Source of the DNA: Psammoneis japonica | Taxonomy: Eukaryota | DNA: 64,000 bases | Reading direction: 5' to 3' | NCBI GenBank assembly: GCA_008632985.1 | Contig: QPGO01000012.1 | Coordinates: forward strand, 558,001 to 622,000 | Shown: positions 1 through 64,000 of the stretch, one piece after another | How the letters are laid out: each line of letters opens with the position of its first letter | Position numbering within the stretch: the first letter of the stretch is position 1 | Notes under the pieces: generated by a model | The model's database searches: none | Seen by the model: only the letters and a program-made list of their open reading frames with translations | What the model was told of the DNA's origin: nothing | Program-made: the position numbers and the translations under genes

Positions 1-1858
1 GCTGTGAGAGCCCAGAACCCACCCGGAAGGTTTTTACAGAAGGACGAAAAGACTGGCATGTACTATGATATTTCAGACCACAAAGCTCGCGAAAAGACAA
101 GCCAAGCGCTACGAGAAGGTGCACCCGACATTCGAAAAGAAATCACCGGCGCCACCCCGAATATCCCGTTTCCGCTCTACAATATGCAATCGCACCCCAT
201 GGCTCCGGATATCGTCGCGACTTACAACCAAGACTCGAATTCGGGAGGAAGTAAATCAGGGAAGAAAACTGATCTGGCAAGACAAGTTGAGCAATGTTTG
301 AGTATGAGAAATGCTCTTGTATCGGAGCAACAAGCAAAGAGCGACACTGTGACCCCAGCATCAGCAGACGCATCTTCGACGGGAGCAAACTCTACATCTG
401 TCCAACCATCGCAGGCGCCTTTGGCGGGCACAATTTCTACCTCGGCCCAGCAACCGCAGTCGCAGACATTTGCCGGATTTCCCAACGGCCAAGCGGTGCA
501 ATTCCAAAAGGCAATGGCACCGGGTGCTTCAGCAGGTCTATCTTTTCCACAGATGCAGCAGATGAATCAAACAGCCCTGATGACAGGCGCCACGGTATGT
601 TCAGTCCAACTTGTCGTCGTTCTTGAATGGTTTGTTTTTGATTGATTGCTTACATTCATTCGTGCTTTCACATTTGTGAACACTGAAGCCTAACTTCATG
701 AACCCAGCATTGATGGGTGCGTCCAACCCTGTCGCGTCTATGGCGTCGGGTTCTACAGCTCCAACTGGCATCGCTGCTAATACACTTGGCCCTCCTGCCA
801 CGTCCATGGCTGCAAACGCCACAAATAATGGACTTAATCTCACGTCGAGTTCTGCAGCTCCGACAGGCCTTAATCCTAATAATCTTGGAGCCCCAGCCGC
901 GCCCATGCCTGCAAATGTCACAAATAATGGGTTCCATTTTAATTCTTTTGGTGCTCCAAACTCCTTCATGCCTTATCTCCCCGGAATGGGGCTTCCTACT
1001 TCGGCGCTTCCGGGTTCAAGCATGCCACGCCCCGGTAGTTCTGGTTTTGGTACTCCAGCTTCTCATACCCCAGGTGTTTCGTCAACTGCTGATGGTCTGA
1101 GTGCCGCCACTGCTAGCACCCAGAATCCGAACTTGGCTGGCAATTTTTATAACGGACGCGCAATGGGAGGCATTACACAAGCACCCCAACCTGTCGTCAT
1201 GACAAACATCCTTCAGTCCAGCTCTGACTCGCAACAGCGTCAGTCATCTTCCGGTGAATCGAATGGTCCTCCTCCGCCGCCGCCCTTGACGCCGGATATG
1301 GCTCTTCGTTTGGTTTTCGCTGAAACCATTTCTCAACAGACTGCTAAAGGGAATGCCAGTGCTAATATTTTGGCTGCCGAGAAGAGTTTCGATTTCCATT
1401 TAGAGGCAGGACTATTGGGGATCAATCCTAACACGATGGTCAAGTGTTTAGCTGAGGGATACTCGGAGAATAGCATACTGAAGCGGTACAAAGGGTATGT
1501 GGCTGAAGCGGCGGTTGAGCAACAAGAAAAGGAAGACGTGTCACCGCAAAATGCTGATGGCGACGAATCAATCGCAGAAAAAGAAGGCGAGGACGATCAC
1601 GATAGCGGGGAAAGCAAAAAAGGAAGCGAGAAGGAAAGTAACTCCGAGGATGAGGGTAGTGCTTCAAAGAATCATGAAGTGGAGAATGGAGCAGCGACGG
1701 AAAAGAAACGCGAAGCGCCAGCCAACGACGATGAAAAGCCATTGAAAAAGTCAAAGTATGAGGTGTGGGTACCAGAGCTATCGCGGCGTCTTCAAAATCC
1801 AATTGAACGCAAAGTTGTCGACGCTCTTATCTGTATTGGTGCGATCGACAGATCGTAA
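1..1858 (+). CDS. DUF6824-domain protein (5'-partial); exons <1-594 and 689-1858, phase-0 intron 595-688
   Basis: NPPGRFLQKD...YYDISDHKAREKTSQALREG matches the diatom-expanded DUF6824 motif. The GTATGT donor at 595 and AG acceptor at 687-688 join ORFs 4..645 and 698..1858 in frame. The C-terminus is low-complexity and acidic. Confidence 0.8.
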
Positions 1859-2065
1859 AATAGGTATCGAGGGGAAACGACGACAAGTACTCTGGAGAGG
1901 ATTCACGTAGCTCTCTCTTCAAGTTAAGCAGTAAGAGAAGCGCTGTATTAAAGAATCTCTATGCATTTTACCTCTGGTCCCACTTTGTCTTTTCCATTGG
2001 GTTAAACATTTCCAGTTTCTTCTCTTTCCCATCTCTATTGTGAGCTCCACTACCTTGTGCATTTC

Positions 2066-2557
2066 CTACTTCTGAAAAGTCGAATCTCTACCAAAAGCAA
2101 TTTCATCTAGCGGTTGTCCACTGCGGACGTAATTTCCTCCCGACTCGATAAAGTTGGGACACGGGCGATACGCCTTGATGGGAATCCATGGAAAAATTGC
2201 GCCAAGGCCACCGGCAATGCTGATTACGCATAGCGAAACAAGAAAAAAAATCAGAGGTTGGTGAGCATACACATCACAGAGAATTGCAAAGAGAAAAACC
2301 TTTGTGATTATTGTCACGCACCGCCCACTTCCATCGCACAAATCACAATTGGGGCATTTCACTGCTGGTCCTGGGGGTGTCGATGATTCCTCCCCTTCAT
2401 TTGGAGACGCGGTTGCCCCTTCTTCGTCCGACATGCGCAGCACAGCAGGAGGCATTCTCGTCATTTTTGACGGTGCAACAACAACAAACGCAAAAGCTGT
2501 CGAGATTGAAAGCATGGCCAGCAGAGCCACGAGTACAACTGTCTTCATCATGATCAT
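2066..2557 (-). CDS. Small plastid-targeted protein with a CxxCxxCxGxG (DnaJ zinc-finger-like) motif; probable intron 2220-2321
   Basis: Signal peptide ending STAFAF followed by a basic transit-like stretch; CPNCDLCDGSGR. A 102-nt GT..AG segment reads through in frame as a hydrophobic insert. Confidence 0.7.
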   Translation of the reverse strand: MIMMKTVVLVALLAMLSISTAFAFVVVAPSKMTRMPPAVLRMSDEEGATASPNEGEESSTPPGPAVKCPNCDLCDGSGRCVTIITKVFLFAILCDVYAHQPLIFFLVSLCVISIAGGLGAIFPWIPIKAYRPCPNFIESGGNYVRSGQPLDEIAFGRDSTFQK

Positions 2558-2720
2558 TAAAGGATTTTGCTGTATAGTTCAAAGAAGGTTATTGCTGTGT
2601 ACTTTACCGTTCGTTTGGTGTCGACTCTCTCCTTTCTCATGGCGGTCTATCTGGCGGTCCCGCCCGCGGTCGTGGTCCTCTTTCTGTACCGGTACAACGA
2701 ACACGCCTGCGCGAATACGG

Positions 2721-2790
2721 TACGCGTCATAACCAATCAACTTCAACATGGGTTTGATTGGTCCGACCACCACAATGGCTTTCCCATTCA
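2721..2790 (+). repeat. ~70-bp direct repeat, copy 1 (copy 2 at 6157-6227)
   Basis: tacgcgtcataacc..caacttcaacatgggtttgatt(g/a)gtccgacca(c/a)cacaatggctttcccattca occurs on both sides of the TpA-depleted block. Confidence 0.9.
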
Positions 2791-2910
2791 TCAGGCTCGG
2801 TCTATTCACACAGGTGAAATGCACTTAATGTTTGTTCCTGTTTTCCACCCATTCATGTGTTCCCTATTGCAGTGTTGCATGCTATAAGGTCTAGAGGTTT
2901 CATTAAATAA

Positions 2911-5900
2911 AGAAGAGTGTGAGGAGGACGGTGACATTGTCATGGCGTTGATGCAAATGCCGTCGTTTTGAATTCAAGCAGAGAGAGGGAATCAAGGACA
3001 TCGAGTGTGACAGACCGCCCAAATGTGTGGGAAAACAAAGCAGGCTGTGCACAACACTGCCTTGCCAGTGATCCTGTTTGATGCTTTGGTTGTCCAAGGT
3101 CTGGCGCACCATGCTGCTGTTCTCTTTGAAGTCAACTTCGCGTGATTGTGGGAGGAGGTCGCTGCTGAAAGCTTCTAGAGAAAGCTTTGGCGGAGAACCC
3201 ATGCCAGCTGAAGACTTAGCGTCAGTTCACCCCCATGTCTTGCCAACTGCTGCAAAAATGCTTTCACAGTTAAACGTGAAAAATGAGACAAAACAACATG
3301 CCAGCCTCCACGATTCCAAAGCATTTTGATGGTTCCAGAGCAGGCACTTCTCCAATGCTTCGGCTGCTTCAAGTGTGCATGGATTGTCAGGAGAAATTGA
3401 CCAGCACTCCTCCAGGTTGTCCACACCAGGAAGAGCAGTAACAAAGACAGTAGAACCATCAATGTCTTCTGTGAGGAGAGTCACCCGTCTGTTCTGAGGG
3501 TGGCAAATCTGAACATCAGCTCCACTTGTGTCCAGCGGAGTGTTTCGGTGCTTGTGCAGAGCCGCATTGTTGCCCAACCTCGTCAACAGGGCTGGAGCAA
3601 TTTCATGTGTGTTCAGCACCAACTCCAATGGGATTCTGCGGCAGGGACATCCTTCAAACATGCAAATCGAACACCCGTTGGCAGGCCGTAAAGGCTTGAT
3701 TGCAAATGTCTGCATCGTCTTTCGGTGCTTGCCTCTCCCCCATCCAGTTCCACCAAAGTTCAGGTGATGTTGCAGATCTTTTGATGTTTGGTTGCCTGTT
3801 TTTTAATTGTTCTGGTCTCCATTGTCCAATCACATTGCATCATTTCCTTTGTCACTTTTTTTGTCCTTGTGCAATTCAGAACCCCAAATCCAAACTGGGC
3901 AGACAACAATCCACATTTGTTTTAACAATTTTTATGGTTCCCGTCCTGTTTTTTTGTTCTGTCTGTGCGCATAGAAACTAAACCCATCCATCCAAATGGC
4001 GCACCTCTCTCATCCACCCAAAACACAATGAGGACATCCTTTTTGAAAGTCACCAAAAAAGGCATCTCCCATCATTCCAAAGCATGCACCTTGTTTGGGC
4101 ATCATCTTCCATTTCAGCCACACTGACTGAGAAAAATTGGTGAGGCCCAAAAGTTTTTCTGGTGGGCTGTGCATCTGTCCACTGTCCACCATGGAGGAGG
4201 CCAGGGCCAACAATGATGGCACCACCAGCAACACTTTGGAGGCCATTCTCTTGTGGTCCTTTGCATGACTTCATCGACTGCAATGTTGCCGATGTTCCTT
4301 CAGGAATCCATCGGGGATCAGCGCTGGTGTCATGCTCTTGTTTCAACATGGATCTCAATGATGCAGCTGAAATTCCATGGTTGAATGACAAGGATTTCCT
4401 GACAAAGCAGGAGTGTCTTGCAAAGCCTTCTCATCCATGGTGGATCTCATTCCTGATGACCCCATTTTTCGGAACCACAACCCAAGAGGAGGCAGACCAG
4501 AACAGGAAATGGAGAGCCAGCTCATGGTCACATTGAAGGCTTTTGGCAGTGAAGGAAGTGAATCTGGTGCACATGCCCTCCACAATGAATTTGGAGCCAG
4601 AAGGGGAACCAGTTTGCATTCTTGCATGAAACATGTTGTGCATGCTTTGATGGGTCACCGCAATGAACATGTGCACTGGCCAGATGAGGCTGAGAGAAGA
4701 ATGACATCAAAGAGAGTGTTCAAAGAATTCGGTTTTCAAAATTGCATTGGCATCACAGATGGCACATGTTTGTTTCCATTGGCACTTAGACCACAAACTG
4801 TTGATGCACCTGACTGCAAAGGCCGGAAGTTTCTGCATTTGATTGGCTCCATTGCAGTGTGTGATGACAACCGATGCATCAAATTCTGCGAGGCTGGCTG
4901 GCCAGGCTGCGCACATGACAATTGAATCGTGTGGAATGCAAAAATGTGGAACAGCCCATTGGAGTGCTTTTCCAAACACCAACACATGCTGGATGACAGT
5001 GTGTTTGAAAACCACTGGTTTGTGGTGTCTGCTTTCACTCTTCACCATCCGGAGAGACCGTCAATGAGAACCACGCCTTGTTCAACAAAGCAATGTCATT
5101 GCTCAGAGTTTGTTCCAAACATTGTGCTGGCCTCTTAAAAGGGTGTCTCCCATGGCTGCAATTAATTTGTAAGACAGCAACATAAGACGAATGGATGTTA
5201 AAAGAAATCCTGTGTTTTTTGGGTGCATGTGTGATCCTGCACAACTTTCTTCTGTGGTTTGGTGATCGGGTGACTGACAATGCTTGGATCCAAAGTGAAG
5301 GTGACATTTCAGACATCAACAACTGCAACAGGAACAAGAAACAAGTGTGAAACCACCTTGAGAACAGAACACATGATGTCCCAAAGACTGGCCGAACTCT
5401 CGTCTTCATCGCTCATGACCGTTGACAGGTCCGGAATTTTCTTTGGCACATTTCCTTTTTTGTGCACCCTTTTTACTCCAGCTCCAAATGTGTGTCTGGC
5501 AGAGACTTTCAAAATTCCATCTCTTCCTTCTTTCCTGCCCAGCGGTCCTTTGTTGCCTGTGCCTCTGTGCCATCTGTTCCATCTTCATGTTGTGTCGGCT
5601 GGTTTCTTGCACGGCTTCCTTTCTGTTTGTGGCTTGGCTTTCCCAAGAAGGCAACCCGCTTTGGAACTTGGTTGTCCATGCACAGAGGACCACCTGGAGC
5701 TCATCATGTTTGTGTGCAGGCATGCTGACTGCCAAGGTCCCAGCATCACGCAAGCGCCCTGAGAGCTTCCGAGCCCAATGGATGGAGAAGCAAATTGAGC
5801 TTCTCCAAGCTCAGAGCATTCGGAGCTTCCTTCCGAGGAAAACCTTGGAGGACACAGATGGCAAAGGCACTTGCCAAAACTGTCCTGAGTGAGACGTCTT

Positions 5901-6150
5901 GGATGTCAGCACACGAGTTGTTGTCGTCGTGGTGCTTGGGGGTCTGCGAAATGCACAAACCATCGTGAAAAAAAACCGGGTTTAGAGAGTCGGGCAGGGC
6001 TTGGGCAAACAAAGAGATGTCATCTTCTGCAGGAGGTGTTGGGAATTCAAACTCTGGCAGGAAGGGCTGCACAATCTTGACAATGTTCGGGACATGGAAG
6101 GCACATTGGGCCAGCTGCTGACGGCTCTGAGACCAGCCCCCATCCCAGTT
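2911..6150. other. TpA- and CpG-depleted, TG/CA-rich block A (degenerate TE and gene relics)
   Basis: TA dinucleotides drop abruptly after ~2910 and return at 6151. Confidence 0.85.
4250..5400 (+). mobile_element. Degenerate PIF/Harbinger-type (DDE_Tnp_4) transposase
   Basis: NCIGITDGT, D(C)KGRK, GWPGCAHDN, LDDSVF and a downstream GLLKG..PWL-like motif, broken by stops and frameshifts. Confidence 0.75.
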
Positions 6151-6156
6151 GTAAAA

Positions 6157-6227
6157 TACGCGTCATAACCTCTTCAACTTCAACATGGGTTTGATTAGTC
6201 CGACCAACACAATGGCTTTCCCATTCA
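6157..6227 (+). repeat. ~70-bp direct repeat, copy 2 (copy 1 at 2721-2790)
   Basis: Direct sequence comparison. Confidence 0.9.
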
Positions 6228-6348
6228 GGAGCCCGTGCTTTCGTGTCATGTTTCTGCTTTTTTATTTTATCTTTTTCTTTTCGATTTTTGTTGACATCTC
6301 GGTTCGTGTTCGCAAGATCCCCTCCCCTACAACAAAATAAATTCAGCA

Positions 6349-7170
6349 ATGAGTGGTAAACCGAAGAGCTTGGCCATTTTGTATTCTACTGGTGGTCTGG
6401 GAGACGTTGGTCGTCATGCGATTCGTGCTGCGCTTGACGCACTCAAAAGCGACAAGAACGAAACAAACAAGTTTTCTTCCATCAAGATCTTGACACAGTT
6501 TCCCGAAACGCTTTCTGAATCCAATTGGAATTGCGGATGTCCTGAACCGCACTCCTTTACTCAAGATGAGATTGATGTAATGAACATTATTAAAATTACG
6601 GACTGGTCTGTCGAGGAAGTTTCCGCACAAATTGACGATCACGTGGTTGGTGTCGTGTCGTGTTTGGGAAATCGACAACCCTTTTACGGGGATCGTGTTG
6701 GTACAGCTGGAACGAAAGCTATGGTGGAGTCGCTCATGAAATCAAGTACTGGCACTCCTTGTCGTGTTGTGGCAATATCGTCAGTCGGCATTCGCGATGA
6801 CTGGCCTCCAGTGGAGTGGTTTTGGGGCGGTACGTTAATGAAGTACTTGTTCCTCACAATTTGTCGACGCGAGTACAATGATTTGACTGGCGTGGAAGAG
6901 ACCATTGCGGATTGCGGTTCACTAGATTACTTGTTGGTACGTCCAGTTGGGATTGGAGAAGACGTGATCCCCGTCAATGGGTGGGTGTTGCAAAAGGAAA
7001 AGTACAAAGATACACCCGAATTCAACATGGCCAAGTTGGATGTAGCTCGATTCATGGTGCAAGAAGCCTTGGTGCCAACACTGCACAATAAAGCGGTGGT
7101 TATTGGTGGTGTATCAAATGACGAGGCCAAAAACGATGGCACTCAAGAGACTGCATCGTGCGAAAACTGA
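6349..7170 (+). CDS. NAD(P)-binding Rossmann-fold protein (flavin reductase/BVR-B/NmrA-like atypical SDR)
   Basis: Intact 273-aa ORF with STGGLGDVG, VVSCLG, RVVAISSVG, DYLLVRP and DVARFM. Confidence 0.75.
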   Translation: MSGKPKSLAILYSTGGLGDVGRHAIRAALDALKSDKNETNKFSSIKILTQFPETLSESNWNCGCPEPHSFTQDEIDVMNIIKITDWSVEEVSAQIDDHVVGVVSCLGNRQPFYGDRVGTAGTKAMVESLMKSSTGTPCRVVAISSVGIRDDWPPVEWFWGGTLMKYLFLTICRREYNDLTGVEETIADCGSLDYLLVRPVGIGEDVIPVNGWVLQKEKYKDTPEFNMAKLDVARFMVQEALVPTLHNKAVVIGGVSNDEAKNDGTQETASCEN

Positions 7171-7518
7171 TAAGTTTGGGGTTGTTGTTGTATGTTGCAT
7201 TTGCCTTGCTCATAGGCTTACTTGGATCCGATACCCTTTGTTATGAAAAGCATTGTTTAACTATGTGCATCTACGTAGTTTGTCGGGAAATACAATCGGT
7301 TCGCTACCATGAAAGCGATAGCACGCAACAGTCAGTAAAGCAATTGTTGCAAGGCGAGGCTTCATCCGTACGGTTTCCTAAAATAATACGTCCCCCCATC
7401 GACCAAACATTACACTTTGAACAGACCAATAAAATACAGACCACAGAACTTGATGCAAGTGGTGCCCAAATCCGTTCTCGGTCATCCATGCGTTACTTAG
7501 TCAATTGCAAAGCTCAAA

Positions 7519-8105
7519 CTAAGCCATTTCTCCTCCTTGATAAACAGTGTTGGCGCCATTGCAGCACGCGTCGACATCTTGACAGTCGCGACAGCACCAT
7601 TCATAGCAGCACAAACACCAAAATAGGTCGGAGCAAGAACAGCAGCCGCTTCCTCTATTCCCGCCGTAATATCCTTGTTGATAGCCACTTCCTCCTCCGC
7701 CGTAATATCCTGGACCGTATCCTGGTCGATAACAGCAAGAGCCACAGATACAACGAAACACAACGGATATACCACGAGAAGAACAAGCAAGAATAACCAC
7801 TGCCGCCCAGTCCACTGGTCAATGGGGGTGTCTATAAGCTCGGAAAAGAGACGATCCACCTCATCAATTTGAAGCTTTCGGTGTGATGCATGATTCTTTA
7901 CAAGAACTGTATTTTTCTCTCTCCAATTTGTAGTGACGTGTGTATGTCTACGTAAAGCCAGCTTTTGTCTTGTATCATTATCGATATTACTTGTGTTGGA
8001 AGAGACCGGCGATGATTCTATTGCTGTAGCCAAACCTGTCGTACGTGCTGTTGCTTCCAGAAGCACGAACAAAAACACAAAGACTGAAATGAAGCGTCGG
8101 ATCAT
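7519..8105 (-). CDS. Signal-peptide, single-TM protein with a Gly/Tyr- and Cys-rich C-terminus; apparent 1-nt frameshift near 7770
   Basis: N-terminal signal, RKLQ motif and TM segment in ORF 7497..8105. The natural-looking tail CCYRPGYGPGYY...LCCYEWCCRD lies in ORF 7519..7815. Confidence 0.6.
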
Positions 8106-8480
8106 GGTGAATGGCGGTAACTTTACTGAGAGGTTTCCTCACCAGTGACAACAAAATGTAACAAAAGCAACAACAATAGGTACTTTGGTAGTCTACGGGT
8201 ACTTGTGAAGTGACAGAAAGCAAAACGGCATTGGACGGCATTGGGGGACGTCTTCGGAAGTGAGACTGTCGAAGAAAGTTACGTAGAATTTGTACTAAAA
8301 CAGTCTGTCAGTCAGTGCGATTGGGTATTTGGGACCTCTGGACAGATCCTACTACGTGTTTTCTTGTGCGTACAAATTGTACTGGAAAAACCCCCAAACG
8401 CACTGGCGATCAGACCGCCTTCGACGATCTCACTTCCAAAGTCGCCCCCCCAGCATTGGCATGTTGCATCGCCAAAATAG

Positions 8481-8545
8481 AAGTACGTTGAGTGAGTCAC
8501 GGATGGAGAGAAATTTGAGTCCCGCTTCCAGCTTTCTTTGTCGCA
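8481..8545 (+). repeat. ~60-bp direct repeat containing TGAGTCA, copy 1 (copy 2 at 27717-27775)
   Basis: cgttgagtgagtcacggatggagag..ttgagtcccgc..tttctttg is present at both ends of block B. Confidence 0.9.
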
Positions 8546-9630
8546 CCCGCCGCCGCCATGTGAGATGCGAGAGCACGGGGTTGCCGTCTAGCAGTAGCTA
8601 GCAATCACTCTACCTGCTCTCTAAGAGAGAGTTAGTAGAGCCTACCGCATCGCCATTGTACCGGTGCCATAGAGGTTTTGGGTGCTGTCGGTGTTCAGTG
8701 TGCCGACCGAGTGCTGTTCACGAGACCCAGTCGACAAACAAAGGAAAAGAAAAAGAATGTAAACTCACAGAGTGTCTGCCGTTGTGCACTGGTCAAAATT
8801 CTTGCCCTGAAGTGCATGATGCTCATCGCTCATCGCAAACGCAGCATGTGCAACTGGTTTTCAACGGGCAGTCGACGTGTGTCAGATTGAGAAACTTCAA
8901 ATCGCACATTCCCGCCGGAACTGGCCCAACCATGTTCGTCGAGCTTAAGTCCAAGAGTTGGAGCTGGCTCAGCTGCAAGAGCTCCGTTAGAATGGTGCCA
9001 GTCATTTTTGCATTGGAGACATCAAAAACTTCCAGCTCACTTGGCTGGCCAATGCCTGTTGGAGTTGCACCCGTGAAATCGTTCAAGCTCACATCCCAGA
9101 CCTCCACATCCACAACACTGCTGATCTCGGTGAACAAAGTGCCTGTCAAAGAATTGTTGCGCACGGAAAATGCTTCCAGCTCCGTAAATGCAGGGGATGC
9201 GTTGAATTGATTCACAAGCCCAGACACCATGTTGTTGTTGAGTCGAAAGTTTCTTGCAGCAGAGGCGAGACCAAAGCTTTGAGGGAAGGTTCCACCAAAG
9301 GCGTCATCACTAAAGTCCAAATCGACTTTCAATGCCCACACCAGCACCCAAATAAAGTGACAGATGAGAACACATGCAACACGCCAAACAAAGCGCAAGA
9401 CACAAACTTGCGCAACTTTCGACCAACATCTGTGCCTAGAAAATCAATTGGACCAGAACCAATGCTGTCAAGAAGTGCACCCAGATCATCAAGTTCCGGA
9501 ATTTGGCCTGTCAGTGTGTTCCAGCTTACATCGACAGTCTCTGCGCAATTTGGCAGTTGACAATTCATTCAACCAGGCGCCATGAAGAAAGGGCAAATTG
9601 TTGCACACAATGCTCATCAACAAATCAACT

Positions 9631-9906
9631 TGACAGGATTTGAACAGGATTTGGGTGCGTGCGAAATGTCGCGCACTGTTTAGCCCACCGCGCACAGTTT
9701 TGTGTGCTTTGGTTCCGCGCGTTCGCGCGTGATGTAGTTTGCTTTCGAGCCACAAGGCTCACAAGAATGACAACAGCAGCCCGATTTTACCGACTTGCAC
9801 GTCTTTCGGCTCCTGCAACGGTCTCTGAGCGGAGACTCATCTGCCATTTAGACAGCAGCAAGGAGTTGTTGTTTGAATTCTTGCCATTTGCCTTCATTTT
9901 CTGTCA
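9631..9906 (+). repeat. 5' LTR
   Basis: About 94% identical (hand count ~16 differences) to 16474-16749. Confidence 0.95.
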
Positions 9907-10854
9907 GATTGACAGTCTTGCTCATTGTCAACCCATTGAGCAACCGCCATCATCGTCGTTGATTTACCGACGACGCCATCTCAATTCTGCGTGGACCTCC
10001 GCATGTGTTCTACGTACATCGGCAAGTCTGCGCGCATTCAATGCCAGGGCATCGGCAGGAAGTTAACGTCACCGTCAAGTCTCCTTACCGCTGGATGTCT
10101 GGATTGATTGTGCTGCCTTTGATCGCTGAAGACATGCATTCAACGGTCACATCCAAGTCTGTCCTTGATCCTCATCCCTTGAAACACCCATTCATCGGTT
10201 AACGGTCAAGAACCCCACACATTCAAGGATCTTCGTTGCTGAAGACATGTGTGCACACACACATCTTCACGGCCAAGAACTTGTGCCCACTCTTCGGACT
10301 GCGGTTTTGCTGCCACTCTACAAGCACACCGAGTCCATTGCACCTGATCTACCCCGGACTGCTGGTGCTCTGCAGATCTGCCAGGTCCACGAGGACAACT
10401 GTGAGAGCAAGCAGCCGTGATTGCAGCCTGCGTTGGGGCGAGGGTGCTTTCCCACATTTGTTCGTTCGTCCACAGCGCCTGACGCCTGCGTCAACTGGCC
10501 AGCCTGATCGGGAAATCCAACCAACACAAAACAAGAACGGTTCGGGGGTCTTGTCCACCTCTGGTCAGCTCACCTGCAGGGGTTTACAACCCGCCACTCC
10601 GCTCGTAAGCAACCCAAAGTGCCACTGGCTGTGGGTGCGGATGTGCCGGCACAACTCTACGGACCGGATGGGAAGTTTAGCACTCAACAACGAACGGGGT
10701 GGCAAAGCCCGGCGACTTCTGATTTTAAGGCAGTTCAAGATTTCAAGTCAAGTCCACTTCAAGTCAAGTCTGTTCTCACCCAAGTTTCAAGTCTACCTTC
10801 ACTGCCTTCGCTTCCCAACAAGAATTGCTTGTCCTGACACCACTTTTGTCTACC

Positions 10855-13800
10855 ATGGTTCTCACTCGTCAGCAACAAACCGATGGTTTCGAGCACGTTG
10901 TTGGAGCCGTGCTTGCCCAAGGTGCTGGGAGCCCTCTTCGTTTGGCTTTGACCCAAGACGGCACGGACTCGCATCAAGAACTGTTCACGTTCATGCCATC
11001 CCAAATCGACTCGCTTGAGTGCGACAACGGCACCAATGTGATCCCTTTGCCCCGCGGTTACAAGAACATGTTAGCAGCTCTAACCAGTCTGTGCATTGTC
11101 AAAGCACACGAAGGTCTTGACGTTGCCAATGACTCCTCGTTGTTCACGCATGACGAGTTCCTTGCCTGCCGCCTCAGCCCCGACTGCATGTCTTCTGTGT
11201 CCGTCGGCAGCTCACCCCTCGCACCTCCGCATGTCACCAACCCGACCAAGGCACGCGACCCGGTACGAGACTTCAAGCGAGGCATCAAGCGTGACCCCAC
11301 CGCTTTCACGGCTCTCAAATCTGACAAGCAGTGGCACACTTGGCACACCTCACTTGTGGCACAAGCCCATGCCCAAGACGTCGAGTGCACTCTAGACTCG
11401 TCGTACAAACCGACCAGCCCCGAAGACAAACTGCTCTTTGCTGAACAGCAAAAGCACATGTTCGCCATCTTCGAACACATTCTTCTCACTGACAAGGGCA
11501 AGGCTCTCATTCGCGAAAATGTTGGGTCTTCTGACGCTCAGACCGTCTGCCGCGCCTTGTCTGAGCATGCGCTCGCCTCCACCCGCGCATCTGTCGAGTC
11601 CTCCACCTTGCTCACGCACCTCACCACCGCACGTCTTGGTGATGGCACTTGGAAAGGTCCGACCCACGGGTTCATCCTTCATTGGCAAGATCAGTTGCGC
11701 AAGTGCGAGGCACTCATCCCGGCCAGTGACCACTTCTCTGAAGGACAGAAGCCCGTCATGCTCGAGAATGCCGCACACCCTGTCGAGGAACTCCGTGCTG
11801 TCAAGAACCAAGCTGATCAGCATCGTACGCAGAGTGGCAAGAGCCTCACATACGATCAACACTGTGGCTTGCTCCTCTCCGCGGCGGCTCAATGTGACAG
11901 TGCGTTTCAACCCAAGACGACACCTTGAGCTCCCCGACGTGCCACATGCGCACACGATGTCTGCTCCGAGGAACCGTCCGACAATGTGTTCTACGACATT
12001 GACAGTGACATTGACGTCCTTCAGGCCAATGCTGCCTGCACCCGTGGTCCCAGCCTCACCGGTGACCAATGGAAACGTCTCCCTCCCGACCACCAACGGA
12101 TTTGGGATTCGTTGCCCCATTCCTCCAAGGCGATCATCCTTGAGCATTCTCGTCCGCCTCCCCGCAACCCGCGAGCCAGCAACTGCCATGAGTCTGTCAC
12201 GGCCAACCTTCACGACCAATGCCTTGGGAGTGGCGGTGATGTCAACTTGTCCAACACGACTCCTGCTGACTCTGGTGACCCCGCTCCAAATGTGGGTGCC
12301 ACTTCGGATGATCCCATCCTGGCGCACCTCACCAAGCACAAGCCACTGCCACCCGGTGATCTGCAACGTCTGTTGTCTCCTGACCAAGCCCCCAACGCCA
12401 GTCGACCGGGGCCATCCACCGCTCCCTCTGCTCCGCCAGCTCCTGCCGATGACGTGGAACTTGATGGCCGCACTTGCCGCCACGTCAACAACCACAATGT
12501 CATTTGCTCTGCCTCTGCTCATCGCTCCACACGCACTGGTGCTCCAGTCGATCGTGGGGCCAACGGCGGCATTGCTGGCGACGACGTCCGCGTCATTGCA
12601 CGCACCTCTCGCCAAGTCGACGTTCAGGGCATTGATGACCACCAATTGGTGGACATCCCCATTGTCACCGCTGGTGCCGTCATTGAGACTCAGCGTGTTC
12701 CCGTCATTGCCATCCTCCATCAGCACGCATGCACGGGCAAGGGCAAGACCATTCATTCCTGCGGCCAGCTCGAATGGCACAAACAGGATGTCAACGATCG
12801 CTCTGTCAAGGTGCCCAATGGCTTGCAATGTGTTGCCACCCCTGATGGCTGTGTCATCCCCATTGACATCAAGGGCGGCCTGCCTTGTGTTGCTGTGCAA
12901 CCTCACACTGACGCCGAATGGGACACCCTGCCCCATGTCATCCTCACTGGTGATGACACATGGGATCCTTCCGTCCTTGATCACTCTGTCACTGACGACG
13001 ACCAGTGGCACGACGCGATCTCTGACCTGCAGGACGATCCCACTGCCAACCTGTTTGACGAATGCGGCAACTACCGTCACCGTGTCGTTGTCAACAAGGC
13101 CATCATGTCCGCCTCCTTGTCTGCTGATCACGCGTCCGTCCTTGATGACCACCTCATTCCGAATGACGACGTGTTCTGCGAGTGTCATCTACACGCGATT
13201 GACCCCAAGGACGTCGACGTCCCGCCCCCGGAGCGCACTGTGCAACCCAAGGACCCCCCCTTCGAGTCTCTTTGGCCTTGCTTTGGCTTCCCACCTGCCG
13301 ATGTGGTCCATCGCACTTTTGACTGCACCACGCAGCACGCCCGCATGCCCGCCGGTGCACACCTTAGGAAGGCCTGCAAATCACCCAACCCCGCCCTTAA
13401 TGTGCACCGCCGCAACGAGCCCATCGCCACTGACACAGTTTGTGCCGACACCCCGGCCGTCGACTCTGGTTGCACCAGCGCCCAACTGTTTGTTGGCACC
13501 GAGTCTGCCGTCACTGACGTCTACGGCACCAAGACGGACAAGGAGTTTGTCAACACACTCGAGGATCAGATCCGTGAGCGTGGTGCCCCATCCAAACTCA
13601 TAAAGCGACCGTGCTCAAGTTGAGATCAGCAACAAGGTGCTCGGGATTCTACGAGCCCTCTTCATCTCCAGCTGGCAAAGTGAGCCTCACCAGCAACACC
13701 AAAACTTTGCCGAGCGTCGACACCAGACCGTGAAGCGCATGGCGAACACTGTCATGGACCGTTTCGGTTCGCCTGCCCACACATGGCTGCTGGCGCTCAT

Positions 13801-16526
13801 GTGCGTGTGCTTCACACTCAACCACACAGCGTCCCCATGTCTCCACTGGCGCATGCCCCTCGAGACTCTCACTGGCTCCACCCCGGACATCAGCCCATTG
13901 CTTCGCTTTCACTGGTGGGAACCCGTGCACTTCCACCTTGATGACTCCGATTGGCCATCCGAATCCCGTGAGTTGCGTGGACGCTTTGTTGGCATTGCTG
14001 AGCACGTCGGCCACCAGATGACCTTCAAGATTCTCTCTGACGAGACTCAGAAGATCCTCCACCGGTCCAACGTACGCTCCGCCACCCACCGATCCTGCCG
14101 TTCGAAACCTGCGTCTTGATCCTCCTGATGGGGAGCCACCTGAACCCATCATCAAATCTCGCCATGACGACAACCCTGTCGATTCTCCTGATGGGGAGAT
14201 CAGGACACCCAAGATGCCAGTTTTCGATCCGCAAGACATCATCGGACGCACCTTCCTCATGCAGCCACAAGAGGATGGACAATGCCACAGAGCTCGCATC
14301 GTCAAGGCCGTCGAAGACCATGAATGGAAAGTGAACGGCAATCCCGAGCTCACTGAGTTCGTCTGCTCTGTCAACAACGACGAATGCGAGGAAGTCCTTG
14401 CCTGCAACGACATCATGAATCACATTGAGCAAGAAGACGAAGACACTGCTGTTTGGAAATTTCGATGAATCGTGTCACACGAAGGACCTCTGAAGCCTCA
14501 TGACCCAACCTGGAAAGGCTCAAGCTACAACATCATGCTTGAATGGGAAAGTGGGGAGATCACGTCCGAGCCTCTTGCCATCATCGCCAAGGACGACCCC
14601 GTCACCTGCGCCATCTATGCACGAGAGAACGGACTTCTCGACACTGATGGCTGGAAGCGGTTCCGCACCATCGCGAGGCGCCAGAAGAAGCCATTTCGCA
14701 TGGCCAACCAAGCCAAGCTTTGCTCCTTCCGCACTGCACCTTGCTGCAAGTGCGGATGCGAAGTTCCCCCGAACTGCAAACACGCCATGTCACTGGACGA
14801 ACGCAACGGCAACCGCAAATGGGGAGACACAACTAACCTTGAGATGGACCAACTCGAGGAATGCCAAGTCTTCCATGACTGCGGGCCCTTCGAGTCTTCC
14901 ACTCCTCCTGCGGGACACAAGAAGATCCGAGTGCACCCAGTGTACGACGTGAAACACGACGGTCGCCACAAGGCACAACTCGTGGCCGATGGGCACCTCA
15001 CGGACGTGCCTGTCGACAGTGTCTGCTCCGGAGCAGTCTCCCTCCGTGGCCTTCGGCTGATGATTTTCCTGGCCGAACTCAACGAGTTAGAGACATGGGC
15101 CACCGACATTGGCAATGCCTGCCTTGAAGCCACCACCAAGGAGAAGCTCTACATTGCAGCCGGACCCGAATTTGGCAAACTCGAAGGACACATTCTTGTC
15201 ATCCACAAGGCCCTGCATGGACTGCACAGCTCTGGTCTCCGCTGGCACGAGCGCTTCGCCGACTGCCCACGAGCTGAAGGATTCTTCCCCTGCTGCACCG
15301 AACCCGACATTTGGATGCGCAGGAATGGCGGCCACTGTGAATGCATTGCCGTTCATGTGGATGACCTCGCCATTGCTGTGAAGGACCCTCAATCTTTCGT
15401 CGATGCTCTCACGGAAAAGCACAAGTTCAAGCTCAAGGGTGCGGGACCCATTGAGTTCCATCTGGGTTGCGACTTTTCGCGGGATCCCGACGGAACCTTG
15501 TGCATGTCTCCGCGCAAGTACATCGAGCGCATGGTTGACAGCTGCGCCCGACTGTTTGGGGAGAAACCTGCCACCAACGCCCTGTCACCTCTGGAGAAGG
15601 GTGACCACCCCGAACTGGACACTGCCGAACTGCTGGGGCCCGATGGCATTCACAAGTTCCAGTCTCTTGTTGGTTCACTCCAGTGGGCAGTGTCCCTTGG
15701 TCGAATTGACATCACCACGGCCATCATGTCACTCTCTAGCTTCCGAGCTGCGCCCCATCAAGGCCACTTGGACCGTGCCAAACGTGTCTGTGGTTGCCTC
15801 TCCAAGATGCGACACGGTGCTCTCCGCGTTCGTACGGAAGAGCCCGACTGTTCGGATCTCCCTGCTCCGGCCTGTGAATGGATGCATTCCGTGTACGGCG
15901 AAGCAGAAGAGATGATCCCGAAGGATGCTCCACCGCCCCTTGGCAAGTTCGTCACTGCCACCCACTACGTCGATGCAAACTTGTGCCATTGCATGCTCAC
16001 CGGACGCTCTGTCATGGGAATGCTCCACTTCCTCAACAAATTCCCGGCTGATTGGTTCTCTGAGAAGCAAGCCACCGTGGAGACTGCGACCTGCGGGTCT
16101 GAATTTGTTGCCGCAAGGACTTGTGTCGAACAGGTTGTCGACCTGCGCATCACCCTGCGCTGCCTTGGCGTCCCGATCCGCAATGTCAGTCACATGTTCG
16201 GTGACAACAAGTCGGTTGTAGACAGTGCCACCATCCCGCACTCCAAGTTACACAAGCGACACACCGCACTGTCGTTCCACCGTGTGCGTGAGGCGATTGC
16301 CTCTGGTCACCTTGAGTTCCACTTCATCGAAGGCTCCCGCAACCCTGCTGACATTCTCAGCAAGCATTGGGGTTGCTCCCAAATCTGGGACCTTCTCCGC
16401 CCCCTCATGTTCTGGAACTTCATTCCATCCGAAGTCGAATCTGTTTCTGTGACTCCTCAAGCAAACTGGGGAGTGACAGGATTTGAACAGGATTTGGGTG
16501 TGCGCGAAATGTCGCGTGCTGTTTAG
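10855..16526 (+). pseudogene. Inactivated gag-pol polyprotein
   Basis: DFKRGIKRD (gag), VDRGANG (protease), EPHQQHQNFAER (integrase), HVDD (RT, from YVDD), NPADILSK (RNaseH). In-frame TGA at 11926 and 14466 (probably from CGA); frameshifts near 13600 and 14085. Confidence 0.9.
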
Positions 16527-16749
16527 CCCACCGTGCACAGTTTTGTGTGCTTTAGTTCCGCGCGTTCGCACGCAATGTAGTTTGCTTTCGAGCCACAAGG
16601 CTCACAAGAATAACAACAGCAGCCCGATTGCACTGACTTGCACGTCTTTCGGCTCCTGCAACGGTCTCTGAGCGGAGACTCATCTGCCATTTAGACAGCA
16701 GCAAGGAGTTGTTGTTTGAATTCTTGCCATTTGCCTTCAATTTCCATCA
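16474..16749 (+). repeat. 3' LTR preceded by a short purine tract (ggggag)
   Basis: Matches the 5' LTR and is followed by TSD CAACT. Confidence 0.95.
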
Positions 16750-18474
16750 CAACTTGCCAAGTGACAACAAGTCTTGCAGCAACGTTGGCGGGAGGGCCCC
16801 CGACAGCATGTTGTTTCTGAAACTCACCTCCACAAGCATGTCAAGCATGCCTGTTTCGAATGGGACTCTGCCCGTCATGCCAAAGCCATCCAGTTGCAAT
16901 CTGCTCACTCTTCCGTTGCCAAGGCAGCTCACGCCATCCCAATTGCAGTGATCATCAAAAGGAAATCTCATCCACCTCGAAGCCTCGGTGTTCCACTGAT
17001 GTCCACTCGTTGAAATGAAAAACACTGTCAATGCACACCTGTCACATGTGGTTGCTGCACTTTTGACAACAGGTTTGAATTCATTTGCATTCACAAGCCA
17101 CCAAACAGCTTGAACTTTTGGGTCACATGCATTTGACAGCAACCCTTGCATTCGATTGGTGAGATTAAGATCATTCAACAAGTCTTGAAGTTCTTGTTCT
17201 TTCTCTTGTCCAACAATGTCAACCAAAGTCTGGTTGTTCCCTGGAGGTGCGAAACAATGGCATTGGACCAAGAGATCCTCCTGGGATGCATCTTGGCAGA
17301 CAGCATCGTCGCCCATTAAAGATTTTGAGGACGATGTGTCTTTCCTAGATGATGTCAACACCACGGCGGTGATGACACCCGCTGCGATCACGGCAACTGC
17401 CACAATCAGCAACAGAAGGTTTCGCAAATGCTTTTGTTTGATGGCCACGGCTTGTGCAATGGGATGGTGGCTTTCACCGCCGGTGATCTCTTCTTCCCGT
17501 TGCACAAGAACAGCACTCACCATCACCCCAATGTCATCACTGCCGCCTCCGGCATCCAAATTGTTCCCACCACCAATGTCATCAATGACTTCATTTTCTG
17601 GTTCCAATGGTCCCACGTGAACTGCTCCCACATTTGTCCTTCCTTCCAAAGAATCCATGTCACAGGGGAAATGATGCTCCACCTCATTGGATGTCATTTG
17701 TCTCGATGGGTCGCCAACTGCTGATTCGCAGTTGTTTGAAGTGGCAGCTGTGCCACCCGAACAAACTGGAGAAAAACGCTCCAAACCCATGTTGTGATTC
17801 TCAGATTTGCATCCATGAAACAGTTTGCTTTCTTTTTGGACTCGATCGGGGTTTTAGTGTGCAAGAATCTCATCACTGTCTGGTTTGGAAACATCTTCTA
17901 TTTTGCCTTCATAGACGAAAGGTGTTGTTGCTGTTGTTGCTTCGCTAGAGTGTTGCTGCATCTCTGAAGTTAGAGGAGCCGTTTTCAAGTTGGCAACAGG
18001 AACCTCTTTTAAAGAATGGCACAGCTGCATTGGACAATTCGAGCTTGCCTCATCCTCGCGATCTTCCCCATGCCTTCCAGCACGGCCACTGGATCGTCTG
18101 GACATTTTGTTTCTTCGCTCTTCTCTGTTGCTTGAACTCAACACAATTCCAACAACTGAGGTTGAATGTGTGGCGGGAAACAATCAATCCGGAACTCTGG
18201 CCACCATTTTAGAGGGAATCAAATGTGTTGTTATTCTGATGAGCAGTGGGGGTTCTTGAAAACACATGTTGTGCGAAGTTTGATGCATTGCATTGGAAAG
18301 CATGGGACTAAACATCGCGTTCTTGGTCTTGTTTTTTTTATTTTTTCGGCGATGCGCCGCGGCGGCGTTCACAAAACGTGCATTTGAAAATGGTTTGCAG
18401 CAGTCAAGCGTTCTGTTGGGTCTCCCTTTTTCTGCACGGGCAGATGCGCACACTTCCCTGACAGAAAGTCCCAT

Positions 18475-18595
18475 TGCAACACACAGCCACCAACAAGAGC
18501 CAATGTATCATGGCGATGTGTTGCAGCCTTTAAATGTCACAAAGGGTGTGACAAAAACAACCTTTTGTCTGCATGCATGCTGCACCATCCTTCTT
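18475..18595 (+). repeat. ~115-bp dispersed repeat; two inverted copies at 53253-53362 and 53590-53700
   Basis: Shared core gcagccttta(a/g)atgtcacaaagggtgtgacaaaa..accttttgtctgcatgcatgctgca with a GTCAC-N7-GTGAC hairpin. Confidence 0.8.
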
Positions 18596-18754
18596 TGTCG
18601 TTTTCAAACACTCAGCCCCAACTTGAAAGACACTTGCACTCTGCTCATCAATGTGTGATGCAATGTTGATGAAAAGAAATGGCAAGCTTGCAGTGGCTCA
18701 TTCTGGTGGCTCACAGTGAGGCACTGCTGATTCTGCTGCGGGCTCTCCACAGCC

Positions 18755-19177
18755 AATGCAGTCCACGAGTGAAAAACAGGTGGGCTGCATGACTGCACAA
18801 TCATTGCCCTCTGACACTTGTTGCTGCCTTCTTGTCTCTTGTGGCTGATGCCCCCCCCAGCAAAGCTCTCTGGTTGGCTGTGGCAAAAGCCATGAGAAGA
18901 TGGGCACCTTGTCCATGAATGTGTGCCAACAGGAGAGACCGAGAGATGCAGCCCAAAGTGTGGAGAATGCAGTCCACGAGTGAAAAACAGGTGGGCTGCA
19001 TGACTGCACAATCATTGCCCTCTGACACTTGTTGCTGCCTTCTTGTCTCTTGTGGCTGATGCCCCCCCCCAGCAAAGCTCTCTGGTTGGCTGTGGCAAAA
19101 GCTGCAAGAAGATGGGCACCTTGTCCATGAACGTGTGCCACCAGGAGAGACAGAGAGATGCAGCCCAAAGTGTGGAG
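18755..19177 (+). repeat. Tandem duplication of a ~211-bp unit
   Basis: 18755-18965 and 18966-19177 are nearly identical. Confidence 0.95.
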
Positions 19178-22100
19178 AGTCTCTTGTTGTTTCTCTCTGC
19201 CATGTCTTTTCTGTCTTCTTGCTGCACTTAAAAAAAGCATTTTGTGACAGCACCACATCTTTGGCTTGGCTGTTGATGCAACAGACCATGAGAAACTGGG
19301 GCACGCAAAACATTTTCCATTTTCCTGTCAAAGCCATGCACAACTCAGTGTCTTCATCCCAGCACACACCCTCTGAAACATTTCAAAAGAAAGTGTCACA
19401 TGTGGGCATCATGTCACATGGGCTTTTTGCTTTTGCATGTGTGCAAAAGACAAGCTCCAAACACTGGTGTGTCATGCAGTGATCCATTCACTGACTTGTT
19501 CCTAATCTGTTGCACAGCTCTTGTGAGTTTCCACTCTTGGTTGAAAATTTCTGAGCTCCAATCATTGTCAAGAATCTGATTTCTCTCAACCAAAAAAAAT
19601 TGAGCTCATCTGGCACAATCAACAAGAGCCAACAGCTGCAAATAAAGTGCATGAACTCATGTGATGCTTTTTTGCCCAGCTTGGTTTTGTGTCCCATGGG
19701 ATTCCCCAAAATTCATTGCGCCAAGGGGTTGTCACCTTTTGCTGCACAAGTCTCAAAAAATTACCTTGAATGTCACTTTGCTGCTTGTGTGCTGCAGACA
19801 TGAGCATGGGTTTGTGTTGGGAAATTCCCATGCTTCCCCTTCAAAATTTGTCATGTGCACTCCTGCAGATGTTGCAATTGTCAGCCACCACACATCCTTT
19901 GCAGCCACATTGCGCCCACCACATCAACTGCCTTTTTAAAAGCTTGGAGCATTGCTCACTGACAAGGACACAGCTGCTGTGGCTTCTCTGCAGCTGCTGC
20001 ATCTTTTTGTTGCCATGTTCATGCCATGTGTTTTTTCTGATGCCACACAGCTGGTGCTGCATGTTTGTCATTGTGATCTGGATGGCAGCCGCATGTTCTC
20101 ATTTGGACAATCCTCCACACATCAGCCAAACATCACCACAGCTGCCTCTTCAACAGTCATGCCATCAGTTGATGTGCAGCCAGCATGTTTTTTCATGTGA
20201 TCCACCACACTGCTGCATCTTTTCATTGCCACATTGATGCCACATGATGTGTTTTGTTTTGATGCCATGCAGCTGGCATGTTTTTTGTTGTGATCTGCAC
20301 CATGACTCTGTCTTTTCACTTGGCAGATGCTCACCTGCATCTTCTTCACTTGGTTCCATGCTCCCTTGGCTTTTTTGTTCATGCCTGGGGTTGTTGTTTT
20401 GCTTTTCATGTAAAATGCATTCTTGGCATGACTGGTGGCAATGAGCAGGGTGATGATCCCAGGATTGGTGTTGACAACAATGAGAAGCTGTGTGGCTTGC
20501 GATCACCACAAGCATCTGGGACAACAATTTTGCACATGAGGAGGCAGCCAGCTGGGCATGCAGCTGGCACAAGCAGTCATGCAAAGGGCCCAATGCAAGG
20601 AAAGCTGCTGCCCATCTCTCTCTAAGATCAAGAAAAGATGTGTGCTGAGACCTGCAGTGCCAAGATCACCAACAGAACTGTGCCAAGTGGTGTCATGGGC
20701 TGCACAGCTCTTTGCAAGAACATGTGGCAGCCAAAGATGAGCTTGTCTGTGCCACGCCAAAGATGCAGATGCCAAGGCCAATGAAGCATCAGAAGCTGCT
20801 TCATTGGTCAAGTGGCAGCACAGCAGCAGTGCTGATTGATCAACCCAACCACAGATCCAAACATCTGTCATGGCCTGCTCAGTCAGTTCTGGTGGCACCA
20901 GCACCACTTCAAGCCTGCCATGCTTGCTGCAGCCATCAATCTTTGTCACTTCTGTGGGCTGCCCTTTGCCTTGCACACAACTGCCTGTTTTTCAAGCAAG
21001 CACACTTGTCACCACCTGCAGTCCCCCTGACAACAAGAAAGTTGGAGATGACCCACTTGGCACCTGAGTCATCTGAGGTGCATCAACGACAATGAGAGGG
21101 TCATTTTTGCTGAATCAAAGACATTTTGGTCTCTTTTGGGGGGGGGGGGCAATGGGGGCTGCAATTAAGAAGCTGCCCCCATTTGATGCATTGCGACTTG
21201 CCACAAACACCCCACCAGTGGCATTTTGGAAATTCGCAGTTGCCAGGAGGAGCACATGGCCAAAGAAGGGGGGGAAAGAATGCACCCTGCATCACATGAA
21301 TTTTTTCTGGGTCACAATCATCAGGAGCTTGATTTGCAAAAGGATCCAGTTGATGCACTCTTCTTTGATGGGTTCTCTAACATTCAGAAAGTGGAGCAAG
21401 AGATGCCAGAGGTTGAGTTTCCCCAAGCTTCCTGTCTGCATGGAGCCAAGCATTGCACTGTGCTGCTCTTCCATGATGCAACTGAGACAAAGCCCATGCA
21501 GGCAATTTTAATCATGTGTTTGTTTTTTCTTCTTTGAAGAAGGCATTTCTCTCACTCATCTGCTGCCCTTTTTACCTGAATTGTGCAAGACTGTGATGAT
21601 GTTGTGAGCAAAACAGCTTCATCATGTGTTTGGCTTTTGCTCAAGTCATGCTGCTCATGCCACATTTGTGAGCCAGTCAAAGCATGTCTGCCACAGCACA
21701 GATGCATGTCTCCTCAAAGGTGCAGATGCTGGAATGACGCCTTTTCTTTTGCCATGCACTGCACCATGTGCCTCCAAAGTGTTTTTCTTGCCAAAGTTCA
21801 CACTTCTCAGTGGACCAGTCTGAGAGAGAAATTTAAAAAAAGAACCAGACCAATTGCATGGTCACAGCTCCACAAATGGAAACTTCCAGCAAGCCATTTG
21901 TCACTTGTTGTGCTGTGCATTCCCAGTGCTCCTGGTCCTGTGCTGTGCAAATTCCAACCTTCTTGGCATGGGTGAACCGTGCTGCACCTCACCAACACCT
22001 CGCCAACAGAACCACCAAGGTCCTCAAGCAATCAACTGACAGTCTCAATGATGAGACTTGTTTTCCTCTCCAAGCTGCAGTCAGTGCAGCTGACATTGAA

Positions 22101-23088
22101 GATGCAACTGATGGCATCTTGCATGACAAGACAATGTCTTCTGACAAAACTGATGATGCTGATGATTTTTTTAGGCCAAAGATGACAATGATCGTTCCAA
22201 GTTGGGTGACAATTTGCCCGGTGCAGTCAACCTGGCAACAATGTTGAGAGGCAGGCTCAGAAGAAGTGGTGAGAAAAGTTGAAGAGCAAGTTTGACAAAG
22301 TTGTTTGGCTTGTTTGTGTGCAGCCAGAGGTCATCGACAATGCAGAGCTGCCAGCCAGGGCCTGACATTGACAACAAAAACTCTTGTTTGTGGCACAAAA
22401 AAGGCTTCCTCCCACAGCACACATTGCATGGCACCTCCACACCTTTTCAATCCCATGCCACAAAATGAAGTCCAAATCCTTGAAAGCTCAAGCAATGAGA
22501 AACAGTTGCACTTTTGTCCCACAGCAAAAAGGTTGAAACAGAGCAACCACTGTCACTGTCTTCAATGAAAATGGACACTCAGACAACTTTGCTCAAACAC
22601 TGTCATGCCAAGCATTTGTGGCGTGTTTCTGTGGCATCTGTCAAAAAGCAGTTGTGCCATCAAAGACCCACACATCATGGTTTCTGAATGTGTGGACTGC
22701 ACAAATGAAGAAGAAGAAGAAAAGGCAAAGGCTCAAAAGAGTGGAAGTGACAATGCCAGTCCCAAGAAGCATCACAATGTTGTAAAAAATGTGACAGCAA
22801 AACCAGCTGCAAACTGCATGATGGGATGCTTTCATGATGAAGGCCAAAGGCTGATTGAATGCATTGAATGTGTTTGCCAGCAAAAGTTGTCACTGTTGGC
22901 GGGCCATCATTTGTGTCAGTCAGATTATTTTGCTGTGTGGTGCAGCATAATGATGCATTGCCACAGGTTAGATTGGTGGCACTCGTTGCACCCCTTGGTG
23001 GTGAGACATTGGAAACTTTTTGACAACATGTCAATGAACAAATGATGTGTTAATTGTTGACAACATGTTGACAAAAATGAGTGATTTA

Positions 23089-23445
23089 GACAACAGTTTG
23101 CTCAACCATCACATCTTTTAGATTTGGGATGATGGTCAACAAATCTTTGATGAATGAGTTGGTTGGACAACAGTTTGCTCAACCATCACATGTCAGATTT
23201 GGGACAATTGTCAACAACACAGTGCAAACAAATTTGTGGCATGGACAACAGTTTGCCAAGCCATCACATCTTAGATTCGGTGCAATGGTCAACAACATTT
23301 TGATGAACAAGTGGTTCAGATGACAGTTTGCTCAACCATCGCATCTTAGATTTGGGACAATTGTCAACAACACAGTGCAAACAAATTTGTGGCATCAACA
23401 ACAGTTTGCTCAACCATCACATCTCAGATTTGAAACAATTGTCAA
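23089..23445 (+). repeat. Tandem repeat, ~5 copies of a ~78-bp unit
   Basis: Recurrent acagtttgctcaaccatcacatc..agatttgg..caattgtcaaca. Confidence 0.85.
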
Positions 23446-23637
23446 TGTCAAATTGAGTGTGTGATGCAAACAATGGCTCAGCACACCCTGCTGAGGGGTG
23501 TTGCACAGACAGACTTCACAATTTTTGGCACATTTGCAAAAATGGACCTGCTGCATTGTGGGCAAAGACTTCATGATCGTGGCTGAATAACGACAAGCCC
23601 ATAACCCAAACTCGACATTTGACTTCGAGTCAAAGTA

Positions 23638-23755
23638 AGCTAAATGAATAGTGTAAAACGTTAAGTGTCATTTCCACTTCGACACAGAGACAGCTATATG
23701 ATTAGTGCAAATCGTTAAGTGTCATTTACACTTCGACACAAAGAAAGCTAAATGC
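23638..23755 (+). repeat. Two ~55-bp tandem copies inside a TpA-retaining island
   Basis: gcta.atga.tagtg.aaa.cgttaagtgtcattt.cacttcgacaca occurs twice. Confidence 0.8.
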
Positions 23756-26700
23756 TTAACGGCAGTGGTCAGAATTCAAATTCTGAGCAATACAGAAATG
23801 TCAATGATGAATAAGGATTTTAGATCCCTTCTGCCCTTAATGTCATTATTCCAATGCCACTAATGAATACACAAATGAATTTGTATTCCATCCTTTTCGT
23901 AAACTTTGATCTATCGGCATTTTCAATACGAGTGCGCGATGACAACAATAAAGCATGCTTGTATGTGTCATGGTCATAAGCTGTAAGGCATACCGTCACA
24001 TTTGGATTGAACTCGGGGATGTTGGTGTCGAAAGTAGCCATTTGTTTGACATTCGTGATTTTTCATCGCCCACAAATTGGGATTTCAACTGAGTCGAGTT
24101 GATGTTGGACGTGTGCAAAGCACTGCGTTTGATGAAACAATTGAGGGCTCTGGGCTTATGGCATTTTATGCCATGGAGACTTAAAATGGTGAATGGGTTG
24201 ACAATCAAGCCAGTGATCGGGTTTGCCAACATTTCCAAAAATGTGACAACAAAAATTGCATCACTCAACAACCAACAACCCCTCAAGAGAAAGAAACAAG
24301 AAAAGTGATTTCTCTTTGCACTTGAATTAAAAGAGACAACAATGCACAACAAATGTTCAAGAAGGACAAGAAGCTCTTGAATGCATGAAACAAGAAGAGA
24401 GTCAATGAATCACTCTTGTTTCGAACCTCTTGCCCTGTTCTCTCCTCCATGGTGGTTGGTTGAAAGGTTGGTGGTGGTTTTTTGTGAGATTTGCAGCTTG
24501 ATGCATGTTGATGCATGAACAAATGGCCCATGTGTGGTGTCACCTTTGGAATGTGCCACTTGTGGAGCTTGGGTGGACAGCTCTCTGTGCTCAAGCTTTG
24601 TCCGCCAAATGCTCCGTCAAAAAGTCCAGATGCTGCCCCATCCCACCCAACCATTGAAAAAAAAACAGTTCTTGCAAAATGCTGTTGCCTGTTTCCCTCT
24701 TCCTCTGCAGAGCAGCTCTCTTGGTGACAGTGCCACCCACACACCAGACTGTGCTCAAGAATGCTTTCCAACCTGCCAGCCAAGACACTCAGCTCGGGGC
24801 TGTGTGGGCTCGAATCTCTCTCAAGACAAGCTGCTGAGCATGTTTCTGGCACTGGCGGCAATGCTGAGCCCTCCTTCCTGTTTGACTTCCCAGGGGTGTG
24901 CCCAGACTGCCTGCATGCTGGCCCAACCACAAGAGTTGCTGTTTTGCCAGTTTTGTCAGCAGGATGTGCCAAGGCTGCTCTGGCCATGTGTGCCTGGCTG
25001 GCACCACAATGCAAAGACAGGTGCGACAGCACTTTCTGCTGTCAGCAAAGAGTGTGAGCTGGCTGGACTGCCCAACCCCACACTTCACAGTTCCTTGGCA
25101 GTCACTCCAAATCAAGTGCCAGCTTGGGACCAACTGCACCTGGCTGGTTGCAATGCAAAGACAGCTGTGACAGCAATTTGTGACAACAAGAGAGTGTGAG
25201 CTGGCTGGGCTCCTGACCCCAGCACAGCCACTTCACAGCCCCTCAGCACTGGCTCCCAATCAAATGCCAACTTGGTGCCAACAGCCACAAAGCCATTGTT
25301 GCAGATCTCTGCACCTGGCCCCTCACACAACATGTGCAGCCTTTACAAAATGGGCCCCTGGCCAACTGCAGACTCCTCATGGCTTGCAACAAGCCACCAC
25401 AACACAGAGCATTGTGGGGTGAATGCAGCACAGCTTGAGCAAGCAAGCCATGCTGGAAGCACTGAGAGCTGGCTGCTGTCCTGGAGCTCCATTCAAAGCT
25501 GAGCTGGGCTGCTTGGCTCCTTGGTGGGTGGCACATGCTTGCTTGGCATCACATTGTTGCCAAGCAGAGCCACATGGCATGTGCCCACCATTTGTGCCTG
25601 CAACAGTGATCCCTGGCCACAAAAAAGCCAACAAAAAGTTGAGCCTGCTTTTGTGGTTGAAGGGTGAAGAAATTGTGAGTGAGGTTGGGTTCAAGAGTTT
25701 GTTGGCAATGCCAAGTGGGCAGCCAAAGAGAGGCACCAAAAATGACTGTGTGAAGTGTCTCTCACTCATTTCTCAAGAGGAGCTTGTGCTCATGATGCGG
25801 GGTCTGAAGCAAGCACCAGTCAAGAGGACAACAATTCTTTCCCTCTCTGTTCCACCCAAAACACAGCCTTTGAGTCAATGTGGTGCTCCTTCAACAATTG
25901 ATGCACACACTGGGAGGAGCAGCTGTGGAGCCAGGGCAGCAGGCCTGGCAGGGCTTGGCTCACAACCAAGCTGGGCTTCTCAGCTTGGCAGCACACACTC
26001 AGAGTCACATTGTTGCCCTCCTGCAGCTGCAATGTGCCCCACTCTTTGCACCTGCAGCAACCACCCTGGACCAAAAGAAGCCAGTGCAACTCTGGCCCTG
26101 GTTGCATGGTCAAATTGTGTGTGTGTTCAATTGTCAGAATCTCCCCTCCTTTTTTCCCTTTTCCTTTAAACCGGCCATGAACATGAAAAAATTGCTGCAT
26201 TGTGTGCCCCTGCATCATTTATGACACCTGCAGAAGAGGTTTCTGCCTGAGGCAGAAAGAGCAGCACATCATGCAGGTTGACACAAACTAATGACAATTG
26301 CCAAAATTGCAAATGCCACACTGAAAATGTGAAAATCCCAAAGTGGCACTAAAAAGTGGCACTTGGCACTCAGCAGGCCACCATGTCCCTTCCTTCCAGA
26401 GGAATTTCACCCTCCAATTGTTGCCACAAATGCCATCATGGGTTTGGTCCATGCAATGTCCTTGAATTGTCACCACTTGCCATTGACAAATGCCCTGTGG
26501 GTGACTCCATTTCTGGAATGAATGGCACAGCCATTCACAAGGGCTTGCATGGCATGCAGCAGAAGATGCAAAATTGCAAGCCTGACCAGCCTTGCTGTGA
26601 GCTCTGGCACAACCATGCTTGTCATTGTGGAGAGGAACCATGTGACAACCTTTGGCTTTGTCCAACTTGTCAATGTGGTTGCTGAGCTGCTGTCAGACCA

Positions 26701-26775
26701 TCAATGGTTCTTCCCGTTTCAGGGCACAGTTGACAGGGACAAGAAGGCCACACATGGACAACAGCTGGCTGCAGC

Positions 26776-27715
26776 TCATGGTCTTGAGATGGCCCTGTCC
26801 AACCAAGACTTTGCTGCCAACAACTGCAGCATGAACTTTTCAGCAGTTTGGGGGGCATCATGTGTGCCTGTTGTTGCAGACGCCAACCTGTGCAATGCCG
26901 CAGTCCTTGAAGATCCACGTCTCATCCAAATTGAGCTTTCTGTTGTTGTCTGAATCTCCCGAAACCAGGTCAGTGATCGGCTGTCTTCTGCAGCAACATT
27001 GGAAAGTTCAAAGTTGCCTCTGTTTGTCACTGTGTGCTTCCACGTGCCGTTCTTCCCCTTGTCGATGTCCAATCCATCATCTCCATTGGTCACTGTGTCA
27101 ATCAAGATCAATGCATTCACGCCGCAGTGTGATGTCGGGTCGGATGCGTCTGCCTCTTGTCCATTGGACAGGGCCGACGTCGATCCAGTGTTGTTGAACA
27201 CTCCCTCATCGGCGGTGCCGCAGGCCTCATGCACCCACATTTCAGTCGGATCCAACTTTCCGTCCCTGTTTGAATGAGCAATGAGGGATTGGAATGCTCC
27301 AGAACTTGAGCTGCCAACCACAGTCGAACTCGTTGACCAGCAGACAGACTCGCAATCAGCCGGAGAGCTGCATTTCTTGTCAGTCCGAAATTGCCCAGAT
27401 GCTGTCGAGCCTGTGTTTCTGTAAGTTGGTGGCCAAGATGGCTCATTGCCCAGATTGGTGATGGCACAAGTCCAGGCAATGGGCTCTCCAACATCAATGT
27501 TGGGCCCGTCTTGGCCGTTCGTCACTGTGTCAATCCCGGTGGATGCACTCATGCCACAGCAAGAAGTGGGGTCGGAATCGTCCACTTTAATGCCATTCGC
27601 TGTGCCCTCAGTTGATCCGGTGTTGTTGTAGATGCCGACCTGTGCAATGCCGTAGTCCTCGAAGATCCACGTCTCATCCAAATCGAGCTTTCCGTCGTTG
27701 TCTGAATCTCCCGAA
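26776..27715 (-). pseudogene. Truncated relic of a repetitive Ig-like surface-protein gene (DUF11/DUF7507-like repeats)
   Basis: Repeated GDSDNDGKLD.DETWIF / DTVTNG.DG / W.(Y->C/H)..TN.GN motifs; the 5' end is cut at the 27717 repeat. Confidence 0.55.
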
Positions 27716-27716
27716 A

Positions 27717-27775
27717 AAGTTCGTTGAGTGAGTCACGGATGGAGAGAGAAGATTGAGTCCCGCTTTCTTTGCCAC
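27717..27775 (+). repeat. ~60-bp direct repeat, copy 2 (copy 1 at 8481-8545)
   Basis: Direct sequence comparison. Confidence 0.9.
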
Positions 27776-28041
27776 GCACGCACGCATGCCCACGCGCGCG
27801 AACAACACGTCATTGCGGAGGACCGACAGACCTCCTCATGGATTGAGATAGAAGAAGCAAAAAGCAAAAAGCAAAAGCAAAAAAGAAAGCGAAGCAGCAA
27901 CGAGCTGTTGTATCTATTAATAACATCACAGATCAAAGCCCTACGCTCTTTTGACTATCTTTTGCTCTCTTAATTCTCTTAGAGAGTGAGCGATAAGCAT
28001 ACAAATACTTTTCTTTTTTTTAAGAAATCGACAGAGATACC

Positions 28042-29357
28042 ATGGATTTTTCCTCGCAATTGGCAAACTTACAAAAAACTGCGAGCGCGGCTGCATCATC
28101 CTCTCGAGATCAAGACGAAAGAGGAGGAGGAGGACGAGAACATCCTCCCAATCGACGTCGGCATCATTATGGCCCCTATGATCGTTCTCATGGGTCCAAC
28201 TACAGAAGACATGGAGGCGGTGGTCCTCGAGGACAACATGCTGCGCGACGGCACGAGAAACCCAGTCTACGAGAAATCATTGCCAGTGTGCCACCCTACC
28301 GTCCATCCAATCGGAGCAACAACGAAAGCAACCAGAGCATTATTCCTCATGTTGCACTCTTGTTTATTACAATTGATGACTTGCCGTATGAGGAGATTTG
28401 GAGAGAATGGGCAAGTCAAGAAAACCAAGCCAAGGCCGGCATACACATGAGCGTACTCGTTCACGCCAAACATCCAAATCATGTCACAAGTGACTGGCTC
28501 AAGCAACGACTCTTGGTGAAACCACCCATTATGGGCCGTGGTCATGAATACGAAGCACCCATCTATCATTCGCACTGTCCCGAATGGGGATCCATTGAGA
28601 TTACGCGAGCCATGATTGACTTGGTCAGAGAAGGACTACGAATTGGCCATGATCGAGAATCCGATCCGCGCTTTTCCTGTAATCGGTATAGTTTGCAACT
28701 ACAGGACAAGGCAAATACACCCGTTGACAGGCTAGTCTTTTGTAGTGAAACTTGTCTTCCCATTGTTCGTTTGGAAAAACTAAAGTCGGCGCTCTTTGAC
28801 GATGACAAGGGTACCGCGTTGTCTTGGGTTCATGCACGCAACACTCCCAACAATGGATATTCACGTCAGTTGCAGTTTGACAAGGTCAGTCGAGCGATAC
28901 CCAATGTTTGGAAGGCAGATCAGTGGATGGTATTGACAAGGGCTCATGCTTGTGCGATCATGGATCTGGACGAACGATTCATGCCTCGGGAGCACCCATT
29001 GTGGAGATGTTTTGCCTACTGCAAAGCAAGTGATGAAATCTACTTTCCAACGGCACTCGGTATTTTGGAGATTCTAAGGCAGAGTGGCAACCATGAGCAA
29101 ATTAAGAATCAACGTGTCACTTACGCCGATTGGAGCGAGAGTGTAAAGAACCCGGCATCGTTTACCAAGGGAAAGACAGATCTCAAAACGGTTGCAGTTC
29201 TTGGACGCAAGGAGGGATGCCTGATTGCAAGAAAGTTTTCTCCCGCGGCACCAGAAGCAACAACGACACAAAGGGGACGGAAAAGTCCAATCCTGGTATG
29301 ATAACAGCGTCAGAGTGGCTGGACGTCATGGCTGAACTAGACAATACGCAAGAGTGA
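28042..29357 (+). CDS. Core-2/I-branching (GT14-like, DUF266) glycosyltransferase; ORF stops at 29301, possible frameshift extends it to 29357
   Basis: VALLFIT.DDLPYEEIW, EWGSI, SETCLPI, ADQWMVLTR, SDEIYFPT, VTYADWS and IARKF. Confidence 0.8.
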
Positions 29358-29412
29358 TAGTGTAGGTGTCAATTTTCATTCTAAAAAAGTTAACTCGGAT
29401 CCATGTCGCCCA

Positions 29413-32400
29413 TCACTCTCCGCTCGAAATCATCATTTGCTTGCTATACTCCCAAATCGCAACGGCTCCAGAAACATGTACATTCAAGCTCCGAATAATC
29501 CCTTGCTGAGGAATTTCAACACATGTATCAACCACTTGCAGGAATTCAACAGGAATGCCCTCCTTTTCCTTCCCGAGCAAGAGTAACGTCTTCTCGGGGA
29601 ACTCGAGTTCGGATATGGACACACTCGACGACGTCTGCTCCAAGCCAATGACGGTATATCCCAGGTCCTTTTGTTCGCGCAGCCAACGCAACAGGTTCTA
29701 TAACAAGAAGGATAAGCAAAGCGTGTGAGTGCGGCGTCAACAAAAATCGAACTCCAGGTACAATACAGCGTCGCATCACCCATCGACCTATGGAGCCGTC
29801 AGCAAGTTATGTGTCTTCACAATCAGATCAGAACAGATCTTGGTTGTATTGGCTTTCATCACGCGGCAGTAGGTCCTTGAGGAGTACGACAGTTGCTAGT
29901 CCGAGTGGCGCCATTATGAATGAAACTCACATTTTCTTTGCACTCGATGATATCAATCCAATCTCCTGCTCCCACACTAATCCCCTTGAAATTGTCCATC
30001 TTGATGACCCCACGATCAGGAATGACAAGCTGTTTTGCAGCAAAAATCTCGGCGGTCCTCGCTAGGCCGGCCAAGTTTGGAACCTTGTCGATTAGGCTCG
30101 CGCACACAATCAAGTCCTGTTTTCGTCGACCCGACGCAGTTCTCAATGCTCGTTCTCTTGATTCTTCCAACGCCAAGTTCAACGAGTCTAATGGAATAAT
30201 TTTCCGTTGGAAGTTGACAAGAGTATCTTCCCCATTTTGGGTGCTTGATAACGTAGCTTCGTCGGAGTTACCTTCAAGCATGTCTTCGACCTGTTTCCAC
30301 AATGGCGTGTCATTTTCGTGGGCCTCCTGGTAGACTTCTGCCAAGCACGTCTTTATCGCTTCCACCCCGTGAACAGGATTTGCTTCGTCGCCTTCATCCA
30401 CTGGTACGGTAAGGACACCTTCGGGTGTACAAAAGGAATCCACGTCAGCATTGTCGAAAAACTTGATCTGTTTCTTGCGCAAACGCTTCATCTCTGGATT
30501 TTCCTCCAAGAAGGTATAAATTGAGTGTAAGAACCAGTCGTTGTTACCTTCTTCCACTCCGTCCACATCAATGACAAGCGGAATAAGCTTGTGGACAAGA
30601 AGTTGACCGATGGCACGGCTGAATCCTTGTGTACTGCTTAGCCAAGGAATAGTCCCAGCAAGAACATCATGCAATGCCCTTGTACATGTGCTATTGTCAA
30701 TTTCGCCGAGGAAATCTTTGGAGTACCTTCCAACCAGCAAATTTCCACCAACAATCATCAAGGATGAAACGTGCTGTATCGACAAATCGCGGCGCCTCAC
30801 TTCCACAATGAAGGCATCAAGGAACACGGCGGGATGCTTCCTGGCGAACTGTACAGCAAATGTTTCCATGAAGAAGCGAATCTGGCCGTGTACGTTCTGA
30901 GAAAATGACTCAAACAAACGTTGGCATGTCTCGTGAGCAATGTCGGCCGTGACAAAACGTGTCATCACACACAGTGCCTGCCAAGCACGCATTCTGTCGC
31001 AGTAGTCAGGTGTACCTAACATGATCGATGAACCTTGTTTGGGCCGTGCTACACATGTGTCGTTCAATAACTCATGGATGATAGAATGAAGAAGATCGCT
31101 AAGAACACTTGGCGCAAGCCCATCATCTACATCCGGTAGCTTTGACAGAAAAACCAGGAGGAAGCCCCTCACGAGGCTATATTCATTTGTTCCCGGTGGT
31201 ATTTCGAATGCTTCTGTATGGGCATGCTTATCTTGATGCAGTGATGACTCTTCCATTTTACACTCCTTGTGCAACAGTAGCTTAGCAATATCGCTTCTGT
31301 AGGGAATAGCGCTCACACCACGGGAGCTAGGATCCTCTTGCAACCCAAGCCAACCGACGGTTATCCACGAAACAACGCATCTTGATATGTGGGAACGCTG
31401 AGTGCCGGCCATGGATATCAGCTGTTGAAAAGCGTCACGAATGGGAAATAGGTCTGACGTGGAATCGATCTTGAACTTTTCATACTCGTCGAGAAGGAAT
31501 CGTGGCTTGAAAATCAAAGAGCAAATCTCATTCAACATGTACATGGAGGTCCTGCTGTTTGAAGTGTCCTGCATTATAGCAAATAATGCAGATATAAGAC
31601 TTCGAAGAAAGTCAGTGACGACCACGTCTTGACCTGAGAGGTGATTTCGTGCACCGTTTATGGTACAATCAAAGAGCGGGAGTAGCGCTTGCAGTGGAGT
31701 CGCGTGTACTTCGTCTTGCGCCACGCTTAGCAATTCGTGAACAAAGTCACCTTCTTCCTTAGTTGCTGAGACACCGGGTTGCTTCACCAGCAGAGAAAGC
31801 GCCCCCCATTTTGCATACTGGAAGACTGATCGTGCAGTCTGCACGTCAGCTTTTGACAGCCCGTCATTACGACCGCTATAAGCGAGGTGGAGAATTTTCT
31901 GGCTTGCCTCCGCAGGTTTGATTTGACTCAAATTCGCATCTACACCACAGGACAATGCTGCGTAAGCAAGTGACATGTGTCGAACTGACTCTGATGATGA
32001 GCACTGCTCACCACCCAATAGGGAATTCATGCTCGAGGTAAACAACTCTTCGACGCCTTTTGCTACAGCCATGCTGGAGGGGTATGCGCCGCATAGAGTT
32101 TTTAGTAGCTCGATCTGCAAGGCGAAGGCGGAGGTTACACGGTTGGTTTCGCCAGAACGTGTGCAGCCAGACGTCCCCATTCCCTTACGTCCAGTCATAT
32201 CGTCCCAAGACGTCAAAACTCCAATATGATGCATGATGAAATTCACGCTCAAAAGGAGGAGTGATTCGATGTTGGGTGGCGGCGACATCATCGTTTCATT
32301 GCTGCTGTCAACGATCAATTCGCCATTTCCCATTCCAGAAAGAATGCCGAGTTTACAGCCAGCGTCGAGGAGTATCAAACCTCTCGTAACTTTCTCTGCG

Positions 32401-34846
32401 TTCATCCAAGATCCTGATGACGCCCCTGGGGCCAACGAGACAGCCTTGTGAATTGAAGGCCATAGAAGCTCACTTGAAGAGGTAGATGTACGTTCCGTTT
32501 GATCAGACGAAAGCATACACATGAGAGCAACAGCTCCACCCGTTGAACGTTCACTTTCTGTGTAGCCAGTCCGCGGTTCCCAGTTGGAGTGAAAGGGCAG
32601 CAATAGCCCAGAACAGAACGCCGAAGCACACGAAGCGGCCAACACGGTAGATCCTCCCAAGTTTGCAAGCCACTTCCGAAGAGAATCGTAAACAACGGCT
32701 GTTTCCGTTTCCTGTGCTTCTTCTGTAGTGGGGTAGAGACTGAGCACTCCAACAATCGTCTTGGGATCTTTATTCGAGTCCAGGCATGAGAAAGACAGCA
32801 TTGTGGCGAGGGCCTTGAGCAGTCCCCTGCGATAAGAGAGAACAACGGACCCAGTCCCAAACAATAGTCGAAATGATTCAATCGTGCGAGAAAGGATCTC
32901 TTCGTTGAGTCGAAGCAGCCGCGAGTCAGGTCCAAGCGTCGCCATGGTCTTGGCAATTGTCTCGTAGACTAGAAGTGCCGTTTTGGTTCTCAAATCGATA
33001 ACCACCTTCTTTGACAAAAGTCCATCCAAAAGCGCAATGACGCGATCCTCAGAGGGTTCCGCCCAGAGAGTGCGAAGATAGTTTTCGAGAAAGAGGGTCA
33101 ACCTACGCTCCAAATCGTCAATTTGCACCTTGCCCTTGTCTTCGTACTGCACAGTCGTTCCAGTAGAAGCACAAACTGAATCATAACACGGCAGAATAGT
33201 ATTCAAGACAAAGTCCGTGGAAATCACATTCATCGGAACAGCGTTTCGCTCTTGATGCTTGCCGCCTTTGAAAGCTTTGGTTTTCTTGGATGGCTTGGTC
33301 ATTGGAGCTCTTTTTTTCTTGCCAGGAAATTTTGTGACCTTGCCCTTGTCGCTTGTGGGCGTCGAAAAAGTAACTGAAATTCCAGCATGGCCATTCAGTA
33401 GTCTAAACAGCCCCAGCTTGCTCACCGTAGGTGAAGAATCGTTGAGGAGGACTCGGTAGAAAAGGACGCTTATCCAATCCCAAGACATTTCCGGGACCGT
33501 GGACGACGCACTATCGTTTGCCACAGCCGCTTGACACAAGTCTGCAACAGCATCCCACACTTGATCCACAAGATGCGCTTCAGTTTCCATTTCAAGTGCT
33601 TCAAAACACATTACATACTTGATCCAAATTCGGGTATCCTGCTCAACGGCGTTTTCAACAATGCTGCGTAAAATGTAAGCTCCACGTCTTCTGAGCATTT
33701 GGTCAGTGGCCACAGATGCCTTATGCTCCTTTTGTCTGCTCTTTAATGCTTTGGTTTCGTCTCTTCCTCGAGACAAGCACGAGTATATCAGGTCCCAAAT
33801 CGCGGGGTGCAAGAGAGGTACCTTTCGTTCTTGCGACGCCGTTGGCAACGGAACCGCTATGAGTGACGGCAATACAGTACACAAGACTGAAGTGGCGACC
33901 ACTAGACATGACATTTCATCCTTGCGGTTGAATAGTCCCAAAAGAGTATCCCATAACTCATCGACATGGCGAGGTTGAGCAATCATGTCCGTCTTTGATT
34001 CATCTGCGCAATAGAGTGTCGGCAAGAGCCACGTCGTTATTGGCCGCAAAGAAGTGTATTCTTCCATCTGAGCCAGGTAATTCCTTGTAAAATCTTGTCA
34101 TGAATGCAATCCATAACAATGTTGCGGGCCTCGTTCCCTTGGGAATCGACTGGAGAACGGCTAGTCACTTGATGCCATATTCTCACGAGAACGCGGCAAG
34201 CAGTAGCCCAACGCAACTTTTTGTTATTGATTCCATCCTCGTCATTGATTTCATCATGAATGGTGATTCTGCACATGTTTAGGCATACATCAAGCCACGC
34301 CCGATCCTGTTCAGGATCTTCTGAATGATTGGATTCAAAGATTGCATCCAAAAAGGCTTCTCGAACTTCATCCTGATGAATAGGATACAGAAGTAACAAC
34401 GGAAGAACAACTGTGGCTAGTCCATGAAAAGCACAGTCATTCATAACGTAGAGTAGATACTGTACTGCCAATAGCTTTTGTTTGTATTGCATCAACTCGT
34501 CTTTGCTTTCATTGGAGGCGGCAAAAAGTACTTCCGAGCAGGAAGCGGTATCTACTGGCAGGCGACTCACAACTTGGGCAATCAAATCTCTCAAGTCCGA
34601 TGCTGACATTTCATCTTGTTTCGATGCACTTGATAAAGAGACTTCGGACTCGTGACTTTGTGCGGGCTGCGTGGATTGAAACAAAACATTATGAATCGGG
34701 ACGAGCTGACGAAGTGTTACGGGAGAAACAACATTAGTCTGATTAGATTCGTCGTTTTTCTCATGGATTGAAGCAGCAAGTAATAAAAGGCGACTCAGAG
34801 AGCCGTCGGGCGATGGAGTTGAAGCTCCCGTTGACATGATTTGCAT
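29413..34846 (-). CDS. TRM3: Trm3/TARBP1-like tRNA Gm18 2'-O-methyltransferase (long helical N-terminus plus SpoU domain); intron 29698-29930, apparent frameshift ~34080
   Basis: C-terminal SPOUT motifs NFQRKIIP, LIDKVPNLAGLARTAEIF, LGKEKEGIP and IRSLNVHVSGA; GTGAGT donor at 29930 and TAG acceptor at 29698. Confidence 0.9.
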
Positions 34847-35080
34847 GCAGAGGAGCGGTGCCGATTGTCATGAGCACCTCCCATGATGGTCCCGCGGTTG
34901 TGGCGCTGCGATCTTTTTTTGTGGTTGCTGTTCGTGCAGATGATGAGGAGTCGCGCAGAGCCGCGCATTCCTGCACAGCACATGGAATTTCAAATCTCTG
35001 GAGCTCGTGGTGTCCAACTGCTTCTTCGCGCGCGCTCGCACTCCCCCGAAGGTCTCCTCATCATGCCGCACCGTAGGCCA

Positions 35081-35303
35081 TCCTCATAGACTCTCGCGGA
35101 AGTCAGACGGACGGTTTGTTAAGAGGCCTCCGGAATCCCCGTGTGTTTCTACATGCGCAAAAAACTTTTCTACAGAGAATTCTACACGAAACCACTCCCA
35201 GCTTGGGAGACACGAAACAACACACCAGGAGGGCATGGCAACAAATCGCCTGCATGCGACCCTGGTGCATCGTCCGTCTTGCTTCCGCGAGAGTCCATGA
35301 GGA
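35081..35303. mobile_element. MITE-like element with ~33-bp terminal inverted repeats
   Basis: tcctcatagactctcgcggaagtcagacggacg (35081-35113) pairs with the reverse complement of 35271-35303. Confidence 0.7.
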
Positions 35304-38300
35304 GAGTTGGGTGTGCACAGCGCACACGACAATGGCTGGCACATGGACTCAACATGGAAAGTGCCGCCAACTGCGTGCATCCATGGAGCTGCACCCACCA
35401 ACTGTGCCCTCCAACCGCACCCTCCAACCACATCACAATTGCACCCACCAACTGCACCCTCCAGCTGCATCCTCTCCAGCTGTGCCGTCAAACTGTGCCC
35501 TCCAACTGTGCCATCAAACTGCACCCTCCAACTGCACCCTCCTGCTGCACCCACCAACTGCACCCTCCAACTGCAGCACCATCAAACTGCACCCTCCAAC
35601 TGCATCTTGCAGCTGCACCCATCAAACTGCCTGCATCCTCTGACTGCACCATCTAAGTGCACCCGCCAACTGCACCCTCCAGCTGCATCCTCCAGCTGCT
35701 GCACCCTCCAGCTGCATCTTTTAACTGCACCCATTGTGAGCTGCACCCAACAACTGCACCCTCCCACTGCACCCTCCAACTGCACCATCAAACTGCACCC
35801 ACCAACTGCACCCTCCAACTGCATCATTGAACTGCGCCCTCCAACTGCACCCAGCACCAACTGCATCCTCCCACTGCACCATCAAATTGCACCCTCCAAC
35901 TTCATCTTGTGCATGCTCAGAGCAGGTGAACCATTGGCACTGTGGGTCCCAACCCTTGAGCAAATCCAAACTGGCATGACAGGCACACTCCTGATGAGCG
36001 CACAGACCATCACCACGGTGCCATTGCAAGAAATTTGATCAAATGTCACGCTGATGATGGCAATTGTTGCGATGCCATGAAAGTCATCTAAACCTTCATT
36101 TTTGCAAGAACACATTTGACATGTTGTCAATTGGTGTCTGTTTGACAGGCATCCAAATGCGTTCTCCACAGTTTTGATTGTGTGGTGAGTTGTTGACAAA
36201 CACACTGATTCAGTTGTTGCATGCAGAGTCACACGTGCATTCTGGAGACAGCTCATCAAAGTCAGACAGATGATGCCAGGACTGTTCAAGTGGAAGAAGA
36301 ACAATGTGAGAAATTGAGGATTTGGGATGCCAGGAGGAAGTCGATGCCGCCAAACAAAACAACTGACCATGTGTCGAGGATTCAGGAAGCCGGCGTGGCA
36401 GTGATGCCAATGAGGCCAAACAAAACAACTCACTTTGCCTCACAATTTTGGCACATGATGTGCCCCAATCAACAGCCGTGCTGCATGTGTGTGGAACATG
36501 TGATGTGCCATGCTGTCCATTTTGCTTTCTCACAAAGTCAGTTCAGAATTTTGACATGAGGTGTGGGCAGCAAGTTGCAAAACATGGTCTTTGGGTAACA
36601 GCAGTTTGAATGTGCTCCAGAATGAGTGTGTGAGTGATCAGGGCACAGTCTGCTGGCAAAGTGCAAGTCATCTGTGCTGAACAAATCATCTGCAGCCTTC
36701 TCTTTGTTGCAAGCAGCAGGTGCAGCACCCCCTTTTTCATGCTCTGCTGTTGTGAGTGCATGACCCACGGGCTTGAACAAGGAAGAAAAGCACTGCTTGT
36801 CCCCCCCTTCTCATTTTAGATGATCCACAACCCTGAAAATGATGCAAATGAAGTCATTGCCAACCACGCCATGCATGCCTTCTGTTGTCTCAACTGTTTT
36901 CTGTTCCAGATCCTTGCAGTCGCAGATGTTGTGAAGCAAACCAAGGGACAAAAAGATGGAATTTTGCTGACTCAAGAGGGTCCTGTCTTGGACCTTCTTC
37001 AGCAGATCCTCTGTGTCTGGGATTGGAAGACAAAACATGCCCGTGTGTGGTGTTCCCTCTTCTGTGTGTCATTTTCTCAGCATCCAGCCTCGTGCAGATC
37101 TTTGGCCATTTTGTTCATGTGGACCTTGGAGGTGACTGCCTGGGGCTTGCAGGTGGCCAGAAGATGAAGAGCATGGTTTCAACAAAAGGCAAGCAAGTCA
37201 TCTTGTGTGTGCTTGATCATTGCAGGTTTGGTGGCATGTGGTTCATTGCATGCCTTGGGACTTTGGTCATTGCTTCTGTTGTTGGAATTGAGCAAGTGAC
37301 AAATCTTGTTGCTCAACGCCTTGTCCCTCAGCTCTTGGGTGGCAAACAATGGGGCAACAGATGGGTTGCCAGAAACTGAGAGTTTGGCAATTGTGTGGTG
37401 GGCCACATCCTTTGGTTTGAGGGATGGGTTGTCCTGTTTTAGCCTCTCTGTGTGATCCTTAACCAGTGGCAGCAAACCTTGGCAACAAGTGGAAAGCATG
37501 TGGTCAACCCTGCACTGTGATCTTGGAGGATGCAACATTTGCAGTGCTCCTTGCGGGGAAGCATGATCATCTTGGCTTGAAAGGGACAATCTTTGTCAAC
37601 CTTGTAGCTGTGTGTTGTCATGACCAGCTGCAGCAGGTCTTGTCTTCATAGAAGCATGTTGTTGCATTGGTCAGTTTTGGTGTCTGGACCAAGAAAATGT
37701 TTTGCCTTGTTTACAGACTTCATGAGGTCCCTGGGAATGAGGTCCAGGGTTGGAGAGGAATCATGATTTGGACAGGAAGGTGGCTTGGCATTGGCCAGGC
37801 TGTTGGCTGTGTCTGAGAAACACAACTCGGGTGGAATGGCTTCTCTCCCATGAGCAATAGAATCTCTGTCCACAGATTCTCTGTTGTGGACAACAGATGA
37901 TGATTTCTTTTTTAGGGAATCATCAAAAATGCCAGCAAGCAGCTCGTCACCCCTTTGTCTTGAAATGCAGGCTCCAACACAGTGGACGTGCTCAGCAAAT
38001 GCCTTGAACTCTGGAGAAAAATGAAATGATCCTCATTGCTGATCTTCCAAGCCATGACCACAAGAAATGAATCTTGGACAATGCCAGGACCCACGCCTTT
38101 GGCCAGAGCCCGGATGCGGGTTGCGGGAGATGGTGGGTCACTGTTGCTGGGACCAGACATCAAAAGAATGGTTGAAAAGAAAAACGCCATGGCAGCTGTG
38201 CCAACATGTGGTCAGAGAACACAAAGAGCACCCCAGGGTCTCTGAGCTCAGTTGCATGACAAAAAGTTCCCCGCCAAAACCTGAGTCCCACAAGAGCTGT

Positions 38301-39890
38301 GGGTCTTGCGCCAATGCTGCCGATGACAGGCCTCATTTCTGCTCATGGAATGGGCTTCTGTGGACATGAACAAGTTGGCATTTTTGTTGGAGAAAACTTG
38401 GCAAAAGCCTGTTGAACAAAGGTCGCCAATGCTGTGGAAGGAGTGTTGAAATTGGGGGCAGGTTGACTCAAGCATTTTCAAAAACAGGGATGGAACAGCT
38501 CTCTTTCCCCAAATCAGCAACGAAAACAGCCGAGGCATCTTGACGATGATGAGCACGAGAGGAGCCGCATCACAGAACAGGTGAGCAGCAGCACTGGCAT
38601 CAATCAACCAACACAAACAAGAGCTCATCTGCCATTGTGTGCCAGCTTTTGTCACACAGAGCCAAGAGGAGCAGATCGTCTCCTCTGAGGAGGTGCGCCT
38701 CTTGCATCAAGTGCGTTTTCCGCCCGAGGCAGCAGCCAAGGATGGCGATGATGCTGAGACATCTGCAGCGTGACTCTGAAGGTCAAAAGCAATGATGCAC
38801 ATCACAACATCCCCTCAACAATGACTGCATCGCCTCATGCTCCCGCATCACACAGCATGTGCACATGCCGATTCGATGTGACAACAAGGAAAATGCCGTG
38901 CCTGGACACACAAGCTTGATGAGCAAGAATGTTGGAAGGAGGGGTGGCTCATCCATTGTTGAGCCACTGGTGGCTGAGACAGCCACAGGAAGAGCCTTGG
39001 GAGGGTGGCAAGCAACTGGTGGATCAACCAGAGGGATCTGCCGCACAGCCACATGACCCTTCTTCAAACGACCCCGACACCGCCCAACTGCACACAAGGA
39101 GCTGTGAGGCACCTGCCCAGAGAGTCCAAGGAAAGGAAAATGAAGGACCTGGAAGCATGATTTGAAAACAATGAGTGAAGCCACCAAGAGACTGGAGAGA
39201 TGCTTCTTTGGGCTGCTTGGCTCCTGCAGCAACAGGTGGAGCGGCCATGATCTGGGAGAGGCAGAGGGGGTGGAATGTCAAATGATGAGATCCAATGTCA
39301 CCGTTCACAGCACGATCAATCAAGATGCAACAAGATGGCATTTTGTTGACTTTGTGCTGAAAAAATGCTAAAAATTGCACTGGCCCTCATGATGTCTGGT
39401 TGTGTTGAGTCTAATTTTTGAGTGTCTCGACTGGGGTGTCTTTCGGTTATTTGCACGTTGAGTTTTCTTAAATGTTGTGACAGTGACCCACAGGTGCATG
39501 AATGACCACACAGTGACACATGGCACGCAAATCAGCCAAGGGCAGGCATTTGCATGGCTGAATTCTCCACACTCTAAGACATGGACTCCAAATGTGTTGT
39601 GCATTGCGGCTGCTGCAGAGTCTCTTCTTTGCACTCAAATTGGCGGGAGTTAAACGACTGTTCAATGGCTGTGGCAGGACACCCCCACGCAGAACCTGCG
39701 ATCCTTGATTGAGGAAAAATCCCGGGAGACTCTCTAGAGAGCAGCAGACACTGGCTGCTGCTGGCAAGAGCCAGCAGAGAGCAGAGAGAGCAGAGTCCAA
39801 CACTCGAGAGGAGGAGTCGGCGGGCAGACAAGCTGGCTCCGACGCCAGGCAGGCGCGCGCCATCCACAGGCACAGAGCCACGTCACCGAT
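35190..39890. other. TpA/CpG-depleted block C (minisatellite plus unclassified TE relics)
   Basis: Composition; VENAFG..SNR near 36150-36180 (-) resembles a DDE transposase motif. Confidence 0.75.
35388..35900 (+). repeat. Minisatellite, ~13-bp unit AACTGCACCCTCC
   Basis: Dozens of degenerate copies. Confidence 0.9.
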
Positions 39891-39940
39891 AGTCTAATTT
39901 GCCGACGTTCCCCTTTTTCTGTTCCGACCGACTGACTGAC

Positions 39941-40323
39941 TACCGTACAAGTATGGGGACATACCGAATGATTTTAGCCAGTGGCTAAAATTTTGTGTAG
40001 ACACATACCAGGTTTGTACGCTGGTATATTTTCTACACAGAAAATATTTACTATCCATTTTACTGAAACTATAAATGTCATATCTGTAACGGTTTGCTGC
40101 TAACTATAACGCTCGTTAATATAAAATATATAGTTTTTAAGCGTCTAAAAATAAATACAAAAACAAAAAACTACAAATATATAGTATGTATATAAAAGAA
40201 AACAATGGGGTAGCGTTAAAAGGCGTTATCATTAAATATATCGTATACCAGGTGAAATGCGTAGAATTCTACGGGAGGTTTTTAGCCACTGGCTAAATTT
40301 ATTCGGGATGTCCCCATACGGTA
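39941..40323. mobile_element. AT-rich MITE, ~40-bp TIRs, TA-flanked (Tc1/mariner-like)
   Basis: gtatggggacataccgaatgattttagccagtggctaaaa (from 39951) matches the reverse complement of 40280-40319; outer TACCGTA/TACGGTA; no ORF. Confidence 0.8.
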
Positions 40324-40463
40324 ACTGCCGATGCCGATCGACCACGCATCGCATCGACAACGAAAATGCTGTAGGGCCCTAAAGCATCGCGAAGCTGTCT
40401 GTTGTCTGTGACAACATAATTCGGGCGACAACAAGAGAAAGGAAAAAGCAAGGGCAAATCAGA

Positions 40464-42397
40464 ATGTCCATCAGCTCTTTTCTCAAGAAAGGAAAGTTGA
40501 GCGGCAAGAGCGTGTCTCGACAGAAAAACATGTCGCGTTGCAGTGGCTTGCCGGGCATGTACTCTGTCATTGCATTGTTTATGTTCTTTTGCGTTGCCTG
40601 GATTGTTGTGACAACGTTCACTCCAGAACCACACGGACTCCTTTCAGAAAACTGTCCTTGCGAAGGCGTTGATCAATGCATCTGCGCCAGAGAAACTGTG
40701 GCAGCTCTCACAGCGTTTCAGCTGTTCTGCCTGGCTAATTCCAGAGTGGCCGCCTACATGCTCTATCCTCTATACCTCGTCATGTTTCTTTCAATGGCAC
40801 GCAACCTCTGCAGCTATCTTCATCATACGGTTCTTGCCGAGTTTGTTCCCTTTACAAGCACGCATTCTCTGCATTTCTGGGCCGGCACAATGATGGCGTT
40901 GTCATTATGTGGCATGCCCTTTGGCATCTAATCCGTTGGGGTGTTCAAGACAATCTCTCATTTCTCGTTGAACATCAAACGGGAATCACTGGCCTTGTGG
41001 CTGTCATTATAACGCCATTGCTCGTCTGGCCAATGCGCCTGAAAATGTTGCGCAAAACGATTTCCTTTGAAATACGAAAGCGGATACACTATTTGAGCTG
41101 GCTCTGGGTTGCGGCCTTGTGCTTTCACGCCCCAGCACAAAACGTCTTTTGGATTGTTGGGTCTTCTGTCATAATTTATCTGGCAGACTGGTTCTATGGT
41201 CTCTTCCGTTCGACTCATCTGGCTAGATCAGCGCGTTTTGTGAGACTCGAGTCGGCTGTGATGATTCGAATTTTAAAGCCCCAAGGGTTCTCGCTCAGGG
41301 GCTCTGGAGGGTATTGCTACCTTTGTGTCCCCTGGATTTCAAAATACGAATGGCATGCATTTTCTGCGTATATTGATCCAGTGGATTCCAACTACATTTG
41401 TTTCTGTATCACAGTGGCCGGTGACTGGACAAAAAAGCTTCACGACGAGGTCCACGAGCCCATCTATCGCCGACTCTGGATAAATGGTCCATTTGTGTCT
41501 CCTTTTGAAAACGCAGATGTTCAAGACAACACCATTTCGATTGCCAGTGGCATTGGCATCACTCCTGCTCTTAGTGTCATCAAGTCTCTCGCCGACACTC
41601 GCAAGATGCACTTGATTTGGATTTGCCGTGATGCAAGTCTCCTAGAGTTTATGCTTGACTATGGTGCACGGTTTGATGACGATGCCTACACCTTTATCTT
41701 TTACACCGGAAAGCGTGAGCTTGTCTTTCGTCGGGAAGTGCCATACAACGTATTTCTCCTCAAAGGCCGACCCGATCTTGAAAAGATCATCACCACGCTC
41801 ATTCATGCTTCCGAAAACGATGACGGAACTGACGTGCATTGGTACAGAGAGTTGGATGACAATGTCGAAGATATCGAGAGTGCTTCATCCTCAGTGGAGC
41901 ACCAGTTCTACACCGAGATGATTCGGCTTCTCCTGACATATAGTGTCGAGGAATTGTTCAATGCCGCCGTAAGGAGGTCGCACATGAACGAACGAGTTGT
42001 CTGCTTTGATGGGCTCAAGGCCCTCATGAAGGATTTGTTTGTTCGAAAGTTCTCAGATGATCAATTGCTTGTTGTTTTCACTCGGGTTGATGAAGATAAG
42101 ACTGGCACTATCGACTTTGATGAGTTCAAGACCTTCATTGAACAAATGGAAGCGGATGCCAAGAATGCAAGCAAAAGTCGGCGCAACCTTTTGGAAATCC
42201 CTCACTCCGAGATCCGCCGTCAAATCCGAAGAGAGTCAAATCAAAGTGAGGGCAACAGAGTGCAGGATGGTTTCATTCAAGATCCAGACCAATGGCGACT
42301 CATGTACTGTGGAGGAAGCTCCCAAGTTGTGGACATACTTCGAGACATCTCCAAGAGGAAAAAGATCCCTCTCTCTCTTGAGAGTTTTGAATGGTAG
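40464..42397 (+). CDS. Ferric reductase/NADPH oxidase-like flavocytochrome with an internal EF-hand; apparent frameshift ~40890
   Basis: Heme His pairs (HSLH, HALWH, IHY..FH), FAD motif EWHAFS, GDWTKKL, GPF, IASGIGITP, LIWICR, YCG and C-terminal ESF; EF loop DEDKTGTIDFDEF. Confidence 0.85.
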
Positions 42398-42574
42398 CGT
42401 AGGCCACCCCGAATAAGTTCATTTTTTTTCTACGGACGTGTTGTAGCGATGGATCGATAGGAAGCTCACAAGTTGCCTCAAAATCTTTCGAAAAAAGACA
42501 AAAGACGTTACTGTCTCCAGTGTGACACCCAAAATTTTGCCCTACCACCACAGGCTCCCGTGCCATTGAGTTAC

Positions 42575-45500
42575 GCCTGGAACTTATTTTGTTCAGGAAC
42601 AGTCACTGGAGTGTGCATCTGTTCAGGAGAGGAACAGTCACTGGAGTGTGCATCGTGGAGACGCTGGTTGCATTCCCCTCATTTCCAGCAAACTCGTTCT
42701 GGTGTCTAGCCCTGACAGTTGATCATTGTCTCCTTCAGTTCGTCCATGACATGATGCAACAGCAGCATCTGTTTGACACGTGCAATGAGAAACCCACCAT
42801 GTTTTGCCAAAATGCATTGTTTCCAGCCAACATCACACCAGTGCAAAGTTCCCGACAACTTTTGGGGTCACAAATGGAGGGCCGCCTCAGTCACAGAGCC
42901 ATCACTAAAACTAAAGCTTGACTCTTGCAATTGTCCGTGCAACAAGAAAGGTGCCCCACAAAAAGTTGGCTTTGTTTTGAAGCCCCCCTGCACACCACAA
43001 ACTCCCACTGCACTCTTGCAAGACATTGTTGCAAAGAGCAGGAAAAGGATGATGCTCACATCTTGTGCATTGTGTGGCTCTGGCAGTGAGGGTCAAAGTC
43101 TGGCCAATGCTTCAAAAACATGATTTGAGTCCATCAGATTATGCGAGGGCCGCCCACAGCACAGCTGGTGCCTCGGCATTTGACTGGAGGGGAGCCAACC
43201 CCCTTTTCTCAATGCCAAGACAGACCACAACATCAAGGCAAAGCCCCAATCTATTTCATTTTGCCTCTTCAATGCAATGGCAGGCTGAGCAATCAACAGA
43301 AACCAAGCAACTCATCACAACCAAGAACTTCCCCCCCCTCCCCACTTTCAGATTTGACACCTCTGTGGAGTGGCCAAGAACATGGACAAGTTGATGGCAG
43401 AGCTGAGTGGAGCTGTCCTGGGTGTTTCTGTGGAGTGGCCCAAAATGATGTCAGACACTGGCTGCTTGCACGCCTCTTGGAGGCAAGCTGACAAGGGCTC
43501 CCTGCATGACATTCACCCAAAGACAATTTCCATGAATGAAGTTTTGAGAAGCATGGAGCACTGTTCTGGGGAGAGTGCCATGTCTGTTGCAAAGATGTCC
43601 TTGGGAGTGCAAGGTCAAGAGTGCATTTACAAGCTCTGCTGCATGGGAGACAATGTTGGCTGCCACATTTTGTCGGGGATCTGCAGCAACAATTGCCGCA
43701 AGGAGCAGCTGCTGGCAATTTCATCATCATCACACCAAAAAGCAGTCAGATCAATTGTTTGTGTGATGTTTCCAAATTGCTTGGCGCTGTTGTGTTTGCA
43801 CACAGCATTGCAGCTTCATCATTGCCTCGTTTGTGGTGTTTCTGGCAAAGTTGCTTCAAAATGGAAAAGCTGCACAAAACTGGAAAACCACCACTCTCCC
43901 AACATTTCCCACAGATTCCTGGGGGCACTGCACAAAATCAAAACAATTTTATTTTTCATTGCAAAGAGTTGGGTTTCACCAGAGACTGTTTTTTTTTTTT
44001 TTACAGCAAGAGTGGATGCTGCATCTCTCGAACCAGGGCTGGCTCCACAACAAGAAAATGTCTCCAACTGTTTTGTCTTTTGAATGACAAAACAATTGAT
44101 CACTGTCTTGGGGAAAAGTGCAAATAATTGCAAAACACCACCCTTTTGAGCTGCACAAGTTGCTGAAGAAAAAGATGCAATTGTGCAGAGAACCAGACTG
44201 GCTTTGTCTTTGATGTGCTGCTCTGATGGCAAAATGTGCAGGGCACTTCAATGCATGATGCATTTGCTGCCTTGTCCTTGAGTTGTGTGCTGCTTCAGAC
44301 CCAACAATGTTGATGAGATTGCTTTTCCATCTCACTCAAAACAACATCCAGATGACATGGTGCTGACAACACACATCAAGACATGCTCTTCCACCCTTTC
44401 AAGAGGAGGGGCTGAAGCCAACAAATGCCCATTGGAGTTTGGCATGTCACAATTCTGTTGTTGCAAAAATCAACAACATTTGGTTGACAATGCCGCAGTT
44501 TTGTGAGGTGAGCAAGATGCTCCCCTTGTCTTAAATTCCTTCATTTTGCTTTTTTTTGTGCTGTTGGCAAATCTCAGCTTGCACACTTCCTTGCAGGACA
44601 TCAAATGTCACCCAATCATTTTGCACTCTTCCAACTTTATGTGAAGCACTCACATTTGAAACTTGTGTGAACTTGAGTTGTTGTTTTTGTGCTCTTGTGT
44701 GCAAGTGGGGTTGTTGACTCTCTGTTCTTGGCAACAACAACACATGTGTCAATTCAACAATTTTGACCAATCTTGCAGTGGTCATTGTTCTTTCTGTGCT
44801 GTCAGAAACACCAAATGTGTCTTGCACACAATCATTTTGATCTTCAATCTGCATGTTGAACAAATTGACAGAAATTGAAGAGAAAATGGGTGGAAGAAAA
44901 CAACAACTCCTCACTGCTGTTTAAATGGCAGATGAGTCTCCATGAAGAGACCATTGCAGGAGCTGAAAGACTGGTGTCATGATGTTCTTGGTGCTGCTGT
45001 CATCATTCTTGTGAGCCAAGTGGCTTGAAAGCAAACTGCATCATGCATCACGCACAGAACCAAGAGCACACACAATTGTGCACAACAAACTGAAATCTTG
45101 TTCAAATCCTGTCACTCTCCAGTTTGTTTGAGGAGTCCACAGCAACAGATTCAAAGTCTCATTGACTGGAGGCCTTGGGATTGAAGTTCCAAAACATGAG
45201 GAGATGGAGAAGATTCCAAACCTGGGAGCAAACCCAGTGTTTGCTGAGTGTCGCATCTTGGACAAGCATCCACAGACACATTGGGCATGGTCTAGATGGC
45301 CTTGATGGGGTGCTGCATAAAAGCTGAAGAGAGACATGACAGTCGCAGTGATGTCAATGTGACCAAGCAACACAGCCCATTGCAGAGAACCAACTGGGGA
45401 CTGAAATTGATGGATGCCATTGGGTTCCAGCAGTTTGGAGGTGTTGAGCTTGGGGTGGTCTCCCTTTTCAAGAGGGGGCAGCACGCCAGTGCAAGGCTTC

Positions 45501-48500
45501 TCCCCAAAAAGGCATGTGTGATTCTCAACCATGCATTCAATTTACTTGTGAGGAGCAAGGCACAGTGTGCCATCAGAGTCACCAGAGAAGTCACACCCAA
45601 GGTGAAATTCCAGTGGTCCAGTTCCCTTGAGCTTGAGCTTGTGTTTCTCCATGAGAGTGCCAACAAAAGCCTGGGGATCTTTCACAGCAAAGGCCAGATC
45701 ATCTGCACACACTGCCACACATTTGCAGTGTTTGCCATTCCAATGTAACCAGATGTTGGGTCTGGAGCACACGGGAAGAATCCCTCAGCTTGCAGACAGT
45801 TGGTGAAATGCTTGTGCCACCTGAGACCGGAGCTGCCAAGACCATGCAGGTCCTTGTGGATGACAAGGATTTGTCCTTCCAAATCTCCAAATTTGGGACC
45901 TGCAATGATGCACAGCTTCTCCTTGGTCATGACTTTGAGGCAGGCATTGCCAACGTTGGTTGCCCATGTCTCCAGCTCATTGAGTTCAGCTGGCTGGGAA
46001 AATCATCAGTTGGAGGCCACGGAGGGACACTGCACCAGAATGGATGCTGTTGATGGGCATGTTGGTGAGTGGTCTGTCTCAACAAGTCATGCTTTGTGCC
46101 TGCCATCATGTTTGACATTGTAGACTGGGTGCACGTGAATCTTCTTGTGTCCTGCTGGGGCACTGGAGTCCTTGCAGTGCCCACAATCTGAAATCATGGA
46201 AGACTTCATGCTTGCCCAGCTGAGTCATCTTGAGATCCATTGCTTCTCCCCACTTGGGGTTGCCATTGCACTTGTCAAGGGCTGGGGTGTGCTTGCAGTC
46301 CCAAGGTGCTTCACATCCGCACTTGCAGCATGGCGCAGTGCAAAATGAGTGGAGCTTGGCTTGATTGGCCATGCGGAATGGCTTCTTCTTGTGCCGAGCT
46401 GTTGGACAAAAGCACCTCCATCCATCAATTTTGAGCAGGCTGTGCTCATGTGCATAAATGGCACAGGTGACAAAATCATCCTTGGCAACAATGGCAAGGG
46501 GTTCAGATGTGATCTCCTCACTTTCCCATTCAAGAAGCATGGCGTTGTAGCTTGAGCCTTTCCAAGAGGGGTCATGAGGTCTCAACAGTCCTTTGTGTGA
46601 GACAATGCACCAGAATTTCCAGATGGTGGTGTCCTCATCTTCGTGCTCCATGTGATGAACAATGTTGTTGCAGGCAAGGATTTCCTTGCATTCATTTCAC
46701 AGCATTGATGATGCAGGCTCTACAGTGCTGTCCATCCTGTTGTGGCTTCATGAGGAAGGCACATCCAATGATGTCATCAGGGTCAAAGACTGGCATCTTG
46801 AGCATCCTGATCTCGTTCTCATCTGATGAATCCAGAGAATCCTTGGAGTCATGGTGGGATTTGATGATGGGTGTGCAGCAGACTTCCCATCAGGAGGATT
46901 TGGTGGCCCATATGTTCAGCAATGCCAACAAATCAACCGTGTGACTCACAGGATTCTGATGGCTGGTCAGAATTGTCCAGATGGCTGTGCACAGGTTCCC
47001 ACCATTGGAAATGGAGGAGGGGACTGATGTTGGGAGTGGATCCAGACAGCACTTTGGTGGGAGTGTGCCAGCAGAGCTTGGCAGACACCGTGTGATTGAG
47101 CACAAAACACATGCACATGAGAGCAAGGAGCCAGGTGCAGGCTGGGGAGCCAAAGCAGTCCATGATGGTGTTGGCCATGTTCTTCACAGTTTGGTGGCAG
47201 CATTCAGCAAAGTTCTGGTGCTGTTGATGGGTCTTGCTTTGCCAGCTGGAGATGAAAAGGGCACGGAGGATGCCAAGAACCTTGTTGCTTGACTCAACTT
47301 GAGCAAGATCACTGATTGGCTCAGACAGAGCACTGCAGTTGCAAATGTTGTCTTTGAGTGCAATGACAAATGCCTTGTCCATCTTGGTGACACATCCAGA
47401 GTTGATGGCGGGAGTGTTGGAGCACACTGTGTCAGTGGCAACAGGTTCATTCCATTGGTGGACATTGAGGGCTGGGTTGGGTGACTTGCATGCCTTTTTG
47501 AGGTGTGTGCTGGCAGGCATGCAGGCACATTGGGTCATAAAATCAAAGGTGCGGCAGACAGTGTCCTTTGGGAGGAAGCCAAAACAGGGGTGCAGCAGGG
47601 ACTCACAGTTGGGATCCCAAGGTTTGATGGTCATTGAGGATGGAGTCTGCAAGCATGGCATCATTCACAACATGGCGGTGGCAACAGTTGCCAAACTTGT
47701 CAAACAACAGGTTGGTGGCAGGATCATCTTGGAGGTCAGAGATGGCATTACACCATTTCTTGTTGTCAGTGGACTGGCGGTCAAGCACAGATGGGTCCCA
47801 GGTGTCATTGCCAGTGAGGACAACATGAGGCAGATTGTCCCATTTGGAGTTGGTGTGCAGGCACATGGCAATGTGTGGCAAGCCACCTTTGATGTTGATG
47901 GGAATGACACAGCCATCAATGGTGATGATGTGCTGCAAACTGTTGGGAACCTTGACTGAACAGTCATTGACACTGTGCTTGTGCTGCAAGAATGGATGGT
48001 CTTGCCTTTTCCAGTGCAGGCCCACTGGTGAAGGATGGCAATGGTGGGTCTGCATTGTGCGTGGATGACACCACCGGCAGTGAGGACAGGAATGACAACA
48101 AGCTGGTGGTTGTCAATGCCTTGCACATCAACCTGCTGATCAGTGTGCACAATGACACAAGCACCATTGCCAGCGATTCTGCCATTGTCACCACAATCTG
48201 CTAGAGCACCCGCGGGGGAGTCAAGTTGTGGGTCAACGCAGAGCAGACAATGTTGTCATCATTGACATGGCAATGAGTGTGTCCATTGATCTCAATGTCA
48301 GTGGCAGAGCCAGGTGAGGACTTTGAGCCAGGAGGGGGGTTCTCACCAGAGCAGGCCAATGGGGGCTTGTCAAGTGAAAGAAGACATTGTAGATTGCCGG
48401 GTGGCAGAGGCTTGCACTTTGTAAGGTGTGCCAGGATGGGGTTGTCATCCATCATGGTGTTGGCAGGGTTGGGTGGTGCGGGAGCCAATGCCAGGTCATG

Positions 48501-51500
48501 AGTGTTGGCAGACAAGTTAACATCGCCATCACTTCCTGGACAGAGGTCATGAAGGTTGACAGCCTCTGACTCATGGTGGTTGCCAGAACAGGTGGTGCAC
48601 AAGCCAAGGACAATGGCCTTGCCTCAGAGATCTGGCAAAATGCAATGCCGCTGTTCTTTGGTGAGGCTGGAGCTGTGAGTTTGAGAGGCACAAGCCTGAA
48701 TGATGTCAAAGTCACTGCCAATGTTGAAGAATGCATCATTGTCAGGGTCATCAGGAGCCAGGTCATGGGTGCAGATGGCACAGTGTGGAGTGCGGGAAGC
48801 CATCTTGGGCATGAAAGCACTGTCACACTGTGCTGCTGCAGAAAGCAGGAGCCTGCAACATTGCTCGCAGGATGGGCCAGTGTCATTCTGCATGCAAACT
48901 GTTTGGCTTGGTTCTTGATGGAACAAAGTTCTTCAACAGGATGAATGGCCTTCTCCAGCATGACACGTTTCTGGCCTGCAGAGAAGCAGTCTGCAGCCAG
49001 GATCAGGGCTTTGCACTTGCAGAGTTGGTCTTGCCAGCAATGTGTGAAGACCTGGGTGGAGCCCTTCCAGGTGCCATCACCAAGACAAGCGGTGGCAAGG
49101 AATGTGAGAAGGGCAATTGAGCAAATTGATGCTTCCCCTTTTGAAGCTGCTGTTGCCACCAAAGTGATGCTGTGCAACTTGTTTGGTGCTGCACCCTCTG
49201 CTGTTGTCAAAGAAGATCCCTTTGGCCTGCATCCTCCACTTCCAAGAGCTCTGCTGCCATGTGAACCCCTTGCAACACATGACAATGTTTTGCAACTCAG
49301 GAGCACCAGCTTTTGCCAGAGTCCATGGTTTTTTGCTCTGTTTTCAATGCTGGATTTTGTTTGAAGAAGTTTCAACCTGACTTTTCCCACAAACTAAAGA
49401 AAGGAGACCAGGACAAAGAGATCTGGAGGGGCAGATTTGCACCTGACACCTGACCAAATGGCTGGTTGGTGCTTGGATTTTCACTGTTGGCTTCAAAGCA
49501 ATGAGCAATCATGCTTGTTGGAAACTGGTGTGCATGCTCGCTGGTGTCAAGGCAGTCTCACCCAAGTGCTTGACTCCATTTTGAGGTGCTGCTCAGAATG
49601 CGGTGCAGCTTCGGTCTTGCACTTGCATGATCCATCTGCACATTTTACAAGATCACAGATGTGTTGGTGGTTTGTGATGGTGACCACCCTCCCTCTTGTC
49701 TTGCAGATGACATTGATTGGTTGGAAGTTGATGCTGCCATTGATTGTGGCAGCCAGCTCAACAAGATTCCCAAATCCAACAAGGGTGTGAAGCACCAGAA
49801 CAAAAACAATTGCTGTGACATTGGTTGGTGTGGCAGTCAATGTCAAAATGCCAATCATCCAGATGATGCCCATTTGCTTTCCCCTGCACTCTCTGAGCAA
49901 CTTGGTTGTGCTCCCAACACCAAGCCAAAACAGCTCAAAAGCCACATGCATCCTGGCTGCAACTGCGCCTTGGATGAAAGACAGTTGCAGTCCATTTGTT
50001 GACCCCAACAACCCAGATTGCACTGAGGAGTTTGGAAATGCACTGCATCCTGAGTGCAACACCAAGAATGGCAGGTGCTCCAGCCACAGTTTGTTTTGAA
50101 TCATCTTGCAGTTGCCATGGGGGGGACTTTCACAATGGTGTGATGAGCACAATCTGTGGCATCTCCAAGATTCTGCCAGAGCCAAGCAGTGGCCAGGTTG
50201 TGTGCTGCAGCATCAATTGCCAGAATCATGTGGCCACAGATGGGCTGCACAATCACACATTTCAAAACCCTTTGCTTGATGGCATGAGCTTGTTTCCAGC
50301 TGTGACAATTTTGATGAGTCTTGGCATCACCTGGGAAACCATTTGTGTGATGGGGACATGGTGGAGTGGATTCCAGGATTTTCTGTTGGCTTGTGGTTGC
50401 AAAATTTTCATTGCCCAGAGCTCCTTTCTGCAAAGTGCAAATTCAGTTGCCACACCCAGCAAACAACTTGAAATTGCTTTCTCAAAAAGGTGGAGCCATT
50501 GCTGTCAAGGCAGTGCACATGAAGCCATCAGCGTGGACATGTGCCATCACTCTGCTGACTTCTGTGTGCAACTGGCAGTCTGAATCCATGGCCAGCTGTT
50601 GTTGCTGCAACAACATCTTGCACAGGTGCAGCCATTGTTTCCAAATCATGTGCTTTGCACCACCAAGACAAGGAATTGCAATGGCTGTTCTTCAAGCTGT
50701 TTCTGCTGGCTTGATTTTTTTTTGCTGTCTTTCTAAAAAGAGTTTGTGTTGTTGTTTTTTTGGTGCACCCCACAGCCTGGCACAAGGCATCATGCAGTCT
50801 CAGCATGCACTTCTTTTTTGTGGACAACAATTGTCAACAATGGCCACCTCTTTTCCCATGTGATGTTGCTCTGTTGTGCTCTCATGAGAGAGTCCCTGTC
50901 AATGTGGGTCCTTCTCTGGATTTGAAGAATGCAAAAGAGAACACTCCACCAATGTGGTCGACACAGCCATTTCTGCTGCATCAAACAAGGAGTTGACAAG
51001 CATCCCTTTCAATGAACCAATGGAGGAGTTGGACATTTGACATGTTTCCTCCATCACTCTTGCTCAAGTGAGACATGTTGAAAGAGACAACTGATGTGCT
51101 TCAACCTCCAGCAAGCAATGCTCAATGCAACACCTGCAAAGAGAATGTCAACTCTGGTGTTCTTTGTGACATTCCTCAACCAGCTGTTCCCAACAAGCCT
51201 TGCAAGTCAGAGTCTTCAAGTGTTGAACTCATTGACAAAATGGTGGCCATTTTTGACAAGAAGCGATGAAAGTCAAAAACATGGTTGACTTTGGCAACTG
51301 TGCAAGTGTTCTTGTTTGTCACATTTCATTTTGCATGGCTGATCATTTGATGACAGAATCTTGTGTTCACATTTTACTGCTTTGCTCTAAAAAAGGTTGA
51401 CTCCACTTGATGACAAGGAGGAGTCTTCATTTGCAGTTTGCTGTTTTGCTCCAAAAAAGGTTGACTCCAAGATGAGATGGTGTGTTCAGCCAAAATCATG

Positions 51501-54500
51501 CAAGGGGACTGTCTGGCAGGGGATGTGGCAAGCAAGACAGGTCATCTCCTGCTCAATGCTTTGTCATTGTTGAACATTTGGCAAAGCAGGGCATTCACAA
51601 CATGGCTGTTTTAATCAACTGGGACAAGTTCCCAGCAATTTGTGCCATTGACTCAGTCTCCACAGAGAAGACACATGGTTGGAAGCTGAGTCTTTGTGCA
51701 CCCCCTGATTGTGAGTGGAGATGTGCTGCACTGTTTCACCAAGACCTGGTGAAGTTGGGGTCTGCACACTCCACAAAGAACGTCTCAAACCCCATTTGTG
51801 TCATTTGATTGCTCCAAACTTTCTGGTGGTTTTTGCAGGGCCAATGAAGCTTTTGCCAGCAGCCCATCTTCTGCATGTCAAAACTCCATCAAGTGAATGG
51901 CCACATGCTCTTGTGACTGGCCTCTCATGGGGTGACCATTGTGTTTGACTCTCATGATGAAGCCACTTTGTTGGATGCTTCTGCTCAGTTGCAGTTTGAC
52001 AAGGAGGCAGAAAAGGATTTTGTTGGAGTCCATCAAAAGTTTGTGGGAAAGCAGCAACCACAGAAACTCAAGGTTGGTGCTGGGTGTTTGTCAGGCAATG
52101 GCCATTTTGAGAACACAATTTGAGCATGGTTGTCAGCTTTGTTAAAACCCACAGAAATTGCAAGTTGTGAAAGCATTGAACAACCAATGCTTGTGCTGCA
52201 ACCAACTGACAGGTTTGATTTTCTTCATCCAAGGTGTTTGTGGCACCCATGTGAACAACATGATGCCAAGATTGAGGCAATGGCTGCAGCAAGATGAAAT
52301 GTTGATCATGCCTCCTCTCTGCTTCTCACACATGTCAGGCAAGATGACCACAATGTTGTTCCTCTTGTGGGAGCAATGTGCACATTGTTTGGTCTTGCCT
52401 TTTAATGTGTCCACTGGTGGACCCCAAATGGCCACCATTGTGCCCACATCTTTGGGTGCTGTGTGGGGACAATTTCTTCACCTGGTGGGTTGAATGCAAA
52501 AAAGCTTGAAATCTCTCACACTGGGAACTCCAGCTTCACAGCACAATCTGAGCACTCACTCAGTGCTTGCTGCCTCCCTCTTGGTGCAGCGTGTGGCACT
52601 CCATTCCACCAAATGGAGCCACAGTTTCAGGTGCACTCCCGCACTTCTTGTTTCACTCATTCTTTTTCTTCAACAGCATGCTCGCATGTGACTTGCTTTC
52701 TTGGAATTCGTTGACATGGTCAAAGAATCTCTGGCTTGGTGTGAAAGTGTGTGGTCCAATGTTGCTTCCTCTGAACACTGCAACTTGTCTGCCAGTCTTC
52801 TCATCCAGCAGTTGGAACTCATCTGCCACTCAGTTGCCCCATTTTGTGCAGCACTTGCTCTTCACATTCTTTGGATGGAGCATGTTTGCTGTCACATTCT
52901 CTGTGTTTTGAACTTCACATCCTTCCATCCTGGCATGATGCAGTCTTTGTCCAGGGTGTCCAGCACTCCTGCACTTGCAGAGACAGATCAGCCTTGGTTT
53001 TCAATTGCCGCACATTGTGCGCCACTGCCACAGTCTGGTTTGCTGCCATGCTGAGGGCGGAGCTGTCATCAAGGATGATCTTGTCCACCTCGATGGCTTT
53101 GTTGGCTTGGCTTGTGCTCGTCTCTGGTCTTTCATTTGCCAGTTGCAACCCATGCCATGCAGTGCTTCTGCTTTGGCTGGAACAGGTTGTTTGGTTGGAT
53201 CTGGCAGTGTTGGTGCTCATTTTGTCACTGTCCACCATCAAGTGGTGGTCATCTGCAGCATGCATGCAGACAAAAGGTCATTTTGTCACACCCTTTGTGA
53301 CATCTAAAGGCTGCAACACGTCACCGTGATGCATTGACTCTCATCAGTGGCTGCACATTGCACTCCTCCCCATGTGTCACGCGTCCATGCGCCTCTTTGC
53401 TGACGTGCACTGACACTGCACGGTTTTGGCGGAACAGTGTGGGCATGTGCGAAGGAACGTGCAGCTGCACAGAGTTTTTTGCGCATTCGACAGTGATCAA
53501 CATTGCTGCAGACAACTCCCACTCAGGGTTTCGAGCCCCTGGCCTCCTGCCTGATGGTTGCGATGAACCACTCCGCTGTGAATTCACAGTGCAGCATGCA
53601 TGCAGACAAAAGGTTATTTTGTCACGCCCTTTGTGACATCTAAAGGCTGTGACACGTCGCCGTGATGCATTGACTCTTGTCAGTGGCTGCACATTGCACA
53701 TCATCCCCAACTTGTGATTGCACATTGCTCTGTCCCTCAATGTCTGGCTTGGACCAATCATTTTCACAATCACCAACATCTTGTCAATGCTTTCAGTCTG
53801 GGGACTTGTGATTTAGTTTGCTGCAACAGCAACATGCTGCAGTGTCACTCTGGCTGCTCTTCTGGGCATGGCTCTGGTCCTTCATGTTGTTGAGCTGTCT
53901 GCCGCTGTTTTCATCATTGCCGCCACACCACTCTTGTTGTCTCTCTGCTCATTGTTCTTCCTCTTGTGACAGTTGTGGGGTCATTGTCTTTTGGGCTTCA
54001 CCCAAACTGCAGTCTCGCACAAAGACATTCTCTTCAAGCTCATTGCTGCTGTTCTCCATGAACAGGCATGCTGCCCACATTTCAAATGCTGGCTTCTTTG
54101 GCTCCTTTTGAAATCCAGAGTTTCCATCTTGGCACTCCTTGACATTGGACACAAATCCATCCAGTGTTCTGTCTCCCAGCCTTTCTTTTGTGGCATCTTG
54201 CTGGTTCTTGAATCTTGACAGACAATCATTCAGTGTCTCATTCTCCCTTTCACCTCACATCCAGAATGTTCTTCAAGGCCTCAGCAAGTGCATGGAATGA
54301 ATGTTGATCTCTTGTTGAGTTGAATGCAAGGGGTTGAATCAGTTTCAATGACATGTGAACAGAGGATCATCCCTGTCAATGCTTCAGAAACTGGGATGAG
54401 CTTGCACTCTCTGGTTTGTTTGCTTGGTGCAGGAGCAGTCATCTTTGCTTTTTGATGGCAGTTGCTTGGCTCCACTTTGCACTGGCACTCCAGTTCTTTG

Positions 54501-56610
54501 TTCTTTGTTTTCTCACTGCTTCTGCAGCAGCTTGACTTGGCATGTTGTGTCTGCATTGGCTGGCACTTTCATTGTGGACACAGTCAAGGTGGGTCTCTCA
54601 GAGGCAAAATCCTTGCTTTTCACATCTTCCAGGGATCTTCCCAAATGTGTGCCTTGTTCATGCTCCTTCTGTGTGCAATGGGTGATCTTCTCCTTGAGAT
54701 GTCTTCACATGCAGCATTGTGAGTGTCTTGCTGTTCAGCAACCAAGGATGGATCTTCATCTCAGGATGAAAGTGCTTCTCAGTTGGTCTTCTTCTTCAGG
54801 TTAGAGGACCTGCAACTCTTGTCACAGCCACAACCACAACCTTGGCCTCAGTCGTTTGTTCTGCCACCTCCTCTGCAACTCATTTTGCAGGTGCTCAGCA
54901 TTTCATTTAACTGTGTGCAGGTTGGTGTCTGCAAGCACCAAACACAGTGCCAGCAACTCTTTGGAGTGAATGTTGAACTGGCAAGAAGTCAATGTTGCCA
55001 AAAGAGAATCCTGTTGGGCTTCCTGTGTGGCTCAATGCACTTGCCTTGGTAAACTGCAATGGCTGTGGGTTGCCAAAGTTGTCACTGCAAACTGTGAACT
55101 TGCATGATGACAGGCACCTGCTGACACCAAATGTCAAATTGCGTGTGAGCCAAATGATTTGTTGTTCCAAAGAGTGAAATAAAATGAGAGGCAAGAGATT
55201 GATGATGACAAAATCTTGCTTGTAAAGAGTCACCCTGAACAAGCCACATCAGGAGTCAAAGTTTTGTTTTGAGCTGGCTGAAGATGACAGACAGACTCTG
55301 AAACATTGTTTTTGGATGATCACTGCAACTGTGAAAGTTGGAAATGAGCAGCTTGCAAGCTGGGAAAGAACATGACAGCACACCACAATCAGATGGCTGG
55401 TTTGGGGCGTGGGGTGGAGCAGCTCACTGTGTTGACCATTTGGATTGGAGCCTCTGCTGGCTGCTGGCATGTCGTTGACATCCCAATGTTGGACATGCAT
55501 GCCAGACACAACCTGCTGACTCCAGTCTTTCAGTGCAAGCAATGACCAAAAAAGGGTTTGCAGGTGGCAGGACTCAAAACCCACATACAAGCAAAAGTGT
55601 GATTCAAAGTGTCAGCCACTCTGACAGAGTCATCTCTTCTGGGAAATGTGTTCGTTGTGCATTGCTGGACTGTGTTGCACATGGATCCTGCATTTTTTGA
55701 AAAATGTTTCTGCCTTGCTAAGTTTTGGCTGGCAAAGTCACAAGGAGGTTGGGCCCAGCTCCTGACAGAAGAAAAGAAAGCATGACTGTGCTGTCTCAAC
55801 ATGCTCACAAGCAAACAACTCAAAGAGCCGCAAGGACTCGCCTTTCTGTGGATGAAGCATCACAGCCTTGCTGCATTGCTGCCACATGTGGAGTGGTCCA
55901 GCATTGCTTTTAAAGAGGATTTGATCATTTTTGAGCTGCTCAGGTGAGGTGCAGATCCACGAATGTCCGCCATTCTTCTTGCCTGCTTCAAAAGTCCATC
56001 TGCAGAGTCCATGCCAACCAACAACCAGCCAGCTCCTTCTTTGAAGGTCTCATCAATGCTGGAGGAGTGGGGTTGTTGGCCATTGTCAGATTGTCAAGAG
56101 CCATCATTGCCATCTTTGCTTGGAAATGTGGAACCTTTTCAGCCAAGTTGACACACCAATGCCACTGGACCAGGTTGCAAGTGGACCTCTGCAGCATGGT
56201 GGTTGGATCCATCATCCTGATTTATCCAGCCAGTGGTGTTGCTTTGCAGGTGGGGACAATTCAGAGCAGAAATTCATCATGCTCACAAGAGTGTCCTAGT
56301 CAAGTGGCATCATCTTGCGGTTGTGAAGAAGCTGGGCATTGTCTGCTGAAGGAAGAACTCTCATTTCGTCAAGTGTCAACAACAGTGTCTTGATGCTGAG
56401 CATGCAACTCTCGCAATGGTGCATCTGGGATTCTGGAGCACAACGTTGCCGATCTGTGAATTCTTCTGTGTCATGTTTCCTGAAAACTGAACCAGAAAGG
56501 ATTGGATGCGAGCTCGTTCGCAAAGAGTCAAGCACGCTCGTGCCTGCAGTGTTTGGCAGGATTGTTCCCGCCGAAAGTTGTGACAGACCGGTCAGAGAAA
56601 AGAAGCTGCA
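42575..56610. other. TpA/CpG-depleted block D (old copia plus unclassified relics)
   Basis: TA and CG are nearly absent over 14 kb. Confidence 0.85.
44866..49380 (-). mobile_element. Older, deleted and heavily mutated copy of the same or a closely related copia family; 3' LTR 44866-45114, 5' LTR not found
   Basis: Collinear fragments: CLGDGTWKG, KKACKSPNPALNVH, QQHQNFAE, EPLAIVAKDD, VCADDLAF, LEKGDHPKL; LTR starts tgacaggatttgaacaag. Confidence 0.9.
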
Positions 56611-56818
56611 TGCTACAATTTTCTTTTCAATTCAATCCCCAGTTTGGAGTGGAATATAATTCCTCTACGGTCTGTTGGATCTCATAACGAATTTATTTCA
56701 TGTTTACTGTTTGACTTCAGTGTGAGGGCGAGTAGTCTAGTCTAGTCTAGCCACTGGAGGGAGCGGTTGCGAACGTGCTCCCTGTCACCTGTTTCTGAAA
56801 TGTCAAAATCAATAATAC

Positions 56819-57862
56819 CTAGTTTGGCACCTTTGAACTTTCAAGAGCCTCATGTGCTGCATGGCCGTTTGACAGCGGAGCAGCACTTCTTGTTGTTGTA
56901 GTTGTACCGGTATTGAGATGCTGCCACTGTCCACCGTGACGACCATTATTGCTCGGTGGTGCTCGAGTTCCAAACGACGAAACATGAAATCGTCTAGCCG
57001 ACAAGTAGTAGGTTCTCTCTAGCTCTGCCACCATGTCCCAGTATTGACGAGCAATGGCATCGTCAATACGGACATCTTCGTAGTCCACGACCGCGTGAAC
57101 TTTGTGGTCGGGTCGTACCGAGCTCTTGAGAATCGCGTCCTCGACACCCTCCCGGATGGCTTCGACATCATCTTTAGTTTTGATTTGTAAACCACGAAAC
57201 TGCAAGAAAAGAGTGTTTGTTTTGGTATCGTACGATGTACACTTTTGCGTAATCTGTGCTGGAGTGATTTCAAACCGTTCGGGAGATAACCGCGGACGGA
57301 GTCCCGGCAAAACATGACGTCCCCATTCTTCATTGACGAGTTCGGCAACACCGGTATACCAAGCACCGACTGCCGTAAAGAATCCAAAATAACCCGCGGC
57401 CGTCTTGACATTATCGTTTCCAGTAGACGTGGCGGCAGCCAGCAAAAAGAAAGTGATTGCCAATAGGGCAAACACCACAATCAAACAGATATTTTTCCGT
57501 AGCGTAATTACGAAAAAGCAGCACGTCAAAATGCCCCACTGAATCAAATACAGCGTCTTGCCCGTGGTATAGTTCACTTGCCCGAATTCGGATTCAAGAC
57601 TTTCGTTTTGCAACATGACCAAACCCCAGCCGAGCCAAAAAGCACTGTAGGATCCAAAGACGGCAAAGGAAAACGAAGAGCCCTTTATGATTTCAAAGAT
57701 TGCCACAAGAAGCTGCACGAGACCACCAAAAAAGATGGCATAACCCACTACCATTTCTTCGAATTCCGCTTCGGCCCAACCGGTATCCACAAACATGAGC
57801 ATGGCTGTCGTCATGCCAAAGGAAAACAAACCGAGTGGAGCGGGATTGCCAAGTGAAGACAT
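56819..57862 (-). CDS. GPR1/FUN34/SatP (AceTr) acetate channel with an extra ~110-aa C-terminal soluble domain
   Basis: NPAPLGL motif, FGSYSAFW and six TM segments. Confidence 0.9.
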   Translation of the reverse strand: MSSLGNPAPLGLFSFGMTTAMLMFVDTGWAEAEFEEMVVGYAIFFGGLVQLLVAIFEIIKGSSFSFAVFGSYSAFWLGWGLVMLQNESLESEFGQVNYTTGKTLYLIQWGILTCCFFVITLRKNICLIVVFALLAITFFLLAAATSTGNDNVKTAAGYFGFFTAVGAWYTGVAELVNEEWGRHVLPGLRPRLSPERFEITPAQITQKCTSYDTKTNTLFLQFRGLQIKTKDDVEAIREGVEDAILKSSVRPDHKVHAVVDYEDVRIDDAIARQYWDMVAELERTYYLSARRFHVSSFGTRAPPSNNGRHGGQWQHLNTGTTTTTRSAAPLSNGHAAHEALESSKVPN

Positions 57863-58660
57863 GATGTTATATTTTAACGGAAAGGTGCACGGTATGAATT
57901 TCGGAGTAAAAAGAGAAAAAAAAAGATGCTGGTCTGCGACGAAAAGGAAACAATTCTTGTGAGTGCTTCAGGAATGAATCAGGACGTTACAGCACGACTA
58001 CACATGTGAATTGAAACGAGTTCTTTTCCAAAAAGTGACGGAACGACAGACGACCGTTGTTGGTCTCAATAATTTAACTACAGACTGCATTCTGCTCCTG
58101 AAATAGCGAGTTTGCATTTTTGAGAATTGCAATGCAGTACCACGGAAGAATTAGACTTACCGAATAAACGAGTTGACAAACAATGAGACAGACTCGGGAG
58201 CCGACCGAGGGCAACGAGCATTCTGTTTTGTTCTGGGCGATGGGTTCGCATTCAACTTGAAATTCCAGAAGAGAACAGAACTTTCCAGTACTGAATTCAC
58301 GTAGGTTTCTACGGCAACAGCCGATGGAACATCGAGCGCGCAAATCGTGCGTAAAATAGATGATGACCCGGATGTCCGTGACGACGCCATTCCCTTTCGC
58401 GCGACCAAAACACGACTTGAGCGCCCATCACACTCAAACGAACCGCGTCGTCCATCCATCCATGCGAAAAGCGTTGGAAGCCAGGATGAATGAACCAAAC
58501 ACGAGAATATCGGAGACATTATGAAGCCCATGTGCGTGGTTAAAAGCAGCCCAGGGCAACAGCAGCCACAGGAGAATGCGTGCGTCGAGAGCACAGTGCA
58601 ACAGGTGCATCATTGGCACATTGAGATTCCCGCCTTTTTTTCACTTTCTCCAAGGGGACC

Positions 58661-58831
58661 TGACGTCACGTAACGTCAATCTAATCAAAAATGTTCGTCA
58701 ATGTTGAATGTGTTTCGAACGAACATTTTGAATTTTATCGTACGCTGAATACTTTCATTCAATTCCTACACTCTTCCCCTCGTAGTTTAGACATTTCGTT
58801 GTTGCCGGTACCAATGCGTTGAATATGACGT
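58661..58831. promoter_or_regulatory. Candidate bZIP/aureochrome-type sites (TGACGTCA 58661, TGACGT 58826) and an 11-bp inverted repeat (58688-58729) in a divergent promoter
   Basis: Motifs read directly from the sequence; function inferred. Confidence 0.3.
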
Positions 58832-59014
58832 GAAAATGACGCATGATTCAAACCTCCGAATATTTGAATTGAACCTCCAATTGCCCTCGTACGCACGCTG
58901 ATTGGCGGATGGCACCTGCTGCCCGAACTTGCATTTTCAAACAGACACCGCGATCCATGATGCGTGCCCGTTGGCATTCTCACAATCTCTTTTTGAAACA
59001 ACAACAACATCATC

Positions 59015-60082
59015 ATGTCAACTGCATCTCTCTCTCGCTTGATTGAATCAACAAACATGGCAACAACAACAGCAACAATGCCAGAACCAGAATTGATGCG
59101 ACTGATTCGTCGTGAGGATTGGAATGCTGTGCTTGCTAGAATTGAATCACACGGTCACGAGGCGCGTTCTTGTCCGAAACGCGGTGCTAGTTTGCCCGTA
59201 CTGTTTTGTGTGCTATACCATCGTCCTCCTCTTGTTGTCGTGCAAGCTTTACTCAAAGCTCATCCTCAAGCACAGTACCAATGTCATTCTCACGGTAGAA
59301 TAGGTGATGTCCGACACGAGAACGCCACGGGCTGGACACTGGCGCATCAAGCAGCACGGTATGCTCAAGATCCTCAAGTGTTGGAACTCATTCTTCAGAA
59401 TCATCCGGCCTCGGCTTGTATCATGGACGACAAGGGTGATATTCCTCTGTCGGTGGTTTCCAATGTTGGTACTCTACAACATGCAAATAATAATGAAGAA
59501 CAACAAAGAAGCGCTCTTTCCAAAGCAATTTTACTAATCAAGGCCATGCGGTTTGGAAAGCTCCATGTTGCTCCCGACAAGTTTTTTCCGATTCACGATT
59601 TGATTGAATAATCGATTCATTTGCACAGTATGGAATTGATTCAGTATGCGGTGACGCAATACCCGGACGAATTGCAACGCATCGATCCAGTAAAAGGCAA
59701 CACACCTCTTCATGTGGCGTGCATGGCTCCTCCCGTACTCCAAGTCGGATGCTGCTGTGGTGGGTCCTACGAGGATGCCGTCGACTGTCTTGTGGAACAA
59801 CATCCCGAAGCGGCCAAGGTACGAAACCGTGATGGACAATTGCCACTCACGTTGGCACTGGAGCATGGCAAGGACAATTTGGAAATGTTGGCCCAAGCCC
59901 ATCCCGCTGCCGTGTTGGAAACGACGCAGAGCGGAATTTATCCATTCATGCACGCGGCGGCTTTGTGCCAACAGAACAGTGTCGTCGACGAACGAAACGT
60001 CGAACGCCTTTCTTGTGTTTATACATTATTGAGAACTTGTCCCGAACTGAATCGATTCCATCAAGAAGAAGCAAAAGCATGA
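59015..60082 (+). CDS. Diatom-type ankyrin-repeat-like protein with an in-frame TAA at 59609-59611
   Basis: GWTLAHQAA, GNTPLHVAC, GQLPLTLA and YPFMHAA; both ORFs are in the same frame. Confidence 0.7.
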
Positions 60083-60949
60083 TACAGAAAATAAAAAAAG
60101 ATTTACATGTCATTGTTGGTTTGTTTTCTTTTTTGTTTGTACATTTTCCTTTTGGTCGTCAAGCCACTTGCACGCTTCAAAAAAGACAGACCAATCCAGG
60201 GCACCCTGTTGTCGTTGCACAAACAAGATCGGTAAAGCAGTAGATAGTCAAGTACTCTTGTCTACATTATTGAAGACAGTGAGCGGTGCGTTCAAATTGA
60301 ACTCTACCCCTCGTCCCTGCTCTGCGACGAGCGAAATGAAGATGCCGTCCACATAACCGTGCGCCTGAAACCATTGGCGACAAATTTACTACACCAAAAA
60401 ACGAAAGGAAGCGCAATCAAAACAACACTTTTTGGCAAAAAGATCCCATCCAAAAGAAAGTGAAATTCACAAAGTCCCACTTTTGTTGCACCCTTTTGTG
60501 GACCCACCTTTCTCTGTCGGAACATCCGAGAAGAACAGCATCATTTGGTGGGGCACCAAAAAGATCTTTGTTGGATGAGAAACGAAAAACACAATCACAC
60601 TGGTGCGCAAAAGTTGTCCATGAAATGAGACTGGATTCTGACTGTGAGTGCACTCTTGTTCCTGCATCACATGGAGAAGAGTCATGGAGCAAAACACGGT
60701 GAACTTCTGCAGCAGTCTGCATGCAAGATGAAACCCAACTAGCGCATTGTCCACACAGCAATGAGTTGCTGTGATTCCGCTCCGCACACATGCCAGTCTC
60801 CATTCAAGACACTGTCCAGACCTCTTTTAAAAACTTTTTAGCGGCTCATGACATTGAACATGGCATTCCTGCAGATCCTTTGTTGCGGTCTTAGATCAGC
60901 TTAGATTCTTTCTCTCCATGGTTTGCCTGGCCAATGAGCTCATTTGACA

Positions 60950-61770
60950 AAGGATCATTTCGAAATGCATGTGAGCTTTGGAAAGGATGCCTCAAGATGA
61001 GCATTTCCTTTGGCTTGGAGAAGCGCTCAACTCGGTCCCTTTCTAGAAGGTGCGCCCTCACCACAGCCACTGTGGAACCTGTCAACCACATCCATGCCTT
61101 CAAAATTACTTTGCCAAAAGGGCCAAAGCCCTGTTTGTCTCTAGAAAGCCATTGCCTTGCTCTCTTGTGTTGTTGAAAATCTGTGGCGTGCGAGTGTTGG
61201 GGCCTGCAGTGGCAAAGATGACAGTGCCACGAGCATTGCCAACTTTGACCGGATCATCTTTAATGCTAGAAGTGCACCACTTGGACTGCACAGAGGATTG
61301 CCATCAATGCCAAACTGAGAGACAAAGAGCCAGGCAAAACCCAGAAAAGCCTCTGCATCCATCCCAGAACCCTTCTTTTGTCAACTCCTGCAAGGACAAA
61401 AACAGAGTGGCTTGATGCATTCTACCACATTTTTGTTGTGTGCCTCAAAGTGCTGAATGCCAAGCGGGGCCCAATCTAGATGGAGCTGGATCTTGATGGT
61501 TCCCGCGCACTCTTCGAGACAAACCATCCAAATGGTTGCCCACCTTGAACTTGTGACACTTCCTTTTCCCTCGTCCGCAATGGCAGGCTTGACAGTTGAA
61601 ACCACTGCAGCCGTGAATGCAGTCTCCACTGCTTGCTTTTCGGCAGGACATGGTGCTCAGTTCAAATGATGATGTCCGAGAAGTGAACCATGCCGCGTGC
61701 AGAAAGCCGCGTGCTCCACACATGGAGGCAACAAGAATGGCAAGAGAGAACAGATTGCAGAACATCATTG
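60950..61770 (-). pseudogene. Cyclophilin-type PPIase pseudogene with signal peptide, inside TpA-depleted block E (~60400-61780)
   Basis: WAPLG, FVSQFGI, IKDDPVKVGNARGTVIFATAGPNTRT.QIF and EGMDVVDRFHSGCGEGAPS.KGP; stops and frameshifts. Confidence 0.85.
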
Positions 61771-62198
61771 CAGAACTTTGTAAGGCAGTTGTTTAGCGTG
61801 TTGGCGCAGCAGCATCAGAAGAGTCCAATATTTCTCTTGATAGAGACGTTTTCAAGTTTGAAGTTTGGCGATGAAACATCATGATGAATGATGTTGCCGC
61901 AGATGATGCCGAGAAAGATACGCGCGATCTTTGTGACGCGAGTCCGATTAGTCAAAAACTTGCGGGAAAAGCGATGGCGCCATGCATGGCGCGCCGTCGC
62001 CGTACAGTAGTCGCGACGCCCGTGATGACAATAGCTCTACCAGGTGTGATAGCTAGCTAGTACTGTGATACCCACATAGAAACGCTATTGTGCATGAAAG
62101 CAAAATGGTTAAGAGCGTCATTTTAGCGAAGAGAGACTAAATTCGATGGTAGACACAGACTTGCTATGTATTGGGAATTCTACAGTACAACGTTCGCC

Positions 62199-64000
62199 TC
62201 AGGCACTTGAGCGAGTATAAAGCAAGCCAGAGTCGCGAAGATTAGCGTAAAGTTTACGGGGAAGGTCGCCTTCAATCTCTTCTGGCAACTTAATTTTGCC
62301 TCCGTGCTTTGGAAGGTCCAGCGATTCTTTGTAGCCTCTTGCCAGCATGACAGACTTTCGATCCTTCAAATTGCCCACCTTTTCAGCCAAACTGTACAGT
62401 TTTCCAGTCAAAGATTGCATGTGACATTGGCGCTCAGTCTCTCGCATGACGTCCTGAGCGGCTTTCAACCAGTTGTTGTTGTGTGGCCCGGGTGTACTCT
62501 TGACCAGTTTCGAGTCCAACTGGGTGTCTTTCGCGCGAGTCACTTGCTTGACACACTCAAGAATTTCTGAGTCCCAACATGTGAAGTAGGGGTCTCCATC
62601 AATATCGCCTTGAGCAATCTGCAGGGGAAGAGGAAGCGAACCATCACGTGGTCCCCCGAAAATTACAAAGCCGAAAGGCAACGAAAGAAGCCACTCCCAG
62701 TCTTGCACTTGCATGGCCTTGGGCTTCGTATTGACAATAGAGACCATCCGTCCATCGGATGCTTCGAGGCACGGAAATCGGGAGATGAAGAGCTTGTCGT
62801 GTTTGCCTTGCTCGGTTCCCATACCCGTTACAAACATGCGTCCCTTCGGTAAGGCACCGGTTGGGTCTGCAGCCCCGAGCAAGCTGGCATGTTTCAAGCC
62901 TTTGATGGTTTTCTTGTTGTCACACCTCTTGCAGTACTTCGTGATAACATCGCTCGGAACACCAAGGTTTTCCCACAATCGAATGATCATTTTCGATGGA
63001 GCCTGACTCTCATTCTTGAAATAGCTCATTGGAGGATCTTTTGCTTCAGGGTCCAGTTGGCGTCCAATCAACTTGTTCTTTTGACTGGGGAATGTGTTCT
63101 TGACAATCATACATGACCACTTTTCGTCTTGTGCAACCTCTTGAGAACGCGGAACTTTCCGCATGGAACGAGGGAGCTCAATGTGATCAATGTTCTGTTT
63201 TGGAAAAAGTATTCCCTTGACACAGCCAAGGTGTGGAGAGAACACACGAACTTGCAGAACAGTGCAGTCATAGCGCTTGGCCATGGACTGGGGCATAAAG
63301 CCACAACCATCGTTACCTGGTTGGTCTTTTGTGACTTTGATGCGCGGCAGATCATCGCCATCTATGATCATTTTCTTGTTGGACTTGCTGACAATCATTT
63401 CCAGTCTTGAGGATGCCTTTTCGGGCGAGAGCTTGCCAAAGTTGGCTATCTTTTCCAATTCCTTTTTCAGTGAAATACTTTTCAAGCCTGGACCACGCGT
63501 GGCAACGTACCATATGCGTATTTCCTTTGCCTTTCGTATATGCCAGGAAACGTGATTTGAGCCATGGGCCTCTTTGTTGACTTTGGTTGCAAGTAGTTCA
63601 TAGGTACGGTCGTTAACCGTAAATTTCGTTGGAAGTTTGGCATGCGGTGCTTTCAGAGAGAGCTTGGCTTCCTGTAGGCGACGTCCGAAGTAGTGACTTG
63701 CAAAAGATACGTCCATTTCCTCTTCTGGAGGATCAAAGATTATCAACCGCACTTGCATGTTTCCAGCCACCAGTCCTGAGTTTCCGTCAGGAATCGCCCA
63801 CGAGGGACGAGTTTCGGCACCTTGATTTGCTCCTTTCGTCGCCTTACGTGCGACCCGGTTGCCTTTTACCACTTTCTTTTGTTGTTCGAACTTTGTCGCC
63901 TCCTCCTTGGCAGAATCATTCAACGACTCATCAGGTACCCATTCGTCGTGTTTTGCTGAGAACCCTCTCCAGCGAACCTTGTACTCTTTTGTGCCATTGG
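62199..64000 (-). CDS. Chromodomain-fused, compact cellular-type RNA-dependent RNA polymerase (5'-partial)
   Basis: DGCG, QVR..KG, RFPCL and GDIDGDPYFTCWD (DxDGD at 62592-62606). The frame is open to the window edge and reads NGTKEYKVRWRGFSAKHDEWVPDESL upstream of the called start. Confidence 0.8.
   Translation of the reverse strand, partial: NGTKEYKVRWRGFSAKHDEWVPDESLNDSAKEEATKFEQQKKVVKGNRVARKATKGANQGAETRPSWAIPDGNSGLVAGNMQVRLIIFDPPEEEMDVSFASHYFGRRLQEAKLSLKAPHAKLPTKFTVNDRTYELLATKVNKEAHGSNHVSWHIRKAKEIRIWYVATRGPGLKSISLKKELEKIANFGKLSPEKASSRLEMIVSKSNKKMIIDGDDLPRIKVTKDQPGNDGCGFMPQSMAKRYDCTVLQVRVFSPHLGCVKGILFPKQNIDHIELPRSMRKVPRSQEVAQDEKWSCMIVKNTFPSQKNKLIGRQLDPEAKDPPMSYFKNESQAPSKMIIRLWENLGVPSDVITKYCKRCDNKKTIKGLKHASLLGAADPTGALPKGRMFVTGMGTEQGKHDKLFISRFPCLEASDGRMVSIVNTKPKAMQVQDWEWLLSLPFGFVIFGGPRDGSLPLPLQIAQGDIDGDPYFTCWDSEILECVKQVTRAKDTQLDSKLVKSTPGPHNNNWLKAAQDVMRETERQCHMQSLTGKLYSLAEKVGNLKDRKSVMLARGYKESLDLPKHGGKIKLPEEIEGDLPRKLYANLRDSGLLYTRSSA

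Follow-up and report, generated by a model that had tools for sequence, protein, structure and literature searches.

Fungal repeat-induced point mutation (RIP) converts C to T, mostly at CpA, and so creates TpA. The animal deaminases ADAR and APOBEC act on RNA or on pre-integration cDNA and leave strand-biased outcomes. Transposons of diatoms are 5mC-methylated (PMC9998398). The closest described system comes from mutation-accumulation lines of Bigelowiella natans, in which silent integrated viral DNA undergoes a hypermutation confined to TpA, at ~1000× the rate seen elsewhere in the genome; an ADAT2-like candidate enzyme was proposed, and ADAR is noted to prefer a 5′ U, as in the T-A context described below (Mettrop et al, bioRxiv 10.64898/2026.01.13.699255, 2026). 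The original prediction for the DNA considered here, that no described process leaves its signature, is outdated by that preprint.

We analyzed a 64-kb stretch of DNA (hereafter the window) using a 1-kb dinucleotide profile and a two-state hidden Markov model (HMM) on TA positions. Five depleted domains, none with a strand, emerge from the HMM: domain 1 (2909–6151; TA observed/expected [o/e] 0.09, CG 0.37), domain 2a (8671–23587, containing an LRR gene relic, Copia element A, and old DNA at 18001–23587 with TA o/e 0.07 and CG 0.16), domain 2b (24183–27848; TA 0.05, CG 0.28, with a DUF7507-like repeat ORF of TA 0.08 and CG 0.68 at its right end, 26779–27732), domain 3 (35184–39889; TA 0.07, CG 0.30, with a 13-bp microsatellite-like array at its start, 35389–35901), and domain 4 (42586–56613; TA 0.05, CG 0.14, containing Copia element B). 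These bounds closely match those originally predicted (2911–6150, 8680–27620, 35190–39890, and 42575–56610), except that the second block is split in two by an overlooked 595-bp island of normal TA (23588–24182, no strand; TA o/e 0.60, CG 0.92, GC 39%) with a 54-bp tandem repeat inside it. The fifth predicted block, our milder domain 5 (60400–61780, no strand; TA o/e 0.13, CG 0.42), was missed by the HMM and is delimited by composition only, the adjoining DNA having TA o/e 0.43–0.47 and CG 0.91–1.02. A Pfam search of ORFs of at least 90 aa gave no match in domain 1, and among the block ORFs Pfam recognized a single relic (RVT_2).

HMM-depleted DNA holds 196 TA in 40,560 bp (4.8 per kb) versus 834 in 23,440 bp of normal DNA (35.8 per kb), and TA o/e falls to 0.04–0.16 in the depleted domains versus 0.42–0.64 in the flanking genes, whose CG o/e (0.92–0.99) is likewise normal, as had been predicted. 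The domain edges are sharp: outside, TA recurs every 5–40 bp right up to the boundary, and the first TA inside lies 89–267 bp on (at the four edges with a TA within the 400 bp listed). Both the HMM and this edge profile bear out the claim that the process is restricted to sharply bounded, gene-free domains.

CG is also lost, with an o/e of 0.07–0.37 in most blocks, the exception being the young Copia element A at 0.85; TG and CA o/e within the blocks are 1.6–2.1. Losses and gains balance, with 60.1 TA+CG lost against 63.4 TG+CA gained per kb (71.7 and 73.7, respectively, in old blocks), and the outcome is strand-symmetric, TG:CA being 4424:4353 overall. CpG decay in the same domains contributes about half of the TG/CA excess; the earlier argument that such decay cannot by itself explain TA loss is correct, but it left out that the decay acts here as well. 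Change can be polarized in only one element family, with two copies, and the histories of the other blocks are inferred from composition and mass balance only.

Element A, a Copia-type LTR retrotransposon of 7,119 bp (9631–16749, plus strand; TA o/e 0.16, CG 0.85), is the youngest target among those mutated. Its LTRs (9631–9906 and 16474–16749) have TG..CA ends and are 94.8% identical, and a 5-bp target-site duplication, CAACT, flanks it (9626–9630 and 16750–16754). An open frame (14469–16523, plus strand) encodes the C-terminal portion of pol together with the reverse transcriptase (RVT_2, E 3.9e-21), and its Tyr content is 1.0% versus a median of 4.3% in 120 homologues. Across 399 columns of the reverse transcriptase frame, each showing at least 80% conservation among 60 homologues, 352 are retained; losses strike 16 of the 21 conserved Tyr (12 to Cys, 2 to His; 5 retained) and 31 of the 378 non-Tyr columns (Fisher p = 1.4e-12 for the Tyr excess). 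A single TA>TG/CA step accounts for 22 of the 47 changes and a single CG>TG/CA step for 8, with 17 attributable to neither; other replacements comprise two Leu>Pro (CCA) and one Val>Ala (GCA). Element B (44866–49112, minus strand; TA o/e 0.06, CG 0.14), an older copy from this family (65–82% identical to A), displays the same classes (Tyr>Cys 8, Tyr>His 3, Leu>Pro 2, Val>Ala 3) in a broken reading frame. The replacements originally predicted are thus present in both elements, whereas their attribution to "every recognisable relic" was overstated, Pfam recognizing one.

The anticipated A>G excess at TpA was found at codon position 2 of element A, where A>G has occurred at 12/21 TA, 0/24 CA, 3/35 AA, and 1/48 GA (p = 1.7e-8), making it ~15× commoner at TpA than at ApA/CpA/GpA (12/21 versus 4/107). 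Error-prone repair synthesis of the Pol eta type (WA>WG) in heterochromatin, put forward at the outset as a candidate, would share with our data the A>G change and, through its WA hotspot, the favored 5′ T. It is nevertheless a poor fit: few AA sites have changed (3/35 versus 12/21 at TA), AA is not converted to AG (59.2 versus 58.6 AG per kb), and the changes are almost entirely transitions. We regard this source as very improbable.

Related, intact elements from metagenomes retain TpA, as the prediction of a mutational origin had supposed: 80 Copia loci have TA o/e 0.33–1.02, with 0.84 in L001, the nearest relative (73% aa identity). At 88 sites with TA in L001, element A carries TA at 10, TG at 22, and CA at 21, versus 29/8/14 in a control relative (L002) and 31/11/10 in another (L003). 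Several metagenomic relatives (L045, L004, L005, and L014) combine CG of 0.10–0.24 with TA of 0.47–0.57, which is CpG decay without TA loss. TA is mildly under-represented throughout the window, even in genes (o/e 0.42–0.64), as would be expected if a shortage of TA were an old trait of the elements, kept for instance because it protects them from a nuclease or stabilizes their RNA. This native composition is already contradicted by the replacement of catalytic and conserved Tyr (YVDD to HVDD in element A; 16/21 lost), by the TA-retaining relatives, and by the broken frames of element B and the LRR relic, and we give it practically no weight. Tyr losses, relatives, and mass balance instead uphold the predicted A:T>G:C change at TpA on either strand, beyond what RIP or CpG decay alone would produce.

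The LRR relic, a host-type receptor-like gene, is interrupted by the insertion of element A. Its N-terminal part (16750–17853, minus strand) has a TM segment, an LRRNT-like CNWDGVSC, LRRs, and zero Tyr in 368 aa (TA o/e 0.10 and CG 0.53 over 16750–18000); its continuation across the element (8700–9625, minus strand) contains frameshifts and stops, with LRR_1 in ORF 8826–9443 (TA 0.13 and CG 0.66 over 8671–9625). The process had been described as repeat-targeted, a label that the data do not establish: this relic is fully affected, a good part of the block DNA is nearly single-copy at ≥90% identity in one sequencing run (X1), and a MITE-like element repeated in that run (39951–40319, no strand; 40-nt terminal inverted repeats, 93% complementary) is not hypermutated (TA o/e 1.26), though only 60 bp from the domain 3 edge. 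The spared MITE sits uneasily with a trigger that simply senses repeats. Within the blocks, the LTR region of element B is very highly repeated in the same run (word depth >16,000 versus ~60).

We compared six young duplicate pairs, the LTRs of element A and five others. Within them, 42 of 44 single-base transitions fall in YR dinucleotides (TA/CG/TG/CA; base share 52%, p = 3e-10), including 9 TA<>TG/CA differences alongside 8 TG<>CA double differences, and transversions are almost absent. Elements A and B differ by 89 TG<>CA doubles versus 3 TA<>CG doubles, although either CG or TA can give rise to a TG<>CA double. A 212-bp tandem duplication (18755–19178, plus strand; 96.7% identical) provides in-situ divergence outside an LTR, its 7 differing positions comprising 2 TG<>CA doubles (4 positions), 1 TG<>CG, and 2 transversions. 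Because divergence within the LTR pair and the other young pairs is nearly confined to TA/CG/TG/CA dinucleotides, we conclude that the process acts, at least in part, on integrated DNA. The LTRs of element A retain more TA than its interior (o/e 0.25–0.29 versus 0.15), so some of the interior loss may precede integration (e.g., over successive copies) or reflect context.

That difference also lends something to pre-integration editing, by which retrotransposon RNA or cDNA would be A>I edited at UA by an ADAR/ADAT-like enzyme, reverse-transcribed, and inserted with the signature inherited, as does the excess of sense-strand Tyr>Cys over Tyr>His (12:2 in A, 8:3 in B). The Tyr bias is, however, explained by the 3′-neighbor rule given below; the LTRs of a single insertion differ at TA sites and the tandem duplication diverges likewise, the outcome is strand-symmetric (22 TG versus 21 CA relative to L001; 4424:4353 overall), and the LRR relic, which is no retroelement, is depleted to an equal degree. 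Such editing is accordingly a most unlikely origin.

Two stretches that include block DNA, 2,456 and 4,605 nt long, recur in contigs from run X1 (word depth ~60) with 3 and 2 differing letters, respectively. This run derives from the same sample as the possible assembly source and is hence not independent, and its platform is unrecorded. As the sole run containing this sequence, it leaves some room for an artefact in which a modified base is misread and the true DNA retains TA. At a palindrome, however, a base modified symmetrically should be read as TG on one strand and as CA on the other, whereas the contigs agree with the window over kilobases; moreover, the outcomes fixed in one LTR differ from those in the other, as they do between the two Copia copies, and CG loss is uncoupled from TA loss between elements. 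We consider an artefact extremely unlikely, and are confident that DNA-level TpA hypermutation is real.

The survival of TA relative to normal DNA depends on its neighbors, being lowest in ATAT (0.012), ATAC (0.013), ATAG (0.042), and GTAC (0.066) and highest in CTAA (0.47) and TTAA (0.58). An additive two-target model fits these contexts well by hand. Direction follows the 5′ neighbor, a pyrimidine giving TG 13 and CA 2 and a purine TG 3 and CA 5 (p = 0.026). The preference is for A followed by a pyrimidine, 5′-T-A-Y > T-A-G > T-A-A. This is the opposite of the 3′ G preferred by ADAR, and the anticodon contexts of eukaryotic ADAT2/3 do not match it; the U-A-C of bacterial TadA is a partial match. 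Across targets, TA and CG form a gradient, from element A (0.16/0.85) through the LRR relic (0.10–0.13/0.53–0.66) to old blocks (0.04–0.09/0.07–0.37): TA loss precedes and outpaces CG loss.

TA is palindromic, and all results here fit T>C at R-T-A equally with A>G at T-A-Y. The chemistry could thus begin at thymine, with a TET/JBP-type oxygenase converting the T of TpA in silent chromatin to 5-hydroxymethyluracil (5hmU) or a J-like base, which would then mispair with G or be mis-repaired to yield T>C at 5′-R-T-A. Dinoflagellate 5hmU reportedly favors TpA, which speaks for this route; against it, 5hmU opposite A is weakly mutagenic, we know of no report of 5hmU or a J-like base in diatoms, and near-complete conversion with almost no transversions resembles direct miscoding rather than repair errors. 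We judge a thymine-first route unlikely, if less so than the alternatives above. Adenine deamination is our tentative choice of chemistry, at a little under an even chance.

The best overall explanation, which we hold slightly the more probable, is TpA hypermutation by adenine deamination as a defense, combined with CpG decay in silenced islands. The setting is a diatom-like stramenopile nuclear genome with gene-free islands of LTR retrotransposons, broken genes, and unrecognizable old DNA, on which two transition processes, both ending in TG/CA, have operated. One is fast, strand-symmetric, and TpA-specific (A:T>G:C, TA becoming TG or CA), acting on chromosomal DNA after integration and halting sharply at island edges; the other is the ordinary, slower decay of methylated CpG to TG or CA. 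For the fast process, our data show its direction, its TpA specificity and strand symmetry, its restriction to domains, its precedence over CG loss, and the action of at least part of it on integrated DNA. In the first, a TadA/ADAT2-like or other nucleic-acid deaminase may convert adenine to hypoxanthine, read as G, after recruitment to silenced, probably 5mC-marked chromatin, and the hypermutation may serve genome defense.

Set against known systems, the fast process appears to be the same kind of event as that measured in B. natans. Both are A>G/T>C only, at TpA only, on both strands, and restricted to silent foreign-derived regions; over the long term, clustered 1-kb windows there have likewise become poor in TpA and rich in CpA+TpG, and coding sequences depleted of TpA are enriched in TE-type Pfam domains. 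The two differ in lineage (diatom-like stramenopile versus chlorarachniophyte, Rhizaria), in targets (LTR retrotransposons, a broken LRR gene, and other DNA versus NCLDV/virophage inserts), in degree (TA o/e 0.04–0.16 versus Rho 0.45 for an NCLDV insert), in the 3′-neighbor preference observed here, and in the CpG decay on the same domains, the words "CpG", "flanking", and "diatom" being absent from the preprint text. Methyl-CpG decay is alike in turning CG to TG/CA in these domains (CG o/e down to 0.07) but cannot remove TA, and element A is already at TA 0.16 with CG at 0.85. ADAR and APOBEC likewise leave deaminase-type transition clusters on parasitic nucleic acids, whereas here neither strand is favored and the two LTRs of a single insertion have diverged. 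RIP shares the dense in-place transition hypermutation of mobile DNA, the sharply bounded domains, and the dead frames, but runs in the opposite direction, TpA here being destroyed and CA/TG made, and a repeated MITE escapes. The TpA hypermutation seen here is in a diatom, near saturation and on transposons: a rare adenine-directed counterpart of fungal RIP, so far described in one other alga only.

The window resolves into discrete TA-depleted domains set in DNA of ordinary composition. In 1-kb windows the observed/expected (o/e) ratio of TA is 0.00-0.2 in the blocks, compared with 0.4-0.8 in the genes between them, and the depletion is coupled, in clusters of windows, with enrichment of CpA and TpG (TG and CA o/e up to 1.6-2.1). 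Segmentation of TA positions with a two-state HMM gives domains at 2909-6151, 8671-23587, 24183-27848, 35184-39889 and 42586-56613 (hereafter 1, 2a, 2b, 3 and 4); the last block (domain 5, 60400-61780) is milder (TA 0.13, CG 0.42) and still real. Depleted DNA holds 196 TA in 40,560 bp (4.8 per kb) and normal DNA 834 in 23,440 bp (35.8 per kb), the flanking genes having a TA o/e of 0.42-0.64 and a CG o/e of 0.92-0.99. Outside the domains TA recurs every 5-40 bp right to the edge, and the first TA inside lies 89-267 bp from it (at the four edges for which TA within 400 bp was listed); within this 64-kb window the edges are sharp to tens of bp, up to ~270 bp. Profile and HMM bear out the sharply bounded, TA-poor and TG/CA-rich blocks of the original prediction, reproducing its coordinates to within a few bases except at the second block: the left edge of this block stands, but its right end lies at 27848 rather than 27620, and a 595-bp island of normal composition within it had been overlooked.

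This island (23588-24182; TA 0.60, CG 0.92, GC 39%), lying inside the largest depleted block, contains a 54-bp tandem repeat at 23622-23783. It lacks inverted ends, and neither a tRNA nor an Rfam family was matched in it or elsewhere in the window; it may have been inserted late or may be protected. A 70-bp direct repeat with normal TA (2721-2790 and 6157-6227, 93-94% identical) brackets domain 1, its right copy beginning 6 bp past the domain edge and its left copy stopping 119 bp short, and may stem from duplication of a target or from a small repeat present where an insertion took place.

Relative to the flanks, depleted DNA has lost 31.0 TA and 29.1 CG per kb and gained 35.1 TG and 28.3 CA, so that a combined loss of 60.1 stands against a gain of 63.4 (71.7 against 73.7 in the old blocks), with TG and CA equal overall (4424:4353). 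The CG component is strong in most blocks (CG o/e 0.07-0.37); methyl-CpG decay, which turns CG into TG or CA and leaves TA unaffected, fits this component only.

The direction of the TA change can be read from element A, a Copia-type LTR retrotransposon on the plus strand (9631-16749) with TG..CA ends, an open RVT_2 (reverse transcriptase) frame, 276-bp LTRs that are 94.8% identical and a 5-bp target-site duplication (CAACT). Comparison of its RT frame with 60 homologues (60-67% identical), using columns conserved in at least 80% of them, reveals that 352 of 399 conserved columns are kept. Tyrosine is the exception: only 5 of 21 conserved residues remain (12 Cys, 2 His, 1 Trp and 1 Phe replace the others), against losses in 31 of 378 non-Tyr columns (p = 1.4e-12), and the catalytic YVDD has become HVDD. 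Tyr makes up 1.0% of the frame and Cys 4.2%, where 120 homologues have medians of 4.3% (minimum 2.3%) and 1.1%. One TA>TG/CA step explains 22 of the 47 changes and one CG>TG/CA step a further 8, the remaining 17 being explained by neither. Element B, an older copy of the same family on the minus strand (about 44866-49112, 65-82% identical to A), carries an older background of 118 changes over 305 columns and keeps 2 of 18 Tyr (8 Cys, 3 His); the replacement of conserved Tyr by Cys or His, originally read from sequence alone, thus holds in the RT columns of both copies.

At codon position 2, A>G is found in 12 of 21 TA, 0 of 24 CA, 3 of 35 AA and 1 of 48 GA (p = 1.7e-8), such that the change is specific to TpA (12/21 against 4/107 for the other three contexts) and the mutational reading of TA loss is supported. 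The original prediction had named this comparison as one that could refute it, and it holds up. Mutagenesis of the Pol eta type (WA>WG), one of the candidates put forward in the original prediction, does share the TA hotspot; it also predicts an AA hotspot and some transversions, and fails on AA (3/35 vs 12/21 at TA) and on the density of AG, which is unchanged. A trinucleotide spectrum polarized with 11 outgroups (4 of the 15 chosen loci being left out for internal stops) was dropped in favor of the codon-based one, because few sites had all three bases inferred (TA 2/10) and CpG decay in the outgroups was confounding, appearing as an artefactual T>C at TG in 10 of 31.

Loss of TA also distorts apparent coding capacity. 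Overlapping ORFs of 560-735 aa run through element A in several frames on both strands (e.g., 11396-13600 on the plus and 11395-13188 on the minus strand) with no family match, kept open by the near absence of TAA and TAG (2.07 and 1.28 per kb vs 8.06 and 7.55). TA-free DNA, stripped of these stops and of Tyr codons, will hence yield long spurious ORFs and spurious gene calls, while profile searches become blind to the transposons within it.

Related Copia elements have not lost TA in this manner. A scan of metagenome contigs recovered 80 related loci with a TA o/e of 0.33-1.02, none falling below 0.3; a native composition already poor in TpA fails against this range. At 88 TA positions of the locus closest to element A (L001; 73% aa identity, TA 0.84, CG 1.12), codon-aligned, element A has TA at 10, TG at 22 and CA at 21, compared with 29/8/14 and 31/11/10 in two control relatives (L002 and L003); on these counts, the outcome of TA change is strand-symmetric. 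A single locus among the 80, L028 (2,561 bases, TA 0.33), has a partial signature, with 4 Tyr>Cys and 6 Tyr>His among 30 Tyr (10/30, vs 163/2,971 in the other 79 loci), a hint that other environmental genomes may carry the TpA process.

A retrotransposon inserts with two identical LTRs, and differences between them record what has happened since. We compared young duplicates within the window, comprising the element A LTR pair and five other pairs. YR dinucleotides, which cover 52% of bases, account for 42 of 44 single-base transitions (p = 3e-10 over the six pairs); these resolve into 17 CG<>TG/CA differences, 9 TA<>TG/CA differences and 8 TG<>CA doubles, alongside 2 transitions elsewhere and 8 transversions. 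Each TG<>CA double implies that a single ancestral TA or CG was hit twice, independently; between elements A and B there are 89 such doubles and 3 TA<>CG doubles. The element A LTRs themselves differ at 3 TA sites and by 2 TG<>CA doubles, which shows that the process works in place on chromosomal DNA, at least partly after integration. RNA editing of the ADAR type before integration would likewise produce A>G, and fails on both of its predictions: LTRs identical at edited sites, where the element A pair differs, and a strand bias, where outcomes are symmetric. Part of the TA loss in the interior of element A could nonetheless pre-date insertion, given that TA o/e is 0.25-0.29 in the LTRs vs 0.15 inside. 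In LTR pairs, 3 of 6 still-recognizable TA sites differ, against 2 non-YR changes in 271 bp, which, as a rough indication, may reflect a rate above background.

Survival of TA, expressed as surviving density relative to normal DNA, depends steeply on the neighboring bases: it is 0.012 for ATAT, 0.013 for ATAC/GTAT, 0.042 for ATAG/CTAT, 0.066 for GTAC, 0.105 for ATAA, 0.117 for CTAC, 0.18 for GTAA, 0.20 for CTAG, 0.47 for CTAA and 0.58 for TTAA. A hand-fitted model with two targets, one A per strand, each hit at a rate set by the base 3' of the A (T > C > G > A), uses the four palindromic contexts to predict the six mixed ones to ~1.4-fold, with ATAC ~2-fold off. Among sites that are TA in 50% or more of the outgroups, those with a 5' pyrimidine have become TG 13 times and CA twice, and those with a 5' purine TG 3 times and CA 5 times (p = 0.026). 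The excess of Tyr (TAY) to Cys over Tyr to His follows from this 3'-base rule and needs no strand bias.

An artefact in which a modified, palindromic TA is misread as G would mimic the direction of change; it predicts that every such site would read TG on one strand and CA on the opposite one, a pattern that is not seen. The sequence is represented in a single study. The sequencing run X1, possibly the assembly's own data (platform unrecorded) and so not independent proof, contains 93% of sampled words, and its contigs include block DNA and have equal depth in blocks and genes; at depth ~60, those matching 37525-39980 (2,456 nt) and 40291-44895 (4,605 nt) differ from the window by 3 and 2 letters. 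Of 5 differences between the window and X1 contigs inside the blocks, 2 are TA<>TG, at 39449 (TA in the window) and 44817 (TG in the window), both in T-A-T, and 2 of ~10 differences in genes fall at TA (29144 and 33000); the two block sites may be segregating hypermutation alleles, in numbers too small to claim ongoing activity.

The TA and CG components separate in time. From element A (TA o/e 0.16, CG o/e 0.85), through the leucine-rich-repeat (LRR) gene relic in which it sits (0.10-0.13 and 0.53-0.66), to the old blocks (0.04-0.09 and 0.07-0.37), TA is saturated first and CG decays after. Survival in element A is ~0.16/0.84 for TA, relative to its closest relative, and ~0.85 for CG, and the TA process is thus the faster, by ~10x per site in a rough estimate drawn from this one element. 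Four relatives (L045, L004, L005 and L014) combine strong CG loss (0.10-0.24) with ordinary TA (0.47-0.57), demonstrating that CpG decay does not bring TA loss with it.

The targets comprise more than transposons. Among stop-to-stop ORFs of at least 90 aa in or beside the blocks (137, then 92), the RVT_2 of element A is the sole strong Pfam match (E 3.9e-21); LRR_1 (ORF 8826-9443) is weak and DUF7507 (ORF 26779-27732) below cut-off, and integrase, gag and RNase H were not recognized by Pfam even in element A. Likewise, tblastn with 36 long Copia homologues returned relics only at 12862-16493 and 45230-47899, and in the other blocks neither Pfam nor this search recognized a protein family. The gene relic interrupted by element A lies on the minus strand and combines leucine-rich repeats with a transmembrane segment and an LRRNT-like motif (CNWDGVSC). 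Its N-terminal frame (368 aa) contains no tyrosine, and the repeats continue, with frameshifts and stops, beyond the element; a protein search found only 6 plant LRR kinases, aligned to 14-26% of the query, which confirm its LRR nature and include no homologue close enough to polarize the changes. This host-type sequence, not a transposon, is fully depleted. The DUF7507-like ORF (26779-27732, minus strand, 318 aa; TA 0.08, CG 0.68) has two DUF7507-like repeats that differ from one another by Tyr/Cys and Cys/His, is multi-copy as judged by X1 depth of ~10x baseline, and would seem to be a further, non-transposon target of recent hits.

Repetition does not by itself predict depletion. The Copia family is abundant (word depth >16,000 over the element B LTR region vs ~60 elsewhere in X1), which would fit the repeat targeting originally proposed, a parallel to the duplication trigger of RIP. 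Such targeting is harder to reconcile with a MITE-like element at 39951-40319 (369 bp, 40-nt terminal inverted repeats 93% complementary, AT-rich interior), which is repeated (word depth ~630 vs ~60 in X1; contigs of a second run, X2, end at its termini), lies 60 bp beyond domain 3 and a short way upstream of the NOX-like gene, and is untouched (TA o/e 1.26); the same holds for the depleted LRR relic and for the large part of domains 3 and 4 that has 1-2.6x baseline depth at >=90% identity in X1. A foreign origin would fit the two Copia copies, and the host-type relic is hit along with them. The spared MITE, the depleted relic and the near-single-copy block DNA together make the trigger look more like a "silenced island" than any repeat, although such DNA may have been repetitive in the past, since old copies diverge fast under the process.

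Between the blocks lie genes for a GPR1/FUN34 acetate-transporter-like protein, a NOX-type ferric reductase with EF hands, a Branch-type glycosyltransferase, a DUF6824 protein and a chromodomain-RdRP fusion. Among named relatives of the transporter-like protein, the best are from diatoms (Seminavis robusta 68%, Nitzschia inconspicua 60%, then Cyclostephanos and Mayamaea; best match overall 79%), for which reason we take the window to be nuclear DNA of a diatom-like stramenopile, not of Bigelowiella natans. The chromodomain-RdRP frame (minus strand, 62199-63998, running past the window end; Chromo E 1.5e-6, RdRP E 1.6e-27) adjoins domain 5 and, from its domain content, is plausibly an RNAi/heterochromatin component or a TE-derived gene. 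An X2 contig joins 29697 straight to 29931 within a 1,402-aa minus-strand ORF with a weak SpoU-methylase match at its C-terminus; 29698-29930 resembles a 233-nt intron, which suggests that X2, a run whose kind we guess, is RNA-derived. Within 27001-47000 X2 covers genic parts only and none of the blocks, from which, its kind being guessed, we conclude nothing.

The TadA/ADAT family acts on U33-A34 of its substrates, and the pure transition and strict 5' T seen here favor a comparable chemistry, in which adenine would be deaminated enzymatically to hypoxanthine within silenced chromatin. We consider this the most likely chemistry, at only slightly less than an even chance; a thymine-side route through a modified T, which would be indistinguishable from adenine deamination by sequence, appears improbable. 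By adenine deamination, TpA editing would drive whole transposon islands to TA-free sequence. More tentatively still, we propose a TpA-directed, adenine-editing DNA defense, analogous to RIP on the A side, in diatoms and chlorarachniophytes, in which a natural deaminase would act on integrated, silenced chromosomal DNA at 5'-T-A-Y, ~10x faster than methyl-CpG decay. Any such enzyme is constrained by the strand symmetry, the T-A-Y preference, the kinetics relative to CpG decay, the sharp borders and the sparing of a short euchromatic MITE, and Copia relatives with CpG decay and no TA loss allow the presence or absence of a deaminase to be correlated with the signature. If the proposal is true, an enzyme with a natural ability to edit A within chromosomes would be of interest for base editing.

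To our knowledge, chromosomal hypermutation defenses were before 2026 known only as cytosine-directed (RIP, and AID/APOBEC on cDNA). RIP changes CpA by C>T (G>A), so that TpA rises and CpA/TpG fall, whereas the window is opposite in sign (TA 4.8 vs 35.8 per kb, CA+TG up 63 per kb); RIP is also triggered by duplication, which here would fit the abundant Copia family but not the spared, repeated MITE. In diatoms, transposons carry 5mC and are silenced, and many diatoms have RID-like DNMT4 genes of unknown function; hypermutation goes unmentioned in the passages on these points (PMC9998398). We found no report of TpA hypermutation in diatoms in the literature searched, most subscription journals being outside its scope.

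The absence of any described process, as stated in the original prediction, has been superseded by a preprint on the rhizarian alga Bigelowiella natans (Mettrop et al, 2026; bioRxiv 10.64898/2026.01.13.699255), which reports that, of 302 nuclear point mutations in mutation-accumulation lines, 231 lay within one integrated NCLDV and one virophage insert; with a single exception these were A>G or T>C changes, every one of which fell at TpA, at ~6e-7 per site per generation vs 3.5e-10 elsewhere and in only some lines, and which also argues the parallel with TadA/ADAT on U33-A34. The TpA signature is the same and the lineage another within the supergroup, and a TpA-editing defense may hence be old or recurrent within SAR. 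Here the targets are retrotransposons and a pseudogene, widening the range to LTR retrotransposons and neighboring pseudogenes, and the footprint is far nearer saturation (TA o/e 0.04-0.16 vs 0.45 for the NCLDV insert of B. natans) in a diatom-like genome, which would take the process beyond a single species and beyond inserted viruses. CpG decay and the 3'-neighbor rule, both found here, are absent from the preprint's main text. The window adds a second lineage to the recently described TpA hypermutation, with new features that constrain it.

Follow-up and report, generated by a model that had tools for sequence, protein, structure and literature searches.

Probable CpG decay in the LTRs of a dead diatom copia element, with signs of a second, TpA-directed process on the same DNA

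The two long terminal repeats (LTRs) of the retrotransposon at positions 9631-16749 of the 64,000-nucleotide stretch of Psammoneis japonica DNA analyzed here (the window) have diverged almost only by transitions in a few dinucleotides, and we wondered which mutational process had caused this and when. According to the initial annotation, the LTR pair records independent TpA hits on opposite strands of the chromosomal DNA. The best explanation of our results is probably a different one, namely a dead copia element whose LTRs diverged mostly by CpG decay, with a second, TpA-directed process acting on the same DNA.

The element is a Ty1/copia LTR retrotransposon, and its host is a diatom. All of its features lie on the forward strand. 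It is flanked on both sides by the same 5-mer, CAACT, as target-site duplication (9626-9630 and 16750-16754), and a repeat search, an alignment and a list of differences delimited a 5' LTR (9631-9906) and a 3' LTR (16474-16749) of 276 nt each, bounded by TG...CA and by a terminal inverted repeat of 6 bp (TGACAG/CTGTCA). Immediately before the 3' LTR lies a run of purines, GGGGAG (16468-16473), which is a candidate polypurine tract. Pfam, translation and homolog comparison identified a reverse transcriptase/RNase H frame of 685 codons (P0001; 14469-16526) that enters the 3' LTR and contains an RVT_2 domain (PF07727) at residues 146-357 (E = 3.9e-21, 76 bits with a cut-off of 31.6). Ty1/copia elements are marked by this type of reverse transcriptase, by direct LTRs bounded by TG...CA next to a short target duplication, and by an integrase encoded upstream of the reverse transcriptase; the first two are evident here. 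P0001 had 1709 homologs at E ≤ 1e-10, and PF07727 was present in all 120 homologs listed. Upstream of the reverse transcriptase, homology to related polyproteins extends to about 12862 in tblastn, and the segment 12862-14104 is homologous to the N-terminal parts of 12 long homologs. An insertion of 1 nt at 13602/13603, specific to this copy, disrupts the frame of this pol segment; the base is missing in 22,143 of 22,693 of the family depth (contigs of a public run). Another frame change lies somewhere between about 14083 and 14214. An open frame at 10729-11928, which has a protein-like translation and no Pfam family, is putatively Gag-like. No Pfam family for integrase, protease or gag was found at E ≤ 1 in the element frames, and a PDB sequence search of these frames gave nothing significant (a match to PFV integrase had a non-significant E of 0.26). 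With the copy-specific frameshift, and with HVDD in place of YVDD as the catalytic motif of P0001, the element is dead.

The LTRs aligned without gaps and showed exactly 16 differences over 276 nt, consisting of 14 transitions and two transversions (T/G at site 157 and T/A at site 267). YpR dinucleotides make up 144 of the 276 positions and contain all 14 transitions (hypergeometric P = 8e-5). The hand count of the initial annotation (about 16 differences, about 14 of them transitions within TA, TG, CA or CG) was therefore accurate, and the examples that it quoted (tttAg/tttGg, gaatAa/gaatGa and, at the terminus, cTGtca/cCAtca) were all found in the alignment. The transitions comprise four CG/TG and one CG/CA difference, two TA/TG differences (sites 81 and 139), one TA/CA difference (site 158) and three reciprocal TG/CA pairs (sites 44-45, 100-101 and 272-273). 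Hits were concentrated in (CG)n runs, and three differences, one of them a transversion, fall within 5 nt at sites 157-161. The claim that both strands were affected holds, and so does the timing claimed for the differences as such: the intact 5-bp target duplication places them after one integration event. The title of the initial annotation, which spoke of TpA hits, leaves the five single differences of CG type unmentioned. Its warning that LTR-based dating would overestimate ages is supported by a divergence of 5.8% over all sites versus 0.76% (1 of 132) at non-YpR sites, which means that LTR dates in such genomes would be inflated about 7-fold.

Ancestral states were read from contigs of the public run X1 on the element, with several sites represented by single contig ends. 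At position 9730 the family has C in 120,343 of 121,111 of summed depth (99%; 44 contigs), which gives CG. Among the contig ends listed, single ones had CG at both 44-45 and 100-101 of the LTR, C at 28 and at 30, and G at 97. CG was thus ancestral, as expected for methyl-CpG decay, at sites 28, 30, 44-45, 97 and 100-101. Since the family reads CG at two reciprocal and three single sites, at least nine of the 16 LTR differences are accounted for by CpG decay, and only three are differences between TA and TG or CA. Two points tell against our best explanation, namely that CG-derived reciprocal sites were seen twice, more often than the 0.41 expected (P = 0.064), and that the differences come from one LTR pair. 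The initial annotation had derived the reciprocal pairs from TA, with an implied cTAtca at the terminal one. The comparison did not support this. Two of the pairs (44-45 and 100-101) are CG in the family, a result that the initial annotation itself had named as refuting. The terminal site is TG in one contig end and in E2, a second, related copia element that is older and truncated and lies on the reverse strand (44866-47899, identified by blastn, alignment, tblastn and dinucleotide ratios; 3' LTR at 44866-45114 on the same strand, by blastn and alignment). TG is also the state that completes the terminal inverted repeat, and TA is not indicated. From TG, the terminal pair requires two steps, and our best explanation does not account for it. 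At sites 81, 139 and 158, rate arguments make TA the probable ancestor; E2, the only outgroup LTR, has TG at sites 81 and 139, which is weak evidence because E2 is saturated.

The proposal that a TpA-to-TpG/CpA process acted on the element was borne out by its tyrosine codons, compared with homologs, and by family variants. We compared P0001 with 120 related reverse transcriptases and scored a tyrosine column as conserved when at least 80% of them had this residue. Of 24 such columns only four were kept, while 14 had become Cys (TGY), three His (CAY), one Trp and two Phe; 18 of the 24 are now TGY, CAY or TGG codons. Other conserved columns were kept in 381 of 406 cases. Conserved Cys, His, Trp and Gln codons were retained in 44 of 44 cases (120 homologs), so no reverse change from TG or CA to TA was seen, and outgroups fix the direction as TpA to TpG or CpA, as in hypermutation of the Bigelowiella natans type (see below). 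CGN arginine codons were hit in four of 31 cases, and four of 33 conserved arginines are now Cys, His or Gln. Judged by these comparisons, TpA-to-TpG/CpA mutation is real in the element. The TA that remains is most frequent within TAA and TAG, and three TA steps, in the contexts TTAG, GTAG and TTAG, are common to both LTRs. The fate of the tyrosines is strand-skewed (15 Cys or Trp versus three His), which could point to a stage as RNA or cDNA, or to no more than a preference for a 3' pyrimidine. TA loss reached 18-20 of 24 tyrosine codons (about 75-83%) in the coding region versus three of 12 TA site-copies (25%) in the LTRs, whereas CpG loss was alike in both (four of 31 CGN arginine codons versus nine of about 44 LTR site-copies). 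A large share of the TA loss may thus be older than the integration, or it may be hidden as TG/TG and CA/CA pairs. Taken by itself, the LTR pair gives weak proof of TpA hits after integration.

The family is very abundant, with 13,978 contigs of run X1 on the element and a summed depth of 53,000-166,000, versus about 35 on the flanks. Among the 40 of 570 variant places that were listed, the element has TG or CA against TA in 6-90% of depth at 18, and TG or CA against CG at 12. Those listed in 9950-10400 are near symmetric, with TA elsewhere in the family at nine TG and eight CA places of this copy. A non-YpR variant occurs at 9684/9685, where both LTRs are alike and differ from the family. A metagenome scan with a 19-nt LTR word gave three matches, all unrelated outside the word.

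Elsewhere in the window, E2 has a TA o/e of about 0.05 and a CG o/e of about 0.11, and it has kept one of 21 conserved tyrosines and four of 23 conserved arginines, 14 of the latter now being Cys, His, Gln or a TGA stop. Its frames had no Pfam match, and a search for its 5' LTR found none, which leaves the window with a single LTR pair. Three non-LTR duplications (D4, D5 and D6) also carry reciprocal CA/TG pairs (4, 2 and 2, respectively), and TA o/e is 0.11 in the single-copy right flank of the element. Over the 64 one-kb windows of the stretch, TA and CG depletion co-varied (Spearman 0.84), TA was inversely related to TG+CA (Spearman -0.87), and TA o/e was at most 0.15 in 30 of them; TpA depletion is thus clustered and accompanied by an excess of CpA+TpG. 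In transposon blocks TA o/e was 0.04-0.16 (0.04-0.1 in old blocks), and in host frames 0.40-0.54. Sparing of host genes was seen in one such gene, of the Gpr1/Fun34 type, which keeps nine of nine conserved tyrosines and, over all conserved residues, 122 of 125. Diatoms supply the best named relatives of a host protein; for this reason, and given its much lower TpA frequency (1.6% versus 6.0%), the window was judged not to come from B. natans itself. Ankyrin repeats were the only Pfam matches in the other 99 long open frames, and Pfam revealed no deaminase family among the open frames of the window. A literature search for DUF6824 found no papers.

Could all reciprocal and TA-type differences nevertheless descend from TpA, so that the LTR pair chiefly records post-insertion TpA hits on both strands? 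TpA loss in the element is strong and real, three LTR differences are of TA type, and the internal loss rate, computed from the counts, predicts TA-derived reciprocal pairs in a 276-nt LTR. The CG of the family at sites 100-101 (position 9730 and one contig end) and 44-45 (one contig end), the TG at the terminal site and the five plain CG/TG or CG/CA differences make this reading very unlikely, however. We grant somewhat more to the view that most TpA was lost before or during integration, through RNA or cDNA editing or a mutated template, with CpG decay and background producing the LTR differences; we still consider it unlikely. It fits the sense-strand skew of the tyrosine changes, the excess of internal over LTR TA loss with CpG loss alike, and the persistence of three TA steps in both LTRs, although context alone can explain the survival of the latter. 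Against it stand the near symmetry of the listed family variants, the intermediate TA shares at many of those sites, which indicate independent hits per copy, and the same signature in the non-LTR duplications and the single-copy flank. In addition, the available part of a preprint reports that the B. natans process was observed directly in chromosomal DNA (bioRxiv 10.64898/2026.01.13.699255).

Import of the LTR differences from other copies by ectopic gene conversion would suit so abundant a family, as well as the cluster at sites 157-161 with its transversion. It is highly improbable given that all transitions fall in YpR and none outside; moreover, imported tracts would bring along non-YpR variants of the family, yet at 9684/9685 both LTRs agree against it. 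TA avoidance is common to many genomes, and host frames are low in TA here too. As an account of the TA scarcity, selection or general avoidance with no directed mutation nonetheless has next to no probability, since conserved tyrosines of a dead element turned into Cys or His codons, TA o/e falls to 0.04-0.1 in old transposon blocks, and the tyrosine codons, of which the host gene keeps every conserved one, already contradict it.

Under our preferred explanation of CpG decay plus a TpA process, the LTRs have diverged since integration almost only at YpR steps. Most of this divergence is CpG-to-TpG/CpA decay that struck either strand and clusters in short (CG)n runs, the pattern left when methylated CpG deaminates in silenced transposons; methylation is the presumed cause. 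The second process turns TpA into TpG or CpA, i.e. A into G on one or the other strand. It has taken most TA steps from the element, ruined most of its tyrosine codons and probably produced the three TA-type LTR differences. It would be aimed at transposon-derived DNA, with host genes spared, and would most likely act on chromosomal DNA. The enzyme involved may be an adenine deaminase that favors a 5' T, or one that modifies thymine at TpA, as proposed for B. natans. We lean slightly towards a diatom DNA-level mutator that is aimed at transposons, converts TpA to TpG/CpA faster than CpG decays, prefers a 3' pyrimidine and works in the same regions as CpG loss. If it exists, this mutator would be the stramenopile counterpart of fungal RIP, in a second lineage after a chlorarachniophyte, and would suggest that genome defence of the adenine-deaminase or thymine-modification type is widespread in SAR algae.

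Our literature searches for TpA-directed hypermutation of integrated foreign DNA found only the 2026 B. natans preprint (bioRxiv 10.64898/2026.01.13.699255), and a term search in the accessible text of a 2025 diatom transposon preprint gave no mention of it. A diatom that shows this signature, with much deeper depletion and in retrotransposons, extends the range known so far. Thousands of copies offer an abundant natural substrate to measure such hypermutation. There are consequences for annotation as well: loss of TAA and TAG codons leaves long false reading frames on all strands, TpA loss replaces tyrosine codons by those of cysteine or histidine, and decayed copies escape Pfam models.

Several known systems invite comparison. 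Fungal RIP creates TpA, as it mutates C to T chiefly at CpA. Like RIP, the process considered here would be aimed at repeated or foreign DNA and ruins coding capacity; unlike RIP, it destroys TpA and raises G+C. A RIP-like CpA-to-TpA process was rejected, as TA is lost rather than gained and transposon blocks lack the TpA excess of RIP. Editing of retroelement RNA or cDNA by ADAR or APOBEC also gives deaminase-type transitions with a neighbor preference. To our knowledge, ADAR is known only from animals. Such editing precedes integration and is biased to one strand, whereas the signature here is found in LTR differences, non-LTR duplications and single-copy flank; the available B. natans preprint text notes a preference of ADAR for 5' U (bioRxiv 10.64898/2026.01.13.699255). 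Methyl-CpG decay shares with our case the change of CG to TG/CA on both strands, transposon blocks depleted of CpG and with too much TpG/CpA, and inflated LTR divergence. It differs in that this young copy has lost CpG (about 13-20%) much more slowly than TpA, and methylation is suggested here by precedent only, copia-type elements of Phaeodactylum tricornutum being CpG-methylated according to the part of the source consulted (PMC2806351). The CoDi elements (copia of diatoms) described there by Maumus et al. (2009) resemble ours, as far as that part goes, in their copia-type reverse transcriptase, short LTRs and short target duplication; the integrase domain is undetectable by Pfam in our copy.

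Closest is B. natans, for which the available preprint text of Mettrop et al. describes TpA-specific hypermutation of integrated viral DNA, with TpA-only hits in chromosomal DNA of mutation-accumulation lines (bioRxiv 10.64898/2026.01.13.699255). On that text, the two systems have in common the change of TpA to TpG or CpA on either strand, clustered TpA depletion with CpA+TpG excess and the sparing of host genes, TpA-poor sequences in B. natans being enriched in reverse-transcriptase and DDE coding sequences. They differ in host (a chlorarachniophyte there, a diatom and hence a stramenopile here), in the CpG depletion that accompanies TpA depletion here, and in that the process was watched in mutation-accumulation lines there and is deduced from sequence here. 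Measured against the figures in the same text, depletion is far deeper in the diatom, with 49 of 64 one-kb windows at or below 0.43, the 5% cut-off of the preprint, and an overall TpA frequency of 1.6% compared with 6.0% in B. natans.

The element at 9631-16749 (+) carries a pair of 276-nt direct repeats (9631-9906 and 16474-16749) that align without gaps, begin with TG and end with CA. It is flanked on both sides by the identical 5-mer CAACT (9626-9630 and 16750-16754), and a purine run lies immediately upstream of its 3' LTR. The 685-codon open frame P0001 (14469-16526) matched the Pfam domain RVT_2, a copia-type reverse transcriptase (E = 3.9e-21). Homology to related polyproteins continued upstream of this frame, in two other frames, to about 12862, and a gag-like frame was present at 10729-11928; Pfam and PDB sequence searches detected no integrase domain in the element. 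The paired repeats, the CAACT flanks and the RVT_2 match therefore identify one Ty1/copia LTR retrotransposon, the product of a single integration event, which validates the premise of the initial annotation that the two LTRs matched when inserted. This copy is dead. Its 1-nt insertion at 13602/13603 is absent from the family contigs at 22,143 of 22,693 units of depth; the copy also has another frame change and, at the motif where relatives have YVDD, HVDD. Two further frames within it, of 735 and 598 codons, were non-coding in appearance. The window as a whole holds 145 frames of at least 120 codons; with TAA and TAG codons lost, many long frames remain open out of register and on either strand.

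The LTR pair differs at exactly 16 sites (numbered 1-276 within the LTR, site 100 being window position 9730), by 14 transitions and two transversions, and both the count of about 16 and the examples quoted in the initial annotation were correct. All 14 transitions fall in pyrimidine-purine (YpR) steps, which make up 144 of the 276 positions (P = 8e-5). There were CG/TG differences at sites 28, 30, 61 and 161, a CG/CA difference at site 97, TA/TG differences at sites 81 and 139, a TA/CA difference at site 158, and reciprocal TG/CA differences at sites 44-45, 100-101 and 272-273; 15 CG, 3 TA, 20 TG and 22 CA are common to both LTRs. Sites 157, 158 and 161 (9787-9791 and 16630-16634) place three differences, one of them a transversion, within 5 nt, and this cluster may have arisen in one multi-base event or by conversion of a short tract.

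Family states were taken from Logan contigs of a public run that contains 57% of the element's words, aligned to 9000-17500. Run X1 gave 13,978 contigs on this interval, 2912 of them at least 99% alike, and summed depth was 53,000-166,000 on the element versus about 35 on both flanks, a figure that does not equal copy number. The copia family of this element is very abundant. At site 100 (9730) the family has C in 120,343 of 121,111 units of depth (44 contigs); a contig end from run X2 has CG at sites 100-101 and G at site 97, and one from run X4, a single diverged contig, has C at sites 28 and 30 and CG at 44-45. The initial annotation had traced the reciprocal TG/CA sites to TA and had named CG in the consensus as a refuting result; the family contigs derive 44-45 and 100-101 from CG. 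Nor is a TA origin indicated for the terminal pair: sites 272-273 read TG in one X4 contig end and in E2, an older, truncated related copy at 44866-47899 (-), and TG here completes a 6-bp terminal inverted repeat. CpG decay accounts for at least nine of the 16 differences (five single sites and two pairs), with three hits in the 5' LTR and six in the 3' LTR at about 22 CpG sites. Since two reciprocal double CpG hits were observed versus 0.41 expected (P = 0.064), hot spots of CpG decay in the LTRs are likely. We conclude that CpG decay is what the LTR pair chiefly records. Short (CG)n runs at 9656-9662, 9670-9676 and 9722-9732, which are possible hot spots, contain seven of the nine CpG-type hits and both CG-derived reciprocal pairs.

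The coding region was compared with 120 reverse transcriptases related to it at 60-67% identity, a column being called conserved when one residue occurred in at least 80%. The element kept 4 of 24 conserved Tyr, the others being replaced by Cys (TGY, 14), His (CAY, three), Trp (TGG, one) and Phe (two); E2 kept 1 of 21, with replacement by Cys (nine), His (five), Trp (one) and other residues (five). Conserved Arg was kept at 29 of 33 columns in the element (lost to Cys, Gln, His and His) and at 4 of 23 in E2, and other conserved columns at 381 of 406 in the element. Conserved Cys, His, Trp and Gln were all kept in the element (44 of 44 columns), so that the reverse change, toward TA, was not seen there. 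MAFFT-based counts concurred (Tyr kept at 4 of 19), and Tyr made up 1.0% of the protein versus 4.3% in homologs. In one homolog alone among the 120, P0064 from a 10,361-nt ENA contig, Tyr was low (2.3%) with Cys (2.5%) and His (5.0%) raised; this protein may represent partial TpA decay of a copy in a different organism.

The family has 570 variant places, and of the 40 listed, 34 were YpR transitions. Among the places listed, 18 had TA in other copies (6-90% of depth) and TG or CA in this copy, 12 had CG in other copies (mostly at least 90%) and TG or CA in this copy, one had TA in this copy and CA elsewhere, one had CG in this copy and CA elsewhere, and one CA/TG double spanned two rows. At many sites the TA share is intermediate, in keeping with copies having been hit repeatedly and independently of one another. 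On this sequence evidence we regard a process turning TpA into TpG or CpA as real in the element and its genome, with its direction fixed by outgroups. The initial annotation had thus rightly suspected such a process, but the evidence for it lies in the coding region and the family copies, not in the reciprocal LTR sites. At each of sites 81, 139 and 158 TA was probably, even very probably, ancestral, judging from 18 of 24 forward versus 0 of 44 reverse changes and from the roughly 42 TG/CA sites at which the LTRs agree.

The window alternates between genic stretches, with observed/expected (o/e) ratios of 0.4-0.8 for TA and 0.8-1.3 for CG, and transposon-like stretches, with 0.0-0.15 and 0.03-0.5. 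Over 64 one-kb windows, 49 of which had a TA o/e of at most 0.43, TA correlated positively with CG (Spearman 0.84) and negatively with TG+CA (-0.87). The element, which is young, departs from the TA-CG correlation (TA o/e 0.15, CG 0.84), so that loss of TpA outpaces that of CpG. In a host Gpr1/Fun34 gene, compared with 120 homologs, all nine conserved Tyr were intact, as were 122 of 125 conserved residues, and seven pooled host frames had a CG o/e of 0.87-1.09 and a TA o/e of 0.40-0.54. Among named organisms, the best matches to the host transporter came from diatoms, with Seminavis robusta (68%) followed by Nitzschia inconspicua, Cyclostephanos tholiformis and Mayamaea pseudoterrestris. An open frame at 1-642 (+) matched Pfam DUF6824 (E = 1.4e-10), which is typical of diatoms. 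A repeat array of 13-nt period at 35451-35925 lies in a stretch with a TA o/e of 0.17 and TG/CA of about 1.9. At 62202-63998 (-), an open frame that continues past the window end encodes predicted RNA-dependent RNA polymerase (E = 1.6e-27) and chromodomain (E = 1.5e-06) matches, and might connect RNA silencing with chromatin.

The initial annotation had placed the TpA hits after integration, on both strands. The three TA-type LTR differences, which occur on both strands, weakly favor this, but TA loss in the LTRs (3 of 12 site-copies, as far as visible) is far below that internally (18-20 of 24 Tyr codons), with CpG loss similar in both. A deaminase working late on cDNA could leave LTRs already different at integration. 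Action on integrated DNA would also fit the reciprocal CA/TG pairs in three non-LTR duplications (four at 23118-23423, two at 18851-19178 and two at 53254-53709), the TA o/e of 0.11 in the single-copy right flank, the near-symmetric TG versus CA outcomes at 9950-10400 (9 versus 8 places), and the precedent of Bigelowiella natans. The contrast between LTRs and interior, and the bias of Tyr codons toward Cys/Trp (15 times) over His (three times), could both come from neighbor preference. In transposon-like blocks (9631-28000, 36001-40000 and 44001-56000), residual TA/(TA+TG), raw and not composition-normalized, was 0.028 for TAT, 0.040 for TAC, 0.057 for TAG and 0.096 for TAA; among tetramers, again not normalized to original composition, TTAA and TTAG/CTAA were best preserved and ATAT least. 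This pattern suggests that the process would favor TpA steps followed by a pyrimidine. The TA steps common to both LTRs are TTAG, GTAG and TTAG, and on the changed strand each of the three TA-type differences has a TAA or TAG context, both of them slow; fast sites in the LTRs could thus by now be masked as TG/TG or CA/CA pairs.

As to mechanism, the TpA changes might stem from adenine deamination with a 5'-T preference or from oxidized thymine, which at TpA can mispair with G; these candidates are inseparable by sequence because TpA is self-complementary. For the CpG part, deamination of 5-methylcytosine would be the simplest reading, and copia-type elements of P. tricornutum are described as CpG-methylated (PMC2806351). 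Our literature searches returned no report of TpA hypermutation beyond a 2026 preprint on B. natans, and the relevant terms were absent from a 2025 diatom transposon preprint. According to the B. natans preprint (10.64898/2026.01.13.699255), hypermutation there affects TpA only, yields TpG or CpA at a rate 1000 times that of the background, and targets integrated giant-virus and virophage DNA, with hits seen directly in chromosomal DNA; reverse-transcriptase and DDE domains are enriched in TpA-poor, CpA+TpG-rich clusters, and an ADAT2-like deaminase is proposed. The TpA process in this copia copy is a further case of the kind recently described in B. natans.

Follow-up and report, generated by a model that had tools for sequence, protein, structure and literature searches.

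Probable TpA-specific hypermutation of an integrated Ty1/Copia retrotransposon in a likely diatom genome

How can a retrotransposon lose the tyrosines of its most conserved motifs and still present a long open reading frame? The question is raised by a 7.1-kb Ty1/Copia-type LTR retrotransposon located at positions 9631–16749 of the window (i.e., the whole 64-kb stretch of DNA analyzed here). From its sequence, the original prediction was that the encoded reverse transcriptase (RT) had been killed by systematic replacement of Tyr by Cys or His while CpG was still abundant, and that loss of TpA is faster than, and separable from, decay of CpG and acts soon after insertion. Here, we compare the element with its relatives, its two LTRs with each other, and the resulting pattern of changes with known ways of inactivating repeats.

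A Copia element stripped of tyrosine

The element lies on the plus strand, as do all its features given below, and is bounded by two direct repeats that align with each other, a 5′ LTR (9631–9906) and a 3′ LTR (16474–16749), each 276 bp long. The LTR pair has TG...CA ends and is flanked by a 5-bp target-site duplication, CAACT, which can be read in the left flank at 9626–9630 and again directly after the 3′ LTR at 16750–16754. Together with a Copia-type RT domain (RVT_2, Pfam PF07727, E = 3.9e-21; 14907–15542), these features place the element in the Ty1/Copia superfamily. The polyprotein was followed by tblastn, with the full-length relative P0143 as reference for its segments. Upstream of the RT, 2.7 kb can be aligned with the first 939 residues of full-length relatives; in P0143, residues 1–939 correspond to a single segment (10855–13602), which by position is the gag/protease/integrase side and which is interrupted by an in-frame TGA stop at 11926–11928. 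At 13603, the frame switches between tblastn segments because of ∼1 extra base compared with sibling copies, the contigs of which are 1 base shorter at 13602/13603. The middle part continues in a second frame (13604–14083; P0143 residues 940–1096) up to a second frameshift at 14083–14090, seen as a change of tblastn frame and again amounting to ∼1 extra base, with sibling contigs being 1 base shorter at 14083–14088. A further in-frame TGA (14466–14468) derives from a CGA Arg codon by a CpG-type change, Arg being found opposite to it in 61 of 99 homologues. It is followed by an open frame of 685 codons (14469–16526), with RVT_2 at residues 147–358, that encodes the RT and a conserved C-terminal part and has 120 homologues at 53–67% identity. 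From its position in Copia polyproteins, the C-terminal part is presumably RNase H. Pfam integrase, protease, and gag families were detected neither in the window nor in three intact relatives.

A 735-aa ORF at 11396–13603 was also considered and rejected as coding: it arose because stop codons were lost from a frame other than the true one, which in this region is that of 11929–13623, and no homologues of it were found among longer proteins. An ORF on the minus strand of the 3′ flank (16750–17853) gave a single weak LRR match covering 11% of the query. The assignment of the host to the diatoms, which is a probable one, draws on a DUF6824 Pfam match, on protein Atlas clusters with scores below 0.9, and on long intron-free genes; a host transporter looked up in the Protein Atlas yielded no signal for any taxon, and DUF6824 did not occur in the literature searched. 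Relatives of the element are numerous in aquatic metagenomes. The Ty1/Copia lineages of diatoms, CoDi1–7, are defined by RT phylogeny (Maumus et al., 2009; PMC2806351), and the element shares with them a Copia-type RT (RVT_2) and a probable diatom host.

Along the 14469–16526 frame, one reads the motifs VDSVCSGAVS, IGNACLEA, HKALHGL, AVHVDD, ETATCGSEF, LRCLG, SHMFGDN, and HWGCSQ, all of them where they had been predicted. The Cys or His of each motif stands opposite a Tyr present in 71–100% of the aligned homologues (117–120 per column), and in each of the seven motif columns listed the residue found in the window is common to 0–1 homologues. In the motif that now reads HVDD, a CAT codon (His) at 15354–15356 has replaced a Tyr present in 98% of the 120 homologues. 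Intact relatives do not carry Cys or His at these positions, the point on which the prediction could have failed; they have Tyr. In the 685-codon protein as a whole, Tyr accounts for 1.0% and Cys for 4.2% of the residues (3.7–5.0% and 0.8–1.6%, respectively, in the 29 homologues listed), and the content of Phe, Asn, Lys, and Ile is little altered relative to the homologues. Over the RT region, Tyr makes up 2.7–5.7% in all 80 related metagenome loci.

The effect is just as clear column by column. Among the 363 columns conserved at a level of at least 80%, Tyr is altered in 16 of 20 (12 Cys, two His, one Trp, and one Phe) and other residues in 23 of 343. When conservation is decided by tblastn votes from up to 120 homologues, 24 of 29 conserved Tyr are altered (15 to Cys and five to His) versus 46 of 488 other positions (Fisher P = 2e-18). 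The N-terminal part behaves in the same way (n = 14 conserved Tyr; seven Cys, four His, one Phe, and two retained), and over the polyprotein the altered Tyr codons give Cys and His in a ratio of 22:9. Because Tyr codons (TAY), uniquely among those of the amino acids, always contain TA, loss of TpA turns Tyr into Cys or His. The idea that the element was killed by the loss of Tyr needs some adjustment: the Tyr residues have indeed been destroyed systematically, but the polyprotein is further damaged by the two frameshifts of 1 nt each and the two TGA stops described above.

Loss of TpA and of CpG in the element and the window

TpA is severely depleted in the element, with an observed/expected ratio (o/e) of 0.15, compared with 0.31–1.11 in all 80 related loci, whereas CpG is still abundant, as predicted (ORF, o/e 0.82; internal region, o/e 0.84); in the 5′ LTR, the ratios are 0.25 for TA and 1.07 for CG. 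Defining a consensus-TA site as one at which 12 or more of 34 intact relatives read TA, we find 128 such sites over the whole polyprotein, of which 12 are retained, 43 now read TG, and 42 now read CA (i.e., 85 of the 116 altered sites are TG or CA), while 84 of the 119 consensus-CG sites are retained; in both counts, the ancestral states come from majority votes among relatives at 58–73% protein identity, not from the parent copy. Measured against the relatives, TpA loss is thus far greater than CpG loss, as had been anticipated. Leave-one-out controls bear this out, since consensus-TA retention is 10% in the element versus 47–75% in 16 intact relatives, and consensus-CG retention (62%) is inside the control range of 37–67%. 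The GC content of the element is 57%, versus ∼48% in the flanks and the relatives.

Deamination of methyl-CpG gives the same TpG and CpA products and has affected the same repeats in the window, but its target is CG, not TA. CpG methylation of diatom LTR elements has been reported (Maumus et al., 2009; PMC2806351). Methyl-CpG decay was rejected as the main cause of inactivation in view of the CpG ratio of the internal region, the retained consensus-CG sites, and the loss of 4 of 36 CGN-Arg codons; in the element, it explains the stop at 14466 and the change of four Arg codons. The reverse situation is found in five relatives from other samples (L005, L009, L029, L063, and L067), in which CpG has been lost and TpA is at the control level. 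The two kinds of loss are therefore separable both ways, the element having lost TpA only.

Across the window, the o/e for TA is below 0.3 in 84 of 128 500-bp bins, so that two thirds of the 64 kb is TpA-poor, beside 29 normal bins holding ordinary genes; the loss of TpA is restricted to foreign or selfish DNA lying next to normal host DNA. TpA has been lost with CpG retained in 19 bins, 15 of them within the element, and none of the 128 bins shows loss of CpG with TpA retained. In the older repeats of the window, both dinucleotides have been lost. An older relative from this superfamily, truncated and on the minus strand (44866–49112; blastn, 65–79% identity) provides a late-stage comparison: its o/e values are 0.06 for TpA and 0.14 for CpG, Tyr is altered at 19 of 21 positions, and Arg is altered at 16 of 18, with 13 of these changed to Cys, His, or Gln, the pattern left by methyl-CpG decay. 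Around the element itself, the TpA-poor zone begins ∼880 bp before the 5′ LTR, and targeting is therefore not strictly bounded by the element; the sequence beyond the LTR edge may be an older repeat. Pfam searches with 104 ORFs from the old TpA- and CpG-poor tracts and four from the 5′ half of the element returned only sub-threshold matches to LRR_1 and DUF7507.

Timing, strand symmetry, and competing explanations

The two LTRs differ at 16 of 276 positions and are thus 94.2% identical, close to the ∼94% given in the original prediction. Fourteen of the differences are exchanges among TA, CG, CA, and TG, including three TA-versus-TG/CA sites and three CA-versus-TG double hits, and two fall outside this set. 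Since the LTRs of a retrotransposon are identical at integration and these differ mainly at TA, CG, CA, and TG, the target of the process was DNA that had already been integrated. We estimate that ∼0.59 of TpA versus 0.125 of CpG has been converted per LTR, i.e., TpA is lost faster, as predicted, and came first; CpG decay is a second process, roughly 7–15 times slower, that has only begun in the element. That TpA loss acts soon after insertion holds in relative terms only, in that the LTRs have accumulated two other differences and yet ∼59% of their TpA has been converted.

The two strands have been struck equally, as seen from the near-identical numbers of TG and CA at consensus-TA sites, and TG and CA do not cluster by strand (41 runs, 43.5 expected, P = 0.33). 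Sequence context does matter: in strand-asymmetric contexts, 29 of 40 changes are on the TAY strand (P = 0.006), such that A in 5′-TAY-3′ is struck ∼3 times as often as A in 5′-TAR-3′, and this preference explains why Cys outnumbers His. The base preceding the T also shifts the TG:CA ratio (P = 1.6e-4 over all consensus-TA sites; at Tyr codons alone, the trend is in the right direction and not significant). In RTAY contexts, where the two strands are equivalent, the simple TAY rule fails (CA 28 versus TG 14, P = 0.04). The contexts ATAT, ATAC, and GTAC have kept the least TpA (0.02–0.06 of the rate in normal bins), and TTAA and CTAA the most (∼0.4 of that rate).

Taken together, we consider it very likely that this young Copia element, in a host that is probably a diatom, has undergone TpA-specific hypermutation as integrated double-stranded DNA. 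The substrate would be a recently inserted element, double-stranded and integrated, in which TpA would be changed to TpG or CpA by A:T to G:C transitions on either strand until ∼80–90% of the ancestral TpA had been erased. All along the polyprotein, TAY codons would be turned into TGY (Cys) or CAY (His), and this would extend to the Tyr in the active-site motif of the RT. Conversion of this kind would be unable to create stop codons and would remove TAA and TAG in all frames, which would explain why a long ORF persists in a gene that is dead. A slower, methylation-type decay of CpG would follow and would be complete in the older repeats nearby. The most plausible enzyme would be a polynucleotide adenine deaminase with DNA as its substrate; enzymes of the ADAT/TadA type naturally edit A34, always preceded by U33, in tRNA.

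ADAR and APOBEC marks in animal retroelements arise by editing before integration, and the element resembles them in having deaminase-type transition clusters that cripple a retroelement. A corresponding origin here, by an ADAR-like activity on RNA or by a deaminase acting on cDNA during reverse transcription, is nevertheless very improbable. ADARs do prefer an A that is preceded by U (Mettrop et al., bioRxiv 10.64898/2026.01.13.699255), the great abundance of the family implies many rounds of copying, and the excess of Cys over His at Tyr codons resembles an A-to-G bias on the sense strand, but sequence context accounts for the excess. Editing of RNA or cDNA leaves strand-specific clusters and LTRs that are identical at the edited sites, whereas in the element both strands are affected, TG and CA are intermingled, and the differences between the LTRs are mainly at the dinucleotides in question. 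Editing of RNA or minus-strand cDNA would moreover go in one direction only, and the signature is shared by non-LTR flanks and by old, unrecognizable repeats. A different chemistry acting after integration is a more serious candidate, although still an unlikely one. In dinoflagellates, 5-hydroxymethyluracil is enriched at TpA, and oxidized thymines mispair with G; here, enzymatic oxidation or another modification of the TpA thymine in silenced chromatin, to a base of the 5-hydroxymethyl- or 5-formyluracil type, could lead to mispairing with G and give T-to-C changes. The symmetric signature is silent on which base of TpA is attacked, and the TAY preference is equally readable as RTA on the thymine strand; on the other side, the sole study of the signature proposes, without proof, adenine deamination (Mettrop et al., bioRxiv 10.64898/2026.01.13.699255).

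Public sequencing data (four runs from one sample of one study, possibly the sample assembled) bear on whether the changes are real at all; none of the runs is listed as RNA, which is uninformative about expression. The TpA-poor sequence on either side is reproduced by contigs of ordinary depth (∼35) from these runs, without a single difference in 659 and 681 bases, and at 18 of the 40 variant places examined (of 483 in all), where the window reads CA or TG, sibling copies read TA at 12–100% of the depth in the same runs, so TA is readable at these sites. It is thus hardly credible that a modified base at TpA (together with 5mC at CpG) has been misread in repeats during assembly or base calling and that the real element is intact; the older copy, with its stops and its Arg-to-Cys/His/Gln decay, is also typical of a real pseudogene. 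In favor of an artefact, the window's own allele is absent from all contigs at several of the 40 places, independent confirmation thus coming from the flanks only, and the best run, of a library type not on record, holds 0.49 of the element's 31-mers. The missing alleles can be explained by Logan contigs dropping rare variants of an abundant family (the summed depth of the element family in the runs is 55,000–160,000). We give next to no credence to the remaining idea that no special process is at work, i.e., that the host selects or adapts its codons against TpA/UpA or that GC-biased gene conversion has occurred among copies. Host genes in the window are also somewhat low in TpA (o/e ∼0.45–0.8), but the changes wreck invariant residues of the element's own enzyme, extend to the non-coding LTRs and leader, and at A:T pairs are confined to TpA, leaving Phe, Asn, Lys, and Ile nearly as they were; gene conversion, for its part, would not be dinucleotide-specific.

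Relation to known systems and significance

Repeat-induced point mutation (RIP) of ascomycete fungi changes CpA to TpA, enriching TpA, lowering GC, and creating stop codons. Like RIP, TpA-specific hypermutation of the element has inactivated a repeat after integration by dinucleotide-specific transitions and skewed its composition, but in the opposite direction: TpA has been erased, GC has risen to 57%, no stops have been made, and the C-to-T changes at CpA, gain of TpA, and loss of GC typical of fungal RIP are not seen. A much closer parallel is provided by mutation-accumulation lines of Bigelowiella natans, in which de novo mutations have been described only at TpA, to TpG or CpA, in integrated viral DNA, with giant-virus and virophage insertions affected at a rate ∼1000 times the genome background; TpA-poor coding sequences there are enriched in Pfam families of the reverse-transcriptase and DDE kinds (Mettrop et al., bioRxiv 10.64898/2026.01.13.699255). 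Several characteristics of that process recur in the element, namely, A:T to G:C transitions at TpA alone that give TpG or CpA, an effect on both strands, depletion of TpA with gain of CpA and TpG, and a selfish or foreign target beside normal host DNA. The B. natans host, however, is a chlorarachniophyte (Rhizaria), not a probable diatom; its main targets are two viral insertions in which many TpA are left (Rho 0.45), and TpA-poor clusters are rare in its genome (124 clusters), whereas the present target is an LTR retrotransposon of high copy number that has come close to saturation, with older repeats at o/e values of 0.03–0.08. In B. natans, mutations were observed in real time, while the present case is known from sequence alone. 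The main text of the preprint makes no mention of CpG, of context beyond TpA, or of diatoms. Full-text literature searches, including diatom transposon papers, returned no report of TpA-specific hypermutation in diatoms; papers on mutation in Prasinoderma (PMC11884799) and on histones in P. tricornutum (PMC4504042) proved irrelevant to the TpA process. The 2026 B. natans preprint is thus the only published parallel found, and the element looks like a new and far more saturated case.

The process may be a defence-like activity of the host aimed at repeats. More tentatively, and with somewhat less than even confidence, we suggest that diatoms, or this lineage, may possess a RIP-like defence of opposite polarity that prefers TAY, acts before and independently of CpG decay while other LTR divergence is <1%, and has rewritten most of the repeat fraction. 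Mutation that erases a dinucleotide from selfish DNA is a kind of defence known in detail only from fungal RIP. If the host is a diatom, a second eukaryotic lineage would be added, one with a genetic model species, and the enzyme should therefore be findable, for example through a comparison of diatoms that show the signature with diatoms that lack it. The process would be able to reach near saturation and so reshape most of the repeat fraction of a genome, and, taken together with Bigelowiella, TpA editing would be a defence that is ancient in the SAR supergroup or has arisen there repeatedly. There would be practical consequences as well. With TpA conversion coming before CpG decay and independently of it, LTR divergence would overstate insertion age several-fold in such genomes (2 of the 16 LTR differences are clock-like here), and dead elements, being open over long stretches in each of the six frames, would be a trap for gene prediction. 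Conversely, replacement of Tyr by Cys or His in transposon proteins provides a simple protein-level marker with which genomes can be scanned for the process.

The element and its missing tyrosines

The stretch flagged by the original prediction is the 3′ half of a Ty1/Copia-type LTR retrotransposon at 9631–16749 on the plus strand, with 276-bp LTRs (+) bounded by TG and CA; the 5-bp sequence CAACT is duplicated at the target site on either side of it. Its open frame of 685 codons (14469–16526, +) contains a Copia-type reverse transcriptase (RT) domain (RVT_2, E = 3.9e-21). Because full-length relatives (1890–2070 aa) align in three plus-strand segments (10855–13602, 13604–14083, and 14082–16439), the polyprotein is seen to be broken by two 1-nt frameshifts; siblings, that is, other copies of the family in the same public sequencing runs, are one base shorter at 13602/3 and at 14083–8. 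In-frame TGA codons at 11926 and 14466 interrupt it as well, and the presence of Arg opposite the latter in 61 of 99 homologues points to a CGA → TGA origin.

All eight motifs of the RT frame in which Cys or His had been said to replace Tyr read as claimed, with Tyr in 71–100% of the aligned homologues at each. The protein encoded at 14469–16526 contains 1.0% Tyr and 4.2% Cys, compared with 3.7–5.0% and 0.8–1.6% in the homologues listed, and its Phe, Asn, Lys, and Ile content is little changed. Over 363 columns with conservation of at least 80%, Tyr is altered in 16 of 20 and other residues in 23 of 343; in the INT-RT-RNH part, with conserved positions taken from tblastn votes, the counts are 24 of 29 Tyr (15 Cys, 5 His, 3 Phe, and 1 Trp) versus 46 of 488 others (P = 2e-18). 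The N-terminal part follows the same pattern (14 conserved Tyr: 7 Cys, 4 His, 1 Phe, and 2 retained). Among the changed Tyr codons, Cys outnumbers His by 22 to 9 because the codon is TAY, so that the sense-strand A is the favored one.

TpA and CpG loss relative to related elements

CpG is, as predicted, still abundant in the element, with an observed/expected ratio (o/e) of 0.84 versus 0.15 for TpA. The RT regions of 80 related metagenome loci have TA o/e values of 0.31–1.11 (median 0.725), CG o/e values of 0.02–1.27, 2.7–5.7% Tyr, and 0.5–3.1% Cys; in TA o/e, Tyr, and Cys, the element lies beyond the range of all 80. When DNA was compared by codon threading, TA in intact relatives stood opposite TA in the element in 5–11% of cases and opposite TG/CA in 49–68% (42% and 24%, respectively, between intact relatives), while CG stood opposite CG in 37–49% for the element and 40% for controls. 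With consensus-TA sites defined by TA in at least 6 of 16 references, 10% are retained in the element and 47–75% in 16 leave-one-out controls; retention of consensus CG is 62% and 37–67%, respectively.

Across the whole polyprotein, site counts of the kind proposed with the original prediction, made with 34 intact references, show TA kept at 12 of 128 consensus-TA sites (TG at 43, CA at 42, and other dinucleotides at 31) and CG kept at 84 of 119 consensus-CG sites (TG at 13 and CA at 7; Fisher P = 2e-24). Only 4 of 36 CGN-Arg codons are lost, all four to TGC, CAA, CAC, or CAT. From the consensus-site, codon, and Arg counts, TpA loss in the element is about 80–90% complete and excess CpG loss is at most ∼10–17%. 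The relatives carry Tyr, not Cys or His, at the altered positions, and CpG loss is well below TpA loss.

Timing, strand, and chemistry of the process

The LTRs of an element are identical at integration. Here, 14 of 16 differences between them are exchanges among TA, CG, CA, and TG (five single CG-type, three single TA-type, and three CA-versus-TG doubles), and only two, both transversions, remain; since LTRs that start identical now differ mainly at these dinucleotides, hypermutation acted on DNA, after integration. With ∼0.2 CpG-derived doubles expected (15 shared CG sites, five single CG differences), the three doubles are best read as TpA mutated independently in each LTR. A simple model gives converted fractions per LTR of ∼0.59 for TpA and 0.125 for CpG, in line with the predicted faster loss of TpA; the TpA:CpG rate ratio is ∼7 from the LTRs and 10–15 from the coding region.

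Copies of the family are extremely numerous in the source sample: contig depth summed over 9562–16867 is 55,000–160,000, compared with ∼35 in the flanks (runs X1–X4, one sample). These copies differ almost only by transitions (419 transition versus 55 transversion places in X1). At 40 displayed variant places (of 483), the element has CA/TG versus sibling TA at 18, with TA at 12–100% of depth, and TG/CA versus sibling CG at 13.

The outcomes at consensus-TA sites are balanced between strands and interspersed (41 runs versus 43.5 expected), which argues against editing of RNA or single-strand cDNA. The strand affected depends on sequence context: TG:CA is 27:9 after a pyrimidine 5′ of T and 16:33 after a purine (P = 1.6e-4), and in strand-asymmetric contexts the A of TAY takes 29 of 40 mutations (P = 0.006). 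RTAY contexts yield 28 CA versus 14 TG (P = 0.04), an asymmetry that the TAY preference does not explain. Residual TpA in depleted 500-bp bins is scarcest in ATAT, ATAC, and GTAC and most frequent in TTAA and CTAA.

The process is thus a TpA-specific A:T → G:C hypermutation of repeat DNA, strand-symmetric and context-modulated. An assembly artefact is unlikely, given that sibling copies have TA at the corresponding sites and that independent contigs exactly match both TpA-poor flanks, a match that concerns the flanks and not the interior alleles of the element copy. RIP, CpG decay, ADAR, and APOBEC were each rejected because a defining feature of that class is absent here. A host activity aimed at repeats would perform the hypermutation, with adenine deamination as the leading candidate chemistry; the base that ADAT/TadA enzymes edit in tRNA is A34, whose 5′ neighbor is always U33. 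That the thymine of TpA is modified instead is improbable, though a good deal less so than would justify dismissing it.

The surrounding window, the host, and known parallels

Over the whole window, TA o/e is <0.3 in 84 of 128 bins, of which 50 are low, 15 intermediate, and 19 normal in CpG; 15 of these 19 belong to the element. The other four (18001–18500, 35001–35500, 42001–42500, and 61501–62000) share its "early-stage" state and could be additional young insertions or fragments. None of the 128 bins combines normal TpA with low CpG. An older truncated relative at 44866–49112 (−), with 65–79% nucleotide identity and one recognizable LTR, has o/e values of 0.06 (TA), 0.14 (CG), and 2.09 (CA), with 19 of 21 Tyr and 16 of 18 Arg altered, 13 of the latter to Cys, His, or Gln. 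Five relatives from other samples (metagenome loci L005, L009, L029, L063, and L067) keep 0–18% of CpG and have TpA at control level, so that CpG decay without TpA editing is the usual fate elsewhere. Since the element shows the reverse, the two processes are separable, as predicted, and in the present genome TpA loss precedes CpG decay. Partial TpA loss is seen in L077 (2561-base metagenome contig, 5–1975; TA o/e 0.31, Tyr 2.7%, reference TA kept 22% versus ∼42% in controls), whose host may, judging by this sequence, be a second one with the process.

Near-TA-free complex tracts occur at 3000–6000, 17000–27000, 35000–39500, and 42500–56500, with CG low over much of them and CA/TG strongly in excess; no Pfam family scored above threshold among 104 ORFs of the long TA-poor tracts. 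TpA-poor DNA also holds a tandem duplication (unit ∼211 bp, 18755–19178), seen as two direct-repeat families that are 94–100% identical. The TpA-poor zone reaches ∼880 bp beyond the 5′ LTR on its left side (8750–9630) and continues rightward at 16750–17853; both flanks have single-copy depth, and their minus-strand ORFs are weakly similar to LRR sequences (E = 8e-5 and 4e-5). Either the element landed in an older, hypermutated pseudogene or repeat, or the process has leaked into neighboring DNA.

The host is probably a diatom, because its genes in the window (a 1412-aa ORF, an RNA-dependent RNA polymerase [RdRP] with chromodomain, a NOX-like reductase, and a GPR1/FUN34 transporter) lack introns and are long, and because one ORF carries DUF6824 (E = 1.4e-10), a domain for which the Atlas clusters fall most often in Bacillariophyta, at lead-level scores of 0.82–0.85. 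The RdRP-chromodomain ORF (62199–63998, −, running off the window end; E = 1.6e-27 and 1.5e-6) is an unusual fusion that would join RNA silencing to chromatin.

A full-text literature search found a single description of the TpA signature, a 2026 preprint on Bigelowiella natans (Mettrop et al., bioRxiv 10.64898/2026.01.13.699255), and no mention of TpA, dinucleotides, RIP, or deamination in two diatom transposon papers. According to the accessible part of the preprint, mutations in mutation-accumulation lines occur only as TpA → TpG or CpA, in an integrated giant virus and virophage at ∼1000× the background rate, and an ADAT2-like DNA adenine deaminase is proposed; the words CpG, context, and diatom are absent from that part of its main text. 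It reports only 124 TpA-poor clusters genome-wide, whereas two thirds of the bins are depleted here. Given this contrast, the intron-free genes, and the diatom-typical domain, B. natans is an unlikely source of the window. The finding is real and statistically overwhelming, and its original interpretation is correct. It represents a new, much more saturated instance, and probably the first from a diatom, of a mutational process whose description first appeared in print in 2026.

TpA → TpG/CpA changes make no stop codon and erase TAA and TAG, whose density is 3.9–4.6 per kb in the element and 11–15 per kb in genic DNA. This erasure accounts for the open 685-codon frame and for many long, overlapping wrong-frame ORFs; across six frames of 10200–16750, examples are 11396–13603 (+, 735 aa) and 11392–13188 (−, 598 aa). 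In such genomes, the long wrong-frame ORFs of TpA-depleted elements are a trap for gene prediction.

Follow-up and report, generated by a model that had tools for sequence, protein, structure and literature searches.

The RITS complex of S. pombe comprises the chromodomain protein Chp1, Tas3 and Ago1, and the RNA-dependent RNA polymerase (RdRP) Rdp1 belongs to a complex of its own, RDRC; in the plant route, which runs through SHH1, CLSY, Pol IV and RDR2, a histone-mark reader acts through Pol IV. Methyl-lysine is bound by chromodomains in a cage of three aromatic residues, and in diatoms transposons are covered by H3K9me and H3K27me marks. Chromodomains are also carried, at the C terminus, by the integrases of Ty3/gypsy chromoviruses, and ssDNA-templated activity has been reported for the RdRP QDE-1. 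Diatom papers, in the excerpts available, count one to three putative RdRPs per genome and give no domain architecture. A printed description of a chromodomain–RdRP fusion was not found in the full-text literature, a scope that excludes a 2014 WIREs RNA review (Burroughs, Ando, Aravind) and Figure S2 of PMC3155517.

The locus described here lies at the end of a 64-kb window (the whole stretch of DNA that was analysed), and is an intact nuclear gene encoding an N-terminal chromodomain of the HP1/Polycomb type, a basic disordered linker and a cellular RdRP core of ~500 residues (Table 1). A putative chromatin reader and an RdRP are physically linked in cis within one open frame, and the protein represents a genuine, new form of an enzyme already known, the cellular RdRP.

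Table 1. Features of the chromodomain–RdRP gene, in positions of the window
Feature	Residues	Position	Strand	Basis or remark
Open reading frame	599 codons + TGA stop (62199-62201)	62199..63998	minus	Stop-to-stop; runs past the window end, start codon outside
Chromodomain	2-39	63882..63995	minus	Pfam PF00385 positions 14-52 of 53; first strand past base 64000
Lys/Arg-rich linker and pre-core segment	40-95	63714..63881	minus	Predicted disordered; aligns colinearly with P0003's basic linker
Compact cellular-type RdRP core	96-590	62229..63713	minus	PF05183; AlphaFold model with pLDDT mostly >90; structural matches
Catalytic loop GDIDGD	464-469	62592..62609	minus	Family consensus GDLDGD; three aspartates present
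Short trailer 3' of the stop		62166..62198	minus	Contig ends of runs X2 (62173) and X3 (62166)

The first residues encoded by the open reading frame are NGTKEYKVRWRGFSAKHDEWVPDESL. With the nearest homologue (P0003) as yardstick, the full protein is predicted to have ~630 residues, 599 being the minimum. The chromodomain–RdRP junction was spanned without joints by contigs from three runs, including X3, which represents a ~92%-identical relative; in this relative, indels add up to multiples of three, and 36 changed codons are visible, with 17 synonymous changes and no stops. The contig of X1, the probable source run, goes on past 62166-62173, unlike those of X2 and X3, whose ends give a weak hint of a putative transcript end. 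At the other side, the contigs of X1, X2 and X3 reach 835, 679 and 459 bases past base 64000. The labels of X2 ('DNA?') and X3 ('RNA?') are guessed, and none of the runs is on record as RNA.

The gene had been called unmutated in the sequence-only reading, and its composition agrees: the observed/expected ratios (o/e) within the frame are 0.40 for TpA and 0.83 for CpG, a profile like that of the other genes in the window, versus 0.03–0.09 and 0.04–0.25, respectively, in the decayed blocks. Plus-strand open reading frames within 62211-63006 were rejected as genes for lack of support, long spurious frames being expected in TpA-depleted sequence. The suggestion that the gene guides a 'repeat mutator' was not borne out, as nothing connects gene and mutator. 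In the one repeat pair compared, differences were mainly CpG to TpG/CpA, the ordinary signature of methyl-cytosine decay, so that no special guide is needed, and no repeats common to the gene and the rest of the 64-kb window were found.

Searching the frame with the Pfam RdRP profile PF05183 gave an E-value of 1.6e-27 at 96.9 bits (curated cut-off 23.8). All the polymerase motifs named from the letters were recovered on the minus strand, namely DGCG (residues 230-233), QVR (249-251), KG (261-262), RFPCL (407-411) and an intact GDIDGD..F.CWD (464-476), each of the five occupying columns that are invariant, or nearly so, in the family alignment, and the tail, put earlier at ~130 residues, amounts to exactly 130 after D469. 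The window protein (P0001) retains 11 of the 11 invariant and 49 of the 52 nearly invariant family residues, with L201M, L466I and A555G as the exceptions.

An AlphaFold2 model of the window protein (mean pLDDT 85.7, pTM 0.83) was used for structural comparison. Foldseek matched it to QDE-1 (E 7.5e-20) and RDR2 (E 1e-15), with the RDR2–Pol IV structures 7eu0 and 7eu1 among the matches, and structural alignment gave a Z-score of 22.6 over 416 residues at 19% identity for maize RDR2, and of 19.8 for QDE-1. Since both are two-double-psi-barrel enzymes, these matches indicate a two double-psi beta-barrel catalytic fold in the modelled core, the absence of which, like that of a chromo match, would have spoken against the reading proposed from the sequence. 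Model residues 78-580 aligned to residues 378-933 of RDR2 and 400-1135 of QDE-1, with ~20 model residues remaining after the aligned span; the core therefore corresponds to the middle of the longer enzymes, where the slab, the catalytic domain with its two barrels and the neck lie, the unmatched parts being an RRM-type domain and the head. The description of the polymerase as minimal thus holds for a confidently modelled core confined to this span, and the protein is a short form that departs from the canonical architecture, in which an RNA-binding domain opens the full-length chain and a head closes it. Structural alignment found nothing in the model equivalent to what precedes or follows the aligned span in RDR2 and QDE-1, and template choice and product type may therefore differ from those of the studied enzymes. 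Sequence similarity is low: in a PDB sequence search (phmmer), RDR2 and QDE-1 matched at the catalytic loop only (RDR2 E 0.004). The ESM Atlas returned only generic RdRP clusters with scores of 0.87–0.89, under its evidence level.

Upstream of the called start, where a chromo signature had been read, the frame matched Chromo PF00385 with an E-value of 1.5e-6 at 28.5 bits (curated cut-off 25.1), the domain being cut by the window end so that ~13 initial profile positions fall past base 64000. Chromodomains of CBX2 ranked first in the PDB sequence search (E 2.3e-4), and the other top chromodomain matches were CBX4, CBX5 and MPP8, all methyl-lysine readers. W10 and F13 aligned to both tryptophans of the CBX2 stretch KWRGW; two of the three cage positions are visible, and the first lies past base 64000. 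In the AlphaFold model, the truncation leaves this stretch with a pLDDT under 50. The basic linker expected after the chromodomain is present, and by eye it resembles a nuclear localisation signal. Downstream of the chromodomain, the only in-frame Met codons are M81 and M95.

The complete architecture was seen in P0003 (636 aa, 39% identity, E 2e-138), which is colinear with the window protein across residues 1-587, in an alignment that takes in the chromodomain and the basic linker. Its Chromo domain is complete (E 1.5e-10) and begins 14 residues past the Met, and its model places strands at 18-27, 30-38 and 43-49 and a helix at 55-66, at a modest pLDDT of 60–66. With Chromo and RdRP both above their cut-offs in one frame, and the same architecture in P0003, the proposed single-frame fusion was confirmed. 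By eye, a Cys occupies the expected third cage aromatic of P0003, so that not every relative need be a methyl-lysine reader.

The fusion is not unique, but one of several reader–RdRP fusions in a large family of 716 representative clusters (E up to 1e-3), whose named members come from the diatoms Thalassiosira exigua and Proboscia alata and the green alga Cymbomonas. PF05183 was found in 150 of the 150 best hits, and module searches over the same hits (thresholds 0.01, 1e-4 and 1e-4) gave Chromo in 3, Tudor (PF21743) in 7, PHD in 2, HA in 2 and KOW-type modules in 27; among 24 single-ORF metagenome loci, Tudor was found in 2 and a KOW-type module in 4. These modules stand N-terminal to the same short core. 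Since they belong to chromatin or the transcription machinery, their recurrence argues that the family acts at chromatin; most members, however, carry a KOW-type module or none that is recognised, so what they have in common may be binding to RNA or polymerase rather than to histone marks. One member, P0073, is fused to RNase H1-like domains. Another, P0004 (496 aa), has no N-terminal module, and its cluster mate P0153 (546 aa) reaches further upstream, so that short forms may be truncated models. The MMETSP transcript P0158 (P0051 cluster), considered as evidence for the chromodomain–RdRP junction, was set aside since it covers the polymerase end only.

Relatives were also sought by other searches. 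A word-based protein search gave one match (P0002), and profile A2 matched none of 8000 word-search candidates; a further word-based search gave three matches with uninformative names. Close relatives of P0001 were not confirmed in metagenome contigs (79 pattern matches, 0 confirmed), nor were relatives in viral contigs (A2, single pattern, 106 stretches) or in prokaryotic genome contigs (A2, single pattern, 12 stretches), the last two tests being weak for distant relatives.

The chromodomain would tether the polymerase to methyl-lysine chromatin, marked by H3K9me or H3K27me. On site, transcripts that are nascent or associated with chromatin would be copied by the core into double-stranded RNA, from which a Dicer/Argonaute pathway would make small RNAs, and these would strengthen silencing. 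A single chain would then stand in for Chp1/RITS plus the Rdp1 complex of S. pombe, and for SHH1–Pol IV–RDR2 of plants. That a single protein combines tethering, dsRNA synthesis and small-RNA silencing in this way is plausible, at slightly less than an even chance. A broader proposal is offered more tentatively, as possible but rather doubtful: marine algae, namely diatoms and at least one prasinophyte, would own a large family of compact RdRPs wired to chromatin or the transcription machinery by interchangeable modules, of which the chromodomain form would constitute a one-protein heterochromatin–RNAi loop on H3K9me/H3K27me-marked transposons, indirectly driving the CpG decay of the neighbouring repeats if its small RNAs direct cytosine methylation.

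The polymerase might instead amplify RNAi in the ordinary post-transcriptional way, or take part in some other process at the level of RNA, with the chromodomain being a protein- or RNA-binding adaptor, or degenerate, rather than a histone reader. The KOW-type modules or missing recognisable readers of most relatives, the absent third cage aromatic of P0003 (by eye), and a cage visible at two of three positions in the window protein are consistent with this, but the best chromodomain matches are to the methyl-lysine readers named above, W10 and F13 are retained, the linker is NLS-like by eye, and histone readers of the Tudor and PHD types occur in paralogues; this account is considered rather unlikely. 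A mainly DNA-templated, QDE-1-like enzyme, which at marked chromatin would turn damaged or single-stranded DNA into aberrant RNA rather than copy RNA, is less probable still: the structural neighbours include QDE-1 with DNA templates (7y7r, 7y7t) and compact DNA-dependent phage two-barrel polymerases such as P32 gp64 (Z 16.5), whereas the best match is to the RNA-templated RDR2, and template preference is not readable from sequence.

The remaining two alternatives bear on the gene itself, and both are judged very improbable. In one, the mature protein would lack the chromodomain, either starting at M81 or M95 or having the chromo segment in another exon or gene, and would be a plain short RdRP. 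The start codon does lie outside the window, module-less members such as P0004 exist, and no matching run is on record as RNA; yet from residue 1 on the frame stays open and shows homology, chromodomain and linker are colinear with P0003, the length of P0153 suggests that short forms may be incomplete, and contigs of three runs cross the junction without joints. In the other, to which the lowest probability of all is given, the gene would be cargo of a mobile element or virus; its chromodomain would direct integration to particular sites, as that of chromoviral integrases does, and its RdRP would be no host silencing factor. Such an origin would suit a large family with shuffled N-termini, the RNase H1-like fusion of P0073 and the decayed repeats close by, but no repeat is shared between gene and rest of the window, in dinucleotide profile the gene is like the other genes, Pfam detected neither a reverse transcriptase nor an integrase domain in the frame (contigs give at most 459–835 bases upstream), and the single-pattern test of viral contigs, weak as it is, confirmed no relative.

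As a natural fusion of reader and RdRP, the protein provides evidence of the 'Rosetta-stone' kind for a joint action of both activities, and offers one small, tractable protein for testing their coupling. The short core indicates how compact a cellular RdRP can be, a point of use to enzymologists and structural biologists. The swapping of reader modules across the family suggests that the marks or machineries feeding RdRPs differ between lineages, and the fusions may link chromatin marks to small-RNA silencing within one protein.

Among described enzymes, RDR2 (maize/Arabidopsis) and Neurospora QDE-1 have the two-barrel catalytic architecture and the DxDGD metal-binding loop in common with the core, whereas only ~500 of their residues correspond, and the window protein has an N-terminal chromodomain instead. 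The phage RNA polymerases P32 gp64 and P74 gp62 (~590 aa), which are DNA-dependent, are similar in size and have the same minimal two-barrel layout, but match more weakly than RDR2 or QDE-1 (10–11% identity; 350 residues aligned at 11% for P32 gp64); the core is not closer to them than to cellular RdRPs, and its Pfam hit is to the eukaryotic RdRP. The KOW-type modules of the paralogues are only loosely reminiscent of SPT5-like factors. With chromoviral integrases, the protein shares the principle of an enzyme joined to a chromodomain for targeting marked chromatin, but the integrase chromodomain is C-terminal, whereas that of the RdRP is N-terminal and has CBX/HP1-type best matches. The logic proposed here is that of RITS and RDRC in S. 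pombe, where an H3K9me chromodomain reader brings an RdRP to heterochromatic transcripts; there, reader and polymerase are two proteins, with Argonaute and siRNA as the bridge between them, whereas the window protein is one chain. In the SHH1–CLSY–Pol IV–RDR2 route of Arabidopsis, a histone-mark reader likewise ultimately puts an RdRP on chromatin-derived transcripts, but recruitment goes via Pol IV and RDR2 itself is reader-less, whereas the window protein carries a putative reader of its own.

P0001, the chromodomain–RdRP (RNA-dependent RNA polymerase) protein under study, was assessed by homology. TpA is strongly depleted across the window (observed/expected ratio, o/e, 0.25), so long open reading frames (ORFs) are cheap there and overlap on both strands elsewhere in the window, and the case for this ORF is one of homology and not length. 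The frame matched Chromo (PF00385, E 1.5e-6, 28.5 bits against a Pfam cut-off of 25.1) over residues 2–39, corresponding to profile positions 14–52/53, and, in the same frame, RdRP (PF05183, E 1.6e-27, with 96.9 bits for a cut-off of 23.8). The only other Pfam match in P0001 at E up to 1 was a weak, chromo-like one to MSL3. The Chromo domain is incomplete simply through the window edge. Against PDB sequences, the N-terminus aligned with CBX2 first (E 2.3e-4), then CBX4, CBX6, CBX5, CBX8 and MPP8, and the polymerase aligned with RDR2 and QDE-1, canonical longer cellular enzymes, only near the catalytic loop (E 0.004–0.015). W10 and F13 in 'VRWRGF' of P0001 lie opposite both tryptophans of CBX2 'VKWRGW'; we take them to be the second and third aromatic-cage positions, and the first would fall beyond base 64000. 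A Lys/Arg-rich stretch (residues ~40–60) follows the chromodomain. The DGCG, QVR, KG, RFPCL and GDIDGD..F.CWD motifs listed in the sequence-only reading were each found, and its short tail of ~130 aa past the catalytic loop was borne out, with 130 residues beyond D469.

When 1.84 billion representatives were searched exhaustively by phmmer, P0001 had 716 matches at E<=1e-3 (476 at 1e-10, 268 at 1e-30). In alignments of 134 and 90 members, P0001 kept all 11 invariant positions and 49 of the 52 that are nearly invariant, its departures (L201M, L466I, A555G) all being conservative. The best match, P0003 (636 aa), was colinear with P0001 residues 1–587 (39% identity, E 2e-138), the alignment spanning chromodomain, basic linker and pre-core segment. 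The Chromo domain of P0003 is complete (residues 15–63, E 1.5e-10), beginning 14 residues past the Met, and with this layout as a yardstick only about 28 residues of P0001 are missing from the window. An AlphaFold model of P0003 has strands at 18–27, 30–38 and 43–49 and a helix at 55–66, the layout of a chromodomain, at a pLDDT of only 60–66.

The region from 62166/62173 to 64000 was covered, with no joint in any contig, by public sequencing runs X1 (the probable source), X2 (the same sample) and X3 (another organism). Over 1835 bases, the X3 contig has 137 letters unlike those of the window, plus 6 gap positions (about 92% alike), with its indels paired and each pair summing to three bases; at 40 of 135 differing places, in the C-terminal part, 36 codons are altered (17 synonymous, 0 stops), a modest sign of purifying selection. 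The X2 and X3 contigs stop 26 and 33 bases beyond the P0001 stop codon, where the X1 contig continues, and extend 679 and 459 bases past the window end. Were these contigs assembled from transcripts (neither run is recorded as RNA), the N-terminal extension would be short, at most a weak hint. Contigs of the source run break at 61613/61614, and a short X3 contig (326 bases, higher depth) matches only at 61585–61634, with both flanks unlike, which points to a short element, conserved or repeated, close downstream of the RdRP gene.

An AlphaFold2 model of P0001 (90 family sequences) reached a mean pLDDT of 85.7 and a pTM of 0.83, mostly >90 at residues ~96–590 and <50 in the truncated chromodomain and linker. 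Foldseek matched the model to QDE-1 (E 7.5e-20), RDR2 (E 1e-15) and compact phage polymerases (E about 1e-7), and VIA aligned it to maize RDR2 (Z 22.6, rmsd 3.6, 416 aligned; model 78–580 on chain 378–933), QDE-1 (Z 19.8; model 76–577 on chain 400–1135) and phage P32 gp64 (Z 16.5, 350 aligned). These ranges place the P0001 core on the middle part of the canonical enzymes, named the slab, two double-psi barrels and neck in the published structures. Calling the polymerase 'minimal' is fair.

Pfam scans of the 150 best listed of the 716 matches (E threshold 0.01 for 55 proteins, 1e-4 for 60 + 35) found PF05183 in all 150. The N-terminal modules among these 150 were Chromo in 3 (P0003, P0029, P0051), PTM/DIR17-type Tudor in 7, PHD in 2, HA repeats in 2, KOW-type or related SH3-like domains in 27 (several under Pfam's own cut-offs); 1 protein (P0073) has an RNase H1-like C-terminal extension, and the remainder have no recognised module. 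Ahead of its RdRP core, P0029 carries four tandem chromodomain repeats (residues about 190–520, by eye) and Mtf2_C (E 2e-10); P0135 is chromo-like by eye and did not pass at 1e-4. Named relatives come from one green alga, Cymbomonas tetramitiformis (a PHD form), and two diatoms, Thalassiosira exigua (a PHD form) and Proboscia alata (an HA form). In a tree of 134 core sequences, built quickly with FastTree, rooted at the midpoint and read without branch support, P0001 grouped with P0003 and P0004, adjoined by P0135 and P0009; P0051 and P0029 were placed apart, putting chromodomains at three or more tree positions.

A metagenome scan with the family alignment confirmed 157 relatives, and 80 loci were retained. 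Of the best 34 with a worked-out frame, 24 were scanned, a long single ORF being required; duplicates (L008, L021, L023) and short or split ORFs (L001, L002, L027, L030, L033, L038, L039) were left out. RdRP was found in all 24, with Tudor in 2 (C-terminal in L029), KOW-type in 4, PDZ in 1 (L015) and a weak MBD in 1; Chromo was found in 0 of these 24 single-ORF loci.

Features of the window
Feature	Positions	Strand	Basis or detail
DUF6824 fragment	1-642	+	Pfam; window start
Copia-type LTR retroelement	9631-16744		LTRs 9631-9901 and 16474-16744, 271 bases, 94.8% alike
RVT_2 of copia-type element	14469-16523		Pfam
Older inverted copy of copia-type element	about 44866-49112		65-74% alike
Branch-type glycosyltransferase	28024-29298		ordinary gene
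Ferric-reductase-like NAD/FAD protein with EF-hand	40739-42394		ordinary gene
GPR1/FUN34/YaaH family gene	56822-57967	-	E 1.5e-43
P0001 ORF	62199-63998	-	stop-to-stop frame, 599 codons without stop; TGA 62199-62201; runs off window end
Decayed blocks, e.g.	18001-26000, 36001-38000, 42001-56000		dinucleotide o/e
Gene-like blocks, e.g.	28001-34000, 40001-42000, 56001-60000		TpA 0.4-0.66, CpG 0.85-1.0

Besides a DUF6824 fragment and a copia-type element, the window carries ordinary eukaryotic genes. It is a mosaic of gene-like blocks alternating with blocks nearly without TpA and CpG (TpA o/e 0.03–0.09, CpG o/e 0.04–0.25, CpA/TpG up to 1.7–2.2). The P0001 ORF, at TpA o/e 0.40 and CpG 0.83, lies well above those decayed blocks, in agreement with the earlier description of the gene as unmutated, and its composition matches neighbouring genes. 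Between the copia-type copies (1432-column alignment), 67 of 88 counted CpGs of the first correspond to CA or TG in the older inverted one. Of the 370 differences, C>T (82) and G>A (80) are the leading classes. TpA is scarce in either copy, even the younger. This CpG loss is, judged from the two copies, the signature of ordinary methyl-cytosine decay, requiring no dedicated guide, and self-comparison of the 64-kb window found no repeats common to the RdRP gene and the rest. The proposal that the gene guides a 'repeat mutator' found no support; a link to repeat decay is conceivable only indirectly, via small-RNA-directed methylation. Three overlapping ORFs (564–735 codons, both strands, 11395–13620) without Pfam matches, inside the GC-rich retroelement, are probably a by-product of missing TAA/TAG stops where TpA is depleted. 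A 1412-codon ORF at 29862–34097 (-), in a gene-like block, matches nothing in Pfam at a threshold of 1e-4, and off-diagonal self-matches mark tandemly repeated stretches at 35376–35909 and 23052–23445 (copies 70–80% alike).

A reader-type chromodomain and an RdRP core very probably share one chain. The chromodomain being untranslated, or part of another exon or gene, is highly improbable, set beside the single frame and the colinear P0003; carriage of the gene as mobile-element cargo is the least probable of the readings, the gene having neighbour-like composition and no repeat shared within the window.

The polymerase active site looks complete, on the same chain as the reader-type domain. 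In the likeliest of the mechanisms considered, itself short of probable, the chromodomain would dock onto methyl-lysine chromatin, the basic linker would provide nuclear import and reach, and the core would turn chromatin-associated transcripts into dsRNA, feeding a small-RNA pathway that reinforces silencing. Chromo, Tudor, PHD, KOW and HA are chromatin- or transcription-associated modules, and their recurrence in the family is the best indirect support. The same anatomy would fit a chromodomain that serves post-transcriptional RNAi as an adaptor to something other than histones, which is unlikely though worth weighing, or, more doubtfully, a DNA-templated enzyme, as reported for QDE-1, acting at marked chromatin. 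The anatomy of P0001 is well supported, and its function is a proposal.

Full-text searches, whose coverage did not extend to the likeliest comparative-genomics review, found no description of a chromodomain–RdRP fusion; it may already figure among architectures that databases derive automatically. Diatom papers, in the passages concerned, merely count putative RdRPs (PMC2724275, PMC3145265, PMC3155517, PMC4247016).

By profile, motif and fold, P0001 belongs with the cellular RdRPs, but it departs from the canonical full-length architecture: RDR2 and QDE-1 have an N-terminal RNA-binding domain and a C-terminal head, and P0001 has a counterpart of neither. Relative to S. pombe Chp1/RITS–Rdp1 and plant SHH1–Pol IV–RDR2, P0001 would be either arrangement collapsed into one chain.
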